The notes under the pieces: generated by a model
What the model was told of the DNA's origin: nothing
Seen by the model: the letters and a program-made list of their open reading frames with translations, nothing else
Databases searched by the model: none
IMG/VR virus record: IMGVR_UViG_3300008259_002461
Source: a virus
Lineage: Duplodnaviria; Caudoviricetes
DNA: 64,000 bases
Reading direction: 5' to 3' (one strand)
Made by a program: the position numbers and the translations under genes
Part shown: piece after piece, positions 1-64,000 of the stretch
Numbering within the stretch: position 1 is the first letter of the stretch
How the letters are laid out: the number at the start of each line of letters is the position of its first letter

Positions 1-3000
1 GTTACACTTGAAGTAGTTAATTTACCTAATTATTCAGATGGTGGGTTTGTAGATATTTCACCGCTTGGTATAACTACTTTTAATACAAATAAAACACATA
101 CTATTGTCGACGTATGGAGCGGCTATATTAATTTCAATCTAGATGAGACTGATACATTTGGTAATCCGTTTGAACCGCGTGTTGGACAGTTTGTTAGAGA
201 TAGAAATACTGGCGCAACTGGTCTAATAACGTTTTATCAACGTAACGGTTTAAGTGCTACGATCTTTGTTAAAAACGTTGTAGGAACTTGGTCAAGAGGT
301 AGAAATTTTGGTAATGTTTCTAGCATTGAATTTATAGGAGAACCAACTGATCCAAGTCCAGTGTATTCAGTTACTAGAAGAATGGGCGAAATTCGCTCAG
401 TATCTTTAGGTAATGCATCATTAGGAATTGGCGGTTTAGTAGTATTTAGATTAGCTGCACCTATTGTAACAGTGCCTGTTCAGGCAGTAATAACTGGTGC
501 AGAATATATTATCTATAGAGACGATCCTATACTAGGTATTGCAACACAGCCTAATATACCGTCACAGGCAAATTTTGATTGGAGACCTATTTACAATGTA
601 TCTGTAAATGCCGATGGGTTTGTAGTTAATACTGATAATCTTGGCATGTTTACAGTTTATGCTAAAGAAGCTTCAACAACTTATAGTTTAGTAGGATCGT
701 TTATTGTTCCAGAAATTCAAGATAATCTAAGATTAGGCTCAAAAGTTTTAATTAGAAAAAATAATAACTTATACAAATTATTTGTAGGTTGTCGTGGCTC
801 AGGAACATCTAACAATCCTGGAAGAATTTATTTTGTAAATTACGGACTTACTGCCGACGGAACTTTCTATAACTGGGAACTTGCTAAAAATAAAAAATAC
901 AGGGGTGAGTTTGGTCCAGAAAAAGAATATTTTATAAATGATATTGTTTTCTTAGATGGAATATTTTATCAAGCACAAACTAATATTGCCCCAGGACTTC
1001 AGTTTAATATTTTAGATTGGGAAAGAGTTGCCTTTGACGGATTACAATATACTGGCATTGATTATGTAGGTTATATTCCTAACGATACAAATTTTGTTCC
1101 AGGTAATGATAGTTCGTTAAATCTTGATCAAGAAGGGTTACTTGAGTTTGGAACTATTTTTGATGCAGACGAAAAAGGTGAAGTTGTTGTTGTTACAGCA
1201 ATTTACAACAATACTAAACCTAACAGGGTTGTTATATACAGAGCAATTAATGGTAATTATATAAAAGCACAAGAGTTATTAGCTACTAATACTACATCTA
1301 ATTTTGGAGAAGCAGTTAGTATTAGTCGAGATGGTACATTGATTGCAGTAGGAGCATCACTAGACTCAGCAGATATAGATAGTCAAGGAGCAGTTTATGT
1401 ATACCGACAAGTTGCCGGTGAATTTGTACTAGATCTTAATAATAACACTGGACAAAAATTAACTAGTGCAAATGCGAAAAGAAAAGAATTATTTGGAGCA
1501 TCATTAGATTTTGACGGTGATACCCTTTATGTTTCTGCTCACAACTCATATTCAGATGAAATCACAACTTTTGATAATCATGCAAAACCAATATTCAATT
1601 ATTTGTTAGGGTATGACAATGATCAAGATCCAATATATTCACAATTTGTGCTTGATCAAGAGTCGTTGTTAAATGAAAAACGTACAACGTTTGATAATAA
1701 TTTTACAAACTTTAAAAATAAGATTTTAGGTAACGGTGTTGTTTACGTTTATGATAGAATAGAAAATAGTTTAGTCTATGGTCAAACTTTAGATTTTAAT
1801 GATACTGAAGCAAGATCGTTTGGACAGACCATTGTTGCCAAGCAGAATCACTTATACACAGCATTAACTGATTTTACTAATACTGGGGGTAAAAAAGGTG
1901 CAGTGTTTGATTTTCGTAGACCTGAAAACAAACGTGTTTGGGAAACATATCGTGTTCCTAAGAAAATCCCCAACCTTGACAAGATCAAGCGAGTATTAAT
2001 TTACGATAATTTAAAAAATGAAATCATAACTAACCTTGATTATATTGATCCTGTACAGGGAAAAATTGCTGGAATAGCAGATCAAGAAATTAGATACAAA
2101 ACAGTATTTGATCCTGCTACATACAATATAGGATTAAATGGTGCAACAGTAAACAAAACAAGCACTTGGGGAGCAGAGCAAACAGGTCAACTTTGGTGGG
2201 ACTTGTCAATTACTAAGTTTATAAATCCTTATCAATCTAATGTAATTTATTCTACAAGTAATTGGAATAGATTATTTGTAGGTTCGTCAATAAAGGTATA
2301 TGAGTGGGTAGAAACAGAGCTAACTCCTGTAGAATGGGACGAAATAGCAGAGTCGCCTGATGGACTTTCGTTAGGAATAACAGGCAAATCCAAATACGGC
2401 AACAACGCTTATGTTTCTAAAAGAGTCTACGATCCTATAGCAGAACGTTTTACCCCTCTAAACTATTTCTGGGTCGAAGGCAAAACTACAGTCCCAGATA
2501 TAGAATCAAGATCAATAAGTGCAAAAACAGTAGCTGATTTTATAGCCGACCCTGCAAGTATAGGACATAAATTTATATCGTTTATTAGCGAAGATACATT
2601 TGCATTATGGAATTGCGGATCGCTAATCAAAGATACTGATTGTATTTTAAATGTTCAGTACTGGACATCTAGTGATAAAAATTCTAATATACATAATCAG
2701 TATCGAATTCTCACAGAAGGTCTTGGATCTAGTAAGCCTAGTACTGATACGGAGCGTAAATGGTTTGATAGCTTAATAGGGTACGACGAACAATCGCGAG
2801 CTGTACCTAATCCTAATTTGTCTCCTAGAGAACGATATGGTATTTTAAATAAGCCACGACAAAGCTGGTTTGTTAATAGAACTGAAGCACTAAAACAGTT
2901 TATTGAAAGAACTAATTCTGTTCTTCGTAATAATCTTATTGTAGAATCTAGAGATATTAGCGAGTTATTCCAGAGTGATTTACCACCAACTAACACATCC

Positions 3001-6000
3001 AGACTTTATGATACAGTAGTAGACACTGAAATAGATCTACAATTTGTTGGAGTTGCCCGGGCTGAACGTGCAGTATTAACTCCAATTGTAGAAGATGGCA
3101 AGATTGTTCGAGTTGATATAAAAGAACGCGGTCGAGGTTATAAAGTTGTTCCTACTTTTGAAATTTTAGGTACCGGTAGCGGAGCAAATATAGAACTAAC
3201 TATTAATAATCTAGGACAAGTGGTATCTGCTATTGTTTTAGATGCTGGTAATAATTACAAATCTGACACACAAATAATTGTAAGACGATTTAATGTGTTA
3301 GTCAGCAATGACTCAAGTATACGTGGAAAATGGGCAATTTATGAAAGAATTAATGAAACCCGTTCATGGAATAGGATTATAAGTCAATCTTACGACACTA
3401 CTGCGTACTGGGAATATTTAGATTGGTACGCTGACGGTTATAACAGCTTTACTGAAATCGATTTTGTAATTGATCAAAGTTTTTCATTACAAACGCTAGA
3501 CGATGACCTAGGTGATATTATAAAAATATTAACAGTAGGCACAGGCGGTTGGTTATTACTTGAAAAAATTGATGTTCAAGATACAGTTGACTATACAGTA
3601 AATTATAAAACAATAGGAAAACAAAATGGTACTATTCAATTTAAATCTGATCTTTACAATTTACAGAATAGTCAAGTAGGTTTTGATAGTCAAAGCTATG
3701 ACACTAAGTTCTTTGATAGTCAGCCTATTGAAGAAGTTAGAATTATTCTTAACACAATTAGAAATAAGATTTTTACAGATAATCTAGAAGTTGAATATAA
3801 TAAATTATTTTTTGCAAGTTTAAGATATGTATTTTCTGAACAAGGATATGTTGATTGGGCTTTCAAAACTAGTTTTGTTAAGGCTAGACATAATGTTGGC
3901 GACCTAAAAGAAAAACTAACATTCCAAAATGATAACCTTGCAAGTTATGAAGATTATCTGCAAGAAGTAAAACCGTACAAAACAAAATTACGAGAATATT
4001 TAAGCACGTATGATAAATTAGAAAATTCTTCTAGCGTAATAACTGATTTTGATCTTCCACCAGCGTACGATCCTATCAGAAAAGTAATATCTCCAGTATC
4101 AGTTAAAGTTATTAACGGCTTGTTAGTAGGCGATTCTGTTAGCTCTTATCCTAACAAATATTGGCTTGAAAATGTAGCATATCAAATAGTTGCTGTTAAA
4201 GTAAGTGACCCGGGAGAAGGGTATATAACTGCACCCGTTATCAGTATAGAAAGCGAGTCAGGAGAAGGAGCAATAGCAGTAGCATCTTTAGGACCAAATG
4301 GAACTATTGCAAGTGTTACTGTTACAAATCCAGGCAGTGGTTATTTAACAATTCCTCGAGTAACAATTAATGGTGCTACTCGCGATGGAGGCCGTTCGGC
4401 AGTTCTTGCAGCAGAAATAGGCAATAGCTTGGTTAGAAACATACATTCTGTTGTAAAATTTGATAGAGTTTCAGGATCATTTTTAATAACACAATTAAAT
4501 CAAAGTGAAAGATTCGTAGGAACTGGTTCTAAAACACAGTTTAATTTAAAATATCCAATGGATATGAGAACTAATACTATTGAAATTACCATTAACGGAG
4601 TAGTAGTGTTAGGTAGTCAATACACATATGAAAATGTCCTTGATAGAGATAATGGATATGATAGATATAGTGGCCGAATTAGTTTTGTTTTACCGCCAGA
4701 AAATTTAAGAGAAATTATAGTTAACTACAAAAAGTCTATTAGATTATTATCAGCAGCTGATAGAATTAATTTGTTTTATGATCCTAAAACTGGTCAAATA
4801 GGAAAAGACATTTCTCAATTAATGGAAGGTATTGACTATGGCGGAGTAGAAGTTAGAAGCTACGGGTTTGTTGGCCCTGAAGGTTGGGATTCAGATCGTT
4901 GGTATGAAAATGCATGGGATCTATTTGATGAAAATTTTGACGAAGAAAGTTTCGAAACTGACGGCTCAACTTTAACATTCCAATTAAGCAAACCACTAGC
5001 TAAAGATGTAGAATACAACGTTTATATTAATGATGTAAGAGTTGACGATAATAACTATGATGGTACTACATCAACAGATAATTTAGTAAACAAGCAAGCA
5101 TTTATGGCTCCTGTAGTCGGCGACGGCATAACAGATACATTTACGTTTGAGAATGAAATAGGTTATCGAACTTACTTAGAACAAAATTCTGCTTCAGGTC
5201 AAAATAATCCACCTATAGAAATAGTAACAATTCGTAGAAGCACTAGTGACGGTTCTAGGGAACTTAATGCAGAAAGTTTTGATACAGCATTAATAGGCGG
5301 CGACTTAGCATATACAACAGCTAAAGGTATTAAGGCTGAAGAAATTACAGTTGATGGTGACGGCTTTGTAACTCCTACAACATCAAAAGGTCCAGAAGAA
5401 ATTATTCCTGGACAAATTATGGATACCTTAGATATTACAGTTTACGAACGTCCAGTTGGTGGTTCAAGCATTATGTATAGTTCTAATCATCGAGGCGATG
5501 GTGTGACAAAAGAATTTTTTATGCAAGGATTGCCTTTCTCGTTTAGTTCTATGTTAGTTAAAGTAGACTATGAAATTTTGACACAGCAATCTGATTTTAG
5601 AATCGATTGGGACAAAAAGAGTGTTGTATTTTATCAAGCACCTACTGCCGGTTCTGAGATACATTTATTAGCTATGGGACTATCTGGTGATAATATACTG
5701 GACTATGATGAGTTTACAGCCAACGGTTCTGTGGCTGAATTCTTAACAAATGTAAGATGGACAGATAACATTAACGGATATGTAACTGTAAACGGTGAAG
5801 TAAAACCTTTTGAATTATTTGAATCAGATGACAGTTACGCTGTAGCTAATAACGTTGTAATTAAATTTGTACAGCCACCGTTAGCTGGAACTAAAATACA
5901 GTTTGCACTGTTTGAAAGTTCAGCAATTACGTTTAGTCAAGTAACAGTAGACGATTTTATTGCCGACGGCAGTTCAACGTCATATCAAATTAGTCAAGCA

Positions 6001-8052
6001 CCGTTTAATCAAGAACCAGTACAATTTTATACCCTTGTAACTGTAAACGACAAAGTTCTAAATGCTGGTTACGTTCAACGATTTGATGTCACTACCTCTA
6101 GACAGTATCAATTGAAAAAATGGCAAGTGCCTGTAGGTTCAATAACAGGTGATAAGATTGATGTTTACTTAAACAATAGAAAACTAAGTCTTTTACAAGA
6201 GTGGACTTATGAAGGTGCAGGATCTTTTAATCCTGCTATTAGTCCTGATGCACAAGAGGGTAGTACAGTTATTTTAAATAGCGGTGTTGGAGTTCCAGGC
6301 GACACATTGCGTGTGCATTTAATAGCTGACGGCGAGTATAGATTTGGGTATTTTGAAATAGGTGAAGATTCAAGTGACACGTTTGTAGGAACGCCTGATA
6401 CAATTTATTTTGATGATACTTACCCTGCAGGCACTAAAATTCGTGTATATCAATTTAGTAATCACGACAGTCAAGGCATCGAAAGACAAAAATTTGATGT
6501 AATTGAACGTACACAAATGAGTGAAGCGTCAGACGGTTATCATGAATACAGAACACTTAAAAATGGACTAATTCAGTTACGTGAGCAAGCAGTAGATGTA
6601 GCATATATATGGGTATCTGTAAATGGTACCTTATTAACTCCTACAGCTGATTACATCTTATTAGAAAATAAACGTTACATTAAGATGATTACACCACTTA
6701 ATGATAATGATGTAGTTGATATTATACATTTTAGTAATCCGCCTGTATCAAACAAATACGGTTGGAGAATATTTAAGGATATGCTAAACAGATATCACTA
6801 TAAGAGATTAGGTAATGATGCTCGATATACATTAGCAGAACCTTTACAATATTATGATAAAATAATTACTCTTGACAATGCTGAAGGTCTACCAACTCCT
6901 GCGGTACGTAGTCGTATACCTGGTGTAATTTTTATTAACGGAGAACGTATTGAATATTTCCGCAGAGAGGGAAATGTATTAAAACAACTACGCAGAGGTA
7001 CGTTAGGTACTGGAGTTAAAACAGTTCATAGTCTAGGAGACAGGGTTTATGATCAAAGCATAGATTCTAATATTCCTTATAAGGATGAAGTAGTAACATT
7101 TGAAGCGTTCTCAGGCAACTATAAGGATATGAGTGTTGACTACAACAATATAGGTGCAATAAGTGTAAACAGTATAACATATACAGCTAATAATAACACG
7201 GCATTTCCTTTAGGATACGAAGAACTTGATAATTTAGGTCTAGGTCTCCGTCAAAAGTGTGTTATAAAAGGTAGCGGATTTAGACCAGTTGTAAAAGTTA
7301 TTATGCAAGGAACACTTGCAGATGAAAATACTCAAACAAATGTTGAACTAATAACAGAATATATTAACGATACAGAAATTCGTTTCCGATTGCCTGCAAT
7401 GTCAGTAGGAGCATACGATCTAGTAATTGTAAATCCAACTGAAACAGATCCTTTCTTAATTCCTGCTACAAGTTTAGTGGTACCAAAAGCAATTAAATAT
7501 GTACAATTATTATTGCCATTTGCTCCGTTACCTAACCCAAGAACAGAAACTGGTTGGTATAAAGAACTTAGAGAAATAAATGTTTCAAGTATTATACCTG
7601 GCAGATACTATACAGTTAGCAAAATAGGCAATACAAGATGGAGTAATGTAGGCGGCGCAAGCGTAGTAGGATACGACTTTAGAGCAACAGCGACCGGTAC
7701 AGGAACAGGCACAGTTTACGACTATAGCAGTATACCATATGAATATTGGGAAGGCATGGACATTGATATATTCATTAGTGGTCGTAGACTACGTAAGAAT
7801 CCATTAACAATATGGGATTCTACAGTAGGACAAGATAGTCCAACGGGCGATATTACATTAGAAGCAGAATACGCTGTTAATAGAGTATTAGGTACTTATG
7901 TGCGATTTACTACTCCGCCTGCACCAGGAACTAAAATCGTTGTACAGAAACGTACAGGATTATTATGGAATGAACCAGGGGTCTCATTGAGACAAAGTTC
8001 TACAGAAATAGCCACTTTCTTACGCGAGAAAACTATTGATTTACCGCGATAA
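1..8052 (+). CDS. Giant virion structural protein (baseplate wedge/tail-associated), 5'-truncated
   Basis: Frame 1 reads open from base 1 (VTLEVVNLPNYSDGG...) into the tracked ORF at 361, stop TAA 8050-8052. Contains FG-GAP-like repeats (NFGEAVSISRDGTLIAVGA..GAVYVY), GxGYxxxP repeats, GDGxTxxF repeats and a C-terminal IPT/TIG-like segment; precedes tail-fibre genes. Confidence 0.75.
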   Translation, partial: VTLEVVNLPNYSDGGFVDISPLGITTFNTNKTHTIVDVWSGYINFNLDETDTFGNPFEPRVGQFVRDRNTGATGLITFYQRNGLSATIFVKNVVGTWSRGRNFGNVSSIEFIGEPTDPSPVYSVTRRMGEIRSVSLGNASLGIGGLVVFRLAAPIVTVPVQAVITGAEYIIYRDDPILGIATQPNIPSQANFDWRPIYNVSVNADGFVVNTDNLGMFTVYAKEASTTYSLVGSFIVPEIQDNLRLGSKVLIRKNNNLYKLFVGCRGSGTSNNPGRIYFVNYGLTADGTFYNWELAKNKKYRGEFGPEKEYFINDIVFLDGIFYQAQTNIAPGLQFNILDWERVAFDGLQYTGIDYVGYIPNDTNFVPGNDSSLNLDQEGLLEFGTIFDADEKGEVVVVTAIYNNTKPNRVVIYRAINGNYIKAQELLATNTTSNFGEAVSISRDGTLIAVGASLDSADIDSQGAVYVYRQVAGEFVLDLNNNTGQKLTSANAKRKELFGASLDFDGDTLYVSAHNSYSDEITTFDNHAKPIFNYLLGYDNDQDPIYSQFVLDQESLLNEKRTTFDNNFTNFKNKILGNGVVYVYDRIENSLVYGQTLDFNDTEARSFGQTIVAKQNHLYTALTDFTNTGGKKGAVFDFRRPENKRVWETYRVPKKIPNLDKIKRVLIYDNLKNEIITNLDYIDPVQGKIAGIADQEIRYKTVFDPATYNIGLNGATVNKTSTWGAEQTGQLWWDLSITKFINPYQSNVIYSTSNWNRLFVGSSIKVYEWVETELTPVEWDEIAESPDGLSLGITGKSKYGNNAYVSKRVYDPIAERFTPLNYFWVEGKTTVPDIESRSISAKTVADFIADPASIGHKFISFISEDTFALWNCGSLIKDTDCILNVQYWTSSDKNSNIHNQYRILTEGLGSSKPSTDTERKWFDSLIGYDEQSRAVPNPNLSPRERYGILNKPRQSWFVNRTEALKQFIERTNSVLRNNLIVESRDISELFQSDLPPTNTSRLYDTVVDTEIDLQFVGVARAERAVLTPIVEDGKIVRVDIKERGRGYKVVPTFEILGTGSGANIELTINNLGQVVSAIVLDAGNNYKSDTQIIVRRFNVLVSNDSSIRGKWAIYERINETRSWNRIISQSYDTTAYWEYLDWYADGYNSFTEIDFVIDQSFSLQTLDDDLGDIIKILTVGTGGWLLLEKIDVQDTVDYTVNYKTIGKQNGTIQFKSDLYNLQNSQVGFDSQSYDTKFFDSQPIEEVRIILNTIRNKIFTDNLEVEYNKLFFASLRYVFSEQGYVDWAFKTSFVKARHNVGDLKEKLTFQNDNLASYEDYLQEVKPYKTKLREYLSTYDKLENSSSVITDFDLPPAYDPIRKVISPVSVKVINGLLVGDSVSSYPNKYWLENVAYQIVAVKVSDPGEGYITAPVISIESESGEGAIAVASLGPNGTIASVTVTNPGSGYLTIPRVTINGATRDGGRSAVLAAEIGNSLVRNIHSVVKFDRVSGSFLITQLNQSERFVGTGSKTQFNLKYPMDMRTNTIEITINGVVVLGSQYTYENVLDRDNGYDRYSGRISFVLPPENLREIIVNYKKSIRLLSAADRINLFYDPKTGQIGKDISQLMEGIDYGGVEVRSYGFVGPEGWDSDRWYENAWDLFDENFDEESFETDGSTLTFQLSKPLAKDVEYNVYINDVRVDDNNYDGTTSTDNLVNKQAFMAPVVGDGITDTFTFENEIGYRTYLEQNSASGQNNPPIEIVTIRRSTSDGSRELNAESFDTALIGGDLAYTTAKGIKAEEITVDGDGFVTPTTSKGPEEIIPGQIMDTLDITVYERPVGGSSIMYSSNHRGDGVTKEFFMQGLPFSFSSMLVKVDYEILTQQSDFRIDWDKKSVVFYQAPTAGSEIHLLAMGLSGDNILDYDEFTANGSVAEFLTNVRWTDNINGYVTVNGEVKPFELFESDDSYAVANNVVIKFVQPPLAGTKIQFALFESSAITFSQVTVDDFIADGSSTSYQISQAPFNQEPVQFYTLVTVNDKVLNAGYVQRFDVTTSRQYQLKKWQVPVGSITGDKIDVYLNNRKLSLLQEWTYEGAGSFNPAISPDAQEGSTVILNSGVGVPGDTLRVHLIADGEYRFGYFEIGEDSSDTFVGTPDTIYFDDTYPAGTKIRVYQFSNHDSQGIERQKFDVIERTQMSEASDGYHEYRTLKNGLIQLREQAVDVAYIWVSVNGTLLTPTADYILLENKRYIKMITPLNDNDVVDIIHFSNPPVSNKYGWRIFKDMLNRYHYKRLGNDARYTLAEPLQYYDKIITLDNAEGLPTPAVRSRIPGVIFINGERIEYFRREGNVLKQLRRGTLGTGVKTVHSLGDRVYDQSIDSNIPYKDEVVTFEAFSGNYKDMSVDYNNIGAISVNSITYTANNNTAFPLGYEELDNLGLGLRQKCVIKGSGFRPVVKVIMQGTLADENTQTNVELITEYINDTEIRFRLPAMSVGAYDLVIVNPTETDPFLIPATSLVVPKAIKYVQLLLPFAPLPNPRTETGWYKELREINVSSIIPGRYYTVSKIGNTRWSNVGGASVVGYDFRATATGTGTGTVYDYSSIPYEYWEGMDIDIFISGRRLRKNPLTIWDSTVGQDSPTGDITLEAEYAVNRVLGTYVRFTTPPAPGTKIVVQKRTGLLWNEPGVSLRQSSTEIATFLREKTIDLPR

Positions 8053-8055
8053 ATA
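8048..8055 (+). promoter_or_regulatory. T4-late-like promoter motif GATAAATA
   Basis: Overlaps the stop of the giant ORF, upstream of AGGA SD and ATG 8074; 7/8 match to T4 late TATAAATA. Confidence 0.5.
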
Positions 8056-8073
8056 CATGTACAGGACATAAAC

Positions 8074-8688
8074 ATGACAGATAACTTTAAAGAAAATAAC
8101 GGAATTTTACTCCAAGGTCACATAAAAATTCACGATCCGATTAGTGGAGAAGTACTCATCAATAAGCGTAATGCTATACATTACGAAAATATGAGTATTT
8201 CTTTAGCAGAAAGTTTAGCAAATGCTGGACAGGGTTGGATTTATGAAATGAGTTTTGGCAATGGAGGTACTAGTATAGACCCAACAGGGATTATTACGTA
8301 TCTAACACCTAACTCAACCGGTGCTAATGCAAGTTTATATAACCAAACATTTACTAAAGTTGTTGATGACAGAAGTGTAAACAATATTGATCCTGTAAGA
8401 AATAAGATTGAAACTCGTCATGTAAGCGGAACAAATTATACAGATATTCTAGTTACTTGTTTATTAGATTATGGCGAGCCAAACGGACAAGAAGCGTTTG
8501 ATACAGCAACAGATGTTAAGAGTTTATATGTTTTTGACGAACTTGGTCTTAAAGCATTTAATCCTACAGGTTCAGGACGACTATTAACACATGTAATTTT
8601 TCACCCTATACAAAAAAGTTTAAACAGACTAATTCAAATTGATTATACAGTCCGTGTTCAGAGCTTAACTGGTTTTAACGAGGTATAA
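8074..8688 (+). CDS. Phage tail/baseplate structural protein (tail-collar fibre-like)
   Basis: 204 aa, AGGA SD, VFDELGL motif reminiscent of tail-collar fibre/baseplate proteins; sits between the giant structural gene and the fibre genes. Confidence 0.5.
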   Translation: MTDNFKENNGILLQGHIKIHDPISGEVLINKRNAIHYENMSISLAESLANAGQGWIYEMSFGNGGTSIDPTGIITYLTPNSTGANASLYNQTFTKVVDDRSVNNIDPVRNKIETRHVSGTNYTDILVTCLLDYGEPNGQEAFDTATDVKSLYVFDELGLKAFNPTGSGRLLTHVIFHPIQKSLNRLIQIDYTVRVQSLTGFNEV

Positions 8689-8690
8689 TC

Positions 8691-10763
8691 ATGAGCTATA
8701 CAATTTCATATACAGACGTTGCTAATAAAGGTACTATTGTAGTTGAAGACGGTACTGTTAATACAGAAACTAGTATAGGTATCCCTGGAAGAAATACAAC
8801 TGCTTATGGTGCAGTTATTGCAGAAAGTTTTTTACATCTTTTAGAAAATTTTGCAAATTCAACAGAACCTAACAATCCTTCGGAAGGGCAGTTATGGTAT
8901 GATAATACCTTAGGAACCGAAACATTAAAAGTATATGACGGAACTAATTGGGTACCTGCATCAGGTATTATTAAACAGATCAATACTCCAGCAATTGCAC
9001 AGATTGGTGATTTATGGGTTGATACAGACAATCAACAATTATATCTATTTACAGGCGGTGGTTGGATTTTAGTAGGTCCTAGTTTTTCACAAGGTCTTTC
9101 AACAGGAGCAACTCCTGCACAGATTTTAGGTTCTGATAACGTATCCTATAATGTATTACAGATTGAAGTTGGATCTGAAATTATAGCAATCATTTCTAAT
9201 AATATACCGTTTAGTCCAAAAGCAACTGTTGCAGGATTTGCAACTATTAATCCTGGTGTAAATTTAATTAATAAAGATACTGATAATGACGGTCAAAGCA
9301 ATTTTAAATTTTACGGTACTGCGGAAAAAGCTGAAAATTTAATTGTAGCAAACGAAAGTATATCAGCAGCAAACTTTTTAAGAGGCGATAGCACCAGTAC
9401 TACAAGTTTTCCTTTAAACGTACAAAATAATCAAGGTTTAAGTGTTGGTATTAATGCAGAATTAACTGTAGGTGTTGAAGGTAACGCCGGCATTATACAA
9501 CAAAATATTGGTGGCGCAAACATTGACATTCGTGTAAGAAATAACGATGTTACTCGAACGTTGATGCGATTAGATAGTGCGTTACGTGTTGGTATTAATA
9601 ACGAAGCGCCAGAAAAAGAATTAGATGTTACTGGTGATATTCAAAATAGTGGATCGTTATTAGTTAATGGCACTACAGAATCAACAGTGTTTAACAACGG
9701 TGCTGTAATAATTAAAGGTGGTACTGGTATTGCTAAAAATTTAAATGTTGGTGGCAACAGTAGAATATCTGGAACATTAACATCAGCGCAAATATCCCCA
9801 GACGATAATAACATAAGAGATATTGGATCACCGGCATTTAAATATAGAAATATTTATGCTTCAACATTTACAGGAAATTTAGTAGGTAACGTTAGTGGTA
9901 CAATTACTGGACGTTCTACATCTTCAGACAGATTAACTTCTAGAACAACGTTTGCTATTAGAGGAGACGTTGAATCAGTTGTTGATGTAGTGTTTGACGG
10001 GCAGTTCCAAGACCCAACATTTAATAACGGTACAGGAGTACCGGCTGGCGAGTTGCCGTTACGTAAAGTTTTAAGAACAGAAATATCAAATACATTCATT
10101 GCCGATAAAACTGCAATAACAGAGTCAGACAGCAAAGATGAATTAATTATTAACTCTGTATCAGGGGATATTGGTTTAAAGAAAATAACTAGAGAAAATC
10201 TTTTAAAGTCGGTTCCTGTCAATCCACCAGGCGTACTAGTGCCGTACGCAGGAGATGCAGCACCGGTTGGTTGGTTATTGTGCGATGGCAAAGAGTATGA
10301 ACAAGAATCATTTAAAGAATTATTTGCAGTAATTGGATTTAAATTTGGTAGTAGAAGTTCAGTTACTCCAGGCTTTTTTAAAATCCCAGATCTTAGAGGT
10401 AGATTACCTTTAGGCGCTGATAATATGGGCGGCGCAAGTGCTAATATTATTGTTGCTGAATCTGCAGATAACATTGGTACGTTTGATGGAACAGAAACTA
10501 AACCAATTACACTTGCAAACCTACCAGAACATAAGCATGATTTACGAGACAGCACACGTCAGCAATTTTATGCTATCGCAGACGTATTAGGCACACCTAC
10601 TGACGATAATGTTCAGATATATGATGCTCCTACTGGCACAGGGTTAGGTCAGGCTCTTTCAAACAGCGGCGGCGTTATTTCTAGTGTAGGGTTAGGAGAA
10701 CCGTTCAATGTTATGCCTCCAACTATAACACTAAATTATATCATTTATACAGGAAGAGCATAA
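8691..10763 (+). CDS. Tail fibre protein with C-terminal phage tail-collar domain
   Basis: Collar motif PPGVLVPYAGDAAPVGWLLCDG...LFAVIG...FKIPDLRGR; N-terminal LLENFA..P..P..GQLWYD domain shared with the next two genes; GAGG SD. Confidence 0.8.
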   Translation: MSYTISYTDVANKGTIVVEDGTVNTETSIGIPGRNTTAYGAVIAESFLHLLENFANSTEPNNPSEGQLWYDNTLGTETLKVYDGTNWVPASGIIKQINTPAIAQIGDLWVDTDNQQLYLFTGGGWILVGPSFSQGLSTGATPAQILGSDNVSYNVLQIEVGSEIIAIISNNIPFSPKATVAGFATINPGVNLINKDTDNDGQSNFKFYGTAEKAENLIVANESISAANFLRGDSTSTTSFPLNVQNNQGLSVGINAELTVGVEGNAGIIQQNIGGANIDIRVRNNDVTRTLMRLDSALRVGINNEAPEKELDVTGDIQNSGSLLVNGTTESTVFNNGAVIIKGGTGIAKNLNVGGNSRISGTLTSAQISPDDNNIRDIGSPAFKYRNIYASTFTGNLVGNVSGTITGRSTSSDRLTSRTTFAIRGDVESVVDVVFDGQFQDPTFNNGTGVPAGELPLRKVLRTEISNTFIADKTAITESDSKDELIINSVSGDIGLKKITRENLLKSVPVNPPGVLVPYAGDAAPVGWLLCDGKEYEQESFKELFAVIGFKFGSRSSVTPGFFKIPDLRGRLPLGADNMGGASANIIVAESADNIGTFDGTETKPITLANLPEHKHDLRDSTRQQFYAIADVLGTPTDDNVQIYDAPTGTGLGQALSNSGGVISSVGLGEPFNVMPPTITLNYIIYTGRA

Positions 10764-12646
10764 TGAGTTACAGACTTAATAAAACCAACGGCGAACTACT
10801 AATAGAGTTAGTAGACGGACAAATTGATGCTACTTCAACGGATATAGTTTTAGTAGGAAGAAATTATAAAGGCTTTGGTGAATTTTTAAACGAAAACTAT
10901 ATTAAGCTTCTTGAAAATTTTGCAAAGACAAGTGCTCCAGGCAAGCCTTTAACTGGACAACTGTGGTATGATACCGCAGAAGAACGACTAAAGATTTACA
11001 ACGGAGAAACATTTAAGGCTGCAGGCGGACCAGTAGTAAGTAATGTAAGACCTAATCTAGTAGTTGGTGACTTATGGATTGATAGTGAAAATAACAAGTT
11101 GTATTTTTTCGATGGTTCGGATCTAGTATTAGTAGGCCCTAATTATGACGCAGCACAGGGAAGAACAGGATTTGAAGCAGTTACTATTTTAGATAGAAAT
11201 AGTCAAGACCAAACAGTATTATTCATGTATGTTGCTGGCCAATTAACTGGAATCATATCTAGAACTACATTTGTTCCTCTAATCAATATTGTTGGATATC
11301 CATTAAACCCGGATGACCTAAGTACACCTCGACGACAAATTGTTAAACAGGGTCTTAATCCTGTAAATTTAGATTTTTGGTTTAGAGGAACATCACAGAG
11401 TACACGATCTCTAATCAGTGATGCTGGCGAAGAATTTACTGAAGCCAACTTCATGAAAACAGACAGAAATACTACAACTACTGGTAATATTAAAATTAGA
11501 AATAGTGGTGGTTTAAGTATTGGTGTTAGTGATACAGAATTTCTTGTTTTAAAAATTGCAAGCGAAATAAGCACTATTGAAACTCAACGATCTAATAAAG
11601 ATTTTACAATTAGAACACGTCGAGGAAACTCTTTTGATAATGCGTTATATATTGATGCTACAAATAAACGTGCCGGCATTTGGACAGTAACTCCGTCAAC
11701 TGATCTTGACATAAACGGAAGCACTAGAATTACTGGAGATCTTGAAGTTGAAGGTAATTTTACAGTTAAAGGTGAAACTTTATTTTTAGATGTATCTAAT
11801 TTAAGAATTGAAGATAAAACAATTGAACTAGCTTCTACATCTGACAGCACATTACTTACTCCTGAAGCAGCCGACGGCGCTGGAATTATTGTAAGAATGC
11901 AAGGTGATAGTAAAACATTAACTTGGGAATATGAGACTGGCGCTTGGACATTTAGTGAAGATCTTAATTTAGTAGCCGGAAAATCTTATAAAATAGGTAA
12001 TGTTACTAAATTATCAACAAACAGATTAGATGATAGCATTTTATATGCTGAAGGATTAATTAGTATTGGTACTTTAGTAGAATTAAATGTTGACAATTTT
12101 AATTTTAACGGTTCTAATATGGTAGTATCGGGCCCACTAGGAATTTCGTCAACGGGCACAATAGTCATAAACAATCAAAATATTACAGGAGTGTTAGATC
12201 CAACTACTAACTTTGACGTAGCAAATAAACGCTATGTAGATCAAACAGTTGCATCAGAACCTCTTGTAATGAGTTTAGACTTAACAGGGTTATCAAATCC
12301 TAATGCATCTTTTGCATCAGATGGTCCTTATAATGATGTTATTGGGATTCTCAATTTTATGTATCCTGCAATAGAAAAACAACCAGGAACAATTGCTAGA
12401 GTTTATTGTATTTCTTATACAGGAACAACAGTTTCAGGGATCGATGTTACAGCAGCATCTAATAAATCTTATGTTTCAGTCTATATAGATCCTGATGACA
12501 GTACTACTCCACAGCTAGAAAGCGTATTGCAGGATATTAACTTTGCTACAGTTTCGGGTATTGCAAATCTAAGTCCAAGCAGAGCAACTATGGAATTTAC
12601 AGTAAACAGCGGAGTTTGGCAATGGGTTCGTACAAACCCACTATAA
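10763..12646 (+). CDS. Tail fibre/baseplate-attached protein (paralogue of 8691 and 12683)
   Basis: N-terminal LVGRNYKGFGEFLNENYIKLLENFA..PGKPLTGQLWYD; TAATG overlap with the upstream stop. Confidence 0.65.
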   Translation: MSYRLNKTNGELLIELVDGQIDATSTDIVLVGRNYKGFGEFLNENYIKLLENFAKTSAPGKPLTGQLWYDTAEERLKIYNGETFKAAGGPVVSNVRPNLVVGDLWIDSENNKLYFFDGSDLVLVGPNYDAAQGRTGFEAVTILDRNSQDQTVLFMYVAGQLTGIISRTTFVPLINIVGYPLNPDDLSTPRRQIVKQGLNPVNLDFWFRGTSQSTRSLISDAGEEFTEANFMKTDRNTTTTGNIKIRNSGGLSIGVSDTEFLVLKIASEISTIETQRSNKDFTIRTRRGNSFDNALYIDATNKRAGIWTVTPSTDLDINGSTRITGDLEVEGNFTVKGETLFLDVSNLRIEDKTIELASTSDSTLLTPEAADGAGIIVRMQGDSKTLTWEYETGAWTFSEDLNLVAGKSYKIGNVTKLSTNRLDDSILYAEGLISIGTLVELNVDNFNFNGSNMVVSGPLGISSTGTIVINNQNITGVLDPTTNFDVANKRYVDQTVASEPLVMSLDLTGLSNPNASFASDGPYNDVIGILNFMYPAIEKQPGTIARVYCISYTGTTVSGIDVTAASNKSYVSVYIDPDDSTTPQLESVLQDINFATVSGIANLSPSRATMEFTVNSGVWQWVRTNPL

Positions 12647-12648
12647 TG

Positions 12649-12656
12649 GATAAATA
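12649..12656 (+). promoter_or_regulatory. T4-late-like promoter motif GATAAATA
   Basis: In the 36-bp gap before ATG 12683. Confidence 0.5.
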
Positions 12657-12682
12657 CTACATCGCTTTAGGGGTTAAACATA

Positions 12683-14185
12683 ATGGCATATACAATTGAT
12701 AGATATAATAAAGGTCAACTAACCGTAATTGAAGACGGTACTATTGATCAAAGCACCGACTTAAAATTAGTAGGTAAGAATTATGCAGGTTACGGTGAAA
12801 TACAAAACGAAAACTTTGTATTTTTACTTGAAAACTTTTCAGGAACAAATGCGCCTCCTAGAGCAGTAAGCGGACAGCTTTGGTTTGACAGTGCAAATAG
12901 CAAACTTAAATTTTATGACGGATTCCAGTGGAGAACCACAGGCGGTGCTGAAGTAAGTAGTAATGTTCCAACCGGTCTAAAGCGAGGCGATTTTTGGTGG
13001 GATACAGCTAATGAACAGTTGTATACATACAACGGTATTGATTTTGTACTTATTGGACCACAAAGTGCAGGATCAGGACAAACACAGATTGTAAGTCGTA
13101 CAGTTAGAGATACCGGTGGTGGATCAAGAGGCATTATTACAGCAGTTGTTAATGATGAAGTTATTTTTGTCATAAGCAATCAAGATTTTACTATTGACAC
13201 TAGTGATGTTGCTAGTAACATTTCTGGATTTGACAGAATCAAACAAGGTATTACATTAAAGAATACGTTAAATAGCTCAGGCGGAGTTACATCAGGCGAT
13301 TGGAGATTCTGGGGAACTGCATCTAACACTGAAAAATTAGGTGGTCAACCTGCGGCTAATTATGTTCGATCTGACAATCCAACATTTAACTCTTTAGCAT
13401 CTTTTAGAGATGCAGGTATATTAGTAGGTGATTCTGGAGATTTTAGAATCAGTGTTGAATCAACAACTACTAATGCTATAATTGCAAACGAAGTTGGTAA
13501 TCAAATTGTTTTTAAAGCAAAGGATCTTTTAGGCAACATCAAAAATCCAATGCGTATATTTGCTGATAATATTATACCAGGATTTGTTGCAGGTACTGAA
13601 TTTACTCCAAATCCAACTAGATTAGGTTCAACAATTGGTACAGCTGATTATCCTTGGCTAAACATATATGCAGACACATTTACAGGTTTAGCTCAACGTG
13701 CTAGTGCTCTTGTAGTAGCAGGCGAAAATAGACTTGGTTCATTAACAGCAACACCTAACACTGTTGCTATTAGAAATAATGATGGAGATATTTTTGCAAA
13801 TGTATTTCAAGGAGTTGCAGCTGAAGCACGATATGCTGACTTAGCAGAAAAATATACAACTGATCAAGAACATATTCCAGGAACTATTATGATGGTATGT
13901 GAACATCCAGATCATGAGTTAGAAGCATGTCAAAGCACTGGCTTTCCTGTAGGTGTTGTGTCAACAGCGCCAGCATTTACAATGAATGCCGAAGCTGATG
14001 GTCAAGCCATTGCTCTAAAAGGCAGAGTTCCAGTAAGAATTATAGGCGCTGTTAAAAAGGGTGATATAATATATGCAGGAGACCACGGCGTAGGATCATT
14101 ATCAGGCCCTTATAAAATTGGTGTAGCATTAGAAAGTAATTCTTTAGAAAATGAAAAATTAATCGAGTGTGTACTAGTATTATAA
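12683..14185 (+). CDS. Tail fibre/spike with C-terminal intramolecular-chaperone (peptidase G2-like) domain
   Basis: Shared N-terminal domain; C-terminus ARYADLAEKY...GVVSTAPAF.MN...IALKGRVPVRIIGAVKKGD typical of autoprocessed tail-spike chaperones. Confidence 0.7.
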   Translation: MAYTIDRYNKGQLTVIEDGTIDQSTDLKLVGKNYAGYGEIQNENFVFLLENFSGTNAPPRAVSGQLWFDSANSKLKFYDGFQWRTTGGAEVSSNVPTGLKRGDFWWDTANEQLYTYNGIDFVLIGPQSAGSGQTQIVSRTVRDTGGGSRGIITAVVNDEVIFVISNQDFTIDTSDVASNISGFDRIKQGITLKNTLNSSGGVTSGDWRFWGTASNTEKLGGQPAANYVRSDNPTFNSLASFRDAGILVGDSGDFRISVESTTTNAIIANEVGNQIVFKAKDLLGNIKNPMRIFADNIIPGFVAGTEFTPNPTRLGSTIGTADYPWLNIYADTFTGLAQRASALVVAGENRLGSLTATPNTVAIRNNDGDIFANVFQGVAAEARYADLAEKYTTDQEHIPGTIMMVCEHPDHELEACQSTGFPVGVVSTAPAFTMNAEADGQAIALKGRVPVRIIGAVKKGDIIYAGDHGVGSLSGPYKIGVALESNSLENEKLIECVLVL

Positions 14186-14188
14186 ATA
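14181..14188 (+). promoter_or_regulatory. T4 late promoter consensus TATAAATA
   Basis: Exact T4 late consensus overlapping the stop at 14183-14185, upstream of AGGA SD and ATG 14213. Confidence 0.6.
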
Positions 14189-14212
14189 TAGTAGTATTTA
14201 ATAGGAAATAAC

Positions 14213-15118
14213 ATGTCAGTAACAGTCGGCTCAAAGATTACAGCAGCAAATTATAATACCTTACAAAGTAGGGTTGCCAACATATTGGGGCAAGGCTTTG
14301 ATCAATCTGGATACGGACAGTCATTAGTTAGTAGTTTAGTTGATGCTGAGACGTTAATAACAGCTGAACATATGGAATTATTAAGAACTGATCTTAATAG
14401 AATTTGTGTACATCAAACTGGTAGTCTCTCAAATCTTTCAGAATTAGATTCTGGCGACAAAATTAGTGCTAACGCAGTAAATGGTGATCCAACTAAAGGT
14501 TTTAACGCTTATGTTTCACTAATGAATGTTCTTGAACCAAATGCTCAAATAGTAGATCCTACACAAGTTACAATAGAAACAGCTATTACAAGTGTTAGAT
14601 ATAGTCCATGGAACGGTCAGCCAGTACATTCTTTTACAGTAACTTGGAATAGCCAAGATCAGCGTAGAGCATTTTTTAACGCTGGCGGCGAAATACACGT
14701 ATCTGCTGAAATTGCTGGAGATACAACATCAAAAGGCTTAGATTGGAATGCCATGCTTCAAAACATGGGTACTATTAAATTTGGCAAAAATGCTACAACT
14801 AAAACAGGTAGTGGCGGAACAGCTTATTCAATTGGAAATTACCAAATAACATCTTCTTATCAAAGAATTTTTGAAAGAAATGGACAACTTAGCACTTATG
14901 CCGAAAACAGATACTACGTGTCAGCAAAAGAAATAAGTACTAGAGCGATCCAGTTTAGAATAGAATTTTTAGATGCTGATAGCGGAGATCCAGGAAACGA
15001 CGAATCAGTCTTTGGAACACTTACTAGTTTAGTTAAACAACTCCGTCCAACCGGAAGTTACGTATCAATTACATCTCCATCATATTCTAATCAAGTTGAT
15101 CTCGCCAGCGGCGCTTAA
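14213..15118 (+). CDS. Putative virion structural protein (paralogue of 15131)
   Basis: 301 aa, S/T/G-rich; FFNAGGEI, DWNAMLQNMG, IGNYQ.TSSYQ.IF motifs shared with the next gene. Confidence 0.5.
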   Translation: MSVTVGSKITAANYNTLQSRVANILGQGFDQSGYGQSLVSSLVDAETLITAEHMELLRTDLNRICVHQTGSLSNLSELDSGDKISANAVNGDPTKGFNAYVSLMNVLEPNAQIVDPTQVTIETAITSVRYSPWNGQPVHSFTVTWNSQDQRRAFFNAGGEIHVSAEIAGDTTSKGLDWNAMLQNMGTIKFGKNATTKTGSGGTAYSIGNYQITSSYQRIFERNGQLSTYAENRYYVSAKEISTRAIQFRIEFLDADSGDPGNDESVFGTLTSLVKQLRPTGSYVSITSPSYSNQVDLASGA

Positions 15119-15130
15119 CAAGGTTAAACT

Positions 15131-16243
15131 ATGACAGTAAGTATTGGTAATGTAGCACAAAACACAGACTATAATAATTTAGTTTCTGAGATAAGAAATA
15201 TCTTAGGCAACGGTGTTGGTGCAGCAGGGTACGGTCAATTAATTTCTAACTTAACAACAGTAACTGGAAGTTCTACAAAAGATATAGCCATTACAGAATG
15301 GAACAATCTTAGAACACAAATTAATAGAATTTCTAGACATCAGCAAAATACTGATCAAAGTATTGGTGCTCTTACTACCGGTAGAATTATTGGTGCAGAT
15401 GAATCAGGTACTAGTGTAACACGGGTAGATACTGGTGGAACCATAACATTTACTCATAATAGTTCTGACACTACTATGGGAGTTAACGATTTTATTACAG
15501 CCGTTGCAAACGTAAAAACTATATCTGATGCAGTCACTCCTACAGTTCATCCTATACAAAATACATTAACAAATACTAGGGTATTTGCATCGAGTACACG
15601 TACTGCATCATGGGGCGGCGCTGGACAGCTACAAACAGTAAATTGTATATTTGAAATAGTTTTTGAAGGCGGGTATCAAGTTTCTGATTCTACTACCGGT
15701 GCTACAGTCACAGCAACTGGAGCAGATCATAGAAGACACTTTTTTAATACAGGCGGCGAAATAAGAATTTCAGGCGCAAATACTAGTACTAGTCAAGTTA
15801 AAGGGTCAGACTGGGCAGTGATGCTTCAAAATATGGGAGCAGTAGTACTTGGTAAAAATAAGACTACTGTGACTGGCACAGGAAGAGCAAGAGACGGCGT
15901 TACTGATGTTAACCTAGATGGTATTGTTGATAGTAGCATAGGAAATTTTCAATTAACAACAAGTTATCAATTAATTTTTCAACGTAATGGCGGCGGGGAA
16001 AGTGCAAACTATGCTGAAAATACCATTACAATGTATGCACGACGAAACCTTACTGGCGACATTATTACTATATCAATTGAATTAACTGATAACGATTTAG
16101 GCGACCAAACAGGTACAGGGCCAGGAGTTGACGAGCCAGTTGACGGTACATTACAGATTGGGTTAGATCTAAGACGAGCCACTGGCAGTTTTGTTTCAGT
16201 CCCTACTCCTGTAGCAATAGTAGCAGACGAATTATTCACATAA
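15131..16243 (+). CDS. Putative virion structural protein (paralogue of 14213)
   Basis: 370 aa; FFNTGGEI, DWAVMLQNMG, IGNFQLTTSYQ.IF motifs. Confidence 0.5.
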   Translation: MTVSIGNVAQNTDYNNLVSEIRNILGNGVGAAGYGQLISNLTTVTGSSTKDIAITEWNNLRTQINRISRHQQNTDQSIGALTTGRIIGADESGTSVTRVDTGGTITFTHNSSDTTMGVNDFITAVANVKTISDAVTPTVHPIQNTLTNTRVFASSTRTASWGGAGQLQTVNCIFEIVFEGGYQVSDSTTGATVTATGADHRRHFFNTGGEIRISGANTSTSQVKGSDWAVMLQNMGAVVLGKNKTTVTGTGRARDGVTDVNLDGIVDSSIGNFQLTTSYQLIFQRNGGGESANYAENTITMYARRNLTGDIITISIELTDNDLGDQTGTGPGVDEPVDGTLQIGLDLRRATGSFVSVPTPVAIVADELFT

Positions 16244-16246
16244 TCA

Positions 16247-16275
16247 TTGACATCCTGCACATTTTGTTATATAAT
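16247..16275 (+). promoter_or_regulatory. Sigma70-type promoter, perfect consensus
   Basis: TTGACA (16247-16252), 17 bp spacer, TATAAT (16270-16275); AGGAGG SD 16283-16288; ATG 16294. Confidence 0.85.
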
Positions 16276-16293
16276 AGTGTGTAGGAGGTCTCA

Positions 16294-16641
16294 ATGGACG
16301 ATCGTTTAGAAAAAGCACTTGAATTTTCAAATTTTATGACTACGCTGAATAATCAGCGCAGAGTCATTCGTGAACAATTTTTAGAAAATTGTATACATTA
16401 TCTTAATGGCGGTAAATTTTCAGTTACTAGAGAACTGATCAATTTTTGCAGTTTAATGCAAAGTCGAGGTCACGCTAATATTGTTCTTATAGATGACAAC
16501 GATGCTCCGGTTGAAGTATCTGATCTAGAAAAATTTTTAGATGACATAACTGACATTTATTTTACTAACTCAAATGAATACCTTAATAAGTACAACGAAA
16601 TCAAAAAAAATAGAACAGTAAAGGGACTTGTTAATTTATGA
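16294..16641 (+). CDS. Hypothetical protein
   Basis: 115 aa, strong AGGAGG SD, ATGA overlap with the next gene. Confidence 0.75.
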   Translation: MDDRLEKALEFSNFMTTLNNQRRVIREQFLENCIHYLNGGKFSVTRELINFCSLMQSRGHANIVLIDDNDAPVEVSDLEKFLDDITDIYFTNSNEYLNKYNEIKKNRTVKGLVNL

Positions 16642-17498
16642 CGAGGGGAGTATTACTGTTTGCTCTTAATAATTCTACAATTGATTATATTAAACAAGCA
16701 ATCTATTGTGCAAAAAAAATTAAGAAACATTTAGGCATTCCTGTAGCTCTTGCAACAGATAATCCTGACTATCTAAAAAGTCAATTTCCGTATTATGAAA
16801 AATACATACAACATATAATCCCGTTAGATTTTTATACAACCACTCAAACTCGAAGGTTTCGTGACGGTACAATGAGCAAGCGTGATCTAGAATGGAAGAA
16901 TCATAATAGATCAAGTGCATACAATATAACGCCGTTTGACGAAACTATTGTTATGGATACTGATTTTATCATAGGTAACAATTTGCTTTTAAATTGTTTT
17001 GGTACCGACGAAGAGTTTTTCATATATAGAAATGTTGAAGATTTAAATCAAGATAGGCCTGACGGTCACGAATTTAATAAAATTAGTGACAGAAGTATTG
17101 ATATGTATTGGGCTACTGTTTTTTATTTTAAAAAAACAGAGTTTATGCAAAGTTTTTTTGAATTACTAGATCACATTAAAGAAAATTGGCATTTCTATAG
17201 ATTAATATATCAAATTCCGTTTAAATTGTTTCGTAATGATTATACGTTTAGTATAGCAATTCATATGCTAAATGGGTTTCAGCGTACTAGCTGGCCTAAA
17301 GCATTACCTGGAAAATTATGGTTTACTACTGACGCTGACGTATTAATAAAAATGGAAGATGAGAGTTATACATTTTTATTAGATAAAAAAGAGTGGGTAG
17401 GGCATTATACCGCCGGATACATTAAAGATACTAATATTCATATCATGAATAAGTTTAGCCTTAATCGTGCAATAGATGAGGCCTTGACAAATGAATAA
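16638..17498 (+). CDS. Glycosyltransferase, GT-A fold (GT8-like)
   Basis: TPFDETIVMDTDF (DxD), WATVFYF, RNDYTFSIAIH motifs. Confidence 0.65.
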   Translation: MTRGVLLFALNNSTIDYIKQAIYCAKKIKKHLGIPVALATDNPDYLKSQFPYYEKYIQHIIPLDFYTTTQTRRFRDGTMSKRDLEWKNHNRSSAYNITPFDETIVMDTDFIIGNNLLLNCFGTDEEFFIYRNVEDLNQDRPDGHEFNKISDRSIDMYWATVFYFKKTEFMQSFFELLDHIKENWHFYRLIYQIPFKLFRNDYTFSIAIHMLNGFQRTSWPKALPGKLWFTTDADVLIKMEDESYTFLLDKKEWVGHYTAGYIKDTNIHIMNKFSLNRAIDEALTNE

Positions 17499-18312
17499 AG
17501 GATTTTGTTTACTTGCACAAAATAATGAAACTACTGATTATGTAAAACAGGCATATGCTTTAGCATTGAGTCTTCACAAGTATAACAAAGATCAAAAAAT
17601 TTCGTTAATTACAAACGACACAGTTCCAACAGAATACAAAAATGTCTTTGATCAAATACTTCCAATTCCGTGGGACGATAGTGCAAAAGATGCACAATGG
17701 AAAATACAGAATCGTTGGAAGGTATATCATGCTAGTCCCTACGACGAAACAATTGTCTTAGAAGCAGACATGTTAATACTAACTGACATTACACATTGGT
17801 GGCAAGAACTAGGCAAGCGAGATTTATTTTTTGTAAGTAATGTCCGCACATATCGAGACGAATTAGTAACTTCTGCTTATTATAGAAAAACTTTTATTGC
17901 TAATAAACTTCCTAATCTTTATAGTGCCTGTCATTATTTTAAAAAGGGAGATGTTGCTAAGGAGTTTTATAATCTAGTTGAAATGATTACAAATAATTGG
18001 CAATTATTCTATGGTAAATTTGCGTCAGAAGAATATCAAAAATGGTGTTCAATGGATGTTAGCTGTGCTCTTGCAAGTAAAATATTAGGTAACGAAACAG
18101 AAATAACTGATCCTAATAGTTTTATTACCTTTACGCATATGAAACCTCATGTGCAAGGATGGAGACAAACTCCAGAGCAATGGACTAAAGTTATTGGAAA
18201 ATATTATAGACCTGATGGTACATTAATTCTGGGTAATTATGTTCAAAAAGGTTTATTACATTATGTGGAAGACGAGTTTCTAACAGATAATATTATTGAG
18301 AAATTAATATAA
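17491..18312 (+). CDS. Glycosyltransferase, GT-A fold (paralogue of 16638)
   Basis: SPYDETIVLEADML (ExD variant), MDVSCALA, FTHMK motifs. Confidence 0.6.
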   Translation: MNKGFCLLAQNNETTDYVKQAYALALSLHKYNKDQKISLITNDTVPTEYKNVFDQILPIPWDDSAKDAQWKIQNRWKVYHASPYDETIVLEADMLILTDITHWWQELGKRDLFFVSNVRTYRDELVTSAYYRKTFIANKLPNLYSACHYFKKGDVAKEFYNLVEMITNNWQLFYGKFASEEYQKWCSMDVSCALASKILGNETEITDPNSFITFTHMKPHVQGWRQTPEQWTKVIGKYYRPDGTLILGNYVQKGLLHYVEDEFLTDNIIEKLI

Positions 18313-18325
18313 AAGGAAAATAATA

Positions 18326-19243
18326 ATGAAAATTTTAATGACTGGAACAAGCGGCTTTATAGGTCAACATTTAGAACCGTTGTTAAAAGAACAACACGAG
18401 ATTTATTCTTTAAAAAGCGACTTACTAGATTTTGATGCAGTTACAAAAGAAGTTTTAGACTTTCAGCCTGACATTATTGTACACCTTGCCGCACGTACAG
18501 AAGTAGAAAAAAGTTTTTACGAACAAATAACATTTAGTCAAATTAATTATGTAGGTAGTGTCAATTTAATTGAAACTGCAACAAAAATTCCTAATCTTAA
18601 AAACTTCGTGTTTGCAAGTACTATGGAAGTGTATGGTTGGCAACCTATTAGTGATATTGTCCAATCTGGTAGAGTTCCGGAAATATTTGAAGCTTTTGAC
18701 GAAAACACACCGCCCAATCCTAATGCGCCTTATGCTGTGGCTAAGTATGGAGTTGAAAAATATTTAGAATATGCACATCGTTGTTTAGAACTACCATTTA
18801 CTGCTATTAGACAAACAAACTGTTATGGCCGCAAGGATAATGAATTTTTTGTTACTGAACAAATTATTAGTCAGATGCTGGCTAATCCGTATGAAGCAGA
18901 GTTTGGATATGCAGAGCCATATCGTAACTTTATCTTTATCGATGACATGCTAAGTGCTTGGACTACTATTATCAATAATCCTGCACTAGTAAACACAGGA
19001 AAAATCTTAACTATTGGTCCAGATAATCCAATTAAGATTAGAGAATATGCAACTATAATTGCAAAGAAACTTAATTGGGATGGTAAAATACATTGGCATC
19101 GCAAACTACACCGTCCAGGAGAAATTTATTGGTTGAATAGTAATCATAATTTACTTACCAAGCTAACCGGGTGGACACCTAAAGTAAGTTTAAGTGACGG
19201 TCTTGACAAAACTATTGAAATTTGGAAAGAAAAATTAAAATGA
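18326..19243 (+). CDS. NAD-dependent nucleotide-sugar epimerase/dehydratase (extended SDR)
   Basis: TGTSGFIG Rossmann motif, VHLAA, STMEVYG, YAVAK (YxxxK), RNFIFIDD, WTPKVSLSDGL. Confidence 0.9.
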   Translation: MKILMTGTSGFIGQHLEPLLKEQHEIYSLKSDLLDFDAVTKEVLDFQPDIIVHLAARTEVEKSFYEQITFSQINYVGSVNLIETATKIPNLKNFVFASTMEVYGWQPISDIVQSGRVPEIFEAFDENTPPNPNAPYAVAKYGVEKYLEYAHRCLELPFTAIRQTNCYGRKDNEFFVTEQIISQMLANPYEAEFGYAEPYRNFIFIDDMLSAWTTIINNPALVNTGKILTIGPDNPIKIREYATIIAKKLNWDGKIHWHRKLHRPGEIYWLNSNHNLLTKLTGWTPKVSLSDGLDKTIEIWKEKLK

Positions 19244-19818
19244 AATGGTATTTTAATTTTAAAGATCCTGGAGGCGAGATATGGAAAATAACCAATGAGC
19301 TTGACGAGTCAACTCCGTATATAGAAGTAGAAGCCGAACTTTATAAAGAGTTTTCAACTGAACAAAAGCGAATGCAAGACTACATTATTGTTCCTACTGG
19401 CAAGACAGATTTAAAATATGAATTGCAATTGAAACATCAAGATCTATTAACATTTGACGTAGATACAAGCGTTCATCAAATTCAAAAAGTTGATAATGTT
19501 AATACTAATAATGCAGTTGTAATCGAACAAGATGTTAAACAGGGAGTTTGGACAATCAGTATGACCGAACAACTACGAGCGTTATTAACTCAGACTGCAT
19601 ATTATAAAGATAAAACTCAGCTGATATATGTTACTGATCAAGACGACCCAAATATTTTACTAGACACAATAGAAGTAAAGTTGTATAATATACTATTCGA
19701 TAAATCGTTTGTGCTGCCTAATCAATTAGTAAAAGTTGCTCAACGATTAAATGTAAGTTTGTATTGTGGTAAGATATTTGAAAATTATTATCATTTGGTA
19801 AAAAATTATGAAAATTAA
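19240..19818 (+). CDS. Hypothetical protein
   Basis: Start refined to ATG 19240 (ATGA overlap with the epimerase stop); no recognisable motif. Confidence 0.65.
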   Translation: MKWYFNFKDPGGEIWKITNELDESTPYIEVEAELYKEFSTEQKRMQDYIIVPTGKTDLKYELQLKHQDLLTFDVDTSVHQIQKVDNVNTNNAVVIEQDVKQGVWTISMTEQLRALLTQTAYYKDKTQLIYVTDQDDPNILLDTIEVKLYNILFDKSFVLPNQLVKVAQRLNVSLYCGKIFENYYHLVKNYEN

Positions 19819-20701
19819 AGTAGCGGAACAGGACATTATTTTCCTTAGTTATGACGAACCTAATGCTGAAAAAAATTATGCTGACCTATGTGCAAAAGTT
19901 CCTTGGGCAAAAAGAGTTCATGGAGTTAAGGGCAGCGACGCCGCACACAAAGCATGTGCCGCACTAAGCGAAACAGAATACTTTGTTACTGTAGATGCTG
20001 ATAATATAATTGATCCAAAATTTCTTGACATTGAAGTAGACTTAGCAGAATTAGGTCTCACTACTGAGCATGTGTTTAGTTGGTGCGGAAAAGTTCACGT
20101 CAACGGCCTTATGTATGGCAATGGTGGTTTAAAAATGTGGACACGTAAATTTGTTAATAATATGCGTACACACGAAAATTCAGCAGTTGACGACGAAAAG
20201 GGAAAAGTAGAATTTTGTTTTGACGAAAAGTATTATCAGTTCAACGACAGTTATTCAGAAAGTTTTACTAATGCAACACCTTTTCAAGCCTGGCGAGCAG
20301 GATTCCGCGAAGGTGTTAAAATGAGCCTCAACCAAGGCACTAAAACTACTGATATAAAAAAGGTGTGGTGGCAAAATTATCAACGATTACTTATATGGTG
20401 CAATATTGGTGTAGACGTTGATAACGGCATTTGGAGTACAATAGGTGCTCGAGAAGGTTGTTACATGACTAATTGTACTGACTGGGATTATGCACAGGTG
20501 CGCGACTTTGAATATTTAACTGAGTATTGGAAAGAAAAGGGATACGGTCCTACAACAGATACTTCTGATTATTTTAATTGGTTAGGTACTGAACTTAAAC
20601 ACAAGTGCGGTTTAGAAGTTTCCAATATTGATAGTGACGGTTCAAAATTTTTCAAGACGGTGTATCAAAACACGCCAAGAATAATTAAAAGGGCAAAATG
20701 A
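19808..20701 (+). CDS. Glycosyltransferase-like protein, GT-A (paralogue of 29603)
   Basis: DIIFLSYDEP..., FVTVDADN (DxD), AWRAGFREGVK. Confidence 0.55.
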   Translation: MKIKVAEQDIIFLSYDEPNAEKNYADLCAKVPWAKRVHGVKGSDAAHKACAALSETEYFVTVDADNIIDPKFLDIEVDLAELGLTTEHVFSWCGKVHVNGLMYGNGGLKMWTRKFVNNMRTHENSAVDDEKGKVEFCFDEKYYQFNDSYSESFTNATPFQAWRAGFREGVKMSLNQGTKTTDIKKVWWQNYQRLLIWCNIGVDVDNGIWSTIGAREGCYMTNCTDWDYAQVRDFEYLTEYWKEKGYGPTTDTSDYFNWLGTELKHKCGLEVSNIDSDGSKFFKTVYQNTPRIIKRAK

Positions 20702-22080
20702 GCAACGAGCAAAAAATACAAATACTCAAAGATAAACGAGATAAAATTAACTCAGTAAGTTGTAGTTTTTGCACAGCTAAATGGTTACAAACAACTTTAT
20801 ATCTGCAAAACGGTTACAATCACAGTTGCCATCATCCTGCTCCTCATAAGATTCCTCTCGAAGAAGTACTAGCAGATCCTGCGGCATTGCATAACAGTAA
20901 ATTTAAAAAAAGCCAACGTGAACTGATGCTCAAAGGCGAGCGACCTAGTGAGTGTGATTATTGTTGGAACATAGAAGATTTAAATAAAGATTATTTTAGC
21001 GATAGGCATTATAAAACATCGGATTACTGGGCATGGGATAAATTTGATCAAATTGCTAACAGCGACCCTAATGATAATGTTTATCCTAGTTATTTAGAAA
21101 TTAGTTTTTCCAATGCATGTAATTTTGCGTGTATTTACTGTAGTCCTGAAATTTCATCTAAATGGATGGAAGATATACAACAGAACGGGTCTTACCCAGT
21201 TAAGAATGGAGCTCATCATTTAGGCTGGTTAAAACAAGTGGGACGTTATCCGTATGCACATCACGATGAGAATCCGTATGTAGACGCTTTCTGGAAATGG
21301 TTTCCAGAAACGTTACCGCATTTAAAAGTGTTGCGTATTACAGGCGGTGAACCAACTATGAGTAAAGACTTATGGAAATTATTAGATTACTTAATTGAAA
21401 ACCCGCAGCCTGAATTAGAATTAGCTATTAACACTAACATGTGTGTGCCTGATGTATTAATTGAAAAATTAATTAATAAAATTAATAGCTTACGAGGTGT
21501 GATAAAGCGTTTAGATATTTACACTAGTCTTGAAAGCACTGGATCTCAGGCAGAATATGCAAGAGACGGATTAGACATCAGTGTATGGCAGCAGAATGTT
21601 TGTAAAGTATTAGATAATACGCAATCAACAGTGGCTATAATGACCACTGTTAACATATTAAGTTTACCTACCTTTGTAGATTTTATAGAACTAGTAATGC
21701 AGTTACGTAAAGATTACAATACAAACTTTGAACATAATCGAATTCCGCTCAGTATAAATTATCTAAGATGGCCACCACATTTGCAATGCACTCTTTTAGA
21801 TAAAGAAGAAAGACAGCAGTATGCAGATGATATCTATGTAGCTTGTGAAAAATGGCTGAAATATTATAGCTTAGAAAAGTATGCTCGAATCTATTTAGAA
21901 GAATGGGATCAAATACAAAGATTTTGTGATTACTTACGCACAGCAGAACCAGCAGTAGAACACAGACAGGACTTTGTAAGATACATACAAGAGTATAATT
22001 TTAGAAGAAACAAATCGTTTACTAAGATATTTCCTGAATTCAAAAACTTATTAAAGGAATGGGATGCCCAAGAAGCCTGA
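20698..22080 (+). CDS. Radical SAM enzyme with N-terminal twitch-like domain (#1)
   Basis: CNFACIYC, ITGGEP; N-terminal FCTAKW...SCHH...CDYC. Confidence 0.9.
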   Translation: MSNEQKIQILKDKRDKINSVSCSFCTAKWLQTTLYLQNGYNHSCHHPAPHKIPLEEVLADPAALHNSKFKKSQRELMLKGERPSECDYCWNIEDLNKDYFSDRHYKTSDYWAWDKFDQIANSDPNDNVYPSYLEISFSNACNFACIYCSPEISSKWMEDIQQNGSYPVKNGAHHLGWLKQVGRYPYAHHDENPYVDAFWKWFPETLPHLKVLRITGGEPTMSKDLWKLLDYLIENPQPELELAINTNMCVPDVLIEKLINKINSLRGVIKRLDIYTSLESTGSQAEYARDGLDISVWQQNVCKVLDNTQSTVAIMTTVNILSLPTFVDFIELVMQLRKDYNTNFEHNRIPLSINYLRWPPHLQCTLLDKEERQQYADDIYVACEKWLKYYSLEKYARIYLEEWDQIQRFCDYLRTAEPAVEHRQDFVRYIQEYNFRRNKSFTKIFPEFKNLLKEWDAQEA

Positions 22081-23512
22081 AGAAGATTTAAAGCAATATA
22101 GAGAACGTGTTCTAGACACTAAGAGCACCAGCTTCTGCGGAGCAAAATGGTATAATGCTACTACATGGCTAGGTAGTGGTACCACAGCAAGTTGCCATCA
22201 TCCTCCAGCACATAAAATTCCAATAGAGGAAATTAAACGTAATTACACTGCTATTCATAATACTGAACATAAAAAAGAAATGCGTCGAATGATGCAGTCT
22301 GGCGAACGCCCTCGCGAGTGTGAGTACTGTTGGAAAATGGAAGACATGGGCAAAGATGCTGTTAGTGATCGAACATTTAAAAGTATCATTTATACTGATG
22401 AAGAACTACAACAGGCGTTTGATGCAGACATAAACGAAAATACTAATTTAAAAACTTTTGAAATTGCATTTGATAGGGTATGTAATCTTGCCTGTTCATA
22501 TTGTAATGCTAGTTTCTCAACTACATGGGCAAAGGATATTAAAAACAACGGTCCTTATATTAATCTTGTAAGTGACGGCGCAGGCGCATTTCATCACGAT
22601 GGATCTTGGGCACAGCCTTACAAAGACGATGAAGATAATCCCTATGTACAAGCATTTTGGAAATGGTGGGATAACGGACTATCAGAAAGTCTACAAGAGT
22701 TACGAATCACAGGCGGCGAACCTCTAATGAGTGGTAACACATGGAAATTATTTGATTGGTTTGAAGCGCAAAACAGTGATATGAGATTTGCTATTAACAG
22801 TAACTTAATTGCAAAGTCTGATATTATAGATAAGTTAATTGCTAAATCAAAAAATATTAAACACTTTGATTTGTACACAAGTTGCGAAGCAGTAGGCGAT
22901 CAAGCAGAATACATACGTGATGGTCTAGATTATCAACTATGGAAAACAAATCTAAAAAGAATTCTTACAGAAGCAAACTATAAAGGTGTACACATAATGA
23001 TGACTATTAATAGTTTATCTTTGTTTAGTATTACTGAATTTCTTGACGAAATGTACCAGCTAAAAGAAATGACACAAAGTAGAACTCCTACTGTTAGTTT
23101 AAATCTGTTAAGATTTCCTAGTTTTCAAAGTCCGTTGGCACTACCTAATCATATTAAAGATCATTGCCATAAAAAGCTGTCAACATGGTATGCGCAAAAT
23201 AAAGACCTACCAGGTTGGCACGAATTTGAACGTGCAAGTATTGAAAGATTAATTGATTATCTTGTTACAGTAGATGCACCTCATCGCAGAACAAGTAATC
23301 CTATTACACTGTGGAGAGACTTTAAAACTTTTTATCAGCAGTACGATCAGCGCAGATCAAAATCCATATATGTATTTCCTAAAATTTTAACAGATTGGAT
23401 TGATACTATACCTGATACAGACATAGCAATAAAAGAGTTAGCAGACAAAGAAGGCTGGGTGTTAACACCTGACTCAAGGAACATTGATGATCCTATTGCG
23501 ACCTACAATTAA
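22064..23512 (+). CDS. Radical SAM enzyme with N-terminal twitch-like domain (#2)
   Basis: CNLACSYC, ITGGEP; N-terminal FCGAKW...SCHH...CEYC; close paralogue of #1. Confidence 0.9.
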   Translation: MPKKPEEDLKQYRERVLDTKSTSFCGAKWYNATTWLGSGTTASCHHPPAHKIPIEEIKRNYTAIHNTEHKKEMRRMMQSGERPRECEYCWKMEDMGKDAVSDRTFKSIIYTDEELQQAFDADINENTNLKTFEIAFDRVCNLACSYCNASFSTTWAKDIKNNGPYINLVSDGAGAFHHDGSWAQPYKDDEDNPYVQAFWKWWDNGLSESLQELRITGGEPLMSGNTWKLFDWFEAQNSDMRFAINSNLIAKSDIIDKLIAKSKNIKHFDLYTSCEAVGDQAEYIRDGLDYQLWKTNLKRILTEANYKGVHIMMTINSLSLFSITEFLDEMYQLKEMTQSRTPTVSLNLLRFPSFQSPLALPNHIKDHCHKKLSTWYAQNKDLPGWHEFERASIERLIDYLVTVDAPHRRTSNPITLWRDFKTFYQQYDQRRSKSIYVFPKILTDWIDTIPDTDIAIKELADKEGWVLTPDSRNIDDPIATYN

Positions 23513-24779
23513 TTTATATTACGATAATATTGTTAACGGAATACCTGTTCCTAACGGCATAACACGATATAAAATTAATAAACAGTACGATATTCCAGTG
23601 ATGTCTAGTTTAGAATACAGTGATCAAGTCCTTAAAACTACGTATTTTTATAATGTAATGAAGGCAAACGAAGTCACAGTTAATTTGTTTACTAAAAGAG
23701 ATATGGCGTCAAATTTATTTTATCCATTGGAGCTTTCAAAAACAGCAATACGGAATCGTCTTATTGATATTATTCCGGAAAAGACATTAACTCGTATTAA
23801 AAAACGAAAAATGAAATTATTATTACTTTATCAACAATGGATAGGTGATTATAACTTTATGCAAAATCTTAAAGAAAGAATTGATGTATTAATTCGAAAC
23901 GGAGTTCCTACTGATCAAATTTATTTAATAACCGGTGATATTAATTGTTCCTATCAGGAATTATTTGACAAGGTTAAAGTATTTGGTATTGATTGGTGGC
24001 AAATTGCTTATCAACTAACTTGTAAATCTAAGTATCAAAATATTGATTATCATTGGGTCACATTTTTACTAGATGATGAAGTGCGTGAAAGTTTTGATAT
24101 CAATAATTGGAATAATCCCAGTTTACTATTTACAGCATTAACTGGTGAATCGTCAATGCATTCACTGGCTACTATTACTGAACTAGAATCTAGAGAATTA
24201 TTAGATAAAGGTTGCTATGAATTTAATGTTAAGAAAAACAAAAATCTAAATTTAGATAGTAAAATATTTACTAATGAGTCATTGTTAAATAACAAACAGT
24301 CAAAAAAAGATATAATTAATAATTTATTATCATCTGAGACAACTATCGCAAATATATCGGAGTCATTAGAAGACAGTCTATTTGCAATTGTAGCAGAGCC
24401 GTTCACACCTATGATGGATAAAACGTATCTGTCAGAAACAAATGCACTATGGGTATCGCCAAATATATGGAACGCTATTGCTCAAGGTTATCCTTTTATG
24501 GTAGTAGGAAGTTTATCTACTATGCGTTATCTTAATAACGAAGGATATTTTAGTTATGTAGATCTGTTTAATGAAACATATGATAGTGTTAGTGATTTAA
24601 AAATTAAATTAAATTTAATAATGACTGAAGTTGACAGATTATCTAAATTGTCTAAAGAAGAAATTAATGATCGTATAATTTTAACAAAACCATTTATCGA
24701 GGCCAATAAGAAAAAGTTTTATGATAAAAAACACACTTGGAAATTTTACGACCTTTTCAAAGAAATGCAATATGAATAA
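23484..24779 (+). CDS. Putative glycosyltransferase-like protein (GT10/GT-B-like C-terminus)
   Basis: SLFAIVAEP...YPFMVVG...YLNNEGYFSY.DLFNETYD, related to 54234 and 56406 but lacking the ITEK motif. Confidence 0.4.
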   Translation: MMILLRPTINLYYDNIVNGIPVPNGITRYKINKQYDIPVMSSLEYSDQVLKTTYFYNVMKANEVTVNLFTKRDMASNLFYPLELSKTAIRNRLIDIIPEKTLTRIKKRKMKLLLLYQQWIGDYNFMQNLKERIDVLIRNGVPTDQIYLITGDINCSYQELFDKVKVFGIDWWQIAYQLTCKSKYQNIDYHWVTFLLDDEVRESFDINNWNNPSLLFTALTGESSMHSLATITELESRELLDKGCYEFNVKKNKNLNLDSKIFTNESLLNNKQSKKDIINNLLSSETTIANISESLEDSLFAIVAEPFTPMMDKTYLSETNALWVSPNIWNAIAQGYPFMVVGSLSTMRYLNNEGYFSYVDLFNETYDSVSDLKIKLNLIMTEVDRLSKLSKEEINDRIILTKPFIEANKKKFYDKKHTWKFYDLFKEMQYE

Positions 24780-26031
24780 AGATTTTAATAATTTTTGTGT
24801 AGCACCCTGGATGCACTTGCACGTCATCAACGACGGTAGAGCTTTTGCATGTTGTCAAACCCCATTAAAAAACGAAAATAGTTTTGGAAATGTAAAAACT
24901 CAAAAACTTATAGAAATTGTTAATAGTGATCAAGCTAAAGTAATGAGGAAAAATATGCTTGAAGGCAAGCCTCTGCCTACTGCTTGTGAAAGATGTACTT
25001 CTAAAGAAGCTGTTGGACTTAATAGTATGCGAACAGGCTTTAATGATAGATGGTATGCAGAAATGCAACCGTTAATTGAACAAACAGATATAGACGGTGC
25101 CATTCCTTCATTGCAATTAAAATACTGGGATTTTAGATTTAGTAACTATTGTAATCTAGCTTGCACAACATGTTCACCACTGTTTAGTACACAGTGGGCA
25201 TCTGATTGGATTAAACTACATCCTGGATACGACAAATATTCTGAAACAAGATTAATTGATTTAGAAAAAGCAGATTTATTTTGGGACGACATTGCACAAA
25301 ATTTAGATACAATGAAGCAGATACATTTTGCAGGTGGCGAACCACTAATGATGCCTGAACATTGGAAAATTTTAAAACTACTTGATGAACGTAAAAAATA
25401 TGACATTGAATTAAGATACAGTACCAATGGGACCACGTTAGGTAGAGATAAAGACAATGTATTAGATTATTGGAAAAAATTTAAACATGTACATTTAAGT
25501 TTGAGCATCGATGGCGAAGGTGATGCATTTGAATATATCAGATATAAAGGTAACTGGAAATCTACATTTGAAAATTTAAAACGTATACGAGAAAGCGGAG
25601 TAGTTGATTATTGGTTTCATCCTACAGTGAGTATATTAAATATATTTAGATTAACAGAATTGCATGAAGTTTTACATAAAGCAGATCTTATGCCTTTAAA
25701 ATCAATACACAAGCACATGGGCTTCAACATTGAAAATTATTGGGTTGATAGATTTCACCTGAATCCTTTGTTTACTCCTGATTATTATAGTATAACAGTT
25801 CTTCCTGCCCATTTAAAAGATCAAGCCGCTGAAAAAATAACAAAGTATGGCAAGAAGCTTGAGGCTGACACAGCAATACCTTTTAGCGGTTGGCAAAATA
25901 TTATTGATTTTATGTATAGTGAAGATCGCAGCATACTATTTGAAAAGTTTAAATGGAAATCGCAACAGATTGATACTATTCGAAACAATGATGTTTTTGC
26001 ATTTAATCCGGAGCTTATCAATGTTAAATAA
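24772..26031 (+). CDS. Radical SAM enzyme with N-terminal twitch domain (#3)
   Basis: Start refined to ATG 24772; FCVAPW...ACC...CERC, CNLACTTC, FAGGEP. Confidence 0.9.
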   Translation: MNKDFNNFCVAPWMHLHVINDGRAFACCQTPLKNENSFGNVKTQKLIEIVNSDQAKVMRKNMLEGKPLPTACERCTSKEAVGLNSMRTGFNDRWYAEMQPLIEQTDIDGAIPSLQLKYWDFRFSNYCNLACTTCSPLFSTQWASDWIKLHPGYDKYSETRLIDLEKADLFWDDIAQNLDTMKQIHFAGGEPLMMPEHWKILKLLDERKKYDIELRYSTNGTTLGRDKDNVLDYWKKFKHVHLSLSIDGEGDAFEYIRYKGNWKSTFENLKRIRESGVVDYWFHPTVSILNIFRLTELHEVLHKADLMPLKSIHKHMGFNIENYWVDRFHLNPLFTPDYYSITVLPAHLKDQAAEKITKYGKKLEADTAIPFSGWQNIIDFMYSEDRSILFEKFKWKSQQIDTIRNNDVFAFNPELINVK

Positions 26032-26872
26032 AATAAAAAAATATATAAGAGGTTTAACTCTTGAAGAGTATATAAAATATGTAAAAACATCATCAAGTCA
26101 TGTTAATAGTATTGACGACCTTGCACAATTTGGTATTAAAAAATCAGTATGGTCTAAAGATGACTATGAGCGCGGCTATACAACTGTACTAGGTATGAAT
26201 TCAGCAGAGGAAAAAATAGTAAAACCTGGAGATTGGGAGTACGTTATCAATAGATACAATTTTAGAGAAATATGGGACTTTAATTCTCCTAGACCTAAAA
26301 TTGGATTTTTTGGTTGTAGTTTTACATTTGGTGAAGGTATAGAATATAAAGATACATTTGTTAGTATGGTTTCAAAGCAGTTTGACCTTAATTGTTTTAA
26401 TTTAGCTATAGGTGGATCTTCTTTACAAAGGGTGGCAAAAACGTTTAGTGCTGCCTCTAAAGTAATAGATCTTGATTATGCTGTGTTTACCTTGCCGCAA
26501 TGGCATAGACAAATGTATCTTGACGATCAAGGTAAAATTGTTAATCTTATACCCCAATGGCCGCATCAACAGTATGAAGAATTAAGTAATCAGCTTACTG
26601 CTTTAGACGAGGAATATTATATAGTACAAGCAGTATCTTATGTAAACTGGATACATGATTTAGCAGAACATAAAAATATAAAAATAATTTTATGTTCTTG
26701 GGATTATCCACTAAACGATTTATGTGAGGTTATGTACCCTAATGAAACAATAAAACCTTTTCCTAATATTGATGATAAATGCGCTAGAGATAAAATGCAT
26801 CCTGGTATACGTTCTCAACATGCACATGCAGAGCAAATTAAAAGAGCAATATATGATAGAGCTTGGTTTTAG
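26021..26872 (+). CDS. SGNH/GDSL-like hydrolase or acyltransferase
   Basis: Start refined to ATG 26021; GFFGCSFTFG (block I), NLAIGGSS, DKMHPG (DxxH). Confidence 0.65.
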   Translation: MLNKIKKYIRGLTLEEYIKYVKTSSSHVNSIDDLAQFGIKKSVWSKDDYERGYTTVLGMNSAEEKIVKPGDWEYVINRYNFREIWDFNSPRPKIGFFGCSFTFGEGIEYKDTFVSMVSKQFDLNCFNLAIGGSSLQRVAKTFSAASKVIDLDYAVFTLPQWHRQMYLDDQGKIVNLIPQWPHQQYEELSNQLTALDEEYYIVQAVSYVNWIHDLAEHKNIKIILCSWDYPLNDLCEVMYPNETIKPFPNIDDKCARDKMHPGIRSQHAHAEQIKRAIYDRAWF

Positions 26873-27815
26873 AAATAAAGATAATCAAATAAAATATCTT
26901 CAGATTAAACCTGATGATACAGCATTGGCATCTGCATGGACTAAACAATTAGATCATTTATTACTAACACATAATAACAAAATATTTCAAAAGAATTTTA
27001 GTTTGTTAGGGTTTCATAACGATTGCAGAACGCGAGAACATATTTGTAATGATTTAGATAGGAGTATCCAAACAATAAATTATTATAAAGCATATAGAAT
27101 TAATGAAGATTTTAGTTCTTTAAGATACGAACACAATCAAGATCTTCTTAATGTTCTACATCATCATTTTGAAATAACACAAGGACAATTATGGAAACCA
27201 GGTACTGTTTTAGCTAAAGCTAATGGGGAAACAAGAAATGCAATATCTATGCTTAACCATTGTTGCCATGAATTAGAGGCATGGTATGAAACAGAAAAAA
27301 ATAGCCCTGAATGGACCAACGGATATTTTTATTATAATGTACTTGGAGTAACAGATCGTATTGAAATTCCTCTAGAAGAAAAACGAAATTTTACTAGAGA
27401 CATTACTGATGGTTTAGTTTATCTTCATTATGCGCAAACAGGCAAGACATGGTACGAAGCATATCTTGACAATGATAATATAGTAGAAGCAAATGGCATT
27501 TCAGAACACAGAATAATCAGCGGCGAGTTTAATTGTTACTTTGGAACAGGCTATGAATTGCCTATGGATGACAATTTTACAAAATGGTTAGAAGCAAGAG
27601 GAGTAGATCCTACAGACGAACAGCTTGCACTTGGTTATGCACCTGTGGGAAAAATTATTGATATGCCATATACTGAGGCAGTAGATTTTTTTAAAGAATA
27701 TACAGATTTTTACTCAATTGAATTTAATAAAAAACGCATAGAATACGACTACAGACATACTGATATTGGTTATTTTCCTATGTTAGAACGTATGTGGAGT
27801 AAATGGAATGGCTAA
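26853..27815 (+). CDS. Hypothetical protein
   Basis: Start refined to ATG 26853 (MIELGF); His-containing motifs LHHHFE, NHCCHELE, YLHYAQTGK; no family recognised. Confidence 0.65.
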   Translation: MIELGFRNKDNQIKYLQIKPDDTALASAWTKQLDHLLLTHNNKIFQKNFSLLGFHNDCRTREHICNDLDRSIQTINYYKAYRINEDFSSLRYEHNQDLLNVLHHHFEITQGQLWKPGTVLAKANGETRNAISMLNHCCHELEAWYETEKNSPEWTNGYFYYNVLGVTDRIEIPLEEKRNFTRDITDGLVYLHYAQTGKTWYEAYLDNDNIVEANGISEHRIISGEFNCYFGTGYELPMDDNFTKWLEARGVDPTDEQLALGYAPVGKIIDMPYTEAVDFFKEYTDFYSIEFNKKRIEYDYRHTDIGYFPMLERMWSKWNG

Positions 27816-28617
27816 TTTTATTAATGGTATATGGGAAAATGCTGGAAATGAATTTTGGAATATTAAGAAACCTGACGAAATATTAGGTATAGCTCGTGTG
27901 TCTAAACACATGTTAAGTTATTGGCCCAGAATTAAAAACTACGAAAACTACTTAATAAATTATTTTCAATACGGTATTAATAAAGAAGTAGAACCTACTA
28001 TATGGTTATCTCACACAGATCCTGTGTATAACAGATATCAAGAAGAAATTGAAGGATATGTAAAAGCAGTTTGGCTTACACATGGATTTTTTACTGAAGG
28101 CGGTCTAAGAAAGCCAGTTGGGGTTCATTGGAGTCCTGTGTCTCTTGACTGGAGAATACATCCGGGTGGAACAAGACAAGCAATTATAAAATATTTTGCA
28201 CCCGATGAAATAGATTGTCTTTGTTTTAATACAGGCGGTCAACCTATGCAATTTATAAAAGAATTTAACACAGTAGAAGAAATTGCTGAATATACTAATA
28301 GCTCTAAAGTTTTTTTAGTAGTTACAGATGAACGCGGTCATTATATACCGCATGTTCATTTAGATGGATTTACTATTAAACCTGCAATGGTCGAGACACA
28401 TGCACAGATGAAAAAGTTTTTTAGAAAAACTAAGATTGAAGCTAATTTTGATTTAGCTGAGTTAGGATATGATGAAACAAAAATATTAAAAACTGAAAAA
28501 AAACGCATAAAAATAACTATTGAAGATCAGTCTATGGATACAAAGGTAAAAGCAATGCTACTATTACCGTCGTTTAATAATTTTGAAGGACATGGAGTTA
28601 AAATTGAGCGTACCTAA
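27808..28617 (+). CDS. Hypothetical protein, possible ParB/Srx-like N-terminal motif
   Basis: KPVGVHW...WRIHPGGTRQAII resembles the ParB/Srx GxxR motif; weak. Confidence 0.55.
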   Translation: MANFINGIWENAGNEFWNIKKPDEILGIARVSKHMLSYWPRIKNYENYLINYFQYGINKEVEPTIWLSHTDPVYNRYQEEIEGYVKAVWLTHGFFTEGGLRKPVGVHWSPVSLDWRIHPGGTRQAIIKYFAPDEIDCLCFNTGGQPMQFIKEFNTVEEIAEYTNSSKVFLVVTDERGHYIPHVHLDGFTIKPAMVETHAQMKKFFRKTKIEANFDLAELGYDETKILKTEKKRIKITIEDQSMDTKVKAMLLLPSFNNFEGHGVKIERT

Positions 28618-29587
28618 TCTAGAACGTGCAGTAGTTGAAGTTTTTGGGGGATGTAATTATACCTGTCAAATGTGTCCACAGACTGAAGGTAGAGGCAAGG
28701 CCTGGACACGTAAAATGCCACTTAATATGTTTGAAAATATATTAGATCAGTTACCAGGTAATCCAGTTATTAATCTTGAAGGTAGTGGCGAACCTACTCT
28801 TGCTAAAGATTTGCCTTTGTACATAGAAGCATGCACTAAACGAAATTTTCCTAGTTTTATGTATACTAATGGAAGTTTTTTCAGCGGTCATTTCATGCAA
28901 GATTGTGTAGACGCTGGACTAAGTTTTGCAAGATTTAGCTGTATTGGATACAATAAAGAAAAATATCGTGAGTGGATGAATGTTGATAATTTTGATTTAC
29001 TAAAGACCAATGTAATAAAGGCCAAAGAGTATATTAAAAAATCTAACAGCAAATGTATACTGTCTAGTTATCATTTGATATTAGATAATACGCAAATAGA
29101 TTACGAAGTTGAACAGTACCGTAATAATTTTATTGGCCCAACTGGAACGTTAGGATACATATGGAAAATGCACAACTGGAGTGGCAATTATACTCCTGTA
29201 TATTTTAGAGATCCTAAAAAACGTAGAACTTGTGGTAGACCATTTGCTCCTGAAATTACAATCCGAGCCGGTGGCAATAATGGTCTTACAGGCGCAGTTA
29301 CTTCGTGTTGTCAAACAATGGGTCCACCAAACGAAAGTTTAAGTGTGCTAGGACATGTAGAAACACAATCAATAGAAGAAATATGGAACGGAGAAGCATA
29401 CAATAAATTACGTGATGCACATGCTAACAAAAATTTTGATAGTATTGATTACTGTAAGAATTGTGATTTTTTATACGACGACCCCGAGGTGTTAGTTTGG
29501 AGTAACGACAAAGCAGCATCACTAGATCATATGCTTGGAACTAATTTTAGTCTTAAAGACTTTATGGTTGACAATACTTTAAAATAA
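28592..29587 (+). CDS. Radical SAM/SPASM enzyme (#4)
   Basis: Start refined to ATG 28592 (GAAGGA SD); CNYTCQMC, EGSGEP; C-terminal CGRPF...SCC...GHV..QSIEEIWN...CKNC. Confidence 0.9.
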   Translation: MELKLSVPNLERAVVEVFGGCNYTCQMCPQTEGRGKAWTRKMPLNMFENILDQLPGNPVINLEGSGEPTLAKDLPLYIEACTKRNFPSFMYTNGSFFSGHFMQDCVDAGLSFARFSCIGYNKEKYREWMNVDNFDLLKTNVIKAKEYIKKSNSKCILSSYHLILDNTQIDYEVEQYRNNFIGPTGTLGYIWKMHNWSGNYTPVYFRDPKKRRTCGRPFAPEITIRAGGNNGLTGAVTSCCQTMGPPNESLSVLGHVETQSIEEIWNGEAYNKLRDAHANKNFDSIDYCKNCDFLYDDPEVLVWSNDKAASLDHMLGTNFSLKDFMVDNTLK

Positions 29588-29596
29588 TAGTATAAT
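29568..29596 (+). promoter_or_regulatory. Sigma70-type promoter, perfect consensus
   Basis: TTGACA 29568-29573, 17 bp spacer, TATAAT 29591-29596; ATG 29603 lies 7 nt after the -10 box. Confidence 0.85.
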
Positions 29597-29602
29597 AATA
29601 AT

Positions 29603-30286
29603 ATGTATGATATCATTTTTATTTCTTATCAAGAACCTTATGCAGACATTAATTGGGAAAGATTAAAGTCTAAATTTCCTACAGCTAAAAGAGTTCACGG
29701 AGTAAAAGGAATTCATCAAGCACACATCCAAGCGGCAAAATTGTGTTTTACAAAGATGTTTTGGGTCGTAGATGCTGATGCAGAAATAGTTGAAGATTTT
29801 AAATTTGATTATGTTGTTCCTGAATGGGATTTAGAAACAGTACATGTATGGCGCAGTATAAATCCTGTTAACGATTTAGTTTATGGTTACGGAGGTGTTA
29901 AACTACTTCCTCGTAAATTAACAATAAACATGGATACATCAAAAACTGATATGACAACAAGTATTAGTACGTTGTTTAAAGCAATGCCTGAAATATCTAA
30001 TATTACAGCATTTAATACTGATCCGTTTAATACGTGGAAAAGTGCATTTAGAGAATGTGTAAAATTATCAAGCAAAACAATCGATAGGCAAGACGATATA
30101 GAAACTCAGTTAAGACTAGAAGCGTGGTGTACATTAAATGAGTCAGCGCCATACGGCAAATATGCACATCTGGGAGCTATTGCTGGAAAATATTTTGGTT
30201 TGTTTTGGCAAAATGCACCTAGTGAATTAGCGAAGATAAATGACTTCGAATGGTTAAATGAACAATTTTCAAAAAATACCTTTTGA
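29603..30286 (+). CDS. Glycosyltransferase-like protein, GT-A (paralogue of 19808)
   Basis: YDIIFISYQEP, FWVVDADA (DxD), YGYGGVK, TWKSAFRECVK. Confidence 0.55.
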   Translation: MYDIIFISYQEPYADINWERLKSKFPTAKRVHGVKGIHQAHIQAAKLCFTKMFWVVDADAEIVEDFKFDYVVPEWDLETVHVWRSINPVNDLVYGYGGVKLLPRKLTINMDTSKTDMTTSISTLFKAMPEISNITAFNTDPFNTWKSAFRECVKLSSKTIDRQDDIETQLRLEAWCTLNESAPYGKYAHLGAIAGKYFGLFWQNAPSELAKINDFEWLNEQFSKNTF

Positions 30287-31244
30287 ACAAATAGTACGCT
30301 TTGGTCAAAAAACTTTATTAGATACTCGTCTTTTTACAGTATCGTGGATCCTTGCAAGATTCTGTAATTATAATTGTTCCTATTGCTGGCCCTATGCTAG
30401 GTCTGACAAACCAGATCATCAAGAATTAGAATTATACCTACGTACTATTGACAGTATAAAAGCTCAAGCTCGCGCAAATAATTTTCCAGATTTTCATTTT
30501 AGTTTTAGTGGCGGCGAACCTACTGCTTACAAACAATTTGATAAAATTATAGAACATTACTGTGCGGATAGTAATGCTTTGTATCAAAGCATCCACATGA
30601 CCACTAATTTATCCCCTGGCAGTAAATGGTGGAACAATTGGTTAACTACTACAGACTCTTTACAGCGAAGAAGTATTACAGCAAGTTATCATGCTGAGTT
30701 TGCAAAAGAGCAAGAGTTTGGCGACAAATGTTTATATCTTATAAACAATGGAGTATTTGTAACCATTAATCAAGTTATGGTTCCTAATCAGTTTGATGAC
30801 TTATATGCTAGATGTGAAAGATTTGCTGAACGAGGTATTAATGTTACTTTAAAACCTCAAAGTGACCCCACCGCAAGTTTTGTAATAAATGAATACACAA
30901 CGGATCAAATTGATAAAATGCAAATAGGGTTTCCGCAAGTGTGGCAAAGCGAAAATGTATCTCAAATTGAATTAGAGGATGCAACAGGTAATAAGTATTA
31001 TATAGATCAAGCTGAGCGATTCAATGCATTTGGATTTAATAAATTTAAAGGTTGGTTATGTAATGCAGGATATCAAGGAATAGTAATTCGAGAAAACGAA
31101 GTAAAGCGTAGCTATAGTTGTTACGAACAACCTTTAGGAACATTAGAGCATGGGTTTGATATTTTTAAATCAGCAAAACACTGTGTAACACCTAGTTGCG
31201 TTAGTAGCGCAGATAGCAAAATACCAAAGATGAAAAATGTATAA
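30258..31244 (+). CDS. Radical SAM enzyme with C-terminal Cys-rich domain (#5)
   Basis: SW...CNYNCSYC, FSGGEP, C-terminal CNAG...C...CVTPSC. Confidence 0.9.
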   Translation: MNNFQKIPFEQIVRFGQKTLLDTRLFTVSWILARFCNYNCSYCWPYARSDKPDHQELELYLRTIDSIKAQARANNFPDFHFSFSGGEPTAYKQFDKIIEHYCADSNALYQSIHMTTNLSPGSKWWNNWLTTTDSLQRRSITASYHAEFAKEQEFGDKCLYLINNGVFVTINQVMVPNQFDDLYARCERFAERGINVTLKPQSDPTASFVINEYTTDQIDKMQIGFPQVWQSENVSQIELEDATGNKYYIDQAERFNAFGFNKFKGWLCNAGYQGIVIRENEVKRSYSCYEQPLGTLEHGFDIFKSAKHCVTPSCVSSADSKIPKMKNV

Positions 31245-32223
31245 ATTAGAAGATATACGAGACATACACTTAGAAATTACCAGCAAGTGCCAGGCTCGTT
31301 GTCCTATGTGTCCTCGAAGGATAAACGGCGGTGTAATTAATCCGTTAATTAAATTAGATGAAATTAATCTAGACAAATTTAAGTCTTGGTTTCCTGACTC
31401 ATTTATTAAACAACTAGATAGTTTGTTTATGTGTGGTAACTTAGGTGATCCTATTATTGCTAAAGACTGTTTAGAAATCTTTGAATATCTTAGAACAGTA
31501 AATCCTTTAATACAATTATCAATGCACACAAACGGTAGTGCAAGAGATAAATCATGGTGGCAAGGTCTAGCCCGTGCAAATGTTCGAACAGTATTTGGTA
31601 TAGACGGGTTAGAAGACACTCATAATTTGTATCGAATTAACACAGACTTTGATAAGATAATTGACAATGCTTATGACTTTATACAAGCTGGTGGATATGC
31701 TGAATGGCATATGTTAGTGTTTGATCATAACGAGCATCAAATAGAAAAATGTAAAAAACTAAGCGAAGAGCTTGGATTTAAAAAATTTCAAATTAAACAT
31801 ACTACTAGATTTGAAAAAGGTAAATTCAATGTACTTGACGATGTAGGTAAAACTACACATATCTTATACCCTACACAAAAAAGCAAAGATATGATGAGTA
31901 AGGTAACTGGTTACATTACAGATGTTAAACCAGAGATAAAATGTAAAGCACAGAAGAACAAAAATTTCTATGTATCCTCGTGTGGTAAAATTACTCCGTG
32001 CTGTTGGTTAGACTTTGATTGGATACTGCCTAATCAAAATCGGCGGATTGATTATATGGATAAAATTGGAGTATTACCAGATCTAAATAGTCATTCCTTG
32101 GGTGAAATTTTTAACAGTGGGTATTTTGATAAAATAGCAGAAACTTGGAATAATGATCCTCTAATAGAATGTAGTAAACAGTGTGGAACGTTTGACAAAT
32201 TAGGAGCGCAGTTTGAAAGTTGA
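31237..32223 (+). CDS. Radical SAM/SPASM enzyme (#6)
   Basis: CQARCPMC, CGNLGDP, HTNGS; C-terminal CKA...PCCW...CSKQC. Confidence 0.9.
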   Translation: MYKLEDIRDIHLEITSKCQARCPMCPRRINGGVINPLIKLDEINLDKFKSWFPDSFIKQLDSLFMCGNLGDPIIAKDCLEIFEYLRTVNPLIQLSMHTNGSARDKSWWQGLARANVRTVFGIDGLEDTHNLYRINTDFDKIIDNAYDFIQAGGYAEWHMLVFDHNEHQIEKCKKLSEELGFKKFQIKHTTRFEKGKFNVLDDVGKTTHILYPTQKSKDMMSKVTGYITDVKPEIKCKAQKNKNFYVSSCGKITPCCWLDFDWILPNQNRRIDYMDKIGVLPDLNSHSLGEIFNSGYFDKIAETWNNDPLIECSKQCGTFDKLGAQFES

Positions 32224-32818
32224 TATACAAGATGTTTTATTTTGGATGGATGCAATTCGTAACAGCGATAATCAACATCGCACACTTGAAAGTTTTTGGA
32301 AAGGACAAATTAACAGTAAAGTTTGGTTAATAGAATCTTTAGAAAAAACGTTCTCATGGCTTCCAGTAACAGCAAATATTGTTATATATGGAGGATGGAA
32401 TGGAGTACTTGCAAGTTTGTTGTTTAATACAGATATAGGTATTAATCATATTACAAGTATTGACATTGACCCTGAATGTGAAAAAATTGCATCTACAGTT
32501 AATAAGAGACAAGAGATAGAAGGTAGATTTAGTGCTATTACAGGTGATATGTGTCATTACACTAATCCCGAAGCTACTATAGTTATTAACACAAGTTGTG
32601 AACATATAACACAACAACAATACGATCAATGGTTTAATTTACTCTCTGACGATGTATTAATTATTGTGCAAGGTAATAATTACAATATACCAGAGCATGT
32701 TAGAATTTCTCAAGATTTAGAAGAATTCAAATCTCAGTGTAATATTAAAAATATTTTATATGCTGGCGAAATTGATCTTCCTCTATATAAAAGATTTATG
32801 ATTATTGGTAAAAAATGA
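32213..32818 (+). CDS. Class I SAM-dependent methyltransferase
   Basis: TTG start with AGGAG SD; IVIYGGWNG (motif I-like), SIDID, GDM, VINTSCEH. Confidence 0.65.
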   Translation: MKVDIQDVLFWMDAIRNSDNQHRTLESFWKGQINSKVWLIESLEKTFSWLPVTANIVIYGGWNGVLASLLFNTDIGINHITSIDIDPECEKIASTVNKRQEIEGRFSAITGDMCHYTNPEATIVINTSCEHITQQQYDQWFNLLSDDVLIIVQGNNYNIPEHVRISQDLEEFKSQCNIKNILYAGEIDLPLYKRFMIIGKK

Positions 32819-34209
32819 ATAAAATTAAACAATGGCAAGATAAAATTGAAGTAGTATCAGGAAGCAAGACTTTTTGCATATTGCCATGGATACATTTTGC
32901 TACACGACCCAACGGTGATATGCGATTGTGCTGTAGTGCTAATGCTAGTGGTGCAGGTGAGAATCATACTGTAGGCCTTGTTAAAAACGAAAAAGGGCAA
33001 CCAGCAAATTTTGGCCGTGAAACTCCTATGAGTGCTTGGAACAATGAGTATATGAAAGATGTACGCTTAACTATGCTTGAAGGGAAGATACCTGCTAGTT
33101 GTAGTAAGTGCATTGCTGAAGAGTCACGTGGGGTTGCCAGTAAACGTATTTGGGAAACAGGTTCTTGGATGGAAGATGGAATTGATGTTGAAGAACTTAT
33201 TAAACAAACCAAAGAAGATGGCACTGTTCCTGAGAAACTTGTTTATTTAGATTTAAGATTAGGACACACTTGTAACTTAAAGTGTGTTATGTGCAGTCCG
33301 CATGACAGCAGTCAATGGGTTGGTGATCACAAGAAAATCTATCCACTATTTCAAGCAAAAGAACTTAAAGAACAAATGCAATGGGATAGAAAAGATTTTA
33401 ATAACTTTTGGCATGAAAATCCAGACTTCTGGAAAGAAATGTATGCACAGATTCCTAATTTAAAACAAGTATACTTTGCTGGCGGAGAACCATTGATGAT
33501 TCGCGAGCATAAGTGGTTCCTTGAAGAAATTATTCGTCAAGGGTATTCAGATAAAATTCTTATACGTTATAATACAAATGGATTATTAGTTGATGACGAA
33601 ATTATTGAGCTTTGGAAAAAATTTAAAAAAGTTAAAGTGGGATTCAGCATCGATGCAGTCGGCGATCGTAATTATTATATACGCTATCCTAGTGACTGGG
33701 ATACTATCGAGCGTAATCTTCACAAGTTAGATAATACACCTGACAACATACAAGTTAGTATTGCTACTGCTATACAAATTCTTAATATTAAACACTTGGC
33801 TGATTTTGCTAAATGGAAAATTAAACAGAATTTTAAGAAAGTTAATCTTGAAAATACTGTAGGCGGTATACAAGCTGGCGGCGGAATTGTTAATATGCAT
33901 CTGTTGTACATACCTACATTTTTAAGTATTAGACTATTGCCCGAAGCAGACAAAGAAGAAGTACGTAAGAGTTTTGCAGATCTTGCTAGTTGGTTATATG
34001 AAAATTACAGACAAGATGAAGACTTCTGGAAAAATAATCCGTACGGTTGGAAACGTTGGCAAGCAGTATTAGATTTTATGAATGCAGAAGATCATACTGA
34101 TCAACTACCTGCTTTTAAAGAATACATTGAAAAATTAGAAGCATTACGTAAGACTAATTTTAAATCTACGTTTCCAGAGCTGGCACATTTGCTACATTGC
34201 CCAGTCTAA
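32815..34209 (+). CDS. Radical SAM enzyme with N-terminal twitch domain (#7)
   Basis: FCILPW...RLCC...CSKC, CNLKCVMC, FAGGEP, YNTNG. Confidence 0.92.
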   Translation: MNKIKQWQDKIEVVSGSKTFCILPWIHFATRPNGDMRLCCSANASGAGENHTVGLVKNEKGQPANFGRETPMSAWNNEYMKDVRLTMLEGKIPASCSKCIAEESRGVASKRIWETGSWMEDGIDVEELIKQTKEDGTVPEKLVYLDLRLGHTCNLKCVMCSPHDSSQWVGDHKKIYPLFQAKELKEQMQWDRKDFNNFWHENPDFWKEMYAQIPNLKQVYFAGGEPLMIREHKWFLEEIIRQGYSDKILIRYNTNGLLVDDEIIELWKKFKKVKVGFSIDAVGDRNYYIRYPSDWDTIERNLHKLDNTPDNIQVSIATAIQILNIKHLADFAKWKIKQNFKKVNLENTVGGIQAGGGIVNMHLLYIPTFLSIRLLPEADKEEVRKSFADLASWLYENYRQDEDFWKNNPYGWKRWQAVLDFMNAEDHTDQLPAFKEYIEKLEALRKTNFKSTFPELAHLLHCPV

Positions 34210-35263
34210 CTTTAGGGTTATTAAAGACTGGATTAGTTAGCACTTCTTTAAATGCTGTATATTCTGGATGTTCTGTTTTCCAGATAGTACGTTGATTGTA
34301 AATGTCCTCACTCCATGTTCCCCAATCAATAACTAACTGAAACTCTACATAATAAAAATTAGGGTAACGTGTAAGTATTAAGTTAGTATAGTCGATCATT
34401 TCTTTATAATTTAAATCTTGTACTACAAATTGTGTTAGTACGTTAATGTTGGGATATTTGCTTATTTCGTTATTGATGTAGTCGCAGTTTATTAGCAACG
34501 TTGGCCAATTTCCTCCCCGCCGCACTACGTTATAAGTTTCCTCGCAAGCCGCATCAAAGCTAATTCGAATACTTCTAATTTTACTGTGCCACTTAGCTAT
34601 TCTACGCCAATATGCTGGTGTAAGCATTACCCCGTTGGTTTGTAGGTCTAATATTAAGTTAGGCCACGGTGTTGGATCAAAATTAACTAGAAACTCACGA
34701 AATATTTTAGAACCAAATGGATCTCCACTGCCGGTCATATCTAATGTAATATGTTTGTTATGTGGTTTGTCAAATACAGTATTGATAATTTTATAATGTA
34801 ATGCCAACTTACGTTCATAGTCCGGCCCTTCATGGTCGTATATTTTTTCAGTACGACAACTTGGACAAGTTAAATTACAACTAGCATCGTTTTCAAACAT
34901 AATGTGTGTTGGAAATCCTGCTGGTGTAGGAGTGCCTTCAATATCAGGCAACCGGTTATCGGATATATCGCCACACACTGTATGATTACAATATCTAAAA
35001 CTTCCGTCTAGTATAGATTCACGAATTATAGTGGCCACTTCGCCGTGCCATATATCTTCAAATGACTGTTCGTTTAAATTGCCAATGCTATAAGGTAACC
35101 AGCTTGTACAGCACATCCAGCAACTGCCATCATCACGCACTGATAATGTTTCAAATGGCTTACTACAAAATTTACCCTGTAAATTCTTTGTTTCGTGATT
35201 AAGGCCGGCAAGGTCACGCCCATTATCTACCTTAATCATTATTATTTTACTAGTTGAGTCCAT
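34166..35263 (-). CDS. Radical SAM enzyme with N-terminal twitch/SPASM domain (#8)
   Basis: FCSKPF...MCC...GNL..QSFEDIW, CNLTCPSC, TGSGDP, QTNG; start may instead be ATG 35239. Confidence 0.88.
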   Translation of the reverse strand: MDSTSKIIMIKVDNGRDLAGLNHETKNLQGKFCSKPFETLSVRDDGSCWMCCTSWLPYSIGNLNEQSFEDIWHGEVATIIRESILDGSFRYCNHTVCGDISDNRLPDIEGTPTPAGFPTHIMFENDASCNLTCPSCRTEKIYDHEGPDYERKLALHYKIINTVFDKPHNKHITLDMTGSGDPFGSKIFREFLVNFDPTPWPNLILDLQTNGVMLTPAYWRRIAKWHSKIRSIRISFDAACEETYNVVRRGGNWPTLLINCDYINNEISKYPNINVLTQFVVQDLNYKEMIDYTNLILTRYPNFYYVEFQLVIDWGTWSEDIYNQRTIWKTEHPEYTAFKEVLTNPVFNNPKVRLGNVANVPALET

Positions 35264-36333
35264 ATTACTTTAAAGTCCTTTTCATCTCTTGCTTTAGGAG
35301 TACACATACCACATCCGCATCGTTGATTTGGACAAATAATTGGTGTTGGATTTTTTAAACGTTCTTTTAAATCTGCAATAAGTTTTTCACCATCTTTAAG
35401 ATTACCAATAGCACCTATCTTCTCACCGTGTAATGCTCGGCAAGTTTGATGATGGAATATATCTCCAAACTCTTGATTAATATGTAAAAAGTACCAGTCA
35501 ACTGTACAACTCCAGCCTTTAAAGTGATTGTCAACTAATTTTATATCTTGCCATTCGTCTTCTACTTTTCCTATTAAACATCTACCGCCACAACATTTAC
35601 GACCAATATTTGTGCCCTCATTACTATTACTAGCTGAACCTTTAAAGTTAGTTTTCTTCCAAAACCATTCTTGTTGTTCTTTATTGTAAACATGACTTGT
35701 ACGTCGATTGTTTCCGTCGGCATCAATGAACCAACCACTGATGGCTCTATTGCCATCTCCAATCGGAACAGGGTTATATTTGATTCCTTTAGAATCTAGA
35801 AAGTCACATACTTGTACAACCTCATCCCAATAATCAACATGAAGCATTACGTTAACTTGTAACCAAAGACTAGTCTGCGCAATTTCAACAATATTTTTTA
35901 AAACACGGTCTTTTAATTTTTTATCTGCTTCTGGGTGATAACTAATTGAAAGACCAAATAATGTATCAAGCACAGTGTCCATACGCTTATAATGCCAAGT
36001 GCCGTTAGTAGTTAAACTTAGTCTCCAGCGATCATCGATAGTTTTAATCTCTTTAATTAATTTCCAAAAGTTAGGATTGTTAGTTGGTTCACCACCAGTG
36101 AAATCAATGCCAGGATCGTACACTGGATTCGCACGATGAGCTGTATAAGTTTCATACCACTCTTTTGCAAAATGAAAAGTCTTTAAAAGTTCATCTAAAC
36201 TAGAATGTTTGCTATAATTAGTATGTCTGGTTGCATCACAATATGTACAGTCGTAGTTACATCTACGTCCAGTATCCCATGTAATCATCATACTAGATTG
36301 AACTTTTTCGTTGATTGCTGTTGTCTTTATCAT
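35242..36333 (-). CDS. Radical SAM enzyme with C-terminal Cys-rich domain (#9)
   Basis: TW...CNYDCTYC, FTGGEP, TTNG; C-terminal CPNQRCGCGMC. Confidence 0.9.
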   Translation of the reverse strand: MIKTTAINEKVQSSMMITWDTGRRCNYDCTYCDATRHTNYSKHSSLDELLKTFHFAKEWYETYTAHRANPVYDPGIDFTGGEPTNNPNFWKLIKEIKTIDDRWRLSLTTNGTWHYKRMDTVLDTLFGLSISYHPEADKKLKDRVLKNIVEIAQTSLWLQVNVMLHVDYWDEVVQVCDFLDSKGIKYNPVPIGDGNRAISGWFIDADGNNRRTSHVYNKEQQEWFWKKTNFKGSASNSNEGTNIGRKCCGGRCLIGKVEDEWQDIKLVDNHFKGWSCTVDWYFLHINQEFGDIFHHQTCRALHGEKIGAIGNLKDGEKLIADLKERLKNPTPIICPNQRCGCGMCTPKARDEKDFKVIWTQLVK

Positions 36334-36357
36334 TACTGACCTTTTTTTAATTGTATA

Positions 36358-37029
36358 TTATTGTATATCGATAGCAGATTTAATGTAATTAAATACTAGT
36401 TCATTTTTTAATTTATTGGATAAATGATTGGGAGCTGTATCATTAAAGATATCATCTAAAGGGTTATCCATCATACACACCGACATTAACGACGGCCTAA
36501 CTTCAACACCATTTTTCCAAGTATAATAATATTCAAGATTACTTGCGTTAAATCCTGCCGTATTCCATTCTTTTGGTTTTCCAAACGACCACAGATGTAC
36601 AATTTTAGTTTTAGTTGGTAGTTTAGGTAACACGTTATTATCAACATGTTCTAATAATGCTACATATTGTAATTCTAAAAATTCCTGATCATTTAAGTAT
36701 GTAAAATAATCTCGAGCTGAATCCCATACCTTAGATCGTTCAGTATTAGTTTGTACCGATGCGTAATTTAAATTTCTAATAGTTCGATGAAATAATCTAC
36801 CTGGATCAGTCCATGCAAAAACACAAATATCAGGAACCTTGTTTTTTTGAATGAATGGTTTTAATTGCAACAAAATAAGATCGCCAATAGAACTACCGCC
36901 AGTTCCCAAATTTACAATTTTAGCATTATAATAATCAGAAAGCATTGAGGTATAAGTTTTGTAGTTAAACGACAATGAATATCGACTAGCACAAAAGCTA
37001 TCACCAAAAAATCCAATAGTACGTTTCAC
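36358..37029 (-). CDS. SGNH/GDSL-like protein (paralogue of 48037)
   Basis: GFFGDSFC, NLGTGGSS, PDICVFAWT, C-terminal PNHL. Confidence 0.6.
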   Translation of the reverse strand: MKRTIGFFGDSFCASRYSLSFNYKTYTSMLSDYYNAKIVNLGTGGSSIGDLILLQLKPFIQKNKVPDICVFAWTDPGRLFHRTIRNLNYASVQTNTERSKVWDSARDYFTYLNDQEFLELQYVALLEHVDNNVLPKLPTKTKIVHLWSFGKPKEWNTAGFNASNLEYYYTWKNGVEVRPSLMSVCMMDNPLDDIFNDTAPNHLSNKLKNELVFNYIKSAIDIQ

Positions 37030-37913
37030 AATTTTTCCTTAGTTAACGGTATGTCTGCCGCGCAGGTACAGAAATTACGGTTGCACGTAACTGGTTCGCT
37101 AGGAACAACAAAGTTATCTTCATAAATATTGCCTAGACTACCACCAACTCTACAAGTTGCCCTGTGTACATCTCCATCCCAATTTATCATCAGGCTTTCT
37201 ATACCTGCGTTGCAAGTCCAACCATTGTATTTGTTTAAATGCAATTTAATTACATCGTTGGCATGTATTAATTGCGTGTCATCTATTATTGTATTTGGCT
37301 GAACTGTTGCATCTTGTTCTTTTAACCAATTTAAGTCATTTGCATTATATCGAAGATCGTCAAATAAATCGTGATCACCCTTAGTCCATCGTATACGTCT
37401 AACAGTACTAGGAATTTCTGCTAGCAAACACTTTGCTCGTAATTGTAATACAGCGTCCATATAATTGTGATGAGCCATAATTTGTGCTATTACATTTATC
37501 TTAGTAATGTCAACAACACTTTCTATAGTGTTAAAAACACGTTTCCAGTCATACTCTAGATGTATGCTGAATACATATTGATCTACTGGAAGACTAGCAT
37601 AGAATTCGTACGGTAATGTGCCGTTAGTTGTTACACTAATCCAACTAATGCCTACATGTTTACAGTATCTTACTAATTCTAGGAACTTAGGATGAACGCA
37701 TGGTTCACCGCCTGTAAAACTTAAACGTATAGATTTGCCTAATGTTACTAATTTATCTACAGTACGTTTAAGTATTTCTATATCAGTATGTGGACTTGAG
37801 TTGTCGTGTATACTACTTGGACAATAACTACAATCATAGTTACAACGTTTGCCGATGTTCCATTCGATCTTAATACTATTCTGGTGCGGCCACCTACTTG
37901 TAACTTTATACAT
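37026..37913 (-). CDS. Radical SAM enzyme with C-terminal Cys-rich domain (#10)
   Basis: EW...CNYDCSYC, FTGGEP, TTNG, CNAG...C...CNRNFCTC. Confidence 0.9.
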   Translation of the reverse strand: MYKVTSRWPHQNSIKIEWNIGKRCNYDCSYCPSSIHDNSSPHTDIEILKRTVDKLVTLGKSIRLSFTGGEPCVHPKFLELVRYCKHVGISWISVTTNGTLPYEFYASLPVDQYVFSIHLEYDWKRVFNTIESVVDITKINVIAQIMAHHNYMDAVLQLRAKCLLAEIPSTVRRIRWTKGDHDLFDDLRYNANDLNWLKEQDATVQPNTIIDDTQLIHANDVIKLHLNKYNGWTCNAGIESLMINWDGDVHRATCRVGGSLGNIYEDNFVVPSEPVTCNRNFCTCAADIPLTKEKL

Positions 37914-39153
37914 ATGGCCTAAACTCTGGAATTACATCAAACAAACTTTGATTGCGTGTGGCATCTAAAGCTAGATTAAACTCTAAAAAGTCTCTCCATA
38001 GATTATGCTGATCTTTTGCTTGAAGATAGTTAATATTATCTTGTATTTGTTGATGTGTAACTGTTCTTAGTAAAGGATTTTTCTTAACTGCTTCCCATTC
38101 ATCTACTTGAGACTTAACTGCTAACAATTTAGTAATAGCTAATGCTTTTAAATCGTTAGGCAATACCTGTGCTGATAAGCAATTAGGGTAGCTTACGCGA
38201 TGACTATAAAATACTATGTCCATTTTGTTAATAAAATAATCAATACATTCTGCGGCTTGTAGTATGTTACCAGCCTGTGCTGTAAATGCACCAACTACAC
38301 GACTTACATTTGGAATCTTTTTTATCTCTTTAATGTTTCTTTCAACGTCATTAAAGTTACCGTTACCACGTATGTAATTGTAAATATCGTGAATGCCGTC
38401 AATGCTGACATTAACGGCAACACTTCTAAAATGTGGCCAATAATCATGTATAGTCCTTCCTTTGCTTATGCCTAATGTTGTGCCATTAGTGGCATATTTA
38501 ATTTCTATATTCTTACCATATGGTTTAAGCATATCAAGTATTTTGTAATGCTGCGGATCCATTAGTGGTTCTCCGCCTGCAAACTCAACTCGTTTAAAAT
38601 GTGGAATTAATTTTTCAAAACTTGTCCACCAATTATCTGTGTCGTCAAATGGTCCAATATATTGACCTGGTGTTTTAACAAGACTTTCTATAGTAGGTAC
38701 AAGATAGTTATTTTCTTTTTTATAAAATGGAACAACCTCATTCCAATCTTTCCAGTTAGTGCTATCTAGCGGATTGCACATACGACATTTTAAATTACAT
38801 AAATTATTAAGTTTAATTTCCATTGTAGGAAATTCAAAAGGCATTATTTCTTGTAGCGGTGTATTAGGATATAAGTTAATACGTGCTTCAGGTATAACAC
38901 CATTAATGTGACGTTGTCGTAAACTTTCTACACCTTGATCTTCTAAATCAAAACAGGGTTTACAAACTTCAGGACGTTCTCCGCACAATACTTGCTTGCG
39001 AACAAGTTGCATATTGTCACTATTCCACACCTCTTCTAAACTTTGATTTTGTATCCAGCCAATAGGTTGGCTCCGGCAGCAAATTTTAATTGCACCATCT
39101 TCGCGTGTTGCTAACCCTGTAAAAGGGTGCATACAAAATGTTTCACTTTTCAT
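37906..39153 (-). CDS. Radical SAM enzyme with N-terminal twitch domain (#11)
   Basis: FCMHPF...ICC...CKPC, CNLKCRMC, FAGGEP, ATNG. Confidence 0.92.
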   Translation of the reverse strand: MKSETFCMHPFTGLATREDGAIKICCRSQPIGWIQNQSLEEVWNSDNMQLVRKQVLCGERPEVCKPCFDLEDQGVESLRQRHINGVIPEARINLYPNTPLQEIMPFEFPTMEIKLNNLCNLKCRMCNPLDSTNWKDWNEVVPFYKKENNYLVPTIESLVKTPGQYIGPFDDTDNWWTSFEKLIPHFKRVEFAGGEPLMDPQHYKILDMLKPYGKNIEIKYATNGTTLGISKGRTIHDYWPHFRSVAVNVSIDGIHDIYNYIRGNGNFNDVERNIKEIKKIPNVSRVVGAFTAQAGNILQAAECIDYFINKMDIVFYSHRVSYPNCLSAQVLPNDLKALAITKLLAVKSQVDEWEAVKKNPLLRTVTHQQIQDNINYLQAKDQHNLWRDFLEFNLALDATRNQSLFDVIPEFRPYV

Positions 39154-39763
39154 TTATAATCTTATAAAGTTTTTCTGCGGCAATACTGTGTGAAATAGGA
39201 CCAGGATGACTGTTATCGCTTGCTAAATCAACAATGTTTAAAATATTACTATACAGAGTATTTTTACCAACAAATTTAGGTATACTTCCAAGATACTGTC
39301 CGGCAACAGAATCTAATATCTTATCCAATATAGAATCTGCATAAGACGGAGCCCAAAAATTACAATGTTTAATGCCTATACTATTCATATATAACTCTGC
39401 GTGATGTATATAAATTCCTGCTCTCACATTATTATCATAATTGCTATGTAGCTCAGTCCATTTTTTAAATAACGTACTATCTCTGCCTGGCGAAATTCTT
39501 ATATCTGGCAATAATTTATTAAACACTATATCTCTATGACAATATGTCCATCCTACAACAACTATATCATCTTCTTTAAATTTAAACGATAATATGTTAT
39601 TAAGTATTTCAAGATTACTACTTCCTGGAATACTTTTATTAACTACAGTCCGTTTAATAAGTTTACCTAAAACTACAGGCCATGCTTGTGATGAATCTGT
39701 TAGTCCGTAACCAGATGTAAACGAACACCCGAATGTTATAAGCCTTGACACTCTAATGCCCAC
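39143..39763 (-). CDS. SGNH/GDSL-like protein
   Basis: TFGCSFTSG, NKSIPGSSN, DNSHPG (DxxH); GTG start. Confidence 0.7.
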   Translation of the reverse strand: MGIRVSRLITFGCSFTSGYGLTDSSQAWPVVLGKLIKRTVVNKSIPGSSNLEILNNILSFKFKEDDIVVVGWTYCHRDIVFNKLLPDIRISPGRDSTLFKKWTELHSNYDNNVRAGIYIHHAELYMNSIGIKHCNFWAPSYADSILDKILDSVAGQYLGSIPKFVGKNTLYSNILNIVDLASDNSHPGPISHSIAAEKLYKIINEK

Positions 39764-40419
39764 TCACGTTCTTTACACCAGAAACAATTACCGCATACAG
39801 GAACATATTGTCCTGGTGTATATGTTGTATAATCTATATCTTCAAATTCGCCCTCACAACTACGAGTTAATTTTAAAAGGTCTTCAATGTTGTTTTTAAA
39901 ATACTGTTTTATTATCCAGTCTTTCATAGTATACACGAAAGGATGATAAATGTCAATACCCATATGTTTCATATGAATGGGTAACACGCCTTCATCTCTT
40001 TCTTTTAAAGCTCCTACTATATCTATATTTGGATTTTTAGTTACAGCAGAAAACCAAGCATCTAATTTATATGTATGAATTATGAATTCGTTATGGGCCC
40101 TAAGTATTATCCTATTACCTGGTTTAGTTTGTCCGTATTCGTCTTTAATATAGGTAGTATTTGGTTCTTCTAATTCTGGCGGAATAAACCCTTCGTGTCT
40201 TACAAATTTATTTTTTGGAAAACGCTTTTCTAACCATTTAAACACTTCCAAACTATTATGTCGTTGCCATGGTCGATTTTTCCAACATCTTACTTGACTA
40301 ACAATATGTATTTCTGCATCTGTTCTAAGACAAATTAGATAAGCAAGAAGTGCGCTATCAGCACCACCACTTAGACTTATTCCAATTTTTTGCCACGCAG
40401 GATTTATATAAAGTTCCAT
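39736..40419 (-). CDS. PP-loop ATP pyrophosphatase, QueC-like
   Basis: ISLSGGADS PP-loop; C-terminal RSC...CGNCFWC Zn-binding motif as in the QueC family. Confidence 0.7.
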   Translation of the reverse strand: MELYINPAWQKIGISLSGGADSALLAYLICLRTDAEIHIVSQVRCWKNRPWQRHNSLEVFKWLEKRFPKNKFVRHEGFIPPELEEPNTTYIKDEYGQTKPGNRIILRAHNEFIIHTYKLDAWFSAVTKNPNIDIVGALKERDEGVLPIHMKHMGIDIYHPFVYTMKDWIIKQYFKNNIEDLLKLTRSCEGEFEDIDYTTYTPGQYVPVCGNCFWCKEREWALECQGL

Positions 40420-40424
40420 GTTAA

Positions 40425-40432
40425 TATTTACC
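40425..40432 (-). promoter_or_regulatory. T4-late-like motif GGTAAATA (minus strand)
   Basis: Ends 5 nt before the ATG at 40419. Confidence 0.5.
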
Positions 40433-40460
40433 AGGATAACTGCGCACTTAATTTAGAAGC

Positions 40461-40468
40461 GGTAAATA
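40461..40468 (+). promoter_or_regulatory. T4-late-like motif GGTAAATA
   Basis: Ends 5 nt before the ATG at 40474. Confidence 0.5.
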
Positions 40469-40473
40469 TTATT

Positions 40474-41133
40474 ATGCTAGTAAAAACGACAATAACAGTA
40501 CCTTCTGATCTACTATTAATTGCAGAAACAAAGTCTTTTGATGTGATGAAAACTACATTAAATGAGCCGACGGGCGATCTATTTTATGATCCTTGGACAT
40601 TAAAACAAGAATTTATTGGATCTGTATGGGAAAAACTAATTGAGCCTCTAGGCCCTAACATAGGTGAGGTTAGAATTATTGTATTAGATTCACCAAGTGC
40701 TTATACACAACATGCTGATATTGACGATAGATATCATTTAAACATTACAGGGGACGGTAGTTACTTGTTGGACCTCAATGATTTAAAAATATATCCTTTA
40801 ATTAATGATGGCATATGGTATATAATGAATGCTGGTAAACTACACACAGCAATCGCTGTTGGAAAGAAATACAGAATTCAATTAGTTGTTAGAAAATTAT
40901 TAACTCATTCTGTATTAGTAGATCCAATTAATGTTAAATTAACACAAATTGATCCAAACTCAAGATATGACTTTGATAATTCTATAAGTAGTTGGTTAAA
41001 TCAAGCAGTTAAAAGAAGTATTTTAGACAACTTTAGAATAGAAGGTAATAGTGCGTTATTTGCAGTTGAACATAAGTGTTTGCATGAGTTACTAACAATA
41101 GTACCATCAACTATAAAGATTTATATGAATTGA
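40474..41133 (+). CDS. Fe(II)/2OG oxygenase-like (AspH/cupin-type) protein
   Basis: Start refined to ATG 40474; HADID...RYH...LHTAI...RIQLV. Confidence 0.6.
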   Translation: MLVKTTITVPSDLLLIAETKSFDVMKTTLNEPTGDLFYDPWTLKQEFIGSVWEKLIEPLGPNIGEVRIIVLDSPSAYTQHADIDDRYHLNITGDGSYLLDLNDLKIYPLINDGIWYIMNAGKLHTAIAVGKKYRIQLVVRKLLTHSVLVDPINVKLTQIDPNSRYDFDNSISSWLNQAVKRSILDNFRIEGNSALFAVEHKCLHELLTIVPSTIKIYMN

Positions 41134-41134
41134 T

Positions 41135-41812
41135 ATGCAGTGGACACCTTATTTAAAACTTAATGAAGAAGGTATTTCTAGTATGGCTCAGCAAACCTAT
41201 GAGCCATTAATAAGTAGTGACGGAAAAATTTTCTGCAAAAACTACAGTTGGCCAAATAACTATCAGTTCATGTATGAAAAAGAAAGACCGCTTTATACCA
41301 AAGAAGTCGTAGATTGGTTTTTTTCTAATGAATTATATTGGATAGAATATTTTAAAGATAGTGCATATGCACCTGAAGTAACTGATATTGATTTAATCAA
41401 TAAGAAAATATACATTAAGTGGTACGGCGAAAGCTGTAATCAAATTATATACAGCGGAAAATTTTGGCCACAGCAAGAATGGCGTAAACAAATAAAAGAT
41501 ATAATTATTGATCAATATTCTAAAGGAGTTTATAAATTAACAATGTATCCTCATTGTCATTATATTGATAATAACAACAATATGAGAGCAATAGATTGGT
41601 ATGGATGTGTACCGGTCAATGAACCTTATATACAGGAAAAATTTATGCAAGGTATTATACACGAAACTGCAAAATTTAGATTAGATGAAACTGGATCTTC
41701 AATTAATAATTTATTAAATTTAGAAACTATGTTCAAACGTAGTTTAAACACACATGTAATGTGGGGTAATCAAAATATGAATTACATTTACAAGGAGATT
41801 TTTAATGCCTAA
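41135..41812 (+). CDS. Protein-kinase-like fold protein, degenerate (paralogue of 45520)
   Basis: IFCK, NE, APEV, GVYKLTMYP (catalytic-loop position), AIDW (DFG position). Confidence 0.45.
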   Translation: MQWTPYLKLNEEGISSMAQQTYEPLISSDGKIFCKNYSWPNNYQFMYEKERPLYTKEVVDWFFSNELYWIEYFKDSAYAPEVTDIDLINKKIYIKWYGESCNQIIYSGKFWPQQEWRKQIKDIIIDQYSKGVYKLTMYPHCHYIDNNNNMRAIDWYGCVPVNEPYIQEKFMQGIIHETAKFRLDETGSSINNLLNLETMFKRSLNTHVMWGNQNMNYIYKEIFNA

Positions 41813-42380
41813 AAGAGTAGGAACAACACAGGGCTTAATTGACTGGGATAAAGTTGTTGCTGATATTCAACATCATGTTGGTGATCATAATACTGTTACT
41901 AGTGTAGTGGATCGCAGCGAAGCAGAAGCAGTAGACGACCAAGAATTACTAAGCTCTTATAGAGAAGTAATTGGTACTTGGGAAAAAGCTGGTTACGATT
42001 TAAAACAAATAGAATGGTGGGACTATTATCCAGGGCAACACTTTGATATAGAAGTACAACAGGTGTTTGAACGTATGTTTAATATAAAACCTCGACGAGT
42101 GTTTATAAGCAAAGTAATGCCAGGTAACATGGTTCCTTATCACTGGGACGTCGAGGATCATGAAAAGGAATGGTTAAAAGAAGGTACATTAGTGCGCTAC
42201 GTTTGTTTTATAGACCCTCCAAAATTTGGTCACGTAATGATTTTAGAAGACAAGGCCTTTCATAATATTAAACGTGGAGAAATATATCAGTGGGATAATT
42301 ATCGATCCCATCACGCAGGTGTTAATGGCGGCGAAGGACCGCAATATCTATTTCATTTTTTAGGATCGTTAAATGATTAA
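41805..42380 (+). CDS. Fe(II)/2OG oxygenase, AspH-like
   Basis: MPGNMVPYHWD...HHAGVNGG...YLFHF. Confidence 0.7.
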   Translation: MPKRVGTTQGLIDWDKVVADIQHHVGDHNTVTSVVDRSEAEAVDDQELLSSYREVIGTWEKAGYDLKQIEWWDYYPGQHFDIEVQQVFERMFNIKPRRVFISKVMPGNMVPYHWDVEDHEKEWLKEGTLVRYVCFIDPPKFGHVMILEDKAFHNIKRGEIYQWDNYRSHHAGVNGGEGPQYLFHFLGSLND

Positions 42381-42933
42381 ATTTTTAGGTAACTCTAGCG
42401 ATATAATTAACTGGGACGAAGTTATAGCCGGACTAGAAAAATGTGGTCACGAAAGTCATCCAGGCCCGTTTACTGGGCCAAGTCACAAAGAAGGTGATGA
42501 TATTCCTAAGTTAAATGAAGTTATTGAGTTATGGAAGCAAAATGGATACAAAGCCGTAGAAGAAGGTGGTACTGTGCAATGGGATATGTTTTTTCCCGGT
42601 GTACACTTTGATCAGAGTGTAGTAGATGCATTTTGTAAAAAGTATAGTATTGAAAAGTATGACTCTGCGTGGATTAGTCGAGTGTGGCCAGGCCGCTTTG
42701 CCCCAATACACTGGGACGTAAACGACAACGAGGAATACTACCTGTCTATTCCAGATAGATTAAGATGGCATGCTCATATTAGCAAGCCAGCATTTGGTCA
42801 TGTATTTGTAGTAGATGATGAAATACTGTATAGTAAAGAACAAGGTGACGTATTTCAGTGGGATAGTCGAAGGTTATGGCACTCGGGTATGAACTGCGGC
42901 TTAGTACCAAAATATTTATTTAACATATGGTGA
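42373..42933 (+). CDS. Fe(II)/2OG oxygenase, AspH-like
   Basis: WPGRFAPIHWD...WHSGMNCG..PKYLF; paralogue of 41805. Confidence 0.7.
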   Translation: MIKFLGNSSDIINWDEVIAGLEKCGHESHPGPFTGPSHKEGDDIPKLNEVIELWKQNGYKAVEEGGTVQWDMFFPGVHFDQSVVDAFCKKYSIEKYDSAWISRVWPGRFAPIHWDVNDNEEYYLSIPDRLRWHAHISKPAFGHVFVVDDEILYSKEQGDVFQWDSRRLWHSGMNCGLVPKYLFNIW

Positions 42934-42937
42934 TAAA

Positions 42938-43969
42938 ATGGAAAAAGGTATAGTTACATGGTTTAATGATGCTAAAGGCTTTGGATTTGTTAGAACAGAT
43001 CAAGGTGACGAAATAATCTGTGACAAGCGACACTTAATTACAGAACCAAAGACTATGAAGGAACTACAACAAATTTCTTTTGAGCGTGTAACTGTAAATG
43101 GCAGAGATCACGCAACTGTTATTTCTGTTATACGTGATGATGCTATAGCTAAACCCATTCTTACTATGAAAAACTGCAAAGTATATTCTATGATGCCGTT
43201 CATAGCTGTATTTGAAGATGTAGTATCTATTGATATGTGTAACGAAATAATAAACAAACATGTCTTAGATGGTATGAATCCTAATAGTGGCGGTCAATCA
43301 AGACAAGAAAGCTACACTCAAGTAACTGAAGATGTTGAAAATCGAGGAATTAGCCTAGGTATGGATCCGCATCATTACAACATTATTGCTAGAACTATCG
43401 TAGATAACATTGGTATACCTTATTCGTATATAGAAGCGATCGACATATACAATTATGAAGTAGGACAGTTCTTAGATCTACATCACGATTACCCTTATGA
43501 TCCTACGCAGATTAATTATTACAGTCACGGTGGTGATAGAGTTGGTACAGGTATTTTATATTTAAACGATAACTTTGACGGCGGCATTACTAGTTTCCCT
43601 AAATTAGATGTACACATTAAACCAAAAACTGGTTCAATGTTATATTTTAAACAAGGATACGAGGACGAAGCTATAAATTGGTCAACAATTCATGAAAGTA
43701 CACTAATAACCAAAGGTACTAAATGGGTAGCTAGTTGTTTTTTTAGTGCTAGTGAACGAATTGGATTTACTGACAGAGAAGATTTTGTTCCTCAGGAAAA
43801 TCCTCAACTACGTAACGAATTTTATGTTAAGAAGTTTATGGACATACAAAGGGGTAATATTCAACTTTATAGAAAATTAAAAAATCTTGAAACCAGTCCA
43901 TTAAGAACAAAAGTTGAAGAAGTGTTAGGTATAGACTTTTTTAAAAATATAGATGATTTAGTTAAATGA
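42938..43969 (+). CDS. Cold-shock domain fused to a prolyl-4-hydroxylase-like 2OG-Fe(II) dioxygenase
   Basis: GIVTWFNDAKGFGFV (CSD RNP1); YEVGQFLDLHHD...LYLNDNFDGG.T.FP...IHES...KGTKW (P4Hc). Confidence 0.85.
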   Translation: MEKGIVTWFNDAKGFGFVRTDQGDEIICDKRHLITEPKTMKELQQISFERVTVNGRDHATVISVIRDDAIAKPILTMKNCKVYSMMPFIAVFEDVVSIDMCNEIINKHVLDGMNPNSGGQSRQESYTQVTEDVENRGISLGMDPHHYNIIARTIVDNIGIPYSYIEAIDIYNYEVGQFLDLHHDYPYDPTQINYYSHGGDRVGTGILYLNDNFDGGITSFPKLDVHIKPKTGSMLYFKQGYEDEAINWSTIHESTLITKGTKWVASCFFSASERIGFTDREDFVPQENPQLRNEFYVKKFMDIQRGNIQLYRKLKNLETSPLRTKVEEVLGIDFFKNIDDLVK

Positions 43970-44406
43970 AAGTCGGTATTACTGGAACTACTCGCGGACT
44001 TGGCCAAGCACTACACGACCATTTTGTTAACAAAGGTCATCATGTTATAGCCTTTAATAGAGGATCAGACATTGGTGACGCAGTTGGTTGTGACTTGCTT
44101 ATTAATAACGCCTATGGTATACAAATGGATATACTTAATCAGTTGTACACAAGTGTTGGCAAAATGGTTGTTATGGGCAGTATAGTTACAGACTTTCCTG
44201 ATGTAGAAATGCCAGACTATACACAGCAAAAAACAAAATTAGAAGAACGTGTACTAGATCTTAAAAGTCCGAACGTAGTTCTATTAAAACTATCTAGTAC
44301 TGCCTACAACGATTCGCAAATCGTAATCAATGCTATTGAGTATTGGCTGGCAAATCCATTAGTTAATGTTATATCGTTCAGAGCAACCGGAGGTCCTAAT
44401 AGATGA
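43966..44406 (+). CDS. Short, truncated SDR-family oxidoreductase
   Basis: ITGTTRGLG, LINNA, YTQQK; only 146 aa. Confidence 0.7.
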   Translation: MKVGITGTTRGLGQALHDHFVNKGHHVIAFNRGSDIGDAVGCDLLINNAYGIQMDILNQLYTSVGKMVVMGSIVTDFPDVEMPDYTQQKTKLEERVLDLKSPNVVLLKLSSTAYNDSQIVINAIEYWLANPLVNVISFRATGGPNR

Positions 44407-45002
44407 CAAAGAAAATAATTATAACAGGCCATACACATGGTATAGGTAAAGCAATATATGATAAGTTTACAGAAATAAGTTGCCACGAGATTATAGGAAT
44501 GAGTCGTAGCAACGGTTACGATATTGATAAAGACTTTGACAAGATAGTTGCTGAAGCGGAAGGATGTGAGTTGTTTATCAATAATGCTTACCGTGATCAG
44601 CAACAGACTAAACTAGTTAATGCTCTTAAAGACAAAGTAGATATGATGGTAGTTATGGGAAGTGTTAGTAGATTCTACCCTGAACTTATACCTACGCAAT
44701 ATGTACATGATAAACAAGAACTAGCAGAAACTTGTAGACTAATAAGTTTGAATCCAGATGGTATTCCTTTATTACATTTAGACTTAGGATTTTTAGAAGG
44801 TACAGCAGTAGATAATGCTGACCCAACTGCGTTTGTTAGCGACTACAATACTAAATTAGACGATATTGTTGATACAATTATATTCTGGGCGCAAAAGCCT
44901 AGCATTAGGCAAATTGAATTTAGATGGAAATTAACTCCACATGTATTAGCAGAATTAAATCGTATCAATCCTAACCTAGATCCATCTAGGATACAGTTCT
45001 AA
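44403..45002 (+). CDS. SDR-family oxidoreductase
   Basis: ITGHTHGIG, FINNA, YVHDK; 199 aa. Confidence 0.75.
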   Translation: MTKKIIITGHTHGIGKAIYDKFTEISCHEIIGMSRSNGYDIDKDFDKIVAEAEGCELFINNAYRDQQQTKLVNALKDKVDMMVVMGSVSRFYPELIPTQYVHDKQELAETCRLISLNPDGIPLLHLDLGFLEGTAVDNADPTAFVSDYNTKLDDIVDTIIFWAQKPSIRQIEFRWKLTPHVLAELNRINPNLDPSRIQF

Positions 45003-45527
45003 ATTAGCAAGAAATCGATCTGGATATATTCGCCAGACAGTTTGATCAGTATTGCGATAATTCATTTCGCACACACGTTCTACAATCCCTAGTTTAGCAA
45101 GTGTAGGAAAATAATGTCTATGTACTAGACGTTGACTTGCTACAACACTTTCATTGCTTGTAGCATACAAATCCCCCTTTGCCCAGTTAATACATGCAGG
45201 GAGTAAAAACTGATCTGTTAAGTTTTGATGTTCAGCAATTAATTTCTTAGCTGTAATCAATCCAGTGTTTAAATTAGCCTCAGCAAGTGTACAGGTACGT
45301 GCTAGTACACGATAAGCGTTAGGCCCCATGATATTAAAACTATGTGCAGCTACACTTCCAATAGCACGATCATTTTGATATAGAATCCATGCTGCCCACT
45401 CTGGTTCATTTTGAAAACAGTCAATCATTACTTTTTGATTACTATTGTTTTCAAACCCCCTACGTTTTGCATTAGAATAGAATTCGGTTAAGTCTAATTC
45501 TTCTGACCATGGAACAATTTTAAACAT
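44976..45527 (-). CDS. GNAT-like acyltransferase (weak)
   Basis: Start refined to ATG 45527 (MFKIVPW); WILYQNDRAIGSVAAH...RVLARTC resembles GNAT beta strands. Confidence 0.4.
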   Translation of the reverse strand: MFKIVPWSEELDLTEFYSNAKRRGFENNSNQKVMIDCFQNEPEWAAWILYQNDRAIGSVAAHSFNIMGPNAYRVLARTCTLAEANLNTGLITAKKLIAEHQNLTDQFLLPACINWAKGDLYATSNESVVASQRLVHRHYFPTLAKLGIVERVCEMNYRNTDQTVWRIYPDRFLANLELYPRWI

Positions 45528-46215
45528 ATAATTTTTTACATTCATCCATAAAGTCTGAAGGAAAATTTGTTTTAAAACTTTCAAATGCTAGTAACTGTAT
45601 ATCTTTAAAAGGAGTTGGCATATTTACGTCTATACCCGCAGCAGTCATTTTAGGTAGCAAGTCCTTTTGTCTATCTTCGCTGATGTGACTCATCACACTA
45701 CGTAAACTAATTTGCTGATCAAGGTCTCGATAACAGAAAAAATAATTGATACTTTTAAGCTGACCGTTAACAACAAAATAACTACTGGGATGTAAACTAT
45801 ATTTGTATATTCCTAATGACGTATGCGCCTTAAATATTTCCAACATTTGTTCACGCCAATTGGGTAGTACACTATCATAGTCTTGTTTAATAGGATCAGC
45901 TTGTTGCCAAAAATCAACACCGTCTATTTCAAGATAGAGTTTTCTTTTTTCTAAATCTATATTAATAATCTTAGGAACTAGATGCGGAAATGTATTACGC
46001 ATTTGAGTAATGTAGTTTACTTCACGTAACCATTTTTCCTCCATTAAGTCAGGATCAACAATTTGATTTTGTCCTCGATGATAATCAGTATCATTATGGT
46101 ACCATTGACAAAATGTTTTACGATCCTTACTTATAAGACTTGTATAAATTAAATTATTACGACATAATCCTTTACCAGGTACGTCATTATAATAGTATTC
46201 AAAATTAGTGGACAA
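45520..46215 (-). CDS. Protein-kinase-like fold protein, degenerate (paralogue of 41135)
   Basis: TTG start; LISKDRKTFC, LREV, VPKIINIDL, GIYKYSLHP, SINY align with 41135. Confidence 0.45.
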   Translation of the reverse strand: MSTNFEYYYNDVPGKGLCRNNLIYTSLISKDRKTFCQWYHNDTDYHRGQNQIVDPDLMEEKWLREVNYITQMRNTFPHLVPKIINIDLEKRKLYLEIDGVDFWQQADPIKQDYDSVLPNWREQMLEIFKAHTSLGIYKYSLHPSSYFVVNGQLKSINYFFCYRDLDQQISLRSVMSHISEDRQKDLLPKMTAAGIDVNMPTPFKDIQLLAFESFKTNFPSDFMDECKKLYV

Positions 46216-47176
46216 AGTTAATCACCTTATTTTTTGGTGTTTCAATTATATTGTACTTGTGCTTGTGTTCTTCTTTGATTAAATGTATTGTTTGATCATT
46301 ATATGAAAATATAAAATTTCCGTCAGCAAAATTTTGTTCTATTCTAAAATTATTGTTGGCATTTACAATTAATGGATATTGTGCAAAAGTTCCCCAGTTG
46401 TCACAAATGTCTGTATAAAGTTTATGTTCTTTGTACTTGATTCCAGTTCTAAATATTAACAAATAATTAGTTCCTGTTTCTAATTCAATGTTCCAATCAA
46501 TACCTTCTTGTGTAACAGGTTCGTTAATATTAATATTATACATTTTTGTAGGTAAACTGTTTGATATTTCGCAAACATCTAATACTTGATGTATATTATT
46601 GATAGTTATACCATGAAGACCATCTTTAAGTTGTACTTCTGATTTATTTAATATTTTGTTTACTACTGCACTAAATTTTTCAGTAATTTCTAAACCGGGA
46701 TTACAAACTTCTTTATCGTCATTGATTAATCTTTTTGCATAATTATTGCTAATTGGAACTGCATATACTTCTAAAAAATAAATGTTCGGTAAAATTTCTG
46801 GAAGCGCACCACCTACTGCCTTAAGCATAGACTCTCCAAACAGAGTGTGATTAATTGTTTCAGTAAAAATGTAATCTATATTTTTGTGGTTGTGTATTTT
46901 ATCTGGTCTAAACTGTTGGCCTATAAGTTCAATTTTATTTTGTAAACCTAAATTTTGAATAATCTCAAGTCCTAGTTGATAAGTTTCTAAATCTTCTTCG
47001 TAAGCAACAATATGATTAGCACCCGCTTCAAGTGCAAGGATAGATAATATACCAGATCCAAAACCTATTTCTAAACAGTTTTTATTTTTTGTATCTTTTA
47101 GAATCTTTTTATAAAAACTATTTCGAACAACGTCATTTATCATTGTCATGCCGTACTTGAGATGTTTATATACCAT
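46205..47176 (-). CDS. SAM-dependent methyltransferase, PRMT-like
   Basis: MINDVVRNSFY, CLEIGFGSGILS..A.EAGA.HIVAYE, TETINHTLFGE (double-E-loop-like). Confidence 0.75.
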   Translation of the reverse strand: MVYKHLKYGMTMINDVVRNSFYKKILKDTKNKNCLEIGFGSGILSILALEAGANHIVAYEEDLETYQLGLEIIQNLGLQNKIELIGQQFRPDKIHNHKNIDYIFTETINHTLFGESMLKAVGGALPEILPNIYFLEVYAVPISNNYAKRLINDDKEVCNPGLEITEKFSAVVNKILNKSEVQLKDGLHGITINNIHQVLDVCEISNSLPTKMYNININEPVTQEGIDWNIELETGTNYLLIFRTGIKYKEHKLYTDICDNWGTFAQYPLIVNANNNFRIEQNFADGNFIFSYNDQTIHLIKEEHKHKYNIIETPKNKVINFVH

Positions 47177-47209
47177 GTGTCAGTTTCTCGATTGTATATA
47201 TAATTACCA

Positions 47210-47217
47210 GATAAATA
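47210..47217 (+). promoter_or_regulatory. T4-late-like motif GATAAATA
   Basis: In a divergent gap, ends 4 nt before ATG 47222. Confidence 0.5.
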
Positions 47218-47221
47218 TTTT

Positions 47222-48037
47222 ATGATTAAAGGAATTGGCGGTAAGCCTTATATAAACTTAGATCCATTTTTAGATATTGATGGATTTAAAAATCTACATC
47301 CAGAAATATGTAAAGGGTTTGCCCTAGCTAGAGATTATGCCAAGGAAGGCACTTGGATGAAACCAGGGTTTGATTGGAAAGATGCTAGTTACATAGTTAA
47401 TTGGAAACCAATTTATAAAGCAGTAGAAGAATATCTAGCTTTACCCAAGGAGCATCCTATTCGTGTACACGGCGATCCTATGTATTTTACAGACTTGAGT
47501 GATTTTAAAAATCGTAACTTATTCACACGTTATCTTAAAATGGCCATGGGTGCGAGTGATCCTTATATTTACTACTTTCTGTGGGAACAAGGTGATTGGA
47601 ACGACCGTAGCGCAGAACGCAAACCTACAGAAGAAAGCAAATACTTTCCTGGTGTAGTAACGTGGGTAAACAATCTAGTAGAACAAAACATTATTAGCCA
47701 AATTGGTCGAGTTATATTCTTTCACTGTGATCATAATGGACTAGGGTTTGAGCACAGAGACTTAGATGCTAACAATGGTGTATTAGAAAAGAACTCCTAC
47801 ACTGACCACCGCAACGAATTTATACACATACGTTTTAGAACCAAGCGTGGATTTTATATTTGGGATCCGGATACTGAGAACAAACACTATATCAATAGCA
47901 ATGCCGGCTTCTGGAATGACGAAGACTGGCATGGCGGCGACAGTATAGGCGAACAGGATTATGCTTTACGTGTAGATTGTAAATTTACAGAAGAGTTTCG
48001 CAAGGCTCTTAAGATAGATTATTTGGAAAATTATTAA
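47222..48037 (+). CDS. Putative Fe(II)/2OG oxygenase-like protein
   Basis: EHRDLD...WHGGD...ALRVD. Confidence 0.55.
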   Translation: MIKGIGGKPYINLDPFLDIDGFKNLHPEICKGFALARDYAKEGTWMKPGFDWKDASYIVNWKPIYKAVEEYLALPKEHPIRVHGDPMYFTDLSDFKNRNLFTRYLKMAMGASDPYIYYFLWEQGDWNDRSAERKPTEESKYFPGVVTWVNNLVEQNIISQIGRVIFFHCDHNGLGFEHRDLDANNGVLEKNSYTDHRNEFIHIRFRTKRGFYIWDPDTENKHYINSNAGFWNDEDWHGGDSIGEQDYALRVDCKFTEEFRKALKIDYLENY

Positions 48038-48771
48038 TGAAAATAGGTTTTTTTGGCGACAGCTTTTGTGCAGAAATGAATAATACTTATACTTGGAAAA
48101 ACAAGTATGATACTTATATCAACAAATTGCAGGATCATTACAAAGCAAAAATAGTAAATTTAGGATATGGGGGTAGTAGCTATTGGGATCTAATACTGTA
48201 TCAATTTCCAAAGTTTATTAATAACTTACCTGATGTATGCATATTTGTATGGACTTCGCCTGGACGAATTTATCATCCTGAGTGTCGAAACATTACTTCT
48301 TGGGTTTTAGATATAGATAATGTGCCTATTTCAGAATTTCATTATACTAGACTTTTATATAAGAAAAAATATAAAGTTGCAGCTGAATTTTATAAAGAGC
48401 TCTATAATGAGGAAAAAGAAAAGCGAGAAAGATTAGCAGCCTTATATCATTACGATAGAGAAGTATTACTTCCCTTAATGGAAAAAACTAAAATAATTCA
48501 TCTATGGAGTTTTGGTAACTTTAAAACTTGGCACGACCCTAACACACGTTATAGTGCAAACAACATGTATTATGATTATAGATTTTTAAGTGGCACAGAG
48601 TGTAGACCAGCTTTAGAAAATTTTTCTAAGTATAATAAAGATGTTGATTATAATACAGATACAGTTTCAAATCATTTATTTGGTAATGAAATTAATGATC
48701 TTGTAAAAAACATGTTAGTAGAAGCAATTGACAATCATGGTAACGGAAAAGTTTTAGATTTTAATTTATGA
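48037..48771 (+). CDS. SGNH/GDSL-like protein (paralogue of 36358)
   Basis: GFFGDSFC, NLGYGGSS, PDVCIFVWT, SNHL. Confidence 0.6.
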   Translation: MKIGFFGDSFCAEMNNTYTWKNKYDTYINKLQDHYKAKIVNLGYGGSSYWDLILYQFPKFINNLPDVCIFVWTSPGRIYHPECRNITSWVLDIDNVPISEFHYTRLLYKKKYKVAAEFYKELYNEEKEKRERLAALYHYDREVLLPLMEKTKIIHLWSFGNFKTWHDPNTRYSANNMYYDYRFLSGTECRPALENFSKYNKDVDYNTDTVSNHLFGNEINDLVKNMLVEAIDNHGNGKVLDFNL

Positions 48772-49265
48772 AATATATAGGAAATTATAGTTCTTGGATA
48801 AATGACAATTGGATTTCTAAAATATTAGAAACTCCAGGACAAGCCCGCCCCAGAGATTGGCCGCCAAATTCTAAAATTGAACAAGAAGAATATCAGCGAT
48901 ATGCAACTTCTGGATACGATCTAAACGCAGTTAATTGGTGGATTTACGAAAGTAAAGATCTAGATATAATAATTTCCCCGCCTTGGACCAATGGAAAAAT
49001 TCATTGGTGGATTACTAAATTAACCCCAGGACAATTCATGCCAATGCACACTGATCCTCATACACACGATGTTAGCTGTTTGCGATATTGGGTTCCGTTA
49101 CAGGACTATCATCCTGGGCATATATTTGTATACAAAGATGAAATGATCACTAATTATAAAAAAGGTGATGTATATGTTTACACTAGTTCTACAGATTTAC
49201 ATGGCGCTGCTAACATAGGCCAGATACCTAGACTTGTTTTACAAATTACAGAATATGACATCTAA
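48768..49265 (+). CDS. Fe(II)/2OG oxygenase, AspH-like
   Basis: TPGQFMPMHTD...LHGAANIG..PRLVLQ. Confidence 0.7.
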   Translation: MKYIGNYSSWINDNWISKILETPGQARPRDWPPNSKIEQEEYQRYATSGYDLNAVNWWIYESKDLDIIISPPWTNGKIHWWITKLTPGQFMPMHTDPHTHDVSCLRYWVPLQDYHPGHIFVYKDEMITNYKKGDVYVYTSSTDLHGAANIGQIPRLVLQITEYDI

Positions 49266-50409
49266 GACATATTGCGTATATCCTTTTATAAGTTCTAGTC
49301 TGCAAGCAGATAACACAGTTTTGCCTTGCGGACAGTTTATGAAATCTACTCTATTTCAAAACATTATTCCAATAAATGAAGTAAGACACGGCCCTGTAAT
49401 GCAAGAAATGCGTAGAAAAATGTTAAACGGCGAACGAGTAGAAGGATGTCAATGCTATGCTGAAGAAGATGTAGGTATTCCGTCAATGCGCCAAAGCGGA
49501 CTTAACAAATATGAATTTACTACTGACACTACAATAAAAAAATTAGAATTAGTCATGGATAACATCTGTAACATAAAATGCAGAAGTTGTGGTTCACCTA
49601 ATAGTCATACTTGGCACGAAGATGAAATAAAAATTTACGGAGAATCTTTTTCTAAGAAAAAATATATTAAAAATACTTTATACAAAGATCTTGAGTTAGA
49701 TAGCTTAATTGAAATAGAAGTTCTTGGTGGTGAGCCAATGTACAGTCCGGGAACTAGAGATTTTTTTAAATTATTAAAAGACAAGGACATTTTAAAAAAT
49801 CTTTCTATACAACTAAGCACAAACGGAACTATAGAACCAACTGACTCTGTATTAGACAGTTTATTAAGTTGTAAAGAATTAAGTTTAAATATTAGTATAG
49901 ACGGATTTGGTCATTATAATGATTATATTAGAAGCGGCTCCGATTGGAATGCAATTGAACAGAATTTAAAATTTTATGATAACTTAATTGATTTAAGAAA
50001 AGATAAAAAAACATCAATGAACGTGCATACGGCAGTAAGCATTTATAATGTAAACCAACTCGACTTGTTAGACAACTACGTTAAAGAACACTTCCCTAGA
50101 TTTTCTAAAACATTTCAACTAGTACAATATCCAGTATTTTTGTCTATTAAAAACACTCCATTAGAATATAAAGAACTAGTCTCTAAATACATTAATAACG
50201 ATAGTATTACTGAATATCTCAACTCAGAAGGAAATGATCATTTCCAACATTTTATAAACTATTCTCAACAGCTTGATGAAATTAGATCGGAAGATATGGC
50301 AGAATTTAATCCGCTGTTAAAACAATATATTGAAAAGTATACTTCTAAGGTAACTAGAGCAGAAAGTAAAGTTTTTTTAATAAAAGAATTTAAAAAACTA
50401 CAAAATTAA
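49255..50409 (+). CDS. Radical SAM enzyme with degenerate N-terminal twitch domain (#12)
   Basis: Start refined to ATG 49255; YCVYPF...PCG...CQC, CNIKCRSC, LGGEP, STNG. Confidence 0.9.
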   Translation: MTSKTYCVYPFISSSLQADNTVLPCGQFMKSTLFQNIIPINEVRHGPVMQEMRRKMLNGERVEGCQCYAEEDVGIPSMRQSGLNKYEFTTDTTIKKLELVMDNICNIKCRSCGSPNSHTWHEDEIKIYGESFSKKKYIKNTLYKDLELDSLIEIEVLGGEPMYSPGTRDFFKLLKDKDILKNLSIQLSTNGTIEPTDSVLDSLLSCKELSLNISIDGFGHYNDYIRSGSDWNAIEQNLKFYDNLIDLRKDKKTSMNVHTAVSIYNVNQLDLLDNYVKEHFPRFSKTFQLVQYPVFLSIKNTPLEYKELVSKYINNDSITEYLNSEGNDHFQHFINYSQQLDEIRSEDMAEFNPLLKQYIEKYTSKVTRAESKVFLIKEFKKLQN

Positions 50410-51629
50410 TTCCAGTCTAGATTATAATGCCAAGTTGGTTTTTTTAAAGTTTCCATATTAGTAATTTTAAAATCTTTACTAATTCCCAATGTCTTTAAAT
50501 TTTCTACAAATCCAACTGCGGCCCTAATATTAAAATTAATTGTACATTCAGGAACTTTTTCTTTTAATGAATTAATAATTTCATTTTCTTTGTGTACCCT
50601 ATAGTACAACGGTGACAAACATGCTGTACCTTCGTAGCAAAAAATATTTGATAAATTAATTAACGTAGTTGAATTATGCTCTGCGTTGATGTAATCTATA
50701 AGATTATTTTCTAATAGTAAATCGGCTTTTACAAATATATACTCAATATTATTCTTTTGTTGAATTTTGTTCTTCCAGTAGTTTAAAGCATTATCATTGT
50801 AATCATAAACAACGATTCGACCCTCGTCAATTAAATCAGTATAAAGTAGACCACTAGCTGGAATAATTAATTGTGTAAATTTTTTATTAACATTGCTATG
50901 TTCTTCGGTATTTTCTGTATGAATAAATTCAGATGCTGCATACTTTTCTCGAAAGTATACCCAATTAAGATTTTCTAAAAAGTCTTTTTTAGATTCTGGA
51001 TAAAGATGTTTTTTGTTATGTCTAATATCGTTATTAAATATTTTAACAGGCAGATTATATGTAAGTGCTAAACTTAATATATTCCATCCGTGACATTTAT
51101 GATCATATGATTTAGTTTGATATCCAGTTTTAACCCAAATAGGTGTATAATCATCGTGTATATTTTCTACACTTCTTTCTGGAATCACTTGAGTATGTTT
51201 AGTACCAAGCTCTAATTGACCAATTGCTGGACAACCTAATTTACGATATATTTCTAAATTTATTAGATAACACTGATTGTGCAGTTCATAATATGCGGTA
51301 CCTCTATCTAGAATATGTCCATAGATAAAAAAATCGTCTTTGATAAGATCTTCTAATGAATTAAAAAACTCACTTCCGTTAATAAATTCTGTCCCAGTAC
51401 TAAAGACAAGAGCATAGGTATAATCTAAATTTGCTACATGTTGTAATACAGTATCCTCATTTAAAGACTGATATACATCATAATTTTTATTTAGTACATT
51501 TGATAATGTATAATCAGACTGATTTTTTATAATTTCCTTACAAAAATTATCTTGTATCTGATTAGTATTATCTATAAAACAAAATGCAATCTTATTAGAA
51601 GAATTATAATTGTACTCAACTACATTCAT
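50406..51629 (-). CDS. Hypothetical protein
   Basis: 407 aa, ATGA-coupled to the upstream radical SAM gene; no confident motif. Confidence 0.7.
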   Translation of the reverse strand: MNVVEYNYNSSNKIAFCFIDNTNQIQDNFCKEIIKNQSDYTLSNVLNKNYDVYQSLNEDTVLQHVANLDYTYALVFSTGTEFINGSEFFNSLEDLIKDDFFIYGHILDRGTAYYELHNQCYLINLEIYRKLGCPAIGQLELGTKHTQVIPERSVENIHDDYTPIWVKTGYQTKSYDHKCHGWNILSLALTYNLPVKIFNNDIRHNKKHLYPESKKDFLENLNWVYFREKYAASEFIHTENTEEHSNVNKKFTQLIIPASGLLYTDLIDEGRIVVYDYNDNALNYWKNKIQQKNNIEYIFVKADLLLENNLIDYINAEHNSTTLINLSNIFCYEGTACLSPLYYRVHKENEIINSLKEKVPECTINFNIRAAVGFVENLKTLGISKDFKITNMETLKKPTWHYNLDWN

Positions 51630-52627
51630 TTTTTATAAAATTTAATAGGCAAAACATTTTCTTCGGTCAATATTACTTCATTTTGAGATGACGGACACAT
51701 TGAACATTCACTAATTGGTTTATACTTAGAAATAGAAAAATTTTCTACTTCTTCGTCAGTACAATTAGTTAAGTCAAGAGGTTTGTATGCTAAAAATTTC
51801 TGCCATTCTTCGTCGTCGACTGCATTATGTCTTTCTAAAAAGTTTTTTAAAGTTCCTAATGCTGCACACTTATAAAGTTTTTTATTATACATAAATGTAC
51901 AGTAACAACTTGGACAGTTACCATAATAAGCCTTTTCAATATCCGTTGAGTTAAACGGTTTTGGTTTATTATCTTTCATGTAAAAATGTTTTAGATGGGA
52001 ATCTTGATCAATTGAAAGTACACCGTACTGGCCGTTCCACCAAAAGTCATCATCAGGCGGAATTGGTGATTTATTTTCTATAGCACAATAAGCATTATGT
52101 CTATAGTCCTTAACATCAATCCAATAATTCCTCCAACCATCAGTAGAGTCGTACATCATCTTTGACCAAAAATTCTCACTAGGAAGTTTTTGAATATCAA
52201 GTTTTTCTGTTAACACTTCAACGGCAGCTTTTATTCTATTTGATCGAGTCTTATCTTCAAATTGAATAAAGTGATCACTAACTAATATCATAACTTTATA
52301 CTTAACAATAATATTAGATAAGAAGTCTATGTTCTTATCGATAAGTTCGCCATTAGTTGGAATCCATACTGGTGTAGTTTGATCAAAGCTTCTAATAAAT
52401 TCTAGGAGTGATTCAATTCTGTCTTTGTATAACAGTGGTTCACCGCCTAGTAAACTATAGTGTTCAATATGAAACTTTTCTTTAGTTAACAGAATTCCTT
52501 CTTTGATTGTTTCAAGGTCAGGATCATGTTCTCCTTTTCTAATCAAGTCACTACGTGTATCACACTGTTGGCAGGCAATTTGACATTTATTGCCGTAAAA
52601 AATATCAAAAACTTTAAGATTGGGCAT
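51626..52627 (-). CDS. Radical SAM enzyme (#13, paralogue of 53404)
   Basis: Start refined to ATG 52627 (AGGA SD); CQIACQQC, LGGEP, PTNG, YKC...CSMCP. Confidence 0.88.
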   Translation of the reverse strand: MPNLKVFDIFYGNKCQIACQQCDTRSDLIRKGEHDPDLETIKEGILLTKEKFHIEHYSLLGGEPLLYKDRIESLLEFIRSFDQTTPVWIPTNGELIDKNIDFLSNIIVKYKVMILVSDHFIQFEDKTRSNRIKAAVEVLTEKLDIQKLPSENFWSKMMYDSTDGWRNYWIDVKDYRHNAYCAIENKSPIPPDDDFWWNGQYGVLSIDQDSHLKHFYMKDNKPKPFNSTDIEKAYYGNCPSCYCTFMYNKKLYKCAALGTLKNFLERHNAVDDEEWQKFLAYKPLDLTNCTDEEVENFSISKYKPISECSMCPSSQNEVILTEENVLPIKFYKK

Positions 52628-53360
52628 TATATTCCTTTTTATAACTTCTAGCAACGAGTTTAGTAAACTCACTTGTTTTATTTTCTAATTTACCGTGCGC
52701 AATTAAATGTATCCTAGACGTGTTAGATAAATTTATTACGCTATGATAATTTCTAATATTTATGATAAATGCTTTTCCGGTTTTAAATGGAACACATCCG
52801 TAACCGTCCAAGCTCATATAACATTCTTCTGGATGTACTAATGCTATGTTTATGGGAACTCCAAATTTGAGAGCATCAAAGTTTTCTTCACCAGGTAATT
52901 TACCAGGGGCATCACTATGCGGGCTAATATGCCCTCCTGCTTCCAATTCCATAAATCTTATTCTTCTATAAGTATCGTACGGAAAGTTCTTCCAAAATTC
53001 TTTAATTACAGGTGTTTTGGATGCTACCGGGGTCCAATCATATGGTACTTGATCTTCATGGGTGTAACCATACGAAGTCCATGCACCGGTGCTAGCCGCG
53101 TTTATACCGTGTATACAGCAACTATTCCACCCATGACTATCGCTTTCTCTATGAGGAACTAAATGTACTTTTGAATCCTCAGCTTCTTTAATCCATTTAT
53201 CAACATCAAACTCAATATCAAGTTCTAACCAACCAAAATTACTTTTGTTCAATAACCAATCTGCTATTTCATAATCAGTTTTCGCCCATTCAGGCATTTT
53301 AGGTAAGTTAGATTTTATATTTTTGTTTTTGTGATAAAAATCCAACGCAGTGGTATTCAT
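52614..53360 (-). CDS. Aspartyl/asparaginyl beta-hydroxylase-like Fe(II)/2OG oxygenase
   Basis: IRFMELEAGGHISPHSD...YHSVINLSNTSRIHLI. Confidence 0.8.
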   Translation of the reverse strand: MNTTALDFYHKNKNIKSNLPKMPEWAKTDYEIADWLLNKSNFGWLELDIEFDVDKWIKEAEDSKVHLVPHRESDSHGWNSCCIHGINAASTGAWTSYGYTHEDQVPYDWTPVASKTPVIKEFWKNFPYDTYRRIRFMELEAGGHISPHSDAPGKLPGEENFDALKFGVPINIALVHPEECYMSLDGYGCVPFKTGKAFIINIRNYHSVINLSNTSRIHLIAHGKLENKTSEFTKLVARSYKKEYNAQS

Positions 53361-53387
53361 GTCATTAACCTAGTATTTTATATCTTG

Positions 53388-53399
53388 TATTTATAAATA
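53388..53399. promoter_or_regulatory. Palindromic bidirectional T4 late consensus TATTTATAAATA
   Basis: Perfect 12-bp palindrome giving TATAAATA on both strands, between divergent genes 53360(-) and 53404(+). Confidence 0.7.
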
Positions 53400-53403
53400 G
53401 TTT

Positions 53404-54237
53404 ATGAACACAAAAATAAAAATCCCACATCTTGAGTGGCATGTTGCTCATGCTTGTAATCTATCTTGTAAAGGTTGTTGCCATCTTTCTGATTATGGGC
53501 AAAAAGGAATAGTTAGTTATAATGAGATCAAAGACTGGTATTCAAAATGGAGTCATAGACTAGCACCAAAATCAATAGACATTTTAGGGGGAGAACCTTT
53601 ATTAAACAAAGATATCTGTAAAATTATTTCTTTAACAAGAGAAATGTGGGATGATCCGTATCTAGAACAATTACAATTAACAACTAACGGACTTTTAATT
53701 CACAAATTTCCAGATTTACCTAAAGTATTAAAAGATTCTAATTGTTCTATTTCAGTGTCTTGGCATAGTGAAGATCCAAGTTATAATAAATTGTTTGATA
53801 AATCTAAAAACATTTTAAATGAATGGGTAGAAAAATACGGAATCCAAGTTCGTATACTAGATTTTTATAATTATTGGACTCCATTTTATAAAGGTTACGG
53901 TAGCACTATGGAACCGTTTAACGAAGAAAACTTTGAAAAAAGTTGGGATAATTGTATAACGGGACAAGATTGTTTTCAGATATATAATGGCGATATTTAT
54001 AAATGCTCAAATTTAGCGTACTTGCCTATGACTAAACAAAAAATTAATCTTTCAGAGAATTGGGATTATTATCTAAGTTATGTTCCACTAAAGCCGGAAG
54101 CTTCGGACAATGAAATTACAGAGTTTTTTAATAAAGGTGCAGAAAAATTTTGTAGTATGTGTCCCAATTCAGTTGAAATGATTAAAAAACCAGATCCTTT
54201 AAAATTTCGTAAACAAATACTGATGAAGAAAATTTGA
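53404..54237 (+). CDS. Radical SAM enzyme (#14, paralogue of 51626)
   Basis: CNLSCKGC, LGGEP, TTNG, YKC...CSMCP. Confidence 0.9.
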   Translation: MNTKIKIPHLEWHVAHACNLSCKGCCHLSDYGQKGIVSYNEIKDWYSKWSHRLAPKSIDILGGEPLLNKDICKIISLTREMWDDPYLEQLQLTTNGLLIHKFPDLPKVLKDSNCSISVSWHSEDPSYNKLFDKSKNILNEWVEKYGIQVRILDFYNYWTPFYKGYGSTMEPFNEENFEKSWDNCITGQDCFQIYNGDIYKCSNLAYLPMTKQKINLSENWDYYLSYVPLKPEASDNEITEFFNKGAEKFCSMCPNSVEMIKKPDPLKFRKQILMKKI

Positions 54238-55442
54238 TTATGAAACAAGGAAGATTAATAAACTTTGAATTACTGTGGGATACTGACCTAAGCGTCAATG
54301 TTGTATTACCAAAACTACTTGAATTAGAATTTCAAGAAGCAGTAGCTGACGGAGTAACTACCATTTTTGGAATGTTTTTAATGGAGGGAATTTATCCGCA
54401 TGATTGTCATAATCAACAACTGTTTTTAGAAATTAAAAAAATAGCTGACAAATACAATTTAGAAGTTATTCTATTGTCAGGCCTTGGAGAAAGTTTTAAC
54501 AATCAGTATAGTATAGAAAATGGTAGTATTTTAAACAATCTTCCATTTGAGGTAATATACTCATCATATCCTTTAAGAGTATGTTACAACATCATTAATA
54601 ATATTCCTAGAAAATCAAAAACTATCAATAATAAGTTTTTATTCTTAGGTGGAATTCCTACTAGATTAAATAGAATTTATTTATTAAGTAAGTTGTATGA
54701 AAACAATCTTTTAATAAATGGTAAATGGTCATTTTTTATTCCGTTATCCCAAGAAGATAAAAATTATTGCAGAAATTTATTATCACATTATTCAGATGAA
54801 GAGTACGAAACTTTTTTAAAAAACTGTACTAGCTCAATAGATGAAAAATATCAAGAAATGGCTAACTTTTTTCAAGACTATGCACCGTACGAAGAAGGCG
54901 ATCTTGAAAAGTGGGGCGAAATAGTTCATACTGATTTTTGGAAAAATCCTATATACATAGATCCTGAAGTTTACGATGAAACTTCGTTAAGTATAATTTC
55001 TGAAGGTCCAAATTATTGGTCGCCTGATTATAAATTTATTACAGAAAAAACATGGCGGACAATAATTTATAAGCATCCTTTTATATTTGCAGGCCCGCCT
55101 GAACAGTTTAGATATATTAAACAAATGGGATTTGAAACATTTGAAAAATATATGCTTATTCAAAATTATGCACAGGTGGAAGATGAAAAAGAAAGAATTG
55201 AATTGATTGTTAAAAATGTAGAACATTTTTTAAAACACCAAACTTATCATCAAAAAGAAATACAACAAGATATTGAACATAATTTTAACTTATTCTTAAA
55301 ACTAGCCAATGATCAAAATTGTCTACTAACATCTTTAAAATCAAAATACAATATTCCTGATGCTGAGTTTTCAAAATTTTTTAGTACAACCGGCTATGAA
55401 AATTTGATTAGGCCCGTTGCCGACCTCAAAAAATTAGGCTAG
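54234..55442 (+). CDS. Putative glycosyltransferase (GT10/fucosyltransferase-like motif)
   Basis: SIISEG...FITEKTW...HPFIFAG...GFETF resembles the GT10 ENS...YITEK region; near-duplicate of 56406. Confidence 0.45.
   Translation: MIMKQGRLINFELLWDTDLSVNVVLPKLLELEFQEAVADGVTTIFGMFLMEGIYPHDCHNQQLFLEIKKIADKYNLEVILLSGLGESFNNQYSIENGSILNNLPFEVIYSSYPLRVCYNIINNIPRKSKTINNKFLFLGGIPTRLNRIYLLSKLYENNLLINGKWSFFIPLSQEDKNYCRNLLSHYSDEEYETFLKNCTSSIDEKYQEMANFFQDYAPYEEGDLEKWGEIVHTDFWKNPIYIDPEVYDETSLSIISEGPNYWSPDYKFITEKTWRTIIYKHPFIFAGPPEQFRYIKQMGFETFEKYMLIQNYAQVEDEKERIELIVKNVEHFLKHQTYHQKEIQQDIEHNFNLFLKLANDQNCLLTSLKSKYNIPDAEFSKFFSTTGYENLIRPVADLKKLG
54999..55120 (+). repeat. Degenerate direct duplication, copy 1 (copy 2 at +2160 bp)
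   Basis: Identical blocks TCTGAAGGTCCAAATT, ATTACAGAAAAAACATGGCG, CATCCTTTTATATTTGC and TTTAGATATATTAA recur colinearly at 57159-57280. Confidence 0.8.
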
Positions 55443-55474
55443 CATCATATTCGTAGTTATCAATAGTGTATGGT

Positions 55475-55482
55475 TATAAATA
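55475..55482 (+). promoter_or_regulatory. T4 late consensus TATAAATA
   Basis: Exact match in the 68-bp gap before ATG 55511. Confidence 0.6.
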
Positions 55483-55510
55483 AGTTTATGACTATATCTG
55501 TTAGACTATC

Positions 55511-56425
55511 ATGAAAAATAATTACGATAAACGGCATCTTCCTTTTGGACATTCTACAGCTATACAAGACAAAGAAACATTATCTTTTATCAATAATTGT
55601 AGTATCTCAACACAAACATTAAACGATCAAACAATTAACGAACAATTCCTTAGCAAGTATGTAGAATGGATATTGACTACAACAAATAACAAAGTAACTG
55701 GTATTGATCAGTATCCATTCAAATGTTTTTCGCAAGGGACATCTGAAGCGTTTGAAAAATTTTATATGAATTATTCTCATAGAAGATTTCGATGTTTTAA
55801 AGGCGAGTATGTTTATCATAAATTAGCTTGGAGAGATGATAGATTTAATTGGAAATACTTAGAGGATGATGCGCTTGATGCCAATGACGTAGTAATAATT
55901 AGTCAACCTTTTTCTGATACAGGCGATCAGCATCCTTTACTTAATGATATTTTAGATCAATGTGACAAACTAAATATTCCTGTAGTACTTGATTGTTGCT
56001 ACTTTGGTATTTGTAGTAATATAAATTTTGATTTTACAAGACCTTGTATAAAAGAAATCATCTTTAGTTTATCTAAAACTTTTCCAGTAGCTCATATTAG
56101 AATAGGTATGCGTCTTTCAAGGATTGATAATGACGATTTGTTATTTGTGTATAACAAAAGTGGCTACACAAATAGATTAGCAGCAAGTATAGGACTTAAT
56201 CTTATTAATCATTTTGATTCTGACTACATAGTTAATAAGTATAAAAATAAACAAATTGAAATCTGTAAAAAATTAAATGTAACTCCTAGCAATACTGTGT
56301 TGTTTGGAATAGGCGGCTCTGAATGGCAGGAATACAATCGTGATAGAGCTACTAACAGATTAGGATTACATAATTTTTTACACATGGAAGATACAGAGTG
56401 CTTAGATGAATATGTCAAAATCTAA
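55511..56425 (+). CDS. PLP-dependent aminotransferase-like enzyme (class I/II fold)
   Basis: QGTSEAF, VVLDCCY, FSLSKTFPVAHIRIG matching the S.SK...RIG PLP-lysine motif. Confidence 0.8.
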   Translation: MKNNYDKRHLPFGHSTAIQDKETLSFINNCSISTQTLNDQTINEQFLSKYVEWILTTTNNKVTGIDQYPFKCFSQGTSEAFEKFYMNYSHRRFRCFKGEYVYHKLAWRDDRFNWKYLEDDALDANDVVIISQPFSDTGDQHPLLNDILDQCDKLNIPVVLDCCYFGICSNINFDFTRPCIKEIIFSLSKTFPVAHIRIGMRLSRIDNDDLLFVYNKSGYTNRLAASIGLNLINHFDSDYIVNKYKNKQIEICKKLNVTPSNTVLFGIGGSEWQEYNRDRATNRLGLHNFLHMEDTECLDEYVKI

Positions 56426-57593
56426 AATTATAAATTTTGAATGGATGTGTGATCACAATCATTACACCCATGAACAATTTGATAAAATTAAAACTGATTT
56501 AATTAAAAAAGACATTGATCAAGCCATAGATGAAAATGTTGATACTGTTGTAGGGCTTTATCTAATGGATGGGTTTTTACAACCTAAGTATAGATACAAA
56601 GAGTTTATTTTGCACCTAAACGAAATAAAAGATTATGCTTACAATGCTGGAATTAAAAAAATAATTCTAATAAGTGGCCATGGCGAAACATTAGATAATT
56701 GTCCCTTTGAATACCTGTTTTTAGATTTTAATCTTAGATTATTAATTAATAGCTATCCTGATCTAAATGTATTACCTAAATTCAATCCTGAAAATACAAA
56801 GTTTCTCTTTTTAACTGGCATGCCAAATAGACCTAATCGTATAGGTCTATTGAGCAAGTACTATGATAAAGATTTATTAGACACTGCTGAGTGGAGTTTT
56901 TTTGGCCCATGGACACCTATGGATCAATCTTGGTGTAGAGAATATCTTAAACATTATAGTGATGAACACTACAATACATTTTTAATTAATTGTGAAAGAT
57001 CTTTTGATAATAGATATGAAACGTGTAAGCCATTCTATGGATCGTATACTTCAACGGAAAATGCACCGCTATGGTATGATGTAGTTAATATTGACTGGGT
57101 TCAATTACCCAGTCATATTGATTCTAAAGTATATAGCGATACACTTTTTAGTGTTATATCTGAAGGTCCAAATTTTTGGTCTGAAGATTGGAGTTTCATT
57201 ACAGAAAAAACATGGCGAACTTTTTTACATCGTCATCCTTTTATATTTGCCGGGCACCCTGATCAATTTAGATATATTAAGAAACTTGGATTTAAAACAT
57301 TTGAAGAATATTTGTTAATCAAAGATTACGCCTATATTGAAGATGAAAATGAAAGACTAGATGCTGTAGTCAAAAATACAGAATACTTATTAAAAAATAT
57401 AAAAAATAATTTAGATGCTATAGAAAAAGACGTAGAATATAATTATCAAATGTATTTTAATCATGTAAACAATCAGGATAAAATTTTTAAATTCTTAAAG
57501 CACGATTTAAATGTTTCGTCAGATGATATCCAGCCATATGCTAATATCAAAGGTTATCCGTATCTCATTAGGAGAATACCTGATGGATTCTAA
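56406..57593 (+). CDS. Putative glycosyltransferase (GT10-like motif; paralogue of 54234)
   Basis: SVISEG...FITEKTW...HPFIFAG...GFKTF; KFLFLTGMPNRPNRI. Confidence 0.45.
   Translation: MNMSKSKIINFEWMCDHNHYTHEQFDKIKTDLIKKDIDQAIDENVDTVVGLYLMDGFLQPKYRYKEFILHLNEIKDYAYNAGIKKIILISGHGETLDNCPFEYLFLDFNLRLLINSYPDLNVLPKFNPENTKFLFLTGMPNRPNRIGLLSKYYDKDLLDTAEWSFFGPWTPMDQSWCREYLKHYSDEHYNTFLINCERSFDNRYETCKPFYGSYTSTENAPLWYDVVNIDWVQLPSHIDSKVYSDTLFSVISEGPNFWSEDWSFITEKTWRTFLHRHPFIFAGHPDQFRYIKKLGFKTFEEYLLIKDYAYIEDENERLDAVVKNTEYLLKNIKNNLDAIEKDVEYNYQMYFNHVNNQDKIFKFLKHDLNVSSDDIQPYANIKGYPYLIRRIPDGF
57159..57280 (+). repeat. Degenerate direct duplication, copy 2
   Basis: Colinear with 54999-55120. Confidence 0.8.
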
Positions 57594-58515
57594 ATGTGCA
57601 GCTTTCTGGAAACATACTAATGTTCGTAGCGATAACAAAATATTTCCCTGTTGTAGATTTAAGAATCCTGTAGATAATTTCAACGGCGATTTAATTCATA
57701 TATTAGAGTCCAGTGCATATAAAGAACTTAGAAAAAAAAGTTTAAACGGTGAATTTATCCAAGGTTGCGAAAAATGCTATTACGAAGATGCCAACGGTAG
57801 GCAAAGTCTTCGACAACGATTAAACAAAGAATATACTACTGACACAGTTGAATTAGAATTTTTAGAAATAGGGTTTGACAATATATGTAATTTAACCTGT
57901 GACGGATGCTGGAGTGATTTTAGTTCCGAGTGGAGTAAAAAACTTAACCCTACTGCAAACAAGATTACTCACTATCGTTCAGTTGATGAGATTGTTAAAG
58001 TTCCGTCTAGTATTAAAAAAATACTCTTTTTAGGCGGTGAACCTTTAATGACCAACCGGCATGAAAAGTTTTTAAAACTAATTGAAAATCCAGCAGCAGT
58101 TGAAATAATTTACAACACTAACGGAATGTTTTTGTTAAAAGAAGAATTTATTAATTTTTTACATCAGTTTAAATCGGTAAAATTTACGTTAAGTATTGAT
58201 GGGTACAAAGATCTAAATAACAAAGTTAGATCTGGAAGTAAGTGGGAAGATATTTTAAGTTTTATAGAACAGATATCTAAATCTAACTTTGATCTAGAAG
58301 TGAATACAGTGTTACATTTAAATAACTGGCACGGAATAAAGGAGCTTGAATCCTTTATACAACAATTAGGAGTACCGTGGATAGTAAATGTTTTAACATA
58401 TCCTACACATTTAGATATTTCTAATTTTGAACAAAAGGAACAAATTATTAATTTGATTAGCGAAACAAACATTCCAAATAAAACTTATGTCATTAACCAT
58501 CTATTACATAATTAA
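57583..58515 (+). CDS. Radical SAM enzyme with N-terminal twitch domain (#15)
   Basis: Start refined to ATG 57583 (AGGAG SD); KCAAFW...PCC...CEKC, CNLTCDGC, LGGEP, NTNG. Confidence 0.9.
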   Translation: MDSKCAAFWKHTNVRSDNKIFPCCRFKNPVDNFNGDLIHILESSAYKELRKKSLNGEFIQGCEKCYYEDANGRQSLRQRLNKEYTTDTVELEFLEIGFDNICNLTCDGCWSDFSSEWSKKLNPTANKITHYRSVDEIVKVPSSIKKILFLGGEPLMTNRHEKFLKLIENPAAVEIIYNTNGMFLLKEEFINFLHQFKSVKFTLSIDGYKDLNNKVRSGSKWEDILSFIEQISKSNFDLEVNTVLHLNNWHGIKELESFIQQLGVPWIVNVLTYPTHLDISNFEQKEQIINLISETNIPNKTYVINHLLHN

Positions 58516-58530
58516 TAAAAGGAGTTATTT

Positions 58531-59151
58531 ATGAGTTCAGAATTTTATCAGTATTTTGATTATCCAAATTGGTTAGAACATCAAAAAAAATTGTTAGCAT
58601 ATAGACAATTAAAGATGGCTGACATCGTAACTGACAATCAATCATGGGCTGCGTTAAACTATGATGAATTTTCTATGGATTTAAAAGATGTTATTGACGA
58701 TTATGCACAGCTTGGTCTATACATAAAACAGTTAATTTTTATATCTTTCCCCCCTACTGATTTAAATTCTACAGACATGAATGATCCAAAAACAATTTAT
58801 ATACATGTTGACAGTAAGGATGACGATGAACATTTGTTAAAGGAATCAGCTCCTACATTGTTTTCTCCAAGATATGTATTTAATATTCCATTAATAAATT
58901 GTGAAAACAGTACTACGTTTTTTTATGATTTTATAGATCCAAATAAACACACAAAAGACACTCATGTATATTTTGGAGGTTGTGTCGATTACAGTAATGT
59001 AGTTGAAGTGGATAAATTTACTCTTAACAAACCTGCATTTCTAAAAGTTAGTGTTCCCCATGCAGTGCATAATCCTACTGATAGTTTAAGAATTGTTTGT
59101 AGTATGCGTGTTGATGATAGTAGTCCATTACTAAAAAGGCTTTTCAAATGA
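58531..59151 (+). CDS. Putative Fe(II)/2OG oxygenase (cupin-type)
   Basis: AGGAG SD; IHVD...NIPL...PHAVHN...RIVCS. Confidence 0.6.
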   Translation: MSSEFYQYFDYPNWLEHQKKLLAYRQLKMADIVTDNQSWAALNYDEFSMDLKDVIDDYAQLGLYIKQLIFISFPPTDLNSTDMNDPKTIYIHVDSKDDDEHLLKESAPTLFSPRYVFNIPLINCENSTTFFYDFIDPNKHTKDTHVYFGGCVDYSNVVEVDKFTLNKPAFLKVSVPHAVHNPTDSLRIVCSMRVDDSSPLLKRLFK

Positions 59152-59723
59152 CATCAACTATAAGCTGTAAACGGTATATTGAATATAACAAGATTATTAG
59201 TGCTGTAGATTCAATGGCTAAAAAAGTTGCAGAATTTAGAGAAACTATGTCAAGTGATATGTACGACTTGACTCAAGTTGACCCGGCTCCTGATTTAACA
59301 GACATACATCCTAGAGATAGAAAAAATGTTAAAATTCTTTGCGGTGCTTTGCCCTTTGATGGAAAACCAAACTTAGGCAAACTATTAAAAGAAGAATCAG
59401 ATATACTAACAAATTTAAAAGGATATTCTGCTGGGTTTGTTTTCTTTATGACTCCAAATTCAATCTTACCATTACATGTACACGGCGAATATGTAGCGAA
59501 AGATTCAAACGATACAATAGGAGTTTGGAATGCCTGTTTTGGAATTACAGTACCGTCGACAGATTCTAACATGGTAGGTATAGAAGTAAACGGTGAAGTT
59601 TATTCTCATGGTCATAATGTAGATGTAACATTTGACCCACAAACACCGCATCAAGCATGGAACCACACTAACGAGTGGTGGACTATGTTAATCTTAAATA
59701 TTGATAAGAGATTTTTTATTTAA
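59148..59723 (+). CDS. AspH-like/cupin oxygenase
   Basis: MTPNSILPLHVH...FDPQTPHQAWN. Confidence 0.6.
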   Translation: MTSTISCKRYIEYNKIISAVDSMAKKVAEFRETMSSDMYDLTQVDPAPDLTDIHPRDRKNVKILCGALPFDGKPNLGKLLKEESDILTNLKGYSAGFVFFMTPNSILPLHVHGEYVAKDSNDTIGVWNACFGITVPSTDSNMVGIEVNGEVYSHGHNVDVTFDPQTPHQAWNHTNEWWTMLILNIDKRFFI

Positions 59724-59733
59724 AGGAAATATT

Positions 59734-60792
59734 TTGAAAATATCAACAAATAATCATTGGGATCCATTAGAAGAAATAATTGTAGGCATAGCTGATCATG
59801 CACGAGTGCCTACAGTGGACAGAAGCACCATGAATATGAGCTACAGTAACTATAGTATGGATAGTGTTAAACCTTTAGAAGGAGCATATCCTCAATGGTT
59901 AATTGATGAAGCTAACGAAGACTTGGAAGGATTGGCTACCGCGCTAAGAAAAGCCGGAGTTAAAGTACATAGACCAAAGCCGTTAGATCACAGTAAACAG
60001 TTTAGTACACCAGAGTGGCAAACTACTGGTTGGTATACTTGGTGTCCTAGAGACTTACTGTTGCCGTTAAAAAATCTAATTATTGAAACGCCTAGTGGGT
60101 GTCGTTCTAGATATTTTGAAACTAGGGCATATCACGATATAATGTTAGAAGCAGTTCGAGATGGAGTTGAATGGATAGCAGCACCTAAACCTATTCTATT
60201 AGATGAAGGCTATCAATTTGAAGATATACAAGGAAAGCCAAGTTTATTAAATTTAGAACCTATATTTGATGCTCCTAACTGTGTGCGTTTGGGTAAAGAT
60301 ATTTTATTTCAAATTTCAAACACTGGTAATCATTTAGGAATGCAATGGTTAAAAAATGTGCTTGAACCTAGAGGTTATAGAATACATGCGGCAGAGCATA
60401 TTTACAGTTTTGCTCATATGGATAGTACCATCGTTCCTTTAAGTCCGGGGAAAGTTTTGTTAAATAGTACTAGAGTCACGCCTGAAAATTGTCCTAAGAT
60501 ATTTGAAAAATGGGATAAGATATGGTTTAAAGATGTAAATATTAATCCTACTACAGAAACCGGACCAGGCAGTATCAGTCCGTGCAGTCCGTATATAGGA
60601 ATGAATATTTTAAGTATAAACCCTAGTACAGTAATAGTAGGCGAAGATCAGATTAATTTAACAAGAGTTTTAGAAAAACAAGGATTTGATGTAGTACATG
60701 TAAAAATGCGGCACGCTCAAACACTTAGTGGCGGACTTCATTGTACTACTTTAGATTTAAGAAGAACAGGATCGTTAGAGGATTATACATGA
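59734..60792 (+). CDS. Amidinotransferase (glycine/inosamine-phosphate amidinotransferase family)
   Basis: Start refined to TTG 59734 (AAGGA SD); WDPLEEIIVG, CPRD, FDAPN, HMDST, GGLHCTT (Cys-His-Asp triad motifs). Confidence 0.9.
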   Translation: MKISTNNHWDPLEEIIVGIADHARVPTVDRSTMNMSYSNYSMDSVKPLEGAYPQWLIDEANEDLEGLATALRKAGVKVHRPKPLDHSKQFSTPEWQTTGWYTWCPRDLLLPLKNLIIETPSGCRSRYFETRAYHDIMLEAVRDGVEWIAAPKPILLDEGYQFEDIQGKPSLLNLEPIFDAPNCVRLGKDILFQISNTGNHLGMQWLKNVLEPRGYRIHAAEHIYSFAHMDSTIVPLSPGKVLLNSTRVTPENCPKIFEKWDKIWFKDVNINPTTETGPGSISPCSPYIGMNILSINPSTVIVGEDQINLTRVLEKQGFDVVHVKMRHAQTLSGGLHCTTLDLRRTGSLEDYT

Positions 60793-61283
60793 TTGAGTTT
60801 GTAACAAATATAAAAGATTTTTGGTCAACTGATTTAGAAAAATTTGTCTTTCCAGTTATGTCACCTCTTAACACTAATGTAAGAGATTATTGGAATCATC
60901 CTAATTTTCAAAATGCCAAACCTCTCTTGCAAGCATTTGACAATGATTTACCAGAGTATTGGAATAAATTTCTAATTGAGCTAGGTACAACAGAAGGTAC
61001 AGTATCTTGGACTAACCTAGTACCGGGTCAAGTCCTACCTGTTCATACTGATGAGTTTTATAAACTAAGAACCAAGTACAATGTTGATATAGAAAAATGT
61101 AGAAGATATTTAATTTTTCTAAATGATTGGGTACTTGGACATTCTGTTGATTTTGAAGAAAAGACTATAACAAGATGGAAGTGTGGAGATGTTTGGTTAT
61201 TTGATCATCGTTCATTCCACTGCGCCGCTAATGCTTCTACAGTAGATTTTATAACCTGTCAGGTTAATACTATTACGATTTAA
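60789..61283 (+). CDS. Fe(II)/2OG oxygenase, AspH-like
   Basis: Start refined to ATG 60789; VPGQVLPVHTD...FHCAANAS...CQV. Confidence 0.7.
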   Translation: MIEFVTNIKDFWSTDLEKFVFPVMSPLNTNVRDYWNHPNFQNAKPLLQAFDNDLPEYWNKFLIELGTTEGTVSWTNLVPGQVLPVHTDEFYKLRTKYNVDIEKCRRYLIFLNDWVLGHSVDFEEKTITRWKCGDVWLFDHRSFHCAANASTVDFITCQVNTITI

Positions 61284-62425
61284 GGATTTAGAGGATATAG
61301 TGGAAGTGCATAATCTACGCCATCAACTATAATTCTAATATATTTAACTGTTCCACCTGTATTAACTTCGCCGGAACCAGCACCAGCTACTATTGAATTA
61401 TCTTGTATTCCGATAATCCCCTCGCTGTCTATAGATAACATAGTAACAAGTTCTTCTGTAGCATTTACACAACCTAATTCTATTCTACCTGGAATATACC
61501 CAGCACCCGGAGTGTCATCTACAAAAATTTGAATACCGGCTACTACAGCAGGACTACCGTTGCTATCTGCACCAAGCCAGTATTGACTAACAATTTTATC
61601 ACCAATTTGAAGTGGCAATGGTGTTTCATGCGTTCCTCTATATCTACTATACAATACTGCTGGCCCTTCTACAGTATTAGAAGCGCCATAGATAGACATA
61701 GCGTCATACGCATCGTCCGCAGTACCAGTAGTATATACAGCTAATCCTGCTAAAGTACCGTTATTATTTTGTCCTGATAATGTAATTGTAGCACCGTTAA
61801 CATCTTTAGTAGTAATGGCAATATTATCAACTTCGCCAACAATTTTTCCAGCTACTGAATCAACAAGAGTGCTAGAATCATCAGCAAAAACAGAACCTGT
61901 TAAATCGCCTATGATTTCTCTTGCAGTAAGTGTATCAGTTTCTGCGTCCCATAGCACTAAATTACTATCTGCTGAGCCGCTTGAGAGTTTAATAATTTGT
62001 GAACCAACTGCTAACGTAGTGTCTACGTTTGCTTGAGTAGCCCAAAGATTACGCCACTGTTTGGCACTTGTACCTAAATTATAAGAATCGTCAATGGCTG
62101 GAGTCAGTGACGAATTAATTAAACCAAGTACACTGATATTGTCGGTTGCATTGTCACCTAAGTTAATAGATCCAGTAGCAGTAATATTACCAGTAATATT
62201 AATGTTACCTGTGCCTATTATGTTATTACCGTTTAAGTTTAAATTGCCGCCCAGCAGTGGACTTGTTTCAGTTGAAAGGGCAGTTGGGCCAACGAGAATA
62301 CCACCTGTAGTAGCTCCGTCGCCTACAAATAACTTTTTCGTATCAGTAACGTAGACAATTTCGCCTATGTCTACGAATGCAGTAACACGTTCTGCTTCAG
62401 TACCGCGTCTTAATTTCAAAGCCAT
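61280..62425 (-). CDS. Tail fibre-like protein with Mtd_N/hyaluronidase-type N-terminal domain
   Basis: LKLRRGT...GEIVYVTDTKKLFVGDG..GG; ETSPLLGGNLNLNGNNI fibre motif; AGGAG SD. Confidence 0.75.
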   Translation of the reverse strand: MALKLRRGTEAERVTAFVDIGEIVYVTDTKKLFVGDGATTGGILVGPTALSTETSPLLGGNLNLNGNNIIGTGNINITGNITATGSINLGDNATDNISVLGLINSSLTPAIDDSYNLGTSAKQWRNLWATQANVDTTLAVGSQIIKLSSGSADSNLVLWDAETDTLTAREIIGDLTGSVFADDSSTLVDSVAGKIVGEVDNIAITTKDVNGATITLSGQNNNGTLAGLAVYTTGTADDAYDAMSIYGASNTVEGPAVLYSRYRGTHETPLPLQIGDKIVSQYWLGADSNGSPAVVAGIQIFVDDTPGAGYIPGRIELGCVNATEELVTMLSIDSEGIIGIQDNSIVAGAGSGEVNTGGTVKYIRIIVDGVDYALPLYPLNP

Positions 62426-62455
62426 GTAAATACTCCTGGTATCAATATCATATAG

Positions 62456-62463
62456 TATTTATG
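62456..62463 (-). promoter_or_regulatory. T4-late-like motif CATAAATA (minus strand)
   Basis: In the gap upstream of the fibre gene starting at 62425. Confidence 0.5.
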
Positions 62464-62478
62464 CCTTTGAATAAAAGA

Positions 62479-62814
62479 CTACTTGTTCTTTTTTAAGAAG
62501 CTTTTAGTGCGAGTTTGTATATCTCGTTTGATACGATCTGTATCTAACCTAAAATCAACGTTAATAATGTGCTCGTCGTACTCTTTAAACATCTGTTCGA
62601 GAACAGATTCTAAGTCTAAACTAGAGTGTTTTTGTCGAGATTTTTCAACGTCAATATCCCATACTTTTCCGCCCTTAAAGCTAACTCTAACGGAATGGAG
62701 ATACTCTATGGGTACTGCTTCAACTCTAACATCTTGAAATACTTCAGGCCAATGTGCTATTACATCTTCAGGAAGTTCTGTTATTTTTTTAGGCACTTTC
62801 TTCGGATTTTGCAC
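62479..62814 (-). CDS. Hypothetical protein
   Basis: About 105-111 aa, GTG start (62814 or 62796), overlapping the upstream gene end. Confidence 0.65.
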   Translation of the reverse strand: MQNPKKVPKKITELPEDVIAHWPEVFQDVRVEAVPIEYLHSVRVSFKGGKVWDIDVEKSRQKHSSLDLESVLEQMFKEYDEHIINVDFRLDTDRIKRDIQTRTKSFLKKNK

Positions 62815-63412
62815 TCTTTTTCTTTACAGGTGATAACTTATCTGCTTCTTCTCTAAGACGTTTAGCTTCTTTATATAATCGATCAGCATCGCTGCGATAT
62901 TTAGAAGCTATTTGATCATCTGTAAGTACGCCGTCGGCTGGTGCCGCAAGTGTTTGTATAGTAGCAATATCTGTAACCTCAACGGAGTTTTCGTCAGTAT
63001 TTACTACTGATGCAGTTTGCATATCAGAACTCTTAAGAGCTAATTCGTCAATACTTACACCTTTTTGTTGTGCAATTGCTTGATTTAAATCGCTTAACAA
63101 AATAGTAGTTTTCATATCCGGCGTCATTTCTACTAAATTAGTGGCCATTTTTACCATTTTACCTGTAACGTGAAATGCTGCCAACATATTCCTACCGTCT
63201 GGTAGTGATGTGCGAGCCATTGCTTCTGCAAATTCATAAGCAGTTTGGCCAGCATTTGATTCAATCAATTTCATTAAAGTGTCATGCTCGTCTGCTTGTA
63301 AGTTCTCTGTAGTAACTACAATACAGTTTTCTGCATCACCTGGTATTGTACGATACGCTACAACTATTTTTCTTTGGTTATTTTTTACTCTACCAACATG
63401 TTTTAGAGACAT
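62789..63412 (-). CDS. Hypothetical protein
   Basis: 207 aa, AGGAG SD, helical charged C-terminus. Confidence 0.75.
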   Translation of the reverse strand: MSLKHVGRVKNNQRKIVVAYRTIPGDAENCIVVTTENLQADEHDTLMKLIESNAGQTAYEFAEAMARTSLPDGRNMLAAFHVTGKMVKMATNLVEMTPDMKTTILLSDLNQAIAQQKGVSIDELALKSSDMQTASVVNTDENSVEVTDIATIQTLAAPADGVLTDDQIASKYRSDADRLYKEAKRLREEADKLSPVKKKSAKSEESA

Positions 63413-63413
63413 A

Positions 63414-63647
63414 TTATTCTCCTTCTTTTTTAGGTTGTTGTGAAGCTACAGCGGCTAGAAATGCTTCTAGTTTATTGTATGTCTGTCCTACTACAACCAT
63501 TTCGCTGGGTTTAAAAGTACCCCTTTGACTTGCAACATCAATAATTTGCTTTAGGGCGTTTAGATCCTGCACAGTTAGTTCTGCGCTAGGTTGTGCAGGT
63601 GCAGTTGTTGCAGTAGTTTCAGGTTGTTTCTTTTGTTCATCGCTCAT
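63414..63647 (-). CDS. Small hypothetical protein
   Basis: 77 aa, AGGAG SD. Confidence 0.7.
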   Translation of the reverse strand: MSDEQKKQPETTATTAPAQPSAELTVQDLNALKQIIDVASQRGTFKPSEMVVVGQTYNKLEAFLAAVASQQPKKEGE

Positions 63648-63674
63648 AATATCTCCTTAATTAAATGCGCTTTT

Positions 63675-63682
63675 TATTTACT
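63675..63682 (-). promoter_or_regulatory. T4-late-like motif AGTAAATA (minus strand)
   Basis: Overlaps the TAG stop at 63681-63683, upstream of SD and ATG 63647. Confidence 0.35.
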
Positions 63683-63959
63683 AGTATTTTAAATATGGAC
63701 ACGCCAAAGTGAAATAAGAAAGTTCTTTATGATCTTCAAAACCTATTTTTAACAAAGTTACTACTTGATTGGTAGAATCTACTTCTACAGTTTTTCCAAC
63801 ATAAAATCTGCCCTTTTGATGATCCATAATCCACTTTGCAATACTGTCTTGCAAGTTGTAATTCATGGGAACTGAGACATACTCAAAATGCTTTGGAGGC
63901 ACTTTGAGTTGTCTCAGATCAAAAAAGTTTAAAGGATTTGGATCTTTAAGACGTAACAT
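63681..63959 (-). CDS. Hypothetical protein
   Basis: 92 aa, TAATG-coupled to an upstream partial ORF. Confidence 0.7.
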   Translation of the reverse strand: MLRLKDPNPLNFFDLRQLKVPPKHFEYVSVPMNYNLQDSIAKWIMDHQKGRFYVGKTVEVDSTNQVVTLLKIGFEDHKELSYFTLACPYLKY

Positions 63960-64000
63960 TACTTGTCGTAGTGCGCAGTCAATCCAAACGGTGCTTGTAA
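63959..64000 (-). CDS. 3' end of a gene extending beyond the window (...LQAPFGLTAHYDK*)
   Basis: Open minus-strand frame from 64000 to TAA 63961-63959, overlapping the next ATG. Confidence 0.5.
   Translation of the reverse strand, partial: LQAPFGLTAHYDK

What the first reader, a model, noticed from the sequence alone, without database searches (positions are those of the whole stretch)
16294..61283. A ~45 kb phage-encoded tailoring-enzyme super-cluster enclosed between tail-fibre genes
Seen: about 50 contiguous, mostly stop/start-overlapping genes, nearly all small-molecule, glycan or protein tailoring enzymes (15 radical SAM, 10 Fe/2OG-cupin, ~7 GT-like, 4 SGNH, epimerase, 2 SDR, 2 MTase, QueC-like, PLP aminotransferase, amidinotransferase, GNAT-like, 2 kinase-fold). 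No replication, nucleotide-supply or lysis genes are mixed in, and fibre genes flank both sides (8691-14185 and 61280-62425). Established: T4-like cyanophages carry GT/epimerase/2OG-oxygenase islands near fibre genes, and phage DNA hypermodification uses radical SAM, PLP, kinase and acyltransferase enzymes. Inference: this is a dedicated phage biosynthetic system building a heavily decorated glycan or modification on virion proteins, the host envelope or phage DNA; I know of no characterised pathway with this composition, but cannot check whether similar islands are already reported.
Basis: partly seen in the sequence, partly recalled or inferred. Interest (0 to 1): 0.9.

Follow-up and report, generated by a model that had tools for sequence, protein, structure and literature searches.

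The report
Stacked sugar-tailoring cassettes beside phage fibres
A freshwater jumbo phage carries, between its tail-fibre genes, 45 kb of enzyme genes (15 radical SAM enzymes plus glycosyltransferases and oxygenases) made of three reusable cassettes that most likely build unusual sugars for its fibre proteins; nobody has tested what such islands do.

Summary
Window 16294-61283 has 52 ORFs, and 38 of 45 same-strand junctions overlap. All 15 radical SAM (rSAM) genes keep CxxxCxxC, and 7 pass NCBIfam's N_Twi_rSAM cut-off.

Other classes:
- Four nucleotide-sugar-transferase-like proteins (two GT8/glycogenin-like by profile, two GT-A by fold).
- Four SGNH-motif proteins.
- About 10 cupin/2OG proteins.
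- One each of epimerase, methyltransferase and amidinotransferase.

Independent assemblies reproduce the gene order, so it is not a chimera.

It is not one pathway. Related phage contigs carry module A (16294-34209), B (about 34166-50409) or C (about 50406-61283) separately at the same site, and one relative has none.

Module A always follows a fibre-like protein family (14213/15131). T4-type late-promoter motifs precede the fibre genes and several island operons. No island protein has a membrane segment. In bacteria, the same rSAM family sits beside glycan genes.

Best reading (about 0.4): late, cytoplasmic sugar-tailoring cassettes that glycosylate virion fibre proteins. DNA, host-envelope and direct protein modification remain open.

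Many-rSAM or GT-rich islands are already noted, but unexplained, in Campylobacter phages, pelagimyophages, a marine T4-like genome and cyanophage S-SCSM2R. I class it as a new variant of a known kind. This scan had already flagged the same stretch in overlapping windows.

The parts
1..8052 (+). Giant structural protein (over 2683 aa, open at the window start) heading the fibre region
   Evidence: ORF. Homologues precede the same fibre genes in L189-L203 and L159. Function not tested.
8691..14185 (+). Three fibre paralogues (8691-10763, 10763-12646, 12683-14185) with a shared N-terminus and divergent C-termini
   Evidence: Phage tail Collar domain in 8691. N-terminal 260-330 aa are 27-33% identical between the three. 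ATAAATA lies 27 nt upstream of 12683.
14213..16243 (+). Two paralogous Ser/Thr/Gly-rich fibre-like proteins (14213-15118, 15131-16243); candidate acceptors of module A
   Evidence: 33% identical to each other. In 15 of 15 related loci with room, this family (2-3 tandem copies) is directly followed by 16294-16638-17491-19808-20698. Absent from L159, which has no island. TATAAATA at 14181.
16294..34209 (+). Module A. Contents: a 115-aa conserved protein; 2 GT8-like (16638, 17491); epimerase (18326); 2 GT-A (19808, 29603); 4 N-twitch rSAM (20698, 22064, 24721, 32815); 3 further rSAM (28583, 30258, 31237); SGNH-like (25847); the unknown-fold 26769 family; MTase-like 32213; unknowns 19222, 23484, 27808
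   Evidence: Pfam and NCBIfam. Glycogenin profile match. AF2 model with pLDDT 85.6 and GT-A matches. Collinear at 60-85% aa identity in L001-L011 and L016, with reduced versions in L012-L015, L022 and L024.
34166..50409 (.). Module B (approximate borders). Contents: rSAM 34166(-), 35242(-), 37026(-); N-twitch rSAM 37906(-) and 49234(+); SGNH-like 36358(-), 39143(-), 48037(+); PP-loop ATPase 39736(-); cupins 40390, 41805, 42373, 47222, 48768; CSD-2OG fusion 42938; short SDR-like 43966 and 44403; kinase-like pair 41135 and 45520(-); unknown 44976(-); MTase 46205(-)
   Evidence: Pfam; motifs. 19 of 48 related contigs carry this block directly next to the border fibre. ATAAATA lies 5 nt upstream of 47222.
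50406..61283 (.). Module C (approximate borders). Contents: unknown 50406(-); rSAM 51626(-) and 53404(+); N-twitch rSAM 57511; Asp/Arg-hydroxylase cupins 52614(-) and 59148; cupins 58531 and 60741; unknown paralogues 54234/56406; aminotransferase-like 55511; amidinotransferase 59701
   Evidence: Pfam. 6 of 48 related contigs carry this block at the border, in L120, L121 and L126 together with an epimerase 72-73% identical to 18326. Cyanophage S-SCSM2R shares the 53404-like rSAM (39%), the 60741-like cupin and the amidinotransferase (34%) among five GTs. Bidirectional TATAAATA at 53388/53392 and TATAAATA at 55475.
61280..62425 (-). Fibre gene with an Mtd_N domain closing the island
   Evidence: Pfam Mtd_N 2.3e-9. 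Homologues in 73 of 80 border loci. ATAAATA lies 31 nt upstream.
62479..63959 (-). Conserved right-border genes (62479, 62789, 63681)
   Evidence: Found together in 77-80 of 80 related IMG/VR loci, whatever lies beyond them.

Best explanation
The 45 kb island is a stack of three recurrent gene cassettes inserted in the host-recognition (fibre) region of a freshwater jumbo myovirus of the Rak2/GAP32-like branch of the T4 superfamily.

Proposed mechanism:
- The cassettes encode soluble cytoplasmic enzymes made late in infection, together with the fibres.
- The enzymes make and tailor unusual sugars. The tools are an epimerase/dehydratase, aminotransferase-like and amidinotransferase enzymes, a PP-loop ATPase, methyltransferases, SGNH esterases/acyltransferases, about ten Fe/2OG-type cupins and fifteen radical SAM enzymes.
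- GT8-like and GT-A transferases attach the sugars to virion fibre proteins. The 14213/15131 family is the prime candidate acceptor for module A.
- Different cassette combinations would give related phages differently decorated fibres.

Shown here: gene content, intact motifs, modularity, conserved linkage, late-promoter-like motifs, absence of membrane proteins, and glycan contexts of the bacterial homologues.

Inferred only: that the substrates are sugars, that the acceptors are fibre proteins, and that all three cassettes share one kind of target.

For: 2. Linkage. The 14213 family is followed by the start of module A in 15 of 15 loci with room. Both are absent from L159.

3. Timing. 8 of 15 ATAAATA sites in the window lie within 45 nt upstream of starts, namely fibre genes 8074, 12683, 14213 and 62425(-) and island units 47222, 53360(-), 53404 and 55511. 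Across the whole record the figure is 23 of 37.

4. Location of the chemistry. No real transmembrane segment or transporter occurs in 52 island proteins.

5. Bacterial homologues of the N-twitch rSAM family sit in glycan or glycolipid contexts:
- Bacteriovoracaceae: GT1, GT-C (PMT_2), an ABC-2 exporter, pilin-like proteins and a 26769 homologue.
- Oligoflexia: a DegT sugar aminotransferase.
- Chitinophagales: carbamoyltransferase, GDSL, PhyH, MTase and UbiA.
- Paenibacillus: ACP/KS/KR plus GT2.

6. Phage relatives pair the same rSAM trio with GT7+LamG, UDP-glucose dehydrogenase or carbamoyltransferase.

7. Core enzymes of module C sit among five GTs in cyanophage S-SCSM2R, and beside two nucleotide-sugar transferases in CP220.

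8. From established knowledge, not tested here: twitch/SPASM rSAM enzymes such as BtrN, BlsE, DesII and AprD4 act on sugars or aminocyclitols. Virus-encoded GTs glycosylate virion proteins in chloroviruses, mimiviruses and mycobacteriophages.
Against: - No biochemical or proteomic data exist for any of these proteins.
- About a third of the island's proteins have no assignable fold or family.
- The GT-A fold is shared with nucleotidyltransferases such as IspD and MobA.
- The N-twitch rSAM family has no characterised member. One bacterial context (Paenibacillus) is acyl-carrier/polyketide-like rather than purely glycan.
- Late expression and fibre linkage would fit direct protein modification equally well.
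- The promoter assignment rests on a motif, not on RNA data. No RNA run holds the sequence.
- Module A has no promoter motif of its own, so co-transcription with the fibre genes is assumed.
Confidence: 0.4

Rival explanations
1. Direct post-translational modification of fibre or other virion proteins without glycans as the main product. The rSAM enzymes would make cross-links, epimerise or C-methylate side chains, and the Asp/Asn-hydroxylase-type cupins would hydroxylate residues, hardening or diversifying the fibres.
For: SPASM/twitch rSAM enzymes are best known as peptide and protein maturases, and the secondary NCBIfam hits are to such maturases. Pfam finds Asp_Arg_Hydrox in 52614 and 59148. 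The late-promoter motifs and fibre linkage fit equally well.
Against: Pfam finds no RiPP-recognition (PqqD-like) domain in any of the 15 rSAM proteins. Four transferase-like proteins and sugar-type enzymes (epimerase, amidinotransferase) need another explanation. Bacterial homologues lie in glycan or lipid contexts, not next to precursor peptides.
Confidence: 0.15
2. Remodelling of the host cell envelope (LPS, capsule or S-layer glycan) during infection, for example to block superinfection. This was proposed for glycosyltransferases in the pelagimyophage host-recognition cluster.
For: GT8 enzymes include LPS transferases, and PMC7029224 argues this for SAR11 phages. The bacterial N-twitch rSAM context includes an ABC-2 exporter and a GT-C.
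Against: No initiating phosphoglycosyl transferase, flippase, polymerase, exporter or any membrane protein is present in the island. Late-promoter motifs are odd for exclusion functions, which usually act early. Module A is obligately linked to one phage protein family.
Confidence: 0.13
3. DNA hypermodification. The rSAM, PLP-type, kinase-fold, PP-loop (QueC-like), amidinotransferase and GT enzymes would decorate phage bases to evade restriction.
For: Enzyme classes overlap with thymidine and 7-deazaguanine hypermodification pathways (established knowledge). The PP-loop protein 39736 has a weak QueC-like C-terminus. Homologous amidinotransferase/rSAM clusters occur in Campylobacter phages, a group reported to carry modified guanine (from memory, not checked here).
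Against: The 185 kb record has no Pfam-level TGT/DpdA, QueD or true QueC. Pfam detects no hmU kinase or base-exchange enzyme in the island. The position is inside the fibre module, with late-promoter motifs, and not next to replication genes. The 'kinase' assignment is weak (E 0.07). Only about 52% of the genome is held, so absence is not proof.
Confidence: 0.1
4. There is no common target. The site is a hypervariable dumping ground where unrelated accessory cassettes accumulate, some acting on sugars, some on proteins, and some producing a small molecule or cofactor.
For: Modules A, B and C occur independently. 21 of 48 related contigs hold unrelated content at the same site. GC drops to 27.5-30% in 50-58 kb. 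The Paenibacillus and Chitinophagales contexts look like small-molecule or lipid clusters.
Against: All three modules are built from the same enzyme families (N-twitch rSAM, cupin, SGNH). They are always placed between fibre genes, and B and C carry the same promoter motif. This suggests a shared kind of chemistry and timing.
Confidence: 0.12

Closest known systems
Host-recognition cluster (hypervariable fibre region) of pelagimyophages and T4-like cyanophages (PMC7029224)
   Same: A region of about 35-45 kb downstream of a giant structural protein. It mixes tail-fibre genes with glycosyltransferases and radical SAM cassettes that come and go between close relatives. Function untested.
   Different: This phage is a freshwater Rak2/GAP32-like jumbo phage (MCP 65-70% identical to that group). 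The enzyme load is far larger (15 rSAM, about 10 cupins), and the recurrent modules are defined here.
Radical-SAM-rich Campylobacter phages CP220/CPt10 (PMC2853527) and marine T4-like genome TARA_ERS488813_N000010 (PMC5332604)
   Same: 11-12 rSAM genes per T4-like genome. CP220 has a 5-rSAM module with an amidinotransferase 35% identical to 59701 and two nucleotide-sugar transferases, near baseplate genes.
   Different: Their rSAM genes match the window's only weakly (24-26%), and tblastn found no N-twitch trio there. Those authors proposed host metabolic benefit or Fe-S metabolism, not virion decoration.
Cyanophage S-SCSM2R 'antibiotic synthesis genes' island (PMC12801897)
   Same: Shares the 53404-like rSAM (39%), the 60741-like cupin and the amidinotransferase (34%), embedded among five GTs and 2OG oxygenases, with a halogenase nearby.
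   Different: Much smaller and lacking modules A and B. It was interpreted as antibiotic synthesis without tests.
Virus-encoded virion glycosylation (PBCV-1 A64R capsid glycans, mimivirus fibril glycans, mycobacteriophage capsid/tail glycans)
   Same: Soluble virus-encoded GT-A transferases plus sugar-nucleotide tailoring enzymes acting on structural proteins in the cytoplasm. A64R is the top structural match of the 19808 family.
   Different: Those systems, as far as I know, include no radical SAM enzymes. No glycan has been shown on this phage.
NCBIfam NF033640 N_Twi_rSAM (twitch domain-containing radical SAM protein)
   Same: Seven island proteins score 212-415 bits against a cut-off of 170, with an N-terminal Cys-rich twitch/SPASM-like domain before the CxxxCxxC core.
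   Different: The family has no characterised member that I could find. The phage paralogues are only 21-39% identical to each other and about 27-36% to the bacterial members.

Membership tests
Radical SAM superfamily (PF04055) | CxxxCxxC motif binding the SAM-cleaving [4Fe-4S] cluster, within a partial TIM-barrel domain | tested here: met
   All 15 ORFs have the motif. 13 reach the Pfam cut-off and two are below it (22064 at 20.5 bits, 34166 at 21.4 bits). 22064 passes N_Twi_rSAM and 34166 has a clear SPASM hit.
NF033640 N_Twi_rSAM | Whole-protein score of at least 170 bits | tested here: met
   24721 379, 32815 415, 37906 320, 20698 325, 22064 302, 49234 233, 57511 212 bits. 34166 scores only 54 bits and is not a member.
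NF033640 N_Twi_rSAM | N-terminal Cys-rich twitch/SPASM-like domain ahead of the rSAM core | tested here: met
   Pfam SPASM lies at residues about 7-99, before the core at about 112-153. C26 and C92 are invariant among 8 paralogues. C44, C45, C89 and C92 are invariant among orthologues. Cluster binding is not testable here.
GT8 (glycogenin/LgtC-like retaining glycosyltransferases) | Sequence-profile similarity to GT8 and a conserved acidic motif on the GT-A core | tested here: inconclusive
   The profile of 12 sequences hits glycogenin-1/2 at E 2e-7 to 5e-4, but only over profile positions 16-123. D109, D201 and H268 are invariant. There is no Pfam hit, and activity and donor are unknown.
GT-A fold nucleotide-diphospho-sugar transferases | Rossmann-like GT-A domain with a DxD motif | tested here: met
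RiPP biosynthetic gene cluster | Precursor peptide, RiPP-recognition element on the maturase, and a leader protease or exporter | tested here: not met
   No PqqD/RRE, peptidase or transporter domain and no membrane protein. Short precursor ORFs were not searched systematically.
Bacterial O-antigen/capsule gene cluster | Initiating phosphoglycosyl transferase plus Wzx/Wzy or an ABC exporter | tested here: not met
   No such Pfam families and no transmembrane segments in island proteins.
Phage DNA hypermodification cluster (7-deazaguanine or hmU-derived) | Base-exchange or base-activating enzyme (DpdA/TGT, hmU kinase) with the QueC/D/E or aGPT-Pplase set | tested here: not met
   No TGT, PTPS or true QueC in the 185 kb record. 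39736 gives only 16.7 bits to QueC, below the cut-off of 22. The record is about 52% of the genome, so the rest is untested.
T4-superfamily hypervariable host-recognition island | Variable gene content between conserved structural borders next to fibre genes in related phages | tested here: met
   The border genes are conserved in 80 loci. Of 48 with at least 7 kb beyond the border, contents are module B (19), C (6), A (1), fibres only (1) and other (21).

The most novel reading that the evidence does not exclude
The N-twitch radical SAM family, with the unknown-fold 26769 family as partner, is a new class of glycan- or sugar-modifying radical enzymes. Aquatic jumbo phages would use combinatorial cassettes of them to display chemically unprecedented, radical-tailored glycans on their fibre proteins. 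This would be a virus-encoded glycan code for adsorption or for evasion of host and grazer recognition, with bacterial counterparts on predatory-bacterium surface structures.
Probability: 0.3. Interest if true: 0.85.

Novelty: new variant of a known kind. Interest (0 to 1): 0.62.

Why it matters
Islands rich in radical SAM enzymes, oxygenases and glycosyltransferases next to fibre genes have been reported in several T4-like phage groups for more than fifteen years, with no tested function.

This example is the largest I could find. It resolves into three portable modules, and it ties one module to a specific candidate acceptor protein family. It also links an uncharacterised radical SAM family (N_Twi_rSAM) to glycan contexts in both phages and bacteria. 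Together these turn a vague 'auxiliary genes' observation into testable hypotheses.

If virion glycans tailored by radical chemistry are confirmed, the result would add a new layer to phage host recognition. It would also open a large reservoir of new sugar-modifying enzymes.

Tried and rejected
- Megablast of the island and its flank against 50,697 phage records: no match.
- PHROGs on 20 unknown proteins: nothing informative.
- ESM Atlas on 26769, 14213 and 23484: only virus-specific unnamed clusters, plus a weak GT10 lead for 23484.
- PDB profile searches for the 19808, 26769, 39736 and 41135 families: no significant hit.
- The search for related loci with 8 divergent paralogues failed for lack of conserved stretches. 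With 54234 it found nothing.
- Fe-S assembly genes (IscU, A-type carrier) were sought because a paper linked them to rSAM-rich phages: none in the held record.
- DGR template for the Mtd_N fibre gene: none in the held record.
- Laying metagenome contigs on 30000-49999 to catch natural cassette deletions: only low-confidence joints. It did show identical pieces in an independent study.
- Assembly chimera was considered and rejected.

Full report
**What the genome is.** The window is bases 101339-165338 of a 185,762-bp IMG/VR virus record that CheckV rates about 52% complete. Its major capsid protein is 65-70% identical to those of 340-470 kb jumbo myoviruses: Vibrio phage 2.275.O, Sinorhizobium phage Phosso, Escherichia phage A4, Pectobacterium CBB and Cronobacter GAP32. 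So this is a Rak2/GAP32-like member of the T4 superfamily. The same DNA occurs in lake and other freshwater metagenomes from 16 studies. No cultured phage matches at the DNA level.

**Checking the observation.**
- Fifty-two ORFs tile 16294-61283. Of 45 same-strand junctions, 38 overlap and 6 have gaps of 0-25 nt.
- Pfam finds a radical SAM domain in 15 ORFs, and every one keeps CxxxCxxC.
- Eight of the rSAM proteins are paralogues with a SPASM-like Cys-rich domain at the N-terminus. Seven exceed the curated cut-off of NCBIfam NF033640, 'twitch domain-containing radical SAM protein'.
- Clear Pfam hits: an NAD-dependent epimerase/dehydratase (18326), a cold-shock-domain/2OG-oxygenase fusion (42938), two Asp/Arg-hydroxylase cupins (52614, 59148), a methyltransferase (46205) and an ADI/amidinotransferase-fold protein (59701).
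- Weak hits only: QueC-like (39736), aminotransferase (55511), GDSL (48037) and SDR (43966).
- Paralogy and motifs extend the cupins to about ten and the SGNH-like proteins to four.
- A profile of the 16638/17491 family matches glycogenin (GT8) at E about 2e-7.
- The flanks are fibre genes: a Collar domain in 8691, a shared N-terminus in 10763 and 12683, and Mtd_N in 61280-62425.

The GNAT, 'kinase-fold' and three of the seven GT calls remain unverified.

**Not an assembly artefact.** Related phages carry parts of the island at the same site, so a chimeric assembly was a real concern. The exact proteins 50406-51629(-) and 35242-36333(-) occur in 57 and 50 blocks of the public collection. Independent assemblies show the same gene order across both module junctions. 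These are an ENA contig of 209 kb and JGI contigs of 192, 148, 110 and 78 kb.

**Modularity.** Eleven viral contigs (L001-L011), plus the shorter L016, are collinear with 12683-34209 at 60-85% protein identity.
- A minimal version occurs in L012 and L013. A fibre-like gene is followed by 16294, 16638, 17491, 19808, 29603, 20698, 22064, 24721, 25847 and 26769, and this runs straight into the homologues of 62479/62789/63681.
- The right-border genes are conserved in 80 contigs. Of the 48 with at least 7 kb beyond the border:
  - 19 carry the block 37026-49234 (module B).
  - 6 carry 54234-60741, three of them (L120, L121, L126) with an 18326-like epimerase (module C).
  - 1 carries module A.
  - 21 hold other content.
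  - 1, a 278 kb contig (L159), has the fibre genes directly at the border and no island.
- Each paralogue in the window has orthologues at 50-85% identity in other phages, while paralogues are only 21-39% identical to each other. The duplications are therefore old and the copies have presumably specialised.

The 45 kb 'super-cluster' is thus three portable cassettes stacked at one hypervariable site, not one pathway.

**Link to a specific phage protein family.** The paralogues 14213 and 15131 are Ser/Thr/Gly-rich fibre-like proteins with no known domain. They precede module A in every case. In 15 of 15 loci with room downstream, two or three tandem copies are followed by 16294-16638-17491-19808-20698. 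The island-less contig L159 lacks them. This makes them the best candidate acceptor, though they could also be a structural partner.

**Timing and cellular location.**
- The T4 late-promoter core ATAAATA occurs 15 times in the window on both strands. Eight of these lie within 45 nt upstream of a start codon: fibre genes 8074, 12683, 14213 and 62425(-), and island units 47222, 53360(-), 53404 and 55511.
- Across the whole record, 23 of 37 sites are so placed, several before giant structural genes.
- Module A has no motif of its own. It follows the fibre genes after a 50-nt gap, so co-transcription is assumed rather than shown.
- No island protein has a credible transmembrane segment, and no transporter is present.

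The chemistry is therefore cytoplasmic and, by this motif evidence, late.

**What the radical SAM family does elsewhere.** Homologues at 27-36% identity occur in many bacterial genomes and MAGs: Bdellovibrionota, Bacteroidota, Acidobacteriota, Gammaproteobacteria and Paenibacillus. They are often in arrays of 2-7 copies. The contexts I could annotate are these:
- Bacteriovoracaceae: GT1, GT-C (PMT_2), an ABC-2 exporter pair, two pilin-like proteins, a Peptidase_S74 protein and a homologue of 26769.
- Oligoflexia: a DegT sugar aminotransferase and a methyltransferase with five rSAM genes.
- Chitinophagales: seven rSAM genes with carbamoyltransferase, PhyH, a methyltransferase, UbiA, GDSL and an amine oxidase.
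- Paenibacillus: ACP, two ketosynthases, a ketoreductase, GT2, a thioesterase and a PPTase.

Phage relatives pair the same rSAM trio with GT7+LamG proteins and UDP-glucose dehydrogenase, or with a carbamoyltransferase. These associations point to glycan or glycolipid chemistry rather than peptide maturation. Consistent with that, no RiPP-recognition domain is found in any island rSAM protein.

**The 26769 family.** It has 102 relatives and no Pfam domain. The model is confident (pLDDT 85.3) but has no Foldseek match in the PDB. VIA gives only a borderline cyclophilin-like barrel with a helical insert. Its role is unknown.

**Cultured relatives and literature.**
- The amidinotransferase 59701 is 34-35% identical to genes in cyanophage S-SCSM2R and Campylobacter phage CP220.
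- In S-SCSM2R it sits with a 53404-like rSAM (39%) and a 60741-like cupin among five glycosyltransferases.
- In CP220 it sits with five rSAM genes and two nucleotide-sugar transferases downstream of baseplate genes.
- Ralstonia phage RsoM2USA has a 59% orthologue of 22064, annotated as hypothetical.
- Published genome papers already note 11-12 rSAM genes in CP220/CPt10 (PMC2853527) and 12 in a marine T4-like genome (PMC5332604). They also note glycosyltransferases and rSAM cassettes in the roughly 45 kb host-recognition cluster of pelagimyophages (PMC7029224), and an 'antibiotic synthesis' trio in S-SCSM2R (PMC12801897).
- None of these papers tested a function. My literature searches found no characterisation of the N-twitch family.

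**Interpretation.** I favour (about 0.4) late, cytoplasmic sugar-tailoring cassettes whose products are attached by GT8-like and GT-A enzymes to virion fibre proteins.
- Direct protein modification (0.15) fits the timing and linkage, but not the transferases or the bacterial contexts.
- Host-envelope remodelling (0.13) lacks any membrane machinery and fits late timing poorly.
- DNA hypermodification (0.10) lacks a base-exchange or base-activating enzyme in the held record. Pfam finds no TGT, PTPS or true QueC there. Half the genome is unseen, however.
- A heterogeneous collection with no shared target (0.12) cannot be excluded.

I could not reproduce that with Pfam, so I do not rely on it.

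**Verdict.** The feature is real, large and conserved, with intact catalytic motifs. It is an extreme, modular variant of a kind of island already described but never explained. Its main value lies in three things: the defined modules, the candidate acceptor family, and the glycan link for an uncharacterised radical SAM family.

Noticed in passing
window 42938-43969 (+): Fusion of an N-terminal cold-shock (nucleic-acid-binding) domain with a 2OG-Fe(II) oxygenase domain. The same 343-aa protein is present in independent assemblies. This is an odd pairing for a sugar pathway and may act on RNA or DNA.
   Followed up: partly
window 26769-27815 (+); L205 7482-8360 (-): The protein family has 102 relatives, no Pfam domain and invariant His/Asn/Glu positions. 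The AF2 model is confident (pLDDT 85) but has no Foldseek PDB match. The family co-occurs with N-twitch rSAM genes in phages and in Bacteriovoracaceae.
   Followed up: partly
L106 (Chitinophagales), L205, L206, L027, L040, L048, L077: Bacterial arrays of 4-7 N-twitch radical SAM paralogues within about 17 kb, beside carbamoyltransferase, PhyH, UbiA, GDSL, DegT, GT1 or GT-C genes. These look like uncharacterised cellular counterparts of the phage cassettes.
   Followed up: partly
whole record G000:C1: ATAAATA (T4 late-promoter core): 23 of 37 occurrences lie within 45 nt upstream of an ORF of at least 80 aa on the same strand. One is a bidirectional pair at window 53388/53392.
   Followed up: yes
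window 61280-62425 (-): The fibre gene has an Mtd_N (major tropism determinant) domain, but its 3' end has no template-repeat copy anywhere in the held 185 kb. There is therefore no sign of a diversity-generating retroelement.
   Followed up: yes
L159 (IMGVR_UViG_3300047510_001118, 278 kb contig): A relative in which the border genes abut the fibre genes directly. It has no island, no 14213-family gene and no Mtd_N fibre, so it is a natural island-less comparison genome.
   Followed up: partly
L192-L204: Some related phages carry three tandem copies of the 14213-family fibre-like gene ahead of module A, instead of two.
   Followed up: no
window 50000-58000: GC content falls to 27.5-30%, against 31-37% elsewhere in the window. 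This is consistent with module C having a separate origin.
   Followed up: no
L020 14938-16320 (Ralstonia phage RsoM2USA_202): A cultured 344 kb soil jumbo phage has a single 59%-identical orthologue of the N-twitch rSAM 22064, annotated as hypothetical. It could serve as an experimental handle.
   Followed up: no
L212 (G000:C1:174000-185762): The region downstream of the window holds a phosphoribosyltransferase-domain protein and a second NAD-dependent epimerase.
   Followed up: partly
L209 15090-16517 versus window 29603-31244: In one independent assembly a single 475-aa rSAM gene replaces the separate 227-aa GT-A (29603) and 328-aa rSAM (30258) genes. This may be a fusion or a frameshift variant.
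   Followed up: no

Follow-up and report, generated by a model that had tools for sequence, protein, structure and literature searches.

Fifteen intact radical-SAM genes in the tail-fibre island of an uncultured T4-like freshwater phage: a possible sugar or glycan tailoring line

Fifteen radical-SAM genes were identified between positions 20698 and 58515 of a 64,000-nucleotide stretch of phage DNA (the window). The window belongs to an IMG/VR virus record that is 185,762 bp long and, according to CheckV, 52% complete. All 15 are intact, and the eight that could be tested are under purifying selection. T4-like phages rich in radical-SAM genes were reportedly described in 2010, 2017 and 2020. 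The present carrier is an abundant, uncultured, T4-like freshwater phage with a genome of about 350 kb, and the stretch is the enzyme-filled portion of its hypervariable tail-fibre ('host recognition') island. This kind of island is already known, and the present phage is an additional member; host-recognition clusters of pelagimyophages contain glycosyltransferases and radical-SAM cassettes (PMC7029224). With a probability somewhat short of even, the island is read here as a multi-step radical tailoring line that builds and edits an unusual sugar or glycan.

The CxxxCxxC motif is present in exactly 15 of the 63 ORFs, every one within the range given by the original prediction, compared to a chance expectation of 0.12 ORFs on average and two at most (each protein shuffled 2000 times). 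All 15 proteins match the Pfam family Radical_SAM (PF04055), 12 of them above the gathering score and three slightly below it, namely 31237 (29.2 bits), 34166 (21.4 bits) and 22064 (20.5 bits; genes are named by their first coordinate). Against the profile of the radical-SAM subfamily NF033640, by contrast, 22064 reaches 302 bits; SPASM domains above cut-off were found in 31237 and 34166. The predicted set of residues preceding the third Cys was recovered exactly (five Y, four M, two S, two G, one T and one Q). A GGE/GD-type motif, claimed for every protein, could be located in 13: downstream of the cluster, 12 contain GGEP and one (34166) SGD, while a pattern search of 28583 and 31237 gave no simple GGE/GD motif. 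Each protein has 5-10 additional cysteines.

At least four paralogue groups had been expected, and four resulted from all-against-all BLAST and NCBIfam comparisons. The first consists of seven members of N_Twi_rSAM (NF033640, NCBIfam; 212-415 bits, cut-off 170 bits) and the divergent relative 34166. In the N_Twi_rSAM layout, the SAM-cleaving core has an auxiliary 4-Cys twitch domain on its N-terminal side and an all-helical domain after it; we know of no study of this family. The seven genes split into at least five deep subfamilies in the tree. They comprise 20698..22080 (+; CNFACIYC and GGEP; NF033640 324.7 bits, PF04055 32 bits), whose clade takes in Bdellovibrionales chromosomal genes (support 100/100), its neighbouring paralogue 22064..23512 (+; 39% identity, BLAST E 1.8e-92; NF033640 301.8 bits) and 24721..26031 (+; NF033640 379.3 bits, PF13186 42.4 bits, PF04055 52.9 bits), in which the SPASM/twitch match (residues 26-93) precedes the core (140-296). 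Within the island, 32815..34209 (+; NF033640 414.9 bits) is the most conserved gene; 77 of the 81 related loci contain an orthologue, dN/dS is 0.056 and the AlphaFold model has a pLDDT of 92.8. The remaining members are 37906..39153 (-; 319.8 bits; dN/dS 0.074), sister of a Bdellovibrionia gene (support 95/92), 49234..50409 (+; 232.7 bits; dN/dS 0.054), with a 94% orthologue in the relative G001, and 57511..58515 (+; 212.4 bits), with a short C-terminus (profile positions 2-325 of 398). The relative 34166..35263 (-) scores just 54 bits on NF033640; an N-terminal SPASM-like domain (PF13186 42.5 bits, residues 33-83) stands ahead of its core (PF04055, 129-274), SGD replaces GGE and dN/dS is 0.053.

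The second group has the SPASM domain at the C-terminus. In 28583..29587 (+; PF04055 42.4 bits, 19-153; PF13186 43 bits, 236-295) the domain order is canonical and no NCBIfam profile reached its cut-off; 31237..32223 (+; PF13186 22.3 bits; dN/dS 0.131) has homologues within Bdellovibrionota arrays. Group B, the third, contains the small 30258..31244 (+; PF04055 48 bits; dN/dS 0.147), which has C-terminal cysteines and is kept in 61 related loci, and its BLAST paralogues 35242..36333 (-; 47.2 bits; dN/dS 0.031) and 37026..37913 (-; 50.3 bits; dN/dS 0.117). The top NCBIfam matches of 37026 are viperin and STM4011 (53-54 bits), well under their cut-offs. The fourth group pairs by BLAST 51626..52672 (-; PF04055 33.9 bits, Fer4_12 31.7 bits) with 53404..54237 (+; PF04055 39.6 bits), both with a C-terminal Cys cluster.

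That no housekeeping function could be assigned was borne out, as the MoaA, NrdG, QueE and viperin equivalogs give best scores of 20-65 bits, with cut-offs of 126-325. Clustering with characterised families and pseudogene-like decay (dN/dS near 1), named beforehand as speaking against the prediction, were both tested and are absent. In the eight genes with orthologues close enough to measure, dN/dS is 0.03-0.15, so these genes are not decaying; among their orthologues, internal stops occur in three copies of 32815 and nowhere else.

The flanks of the island match tail-fibre PHROGs. On the left, three tail-fibre paralogues that have their N-terminus in common (8691..14185, +) match PHROG tail-fibre and tail-collar families, their paralogy being established by BLAST; on the right lies a fibre-like protein with an Mtd_N domain (61280..62425, -; PF18454 37.5 bits). 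About 15 island ORFs are without any annotation, and intergenic gaps do not exceed 68 bp, which leaves no room for genes of peptide precursors. The contig has 17 radical-SAM genes in total, the two outside the window being of the B12-binding type (contig start) and QueE-like, the latter beside FolE. A heavy Fe-S demand of so many enzymes, as put forward beforehand, would be plausible. No Fe-S scaffold or flavodoxin gene was found on the contig, which covers only about half of the genome.

In related phages the island is syntenic yet mosaic, with 9-19 radical-SAM genes each. Arrays of the same gene set were also found in Bdellovibrionota chromosomes (7-20 copies each), and the N_Twi_rSAM family is expanded in predatory Bdellovibrio-like bacteria. 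The amidinotransferase of the window (59701..60792, +), which is 35% identical to the 'glycine amidinotransferase' of Campylobacter phage CP220, links the island to the radical-SAM clusters of CP220/CPt10. In CP220 the homologue lies amid five radical-SAM genes, with baseplate genes upstream and two nucleotide-diphospho-sugar transferase genes and a PAP2 phosphatase following.

The sugar reading draws on the partner genes. An NAD-dependent NDP-sugar epimerase/dehydratase (18326..19243, +; PF01370 128 bits, PF16363 117 bits; PHROG nucleotide-sugar epimerase; dN/dS 0.108) is encoded 1.4 kb before the radical-SAM genes begin. The protein 54234..55442 (+), without a Pfam match, was modelled with AlphaFold (pLDDT 80), and its best 50 VIA-align matches are all GT-B glycosyltransferases (Z 9.2-11.8, residues 1-375). 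Its paralogue 56406..57593 (+; 39% identity, BLAST E 9e-101) would, going by this model, share the GT-B fold; judged by predicted fold, catalytic motifs aside, both are putative glycosyltransferases. The amidinotransferase is L-arginine-dependent and StrB1-like (full-length phmmer match to the inosamine-phosphate amidinotransferase 1bwd, E 1.1e-93), its closest solved relative, StrB1, acting on an aminocyclitol phosphate. Furthermore, the window encodes a SAM-dependent methyltransferase (46205..47176, -; PF03602, PF01596 and PF06325 above cut-offs), proteins with SDR-like and GDSL-like (SGNH-like) N-termini, and a PLP-aminotransferase-like protein (55511..56425, +) with a weak Aminotran_1_2 match and, in the alignment, an invariant Asp and an SLSK motif. 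A PDB profile search with the latter gave just weak aminotransferase matches (E 0.035-0.9); it accompanies radical-SAM arrays in phages and Bdellovibrionota, with homologues in 10 cellular loci. The protein 19808..20701 (+; paralogue 29603-30286), without a Pfam or PDB match, belongs to a family with an invariant D-x-D in the alignment (D63, D65) and is possibly GT-A-like.

Under the sugar reading, the radical-SAM enzymes would cooperate as one line with these epimerase/dehydratase, aminotransferase-like, amidinotransferase, methyltransferase, SDR-like, SGNH-like and two GT-B-fold proteins, with 2OG oxygenases and with a QueC-like amidating PP-loop enzyme. Every paralogue would abstract an H atom at its own position, the possible outcomes being epimerisation, dehydration/deoxygenation, oxidation, or the formation of a C-C or C-methyl bond. 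Amino and guanidino groups would be introduced by the aminotransferase-like enzyme and the amidinotransferase; the glycosyltransferases would link the product to an acceptor, most plausibly the fibres of the phage itself or the envelope of its host. Sugar genes also lie next to radical-SAM genes elsewhere: apart from CP220, UDP-glucose dehydrogenase, epimerase and cytidylyltransferase genes directly adjoin the orthologous genes in a close relative, and a Bdellovibrionales array of eight radical-SAM genes adjoins AsnB, GT2, UDP-glucose dehydrogenase and PMT_2 genes. Several Bdellovibrionota arrays, however, have no recognisable sugar gene in their vicinity. The nearest solved folds include the sugar/nucleoside enzymes BlsE and DesII, with Z scores equal to those of peptide maturases. 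Against the sugar reading, the substrates of most characterised SPASM/twitch enzymes are peptides or proteins, and proteins are also the typical targets of hydroxylation by P4H-type and AspH-type oxygenases.

These last points favour the main rival, rather unlikely in our estimate, in which radical-SAM enzymes, P4H-/AspH-type hydroxylases and three flavin halogenases modify the neighbouring tail-fibre proteins post-translationally. Cross-links, epimerised or hydroxylated residues, or glycosylation by the GT-B proteins would yield harder fibres or diversified receptor binding. Fibre genes lie on both sides of the island, and the late-promoter motifs NATAAATA are found ahead of fibre genes and right-hand enzyme operons alike. 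Secondary NCBIfam matches and nearest solved folds are mostly maturases of peptides or proteins, CteB, SkfB, anSME and SuiB among them, the best structural matches (CteB, anSME, SkfB) being peptide or protein modifiers, and the GT-B matches include protein glycosyltransferases of the GtfA, EarP and HMW1C types. The protein 42938..43969 (+; PF00313 and PF13640), in which a cold-shock domain is fused to a prolyl-4-hydroxylase-type 2OG oxygenase, matches the Bacillus anthracis P4H 3itq, a bacterial collagen prolyl hydroxylase, at E 3e-21. Two AspH/LpxO-type (Asp/Asn beta-hydroxylase-type) 2OG oxygenases are present (52614..53360, -, PF05118 33.9 bits; 59148-59723, PF05118 27.1 bits), with weaker BLAST paralogues at 41805, 42373, 48768 and 60741 and with homologues within Bdellovibrionota arrays, and three Trp-halogenase genes were confirmed elsewhere on the contig (C1:27-36 kb). 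However, the whole contig lacks a collagen-like G-X-Y run, the window proteins share no common leader or tag, and the fibre proteins hold 0-3 cysteines, making thioether chemistry unlikely. Protein cross-linking would not be expected to involve an amidinotransferase, an NDP-sugar enzyme or a PLP enzyme, and the same toolkit occurs in Bdellovibrionota with no recognisable adjoining fibre gene, several neighbours being without a family match.

DNA could also be the acceptor, since the top fold matches of 54234, which are tied, include the T4 glucosyltransferases AGT and BGT (Z 11.2-11.4); DNA and non-DNA glycosyltransferases differ there by less than one Z unit and thus tie. It is improbable, though, that the island extends a 7-deazaguanine or other base-modification pathway, with the GT-B proteins glycosylating DNA like the T4 alpha-/beta-glucosyltransferases and radical-SAM enzymes editing the attached group. 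A QueC-like PP-loop ATPase gene (39736..40419, -; SGGADS and C-terminal CGNCFWC in the translation; weak PF06508 match; dN/dS 0.098), the only QueC on the contig, is a neighbour of 37906 and 37026 within the island and is conserved together with them, FolE and the QueE-like gene follow 5-8 kb past the window, and the cold-shock domain of 42938 is nucleic-acid-binding. Two perfect sigma70-type promoters (12/12 matches; TTGACA, 17 nt, TATAAT), at the start of the enzyme block (16247..16275, +) and at 29568-29596, each directly upstream of a gene start, suggest early expression of the left block. In Campylobacter phages with a related module, guanines are fully modified. DNA hypermodification, however, is not known to need more than one or two radical-SAM steps, and fifteen would be difficult to account for; the island is part of the structural/fibre region, away from replication and nucleotide genes, and the Bdellovibrionota chromosomes with their many copies give no sign of modified DNA.

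A diffusible aminocyclitol, guanidino sugar or aminoglycoside-like molecule made during infection, for instance for competitor suppression or host manipulation, is very improbable: the StrB1-like, twitch radical-SAM, aminotransferase-like, NDP-sugar and glycosyltransferase set resembles aminoglycoside/nucleoside-antibiotic gene sets (BtrN and BlsE are twitch enzymes, and a homologue carries the name BtrN in some Campylobacter phage records), but no 2-deoxy-scyllo-inosose synthase, exporter or resistance gene was found among the ORFs scanned, all proteins appear soluble with no transporter seen, and the extreme mosaicism, close relatives differing gene by gene, better fits surface or recognition diversification than a fixed metabolite.

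In the right half, the divergent intergenic region 53361..53403 has TATAAATA, a T4-type late-promoter consensus, on both strands, one copy 12 nt ahead of the ATG of 53404, and CATAAATA lies 38 nt upstream of the start of the fibre-like gene 61280. Read from these motifs, the sigma70-type left half and late-type right half point to two classes of expression instead of a single pathway. Three short metatranscriptome contigs cover positions 32656-33218 at 32815.

In its fibre region, this large phage carries fifteen radical-SAM genes as a conserved, selected and mosaic island. When the 63 ORFs called in the window were scanned for motifs, CxxxCxxC was found in exactly 15 of them (ORFs are named in the following by their first coordinate), all located within 20698-58515; shuffling of the proteins, 2,000 times each, resulted in a mean of 0.12 ORFs with this motif per window and a maximum of two. 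All 15 proteins are matched by PF04055 (Radical_SAM), 12 of them above the gathering score of 29.5 bits. Just below this score are 31237 (29.2), which has a SPASM domain above the cut-off, as does 34166 (21.4), and 22064 (20.5), which reaches 302 bits on the NCBIfam model NF033640. Each protein contains between five and ten further cysteines. The original prediction of 15 radical-SAM enzymes in this stretch is borne out by these matches, and the residues listed there in front of the third cysteine (Y, M, T, S, Q and G) were all recovered. A GGE/GD-type motif, which had been attributed to every enzyme, was found in 13 of them, as GGEP after the cluster motif in 12 proteins and as SGD in 34166, whereas the simple pattern had no match in 28583 and 31237.

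Four paralogue groups were obtained from BLAST and NCBIfam, in agreement with the at least four that had been expected. Group A comprises the seven proteins 20698, 22064, 24721, 32815, 37906, 49234 and 57511, which score above the cut-off of NF033640 (N_Twi_rSAM, with a twitch domain N-terminal to the radical-SAM core). A divergent relative with the same domain order is 34166, which was rejected as a family member with 54 bits against a cut-off of 170. Group B is formed by 30258, 35242 and 37026, group C by 28583 and 31237 with the usual C-terminal SPASM domain, and group D by 51626 and 53404. A housekeeping function could be assigned to none of the 15, as had been anticipated: the best scores on the NCBIfam equivalogs were 44 bits for MoaA (cut-off 284), 28 for NrdG (131), 23 for QueE (206-260) and 54 for viperin (180), all far below the cut-offs.

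Membership in NF033640 was assigned for whole-protein scores above the curated 170 bits, which applies to 20698 (324.7 bits), 22064 (301.8), 24721 (379.3), 32815 (414.9), 37906 (319.8), 49234 (232.7) and 57511 (212.4). The profile is covered nearly end-to-end in six of the seven, and 57511 lacks the last ~70 profile positions. The four N-terminal cysteines, CxxxCxxC and GGEP are retained in all seven proteins. Across 82 sequences, C21, C40, C96 and C99 (numbering of 32815) are invariant or nearly so, and SCHH replaces CC in 20698 and 22064. The match to PF13186 (residues 7-99) lies ahead of that to PF04055 (116-306) in 24721, 32815, 37906 and 57511. The N_Twi proteins resemble the solved SPASM/twitch enzymes (anSME, CteB, SkfB, BtrN-type, BlsE, MoaA) in their SAM core, a partial TIM barrel, and in having an auxiliary Fe-S domain whose Cys-rich motif matches PF13186. 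However, in every solved structure among the matches the auxiliary domain comes after the core, whereas in the N_Twi proteins it comes before the core (residues 20-105 versus 140-375).

The AlphaFold model of 32815 (pLDDT 92.8) has an all-helical C-terminal domain (residues 377-460), and the generic radical-SAM core alone (residues 140-425) aligns with solved structures, among them CteB, anSME, SkfB and BlsE (Z 12-13, ~220 residues). Beyond this core, no family-level relative was found with Foldseek (PDB, Swiss-Prot) and VIA-align. No closer Swiss-Prot entry exists for the model, its nearest AlphaFold DB clusters are all uncharacterised, and the sequence of 32815 had no match among the PDB sequences. 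For NF033640 itself, neither a solved structure nor a Swiss-Prot entry was found, and a phrase search of the literature turned up no paper on its function. With a profile of the window's paralogues, 7,067 clusters (50% identity) were detected at E ≤ 1e-30, and the search of the 50% representatives and the cluster look-up returned unnamed metagenomic proteins only. Many of the best profile matches (P0121-P0138) are 800-1400 aa long and contain two or three complete N_Twi units in tandem; these proteins may be natural fusions or gene calls reading through adjacent genes. Three unannotated ORFs of ~400 aa (54234, 50406 and 23484) were considered as degenerate N_Twi proteins and discarded with an hhalign probability of 0.2%.

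For comparison with relatives, eighty related IMG/VR loci were used, and five longer relatives were examined completely or partially. Radical-SAM genes are similarly abundant there: 19 were counted on a contig of 282 kb and 15 within 82 kb, and fragments of 46-67 kb carry 9-12. Eight of the window's radical-SAM genes have orthologues of 60-99% identity, and their median dN/dS amounts to 0.03-0.15, with other island genes behaving alike; 20698, 22064, 24721, 28583, 51626, 53404 and 57511 were left out of this analysis, as the fetched relatives contained no orthologue of at least 60% identity. Pseudogene-like decay (dN/dS near 1), which would have spoken against the original prediction, is therefore not seen in the eight measurable genes. 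In one relative the backbone from 18326 to 61280 is syntenic, with 19808-29603 as a block that was either replaced or moved elsewhere. Within one genome pair, the identity of neighbouring genes ranges from 25% to 96%. This uneven identity and the exchanged block indicate a cassette-wise mosaic evolution of the island. Along 30258-36333, the identity to the relative G161 is 96% for 35242, 94% for 32815, 66% for 34166 and 46% for 32213, which points to gene-sized recombination tracts.

The island is flanked on the left by a giant structural protein and three tail-fibre paralogues and on the right by a fibre-like protein with an Mtd_N domain. ORF 1 (>2683 aa) has a match to a PHROG 'virion structural protein' and an FG-GAP repeat. 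The host recognition clusters of pelagi- and cyanomyophages are likewise large non-syntenic islands in the structural module, located after a giant baseplate-associated protein, with fibres, glycosyltransferases, radical-SAM cassettes and Asp/Asn beta-hydroxylases; gain and loss of cassettes makes them diverge gradually. In the hypervariable cluster described for pelagimyophages, radical-SAM cassettes occur together with glycosyltransferases and an Asp/Asn hydroxylase that belongs to the core (Zaragoza-Solas et al., 2020, PMC7029224); clusters of this type have VrlC and the neck protein gp14 as their boundaries. The mosaic pattern of the window matches theirs and, judged by gene content, the window appears to qualify as a host recognition cluster, i.e., a hypervariable structural-module island with fibres and tailoring genes.

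Among the genes accompanying the radical-SAM genes, 18326 encodes an NDP-sugar epimerase/dehydratase and 59701 an amidinotransferase, which is predicted to be a full-length member of the AGAT/StrB1/SxtG family. StrB1, an enzyme of streptomycin biosynthesis, is its closest solved relative (E 1.1e-93, query residues 14-362 versus 4-346; 4.6e-59 to AGAT). A PLP-aminotransferase-like protein is encoded by 55511; the motif SLSK is retained in its family, for which a PDB profile search gave non-significant aminotransferase matches only. Furthermore, the island contains a methyltransferase, SDR-like and GDSL-like proteins, a QueC-like PP-loop enzyme (39736-40419, the sole QueC-like gene of the contig) and AspH/LpxO-type oxygenases (two clear and four weaker). 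At 42938-43969, a cold-shock domain is fused to a prolyl-4-hydroxylase-type oxygenase, an odd combination of a nucleic-acid-binding domain with an enzyme that has no obvious substrate here.

The Pfam search revealed no glycosyltransferase in the island, and 54234 had no match in Pfam or NCBIfam and a weak GT10 lead in the Atlas (score 0.78). However, for the model of 54234 (pLDDT 80) the best 50 of 48,161 chains are all GT-B glycosyltransferases (Z 9.2-11.8, 247-290 residues), with weak Foldseek E-values of 1e-3 to 1e-2. On the basis of this model, 54234 and its paralogue 56406 are predicted to be glycosyltransferase-like proteins with a GT-B fold. Atlas searches with 54234 and 50406 gave virus-only unnamed clusters. 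The 19808/29603 family had no match in Pfam (18 members) or in a PDB profile search; a D-x-D motif makes it a candidate GT-A. About 15 island ORFs are without annotation.

Two perfect sigma70 promoters (TTGACA, 17 nt, TATAAT; 12/12) at 16247-16275 and 29568-29596 open the left block. Both are located on the coding strand just upstream of a gene start; according to a rough estimate, ~0.05 such promoters would arise by chance in this 20 kb. The T4-type late consensus NATAAATA is located 12-38 nt in front of the fibre genes and of 47222, 52614, 53404 and 55511. In the window, eight such motifs precede start codons at this distance, out of a total of just 15 ATAAATA sites. The two kinds of motif suggest early and late expression classes. 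In the 43-bp divergent intergenic region 53361-53403, TATAAATA overlaps on both strands between operons running in opposite directions.

Gene clusters of this type have been described before. CP220 and CPt10 contain 11-12 radical-SAM genes, with a putative glycine amidinotransferase in each cluster (Timms et al., 2010, PMC2853527), and a T4-like marine genome contains 12 (Nishimura et al., 2017, PMC5332604). In none of these two studies and PMC7029224 was a radical-SAM function assigned. The phage has 15 genes within 38 kb and 17 on its half-genome contig, more than the published counts found, and its island is a striking further case of a known, functionally unsolved type. The marine T4-like genomes (PMC7029224, PMC5332604) have ~150-185 kb, whereas this phage is a freshwater phage of probably ~350 kb with 15 genes in one island; the freshwater pelagimyophage genomes are reported to be without radical-SAM genes (PMC7029224).

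The T4-like myoviruses CP220 and CPt10 carry their cluster after the baseplate genes, with an amidinotransferase homologous to 59701 (35% identity, E 8e-46). In CP220, this gene is surrounded by five radical-SAM genes, in a position downstream of baseplate and PAAR genes; the genes that come next encode two nucleotide-sugar transferase-like proteins and a PAP2 phosphatase. In comparison, the window packs a larger number of radical-SAM genes into a shorter stretch and also has AspH- and P4H-type oxygenases, and host and habitat differ. In cultured phages, homologues of 59701 are found almost only in Campylobacter phages, which match the group B radical-SAM genes over the first 90 residues only. 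A tblastn search of isolate phages with 24721 detected only Ralstonia phage RsoM2USA, two Vibrio phages and one marine virus, and no Campylobacter phage.

Outside phages, a pattern-based scan of species-representative genomes, built on three sequences, yielded mostly Bdellovibrionota genomes and MAGs. The N_Twi family was found in 31 of 151 sampled Bdellovibrionota genomes and in none of 14 control genomes, and five genomes searched whole (four Bdellovibrionota, one labelled Parcubacteria) contain 7-20 N_Twi genes each. As in the phage, N_Twi, 31237-like and 30258-like radical-SAM genes occur together in the Bdellovibrionota arrays, accompanied by 55511-like PLP-like, AspH-like and 59701-like amidinotransferase genes. 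Unlike the phage island, the arrays are chromosomal, beside rpoD/dnaG or RNase PH, and no recognisable fibre gene adjoins them, several neighbours being without a family match. One array adjoins genes for AsnB, GT2, UDP-glucose dehydrogenase and PMT_2; others are located among housekeeping genes.

In a maximum-likelihood tree, the seven N_Twi proteins of the window fall into at least five deep subfamilies, three of which are common to phage and Bdellovibrionota chromosomes (supports 100/100, 99/83 and 95/92). This distribution indicates that the paralogues are ancient and that subfamilies have been exchanged between phages and Bdellovibrionota. A 1.9-Mb Bdellovibrionales genome (G006) contains 16 N_Twi genes at C1:792852-803016 and 1068646-1092743. 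In the tree sample, 11 near-copies of one subfamily form a lineage-specific tandem expansion in this genome, which the phage lacks. A 1.27-Mb contig (L087) of a MAG labelled Candidatus Parcubacteria carries 11 CxxxCxxC ORFs in 21 kb, seven of them N_Twi; either the assignment of this MAG is doubtful or such arrays occur outside Bdellovibrionota as well. Four contigs of 3.5-108 kb (L082, L083, L090 and L130) in MAGs labelled Thermoplasmata, Crocinitomicaceae, Rickettsiales and Gammaproteobacteria have phage-like radical-SAM islands with 41-66% identity to 32815 and up to 14 radical-SAM ORFs in 21 kb, and look like phage contigs binned into cellular MAGs.

As the purpose of the island, we tentatively propose that a sugar or glycan is built in several steps and edited by radical chemistry, with a chance that we put not far below even. 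This proposal is based on the sugar-activating, aminating, amidinating, methylating and transferring enzymes that travel with the radical-SAM genes; such partners are present in this phage, its relatives, CP220 and at least one bacterial array. In a close relative, a UDP-glucose dehydrogenase and an epimerase are located directly before the orthologous radical-SAM genes, with a cytidylyltransferase nearby. The lack of room for precursor-peptide genes also argues for a sugar or glycan. Neighbouring island ORFs are separated by no more than 68 bp, and no precursor-peptide gene next to a maturase was found in these intergenic stretches.

The main rival is a direct modification of the fibre proteins, which we regard as unlikely but worth serious attention. 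The location of the island between fibre genes and the late promoters would fit such a role, as would the oxygenases of P4H and AspH type, the three halogenases in another part of the contig and the bias of known SPASM/twitch enzymes towards peptide modifiers. However, collagen-like repeats as P4H substrates were not found anywhere on the contig, and a leader shared among the window's proteins was not found either; a serine-rich leader family is likewise missing. We consider a DNA hypermodification or a diffusible metabolite less probable than either of these readings.

The sugar or glycan proposal can be extended to the N_Twi arrays of both large phages and predatory Bdellovibrionota, which might represent a 'predator toolkit' that writes a hypervariable exotic glycan on prey-recognition structures or on the prey envelope; this is a speculative idea with a rather low probability. 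A combinatorial set of radical enzymes would then make, e.g., a guanidino-, amino- or C-branched sugar, and the exchange of cassettes between phages and predators would drive the diversification of host and prey range. If this were true, the permuted N-terminal twitch would mark a mechanistically new class of radical-SAM enzymes that edit carbohydrates.

Radical-SAM enzymes catalyze some of biology's hardest reactions, and 38 kb of this lake phage encode fifteen of them, not one of which can be assigned to a known reaction. The N_Twi family, with at least 7,000 clusters at 50% identity, an unusual domain order and members so far mainly in large phages and predatory Bdellovibrionota, is of a size at which one solved reaction would annotate thousands of genes. 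The island also bears on a question open since 2010, the reason for the accumulation of radical-SAM genes in some T4-like phages. An answer might expose a new kind of glycan or protein modification in host recognition, and the homologous module in cultivable Campylobacter phages opens this question to experiment.

The IMG/VR record comprises 185,762 bp with a CheckV completeness of 52%, and the relatives have 282-384 kb, so that the whole genome is probably ~350 kb in size. The phage lives in lakes, since near-identical DNA was found in runs from ~15 studies labelled lake water or freshwater; none was found in the isolate phage collection. A 9-kb query gave no RNA dataset among the matches listed. 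In one metatranscriptome run, three 151-nt contigs across 32656-33218 were found, a weak signal for which DNA carry-over is possible. The Fe-S scaffold families PF01521 and PF01592 and flavodoxin (PF00258) were not found on this half-genome contig.

Two further radical-SAM genes are located outside the window, giving 17 on the contig. At the contig start (L181:1-1242), a B12-binding, HpnJ/PhpK/BchE-like radical-SAM gene is truncated by the contig boundary. In the stretch past the window (L182:5409-8259, 5.4 to 8.3 kb beyond its end), a QueE-like radical-SAM gene is located near FolE (GTP cyclohydrolase I); its best matches are QueE models, every one below the cut-off. Flavin halogenases are unusual in phages, and three tryptophan-halogenase-family genes (PF04820, 312-337 bits) are located at 27493-36286 of the contig (G000:C1), ~65-74 kb before the window start.

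Follow-up and report, generated by a model that had tools for sequence, protein, structure and literature searches.

The stretch of DNA analyzed here (64,000 nt; hereafter, the window) comes from a jumbo phage of lake origin and carries a late-type operon whose core is a streptomycin-type amidinotransferase, in a cassette common to hundreds of uncultured phages. A sequence-only reading had described a gene series at 55511–61283 behind an exact TATAAATA, and we confirm that this series is a real feature. The motif lies at 55475–55482 (+), ahead of the PLP gene, and domain and fold assignments bear out the succession of PLP, GT-like, radical SAM, amidinotransferase and final small oxygenase genes. 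The unit is wider than had been thought, however: its true start is at 53404, so that a radical SAM gene and a GT-B paralogue (53404–55442) belong to it.

All genes of the unit lie on the plus strand. They encode radical SAM enzyme A (53404–54237, 277 aa; PF04055, E 7.9e-10), a first GT-B-fold protein (54234–55442, 402 aa), a PLP fold-type I, class I/II aminotransferase-like enzyme (55511–56425, 304 aa), a second GT-B-fold protein that is a putative glycosyltransferase (56406–57593, 395 aa), radical SAM enzyme B with an N-terminal twitch/SPASM-like Cys domain (57583–58515, 310 aa), a possible cupin oxygenase (58531–59151, 206 aa), an Asp/Arg-hydroxylase-type cupin (59148–59723, 191 aa), the L-arginine-type amidinotransferase (59734–60792, 352 aa) and a small double-stranded beta-helix Fe(II)/2OG-type oxygenase (60789–61283, 164 aa). 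As previously claimed, the operon ends against a fiber gene, which is convergent and has an Mtd_N domain (61280–62425, minus strand; PF18454, E 2.3e-9). Chance does not account for the gene order, as these genes are found again near the amidinotransferase in 80 viral contigs.

The motif TATAAATA, of the T4 late-promoter type, is rarer in the window than expected from shuffles (5 copies versus 15.7), and the copy at 55475–55482 leaves 28 nt to the ATG at 55511. In the 186-kb genome piece from which the window derives, 8 of 10 copies precede an ORF with an ATG start by 4–38 nt, and one of these eight ORFs is a baseplate-hub gene. Between divergent genes at the start of the unit, the palindromic TATTTATAAATA (53388–53399) holds two back-to-back copies, at 53392 (+) and 53395 (−); the minus-strand copy is 27 nt before the ATG of 52614–53360 (−) and the plus-strand copy only 4 nt ahead of 53404. 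Judged by this arrangement, TATTTATAAATA is likely a bidirectional T4-type late promoter. An exact TATAAATA is found upstream of the amidinotransferase in only 15/80 related loci. The Mtd_N fiber gene is also a neighbor in several relatives (L003, L007, L096–L099), and in more distant relatives the cassette is placed between T4 gp15-like and gp13-like genes. In one lake metatranscriptome, short contigs match parts of the PLP, amidinotransferase and fiber genes exactly; they lend weak support to the reading of the cassette proposed below, since they may represent DNA carry-over.

By homology, the product of 59734–60792 is unambiguously a true amidinotransferase. The ORF extends from 59701, and translation is placed at the TTG at 59734, behind an AAGGA ribosome-binding site. 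Its PDB matches are StrB1 (1bwd, E 1.1e-93), HsvA (5e-65), SxtG (5e-60) and AGAT (5e-59); in this search with the phage enzyme, StrB1 scores 317 bits versus 203–223 bits for the HsvA/SxtG/AGAT-type enzymes, and on that measure it is the nearest solved relative, matching over the full length at about 45% identity. The full catalytic motifs noted earlier are present: D118, R137, D190, H239, D241 and C348 correspond to StrB1 D108, R127, D179, H227, D229 and C332, and all six are kept in 78–79 of 79 viral homologues. Pfam assigns the protein to PF02274, a family named ADI, and many homologues carry the JGI label “N-dimethylarginine dimethylaminohydrolase,” names that would suit a hydrolase of the arginine deiminase or DDAH type. 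We nevertheless regard such an activity as highly improbable: the match to StrB1 spans the whole protein and its catalytic set, amidinotransferases account for every PDB match at E up to 1, with no deiminase or DDAH among them, and the coupling to an amine-forming PLP enzyme in 74/80 loci implies an amine acceptor. In the amidinotransferase tree, the phage enzymes group in a clade of their own, outside that of actinomycete StrB1, and we rejected the possibility that the phage enzyme is a StrB1 orthologue.

The conserved surroundings were examined in 80 IMG/VR loci, with amidinotransferases 53–85% identical, taken from more than 385 relatives. In 73–74 of the 80, the gene immediately upstream of the amidinotransferase is the PLP gene, and in 58–71 the small oxygenase lies downstream; the minimal recurring unit consists of these three genes only. 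A 394-aa GT-B family is found upstream of the PLP gene in 55/80 loci and a nucleotide-sugar SDR (PF16363, E 4e-43) 2 kb downstream of the amidinotransferase in 40/80, while a B12 radical SAM gene is present in 22/80 and the radical SAM A family accompanies the amidinotransferase in 21–23/80. Unrelated amidinotransferases keep similar company in independent lineages, together with glycosyltransferase, radical SAM and 2OG genes, in S-SCSM2R ORF305–310 and CP220 gp080–089.

The PLP enzyme is class I/II-like (HisC/CobD-like), not DegT/StsC-like. Its PF00155 score, 19.6 bits, is just below the 19.7 cut-off; its Atlas model matches PF00155 clusters at TM 0.76–0.79. The SxSK lysine Lys189, Asp161, Tyr164 and Arg197 are kept in 74–76 of 76 homologues, and the C-terminal Arg283, typical of carboxylate binding, is invariant. 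The usual sugar aminotransferases are of the DegT family, to which this enzyme does not belong. The adjacency of the PLP and amidinotransferase genes (74/80 viral loci) backs the earlier proposal that an amine is made and then amidinated.

The acceptor could be an amino acid, a protein residue or some other amine. In this case, the PLP enzyme would make or decarboxylate an amino acid (e.g., one of the Lys/Orn type or a hydroxylated one), and amidination would turn the result into a guanidino compound, either an amino acid or an amine; it might resemble homoarginine or agmatine, or be a polyamine amidinated in the manner of HsvA. Such a compound might be used free (e.g., as a counter-ion for capsid DNA), or the chemistry might act on fiber residues, with AspH-like hydroxylases and SPASM-type radical SAM maturases taking part. 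The class I/II character of the PLP enzyme with its Arg283, the resemblance of the cupins to Asp/Asn hydroxylases, the small size of the minimal unit and the match to HsvA, which amidinates polyamines, all speak for this possibility. So do the fusions seen in the wider amidinotransferase family, to HalD, TauD, an NRPS A-T module and a class II aaRS-like domain; because these join it to amino-acid enzymes, amino-acid acceptors are common in the superfamily. Amino-acid chemistry leaves unexplained, however, the GT-B and NDP-sugar SDR genes of 55 and 40 loci as well as epimerase–GT-B fusions, and the unit contains neither a precursor peptide nor an amino-acid ligase. We know of no pentein amidinotransferase that acts on proteins. 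On balance, we consider an acceptor of this kind unlikely.

The sugar-related genes favor a sugar acceptor instead. The protein of 56406–57593 matches no family in Pfam or CAZy, and the putative GT-B assignment rests on an AF2 model (pLDDT 71), for which nearly all of the top 50 chains in VIA-align are GT-B glycosyltransferases (Z 8.3–11.2 over about 250–275 residues). Only three columns of the family are ≥93% conserved. The two GT-B paralogues of the window are 39% identical (E 9e-101), both are carried by one relative (L008), and in the Atlas the same fold is fused to an NDP-sugar epimerase/GDP-Man-dehydratase domain in other phages. Within the same island as the unit, 36 kb upstream of the PLP gene, the window encodes an extended-SDR nucleotide-sugar epimerase/dehydratase (18326–19243, +; PF01370, E 4e-37; PF16363, E 1e-33). 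Its PDB matches are UDP-Glc 4-epimerase, dTDP-Glc 4,6-dehydratase and GDP-6-deoxy-Man reductase, and it shares 67% identity with the SDR family found near the amidinotransferase in viral loci. No sugar-1-phosphate nucleotidyltransferase was found in the unit.

The best fold matches of the GT-B protein include the T4 alpha- and beta-glucosyltransferases (Z 11.1 and 10.2, scores equaled by many others), which raises the possibility of DNA hypermodification, in which a modified base would bear a sugar or aminoalkyl substituent whose amidination yields a guanidino nucleobase that blocks restriction; PLP and radical SAM enzymes do occur in thymidine hypermodification pathways. Such DNA decoration, one of the products suggested from the sequence alone, is disfavored because a complete (100%) relative of 363,943 bp with the cassette has neither PF00303 (TS/dCMP-hydroxymethylase) nor PF01702 (TGT/DpdA), and PF00303 is also absent from the window’s own 186-kb piece. 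The late motif and structural setting would also sit poorly with the early timing usual for DNA-modification enzymes. We therefore deem it very improbable.

Among the remaining enzymes, radical SAM B has a CxxxCxxC motif and matches NF033640 (212 bits, above its cut-off of 170), PF04055 and PF13186; an AGGAG ribosome-binding site precedes its ATG at 57583, within a longest ORF from 57511, and its relatives have 305–310 aa and are 51–60% identical. Radical SAM A is 39% identical to ORF306, the radical SAM gene beside the amidinotransferase of cyanophage S-SCSM2R. Of the two oxygenases previously proposed ahead of the amidinotransferase, 59148–59723 is borne out by PF05118 (27.1 bits, above the 22.6 cut-off), whereas 58531–59151 is unproven as an oxygenase, since it offers only an HxD...H motif and weak language-model leads to PF05118 and PF13640; it has no Pfam or PHROG match and falls into a virus-only family in the Atlas. 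Both are variable inserts outside the core, the former being clade-specific (before the amidinotransferase in 10/80 loci, all close relatives) and the latter near it in 1/80. The small oxygenase at 60789–61283 (ORF from 60741; AF2 pLDDT 86) has an invariant H86, D88 and H144, and Foldseek relates it to AsqJ, AspH and proline hydroxylases (E about 4e-6 to 1e-4).

From the enzyme families, catalytic residues, gene neighborhood and promoter motif, we infer the substrates, step order, product and target of a pathway to a guanidino sugar, a reading that we think somewhat more probable than an even chance would make it. The extended SDR, likely the first enzyme, would provide an NDP-keto-sugar, which the PLP enzyme would transaminate to an NDP-amino-sugar. 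The amidinotransferase would then move the amidino group of L-arginine to the amine via a Cys348 thio-uronium, releasing ornithine. Further tailoring by the radical SAM pair, the extra cupins and the small Fe/2OG oxygenase may bring hydroxylation, oxidation, epimerization or C-methylation, and the two GT-B paralogues would hand the guanidino (N-amidino-amino) sugar on, most probably to virion proteins (fiber, neck, tail). We favor this target in view of the structural genes around the cassette and the T4-type late-promoter motifs ahead of it, and the sugar itself because the GT-B family and the SDR travel with the amidinotransferase. The most likely product is thus a guanidino sugar that carries a positive charge and is destined for a glycan. 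Several points weigh against this reading: in the literature searched, no nucleotide-linked guanidino sugar of natural origin came up; the PLP enzyme is not of the DegT family; the GT-B assignment is one of fold; the SDR is distant from the PLP gene in the window; the unit has no sugar-1-phosphate nucleotidyltransferase; amino-acid acceptors are common in the superfamily; and few related loci have the exact TATAAATA.

The initial interpretation is therefore upheld in part. Its amidinotransferase and its order of amine formation before amidination stand, and among its product options the guanidino sugar is favored; its alignment with the StrI/StsC/StrB1 route does not hold. The streptidine pathway was rejected, as the unit has no StsC-type aminotransferase, inositol dehydrogenase or kinase. 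A broader version has the cassette produce a small molecule of the aminocyclitol or aminoglycoside kind (a streptidine-type “antibiotic” or effector) that the phage would release or direct at competitors or the host. It draws on StrB1 as the closest solved relative and on a parallel in butirosin biosynthesis, where BtrN and BtrS likewise pair a radical SAM twitch enzyme with an aminotransferase. BtrN, however, is missing from the radical SAM PDB matches, the phage clade falls outside that of actinomycete StrB1, and the unit lacks an inositol-phosphate synthase/cyclase, an inosamine kinase and a DegT/StsC-type aminotransferase. The authors of the S-SCSM2R study did term ORF305, 306 and 309 antibiotic-synthesis genes (PMC12801897). 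With the late structural-gene setting repeated in hundreds of lytic-type phage contigs, virion decoration fits better than a secreted metabolite, and we judge the small-molecule proposal quite improbable.

Set against known systems, the phage enzyme has full-length homology and identical catalytic residues to StrB1, the Streptomyces griseus L-arginine:inosamine-phosphate amidinotransferase (1BWD), but its neighbors are class I/II PLP, GT-B, radical SAM and cupin genes rather than StrI, StsC and kinase genes, and its acceptor is probably not inosamine phosphate. HsvA (Erwinia amylovora, 5WPI), SxtG and the AGAT/CyrA-type enzymes share its superfamily and catalytic mechanism; their acceptors are polyamines, an arginine-derived ketone and glycine, respectively.

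Phage amidinotransferases have been mentioned in the literature, with function tested in neither source. Campylobacter phages CP220 and CPt10 have an interchangeable module of radical SAM and “glycine amidinotransferase” genes (Timms et al. 2010, PMC2853527), in which a myovirus amidinotransferase likewise lies among several radical SAM and glycosyltransferase-fold genes with no function assigned. That amidinotransferase is only 35% identical, in a different clade and of separate origin, its neighbors with glycosyltransferase folds bear the annotation of nucleotide-diphospho-sugar transferases, and at this locus the window’s module proteins find matches in the radical SAM genes and the amidinotransferase only. 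In Synechococcus phage S-SCSM2R, ORF305–310 comprise PLP-family, radical SAM, glycosyltransferase, 2OG oxygenase, amidinotransferase and glycosyltransferase genes, with a 2OG oxygenase 28% identical to 60789–61283; yet its amidinotransferase is only 34% identical and elsewhere in the tree, and its PLP gene is annotated as AHBA-synthase/DegT-like. An annotated amidinotransferase and a 2OG oxygenase of this cultured phage were detected in CsCl-purified virion preparations (PMC12801897), which speaks for the cassette reading favored here.

Bacterial deoxy-amino-sugar routes follow the same logic of NDP-hexose dehydratase/SDR, PLP aminotransferase, N-modification and glycosyltransferase, but here the N-tailoring is a proposed pentein amidination, for which no precedent on a sugar nucleotide was found in the searched literature, and the aminotransferase is not of the DegT family. 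For the proposed virion-protein target, a precedent comes from mycobacteriophages, whose glycosyltransferases decorate virion proteins according to Freeman et al. 2023, as cited in PMC12619734.

The window lies within a genome piece of 185,762 bp, estimated to be about 52% complete, from an uncultured jumbo phage of fresh water. Seven co-directional, mostly overlapping + strand genes fill 55511-61283 downstream of an exact TATAAATA at 55475-55482, and a convergent fibre gene with an Mtd_N domain (61280-62425, - strand) closes the operon. The seven genes are, in order, a PLP enzyme (55511-56425), a GT-B protein (56406-57593), a radical SAM enzyme (57583-58515, hereafter radical SAM B), a 206-aa protein (58531-59151), a 191-aa protein (59148-59723), an amidinotransferase (59734-60792) and a small Fe/2OG-type oxygenase (60789-61283). 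Based on ribosome-binding sites and the lengths of relatives, the likely true starts are TTG 59734, ATG 57583 and ATG 60789. The unit itself begins at 53404, behind a palindromic TATTTATAAATA, since a related contig (L008) has all of the genes from 53404 to 61283; this longer unit includes a second GT-B protein (54234-55442, + strand) that is a paralogue of the first at 39%. The operon described in the sequence-only reading is confirmed, and the interpretation given there, that the phage makes an amidino- or guanidino-modified sugar or amino acid, is supported in part only.

The cassette is the last portion of a ~47-kb island (14213-61283) flanked by fibre genes. The island has ~17 radical SAM genes, which fall into several paralogue groups, alongside several cupins, SDR genes, methyltransferase-like genes and numerous family-less proteins. 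At 42938-43969, a single protein joins a cold-shock (CSD) domain (E 4.5e-8) to a 2OG-Fe(II) oxygenase domain (E 3.4e-10); as the former is a nucleic-acid-binding domain, the fusion suggests an oxygenase directed at RNA or DNA. Also inside the island, 39736-40419 (- strand) has a weak QueC-like match that is under the cut-off (PF06508, E 0.0055) and may be an ATP-pyrophosphatase-type amidotransferase. A very long ORF (1-8052), which is open at the window start and encodes at least 2,683 aa, is followed by three paralogous fibre-like genes (8691-14185) and may be a candidate target of the island enzymes.

The amidinotransferase (59734-60792) is clearly identified by its sequence. A PDB sequence search at E up to 1 gave seven matches covering residues 14-362, all of them amidinotransferases and none a deiminase or DDAH; the best is StrB1 (1BWD), matched over its full length at E 1.1e-93, followed by HsvA, SxtG and AGAT at E 5e-65 to 5e-59. 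Residues D118, R137, D190, H239, D241 and C348 align exactly with StrB1 D108, R127, D179, H227, D229 and C332, which we take to be its catalytic set. The Cys-His-Asp triad (C348, H239, D190) and the substrate-binding residues (D118, R137, D241) are kept in 78-79 of 79 viral homologues, so the earlier statement that the enzyme has full catalytic motifs was right. By homology and residues, the protein is a predicted member of the amidinotransferase family (StrB1, AGAT, SxtG, HsvA) within the pentein/guanidino-group-modifying superfamily. That it acts as a hydrolase in practice is a reading to which we give almost no credence, as the PDB matches, all to amidinotransferases, and the linkage to an amine-forming enzyme both contradict it. 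Many homologues bear the JGI label "dimethylarginine dimethylaminohydrolase", which is probably wrong given these matches and the retained catalytic set. Five distant homologues (P0133, P0134, P0136, P0141, P0228) are fusions to class II aaRS-like, TauD, FAD oxidoreductase, NRPS A-T or HalD-type halogenase domains and look like unexplored amino-acid guanidinylation systems.

Relatives of this enzyme are encoded on more than 385 viral contigs, and more than 120 protein clusters, found on phage-like contigs that reach 365 kb, are 72-94% identical to it. In our tree, these clusters form one clade (SH-aLRT 99), with a 3.7-kb contig listed under Synechococcus lacustris and two metagenomic proteins as sisters; for AGAT, CyrA and SxtG, the relative distance was taken from PDB bit scores. 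Actinomycete StrB1 sequences (Streptomyces griseocarneus, S. fimbriatus, S. rameus, Nocardia) form a clade of their own, separate from the phage one. This separation bears on the streptidine analogy (StrI/StsC/StrB1) drawn in the sequence-only reading. Family searches of 53404-61283 found no inositol dehydrogenase (StrI), DegT-type aminotransferase (StsC) or inosamine kinase, and the PLP enzyme is class I/II-like. With the enzyme outside the StrB1 clade and its partner genes absent, the analogy fails, and a streptidine-like small molecule is a quite improbable product.

Cyanophage S-SCSM2R and Campylobacter phage CP220 have amidinotransferases that branch elsewhere in the tree, which implies that at least three phage lineages gained such an enzyme independently. 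A megablast of 53404-61283 against cultured phage records returned no match, and the best cultured-phage amidinotransferase found by tblastn is only 34-35% identical. The phage cassette also turns up on three short contigs (L007, L008 and L009) assigned to a Puniceispirillum MAG, a Verrucomicrobiales MAG and the Synechococcus lacustris Tous assembly. Their enzyme is 57-85% identical and has phage neighbours; the probable origin of these contigs is phage DNA that was binned together with cellular sequence. The contig from S. lacustris may be a hint that the host of one sub-lineage is a picocyanobacterium.

The key evidence is the neighbourhood. We counted neighbours in 80 IMG/VR loci that carry the enzyme at 53-85% identity, drawn from the more than 385 relatives. 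The PLP gene lies directly upstream of the amidinotransferase in 73-74 of these loci and the small oxygenase downstream in 58-71; a 394-aa GT-B family is found upstream of the PLP gene in 55, an extended-SDR nucleotide-sugar epimerase/dehydratase (PF16363, E 4e-43) ~2 kb downstream in 40, and a B12 radical SAM gene further downstream in 22. Among close relatives, the gene order PLP, GT-B, radical SAM B, amidinotransferase, small oxygenase is conserved. The 206-aa gene (1/80) and the 191-aa gene (10/80) are variable inserts. In more distant relatives, the cassette is flanked by a gene for a T4 gp15-like tail-sheath stabiliser on one side and a weakly gp13-like neck gene on the other. At 22 viral loci of these more distant T4-like relatives (L130:11641-13497 and 21 others), the SDR is followed by a 618-aa B12-binding radical SAM enzyme of a type typical of C-methylases; no counterpart was seen in 53404-61283. 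In the window, an SDR at 18326-19243 is 67% identical to the cassette-linked SDR family, and the solved structures closest to it are those of UDP-glucose 4-epimerase, dTDP-glucose 4,6-dehydratase and GDP-6-deoxymannose reductase. The Atlas further contains phage proteins that fuse the cassette GT-B fold to an epimerase/GDP-mannose-dehydratase domain. When module proteins were searched by tblastn against 80 further loci, nearly all bacterial with StrB1-like genes, no PLP, GT-B, radical SAM B or cupin partner appeared in the bacterial loci, and within this sample the cassette looks virus-specific.

The PLP enzyme (55511-56425) falls just under the PF00155 cut-off (19.6 bits vs 19.7), and its Atlas model (pLDDT 0.88) has a TM of 0.76-0.79 to aminotransferase clusters that are 100% PF00155. 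In its SxSK motif, S186, S188 and K189 are conserved in 76/76 homologues, as is R197, with D161 conserved in 75 and Y164 in 74. The fold-type I cofactor set (Schiff-base Lys, pyridine-N Asp, Tyr, and a phosphate-binding Arg 8 residues past the Lys) is complete, and K189 lines up with the SLTK lysine of CobD 1lc5, presumably the PLP lysine of that enzyme. We predict a fold-type I PLP enzyme that is class I/II-like and not of the DegT type. Such an enzyme would also suit an amino acid, polyamine or protein residue as the amidino acceptor, and so would the amidinotransferase relatives fused to HalD, TauD, NRPS A-T and aaRS-like domains. However, an acceptor of this kind would leave the linkage to GT-B and SDR genes unexplained, and we consider it unlikely.

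For the GT-B protein at 56406-57593, which has no sequence family (a Pfam search relaxed to E 10 gave no match), the putative glycosyltransferase assignment is by fold alone. Its AF2 model has a pLDDT of only 71, yet the top 50 chains are nearly all GT-B glycosyltransferases (Z 8.3-11.2, ~250-275 residues aligned); a Foldseek search of the model against the PDB gave nothing at E up to 0.001. Membership in GT10, for which the Atlas lead was only 0.78, was dropped, as neither the relaxed Pfam search nor an hhalign comparison with a phage protein annotated as GT10 (probability 0.3) gave a link.

Radical SAM B (57583-58515) has the CxxxCxxC motif as CNLTCDGC and matches NCBIfam NF033640, an N-terminal twitch subfamily, at 212.4 bits vs the curated cut-off of 170; its PDB sequence matches are generic (Tes, MoaA), with BtrN absent from them. 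The small oxygenase (60789-61283) is predicted to fold like Fe/2OG oxygenases: its model is a double-stranded beta-helix (pLDDT 86) matching AsqJ, AspH and proline hydroxylases at E ~4e-6, and its H-x-D...H metal triad (H86, D88, H144) is invariant, as is R106, a possible 2-oxoglutarate-binding residue. Of the two insert proteins, the 191-aa protein matches PF05118 above the cut-off and aligns weakly with the small-oxygenase family by hhalign (E 0.013), and the 206-aa protein has an HxD...H motif and a weak language-model lead only, its hhalign comparison with the same alignment being not significant.

What the analysis establishes is the enzyme families, residues, synteny and motif; the substrates, order of steps, product and target proposed here are our inference. 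The SDR would make an NDP-keto sugar, which the PLP enzyme would transaminate; the amidinotransferase would then form a guanidino sugar by transferring the amidino group of arginine to the new amine; further tailoring would fall to the oxygenases and radical SAM enzymes; and the GT-B enzymes would transfer the sugar, probably to virion proteins, a target suggested by the late-promoter motif and the structural-gene setting. We lean, with modest confidence, towards this route from SDR through PLP enzyme, amidinotransferase and tailoring to GT-B. Its weak points are that no nucleotidyltransferase was found in the unit, that the PLP enzyme is not DegT-type, that GT-B is assigned from fold, and that amidinotransferase relatives are fused to amino-acid enzymes. 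As to the target, decoration of DNA, also raised in the sequence-only reading, is disfavoured: a 100%-complete relative of 363,943 bp carries the cassette and has no thymidylate-synthase-like or TGT/DpdA gene, making DNA hypermodification very improbable. The broader proposal that hundreds of lake and sea T4-like and jumbo phages carry on their virions a glycan with a guanidino sugar, which a StrB1-type amidinotransferase would make on a nucleotide-sugar carrier, is tentative, and we regard it as possible rather than probable. We found no report of such a natural sugar modification in the literature searched.

The motif TATAAATA is depleted, with 5 copies in the window vs 15.7 expected and 10 in the whole 185,762-bp piece. 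Eight of these 10 lie 4-38 nt 5' of an ORF that starts with ATG, in one case a baseplate-hub gene; this rarity and positioning fit a predicted T4-type late promoter. As an exact copy occurs upstream of the amidinotransferase in only 15/80 related loci, late expression should not be generalised to the whole family. At nine related loci (L154, L162, L171 and six more), an exact copy is immediately 5' of the amidinotransferase start (offset 22-46 nt in three of them) and would be an internal late-type promoter for that gene alone. Eight short exact contigs across the PLP, amidinotransferase and fibre genes in one lake metatranscriptome, where DNA carry-over is possible, give a weak hint of expression; such contigs cannot show transcript starts, and uncovered parts of the locus carry no meaning. 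Three tiny RNA libraries had no exact contigs of the locus. The exact stretch is present in lake and freshwater metagenomes from many studies between 2017 and 2025, possibly including its own source.

If the guanidino-sugar reading is true, previously undescribed sugar chemistry is produced and placed on virions by a phage cassette that is very common and strongly conserved, and phage surface modifications gain a new kind. The particle surface would acquire a permanent positive charge like that of arginine, which would have consequences for adsorption, host range or defence evasion, and a new biocatalyst to guanidinylate sugars would become available. In surveys of viral auxiliary metabolic genes, the reading would also set right the automatic labels of creatine biosynthesis, DDAH or antibiotic synthesis given to these genes.

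Comparable modules have been noted in cultured phages. Campylobacter phages carry a radical SAM and amidinotransferase module whose function was left unassigned (Timms et al. 2010, PMC2853527). An analogous module is present in the cultured cyanophage Synechococcus phage S-SCSM2R; the 2025 paper on this phage named the module genes antibiotic-synthesis genes, and another annotated amidinotransferase and a 2OG oxygenase were detected in its purified virion preparations (PMC12801897). The cassette is a variation on known kinds, phage glycan clusters and amidinotransferases, with potentially new sugar chemistry.
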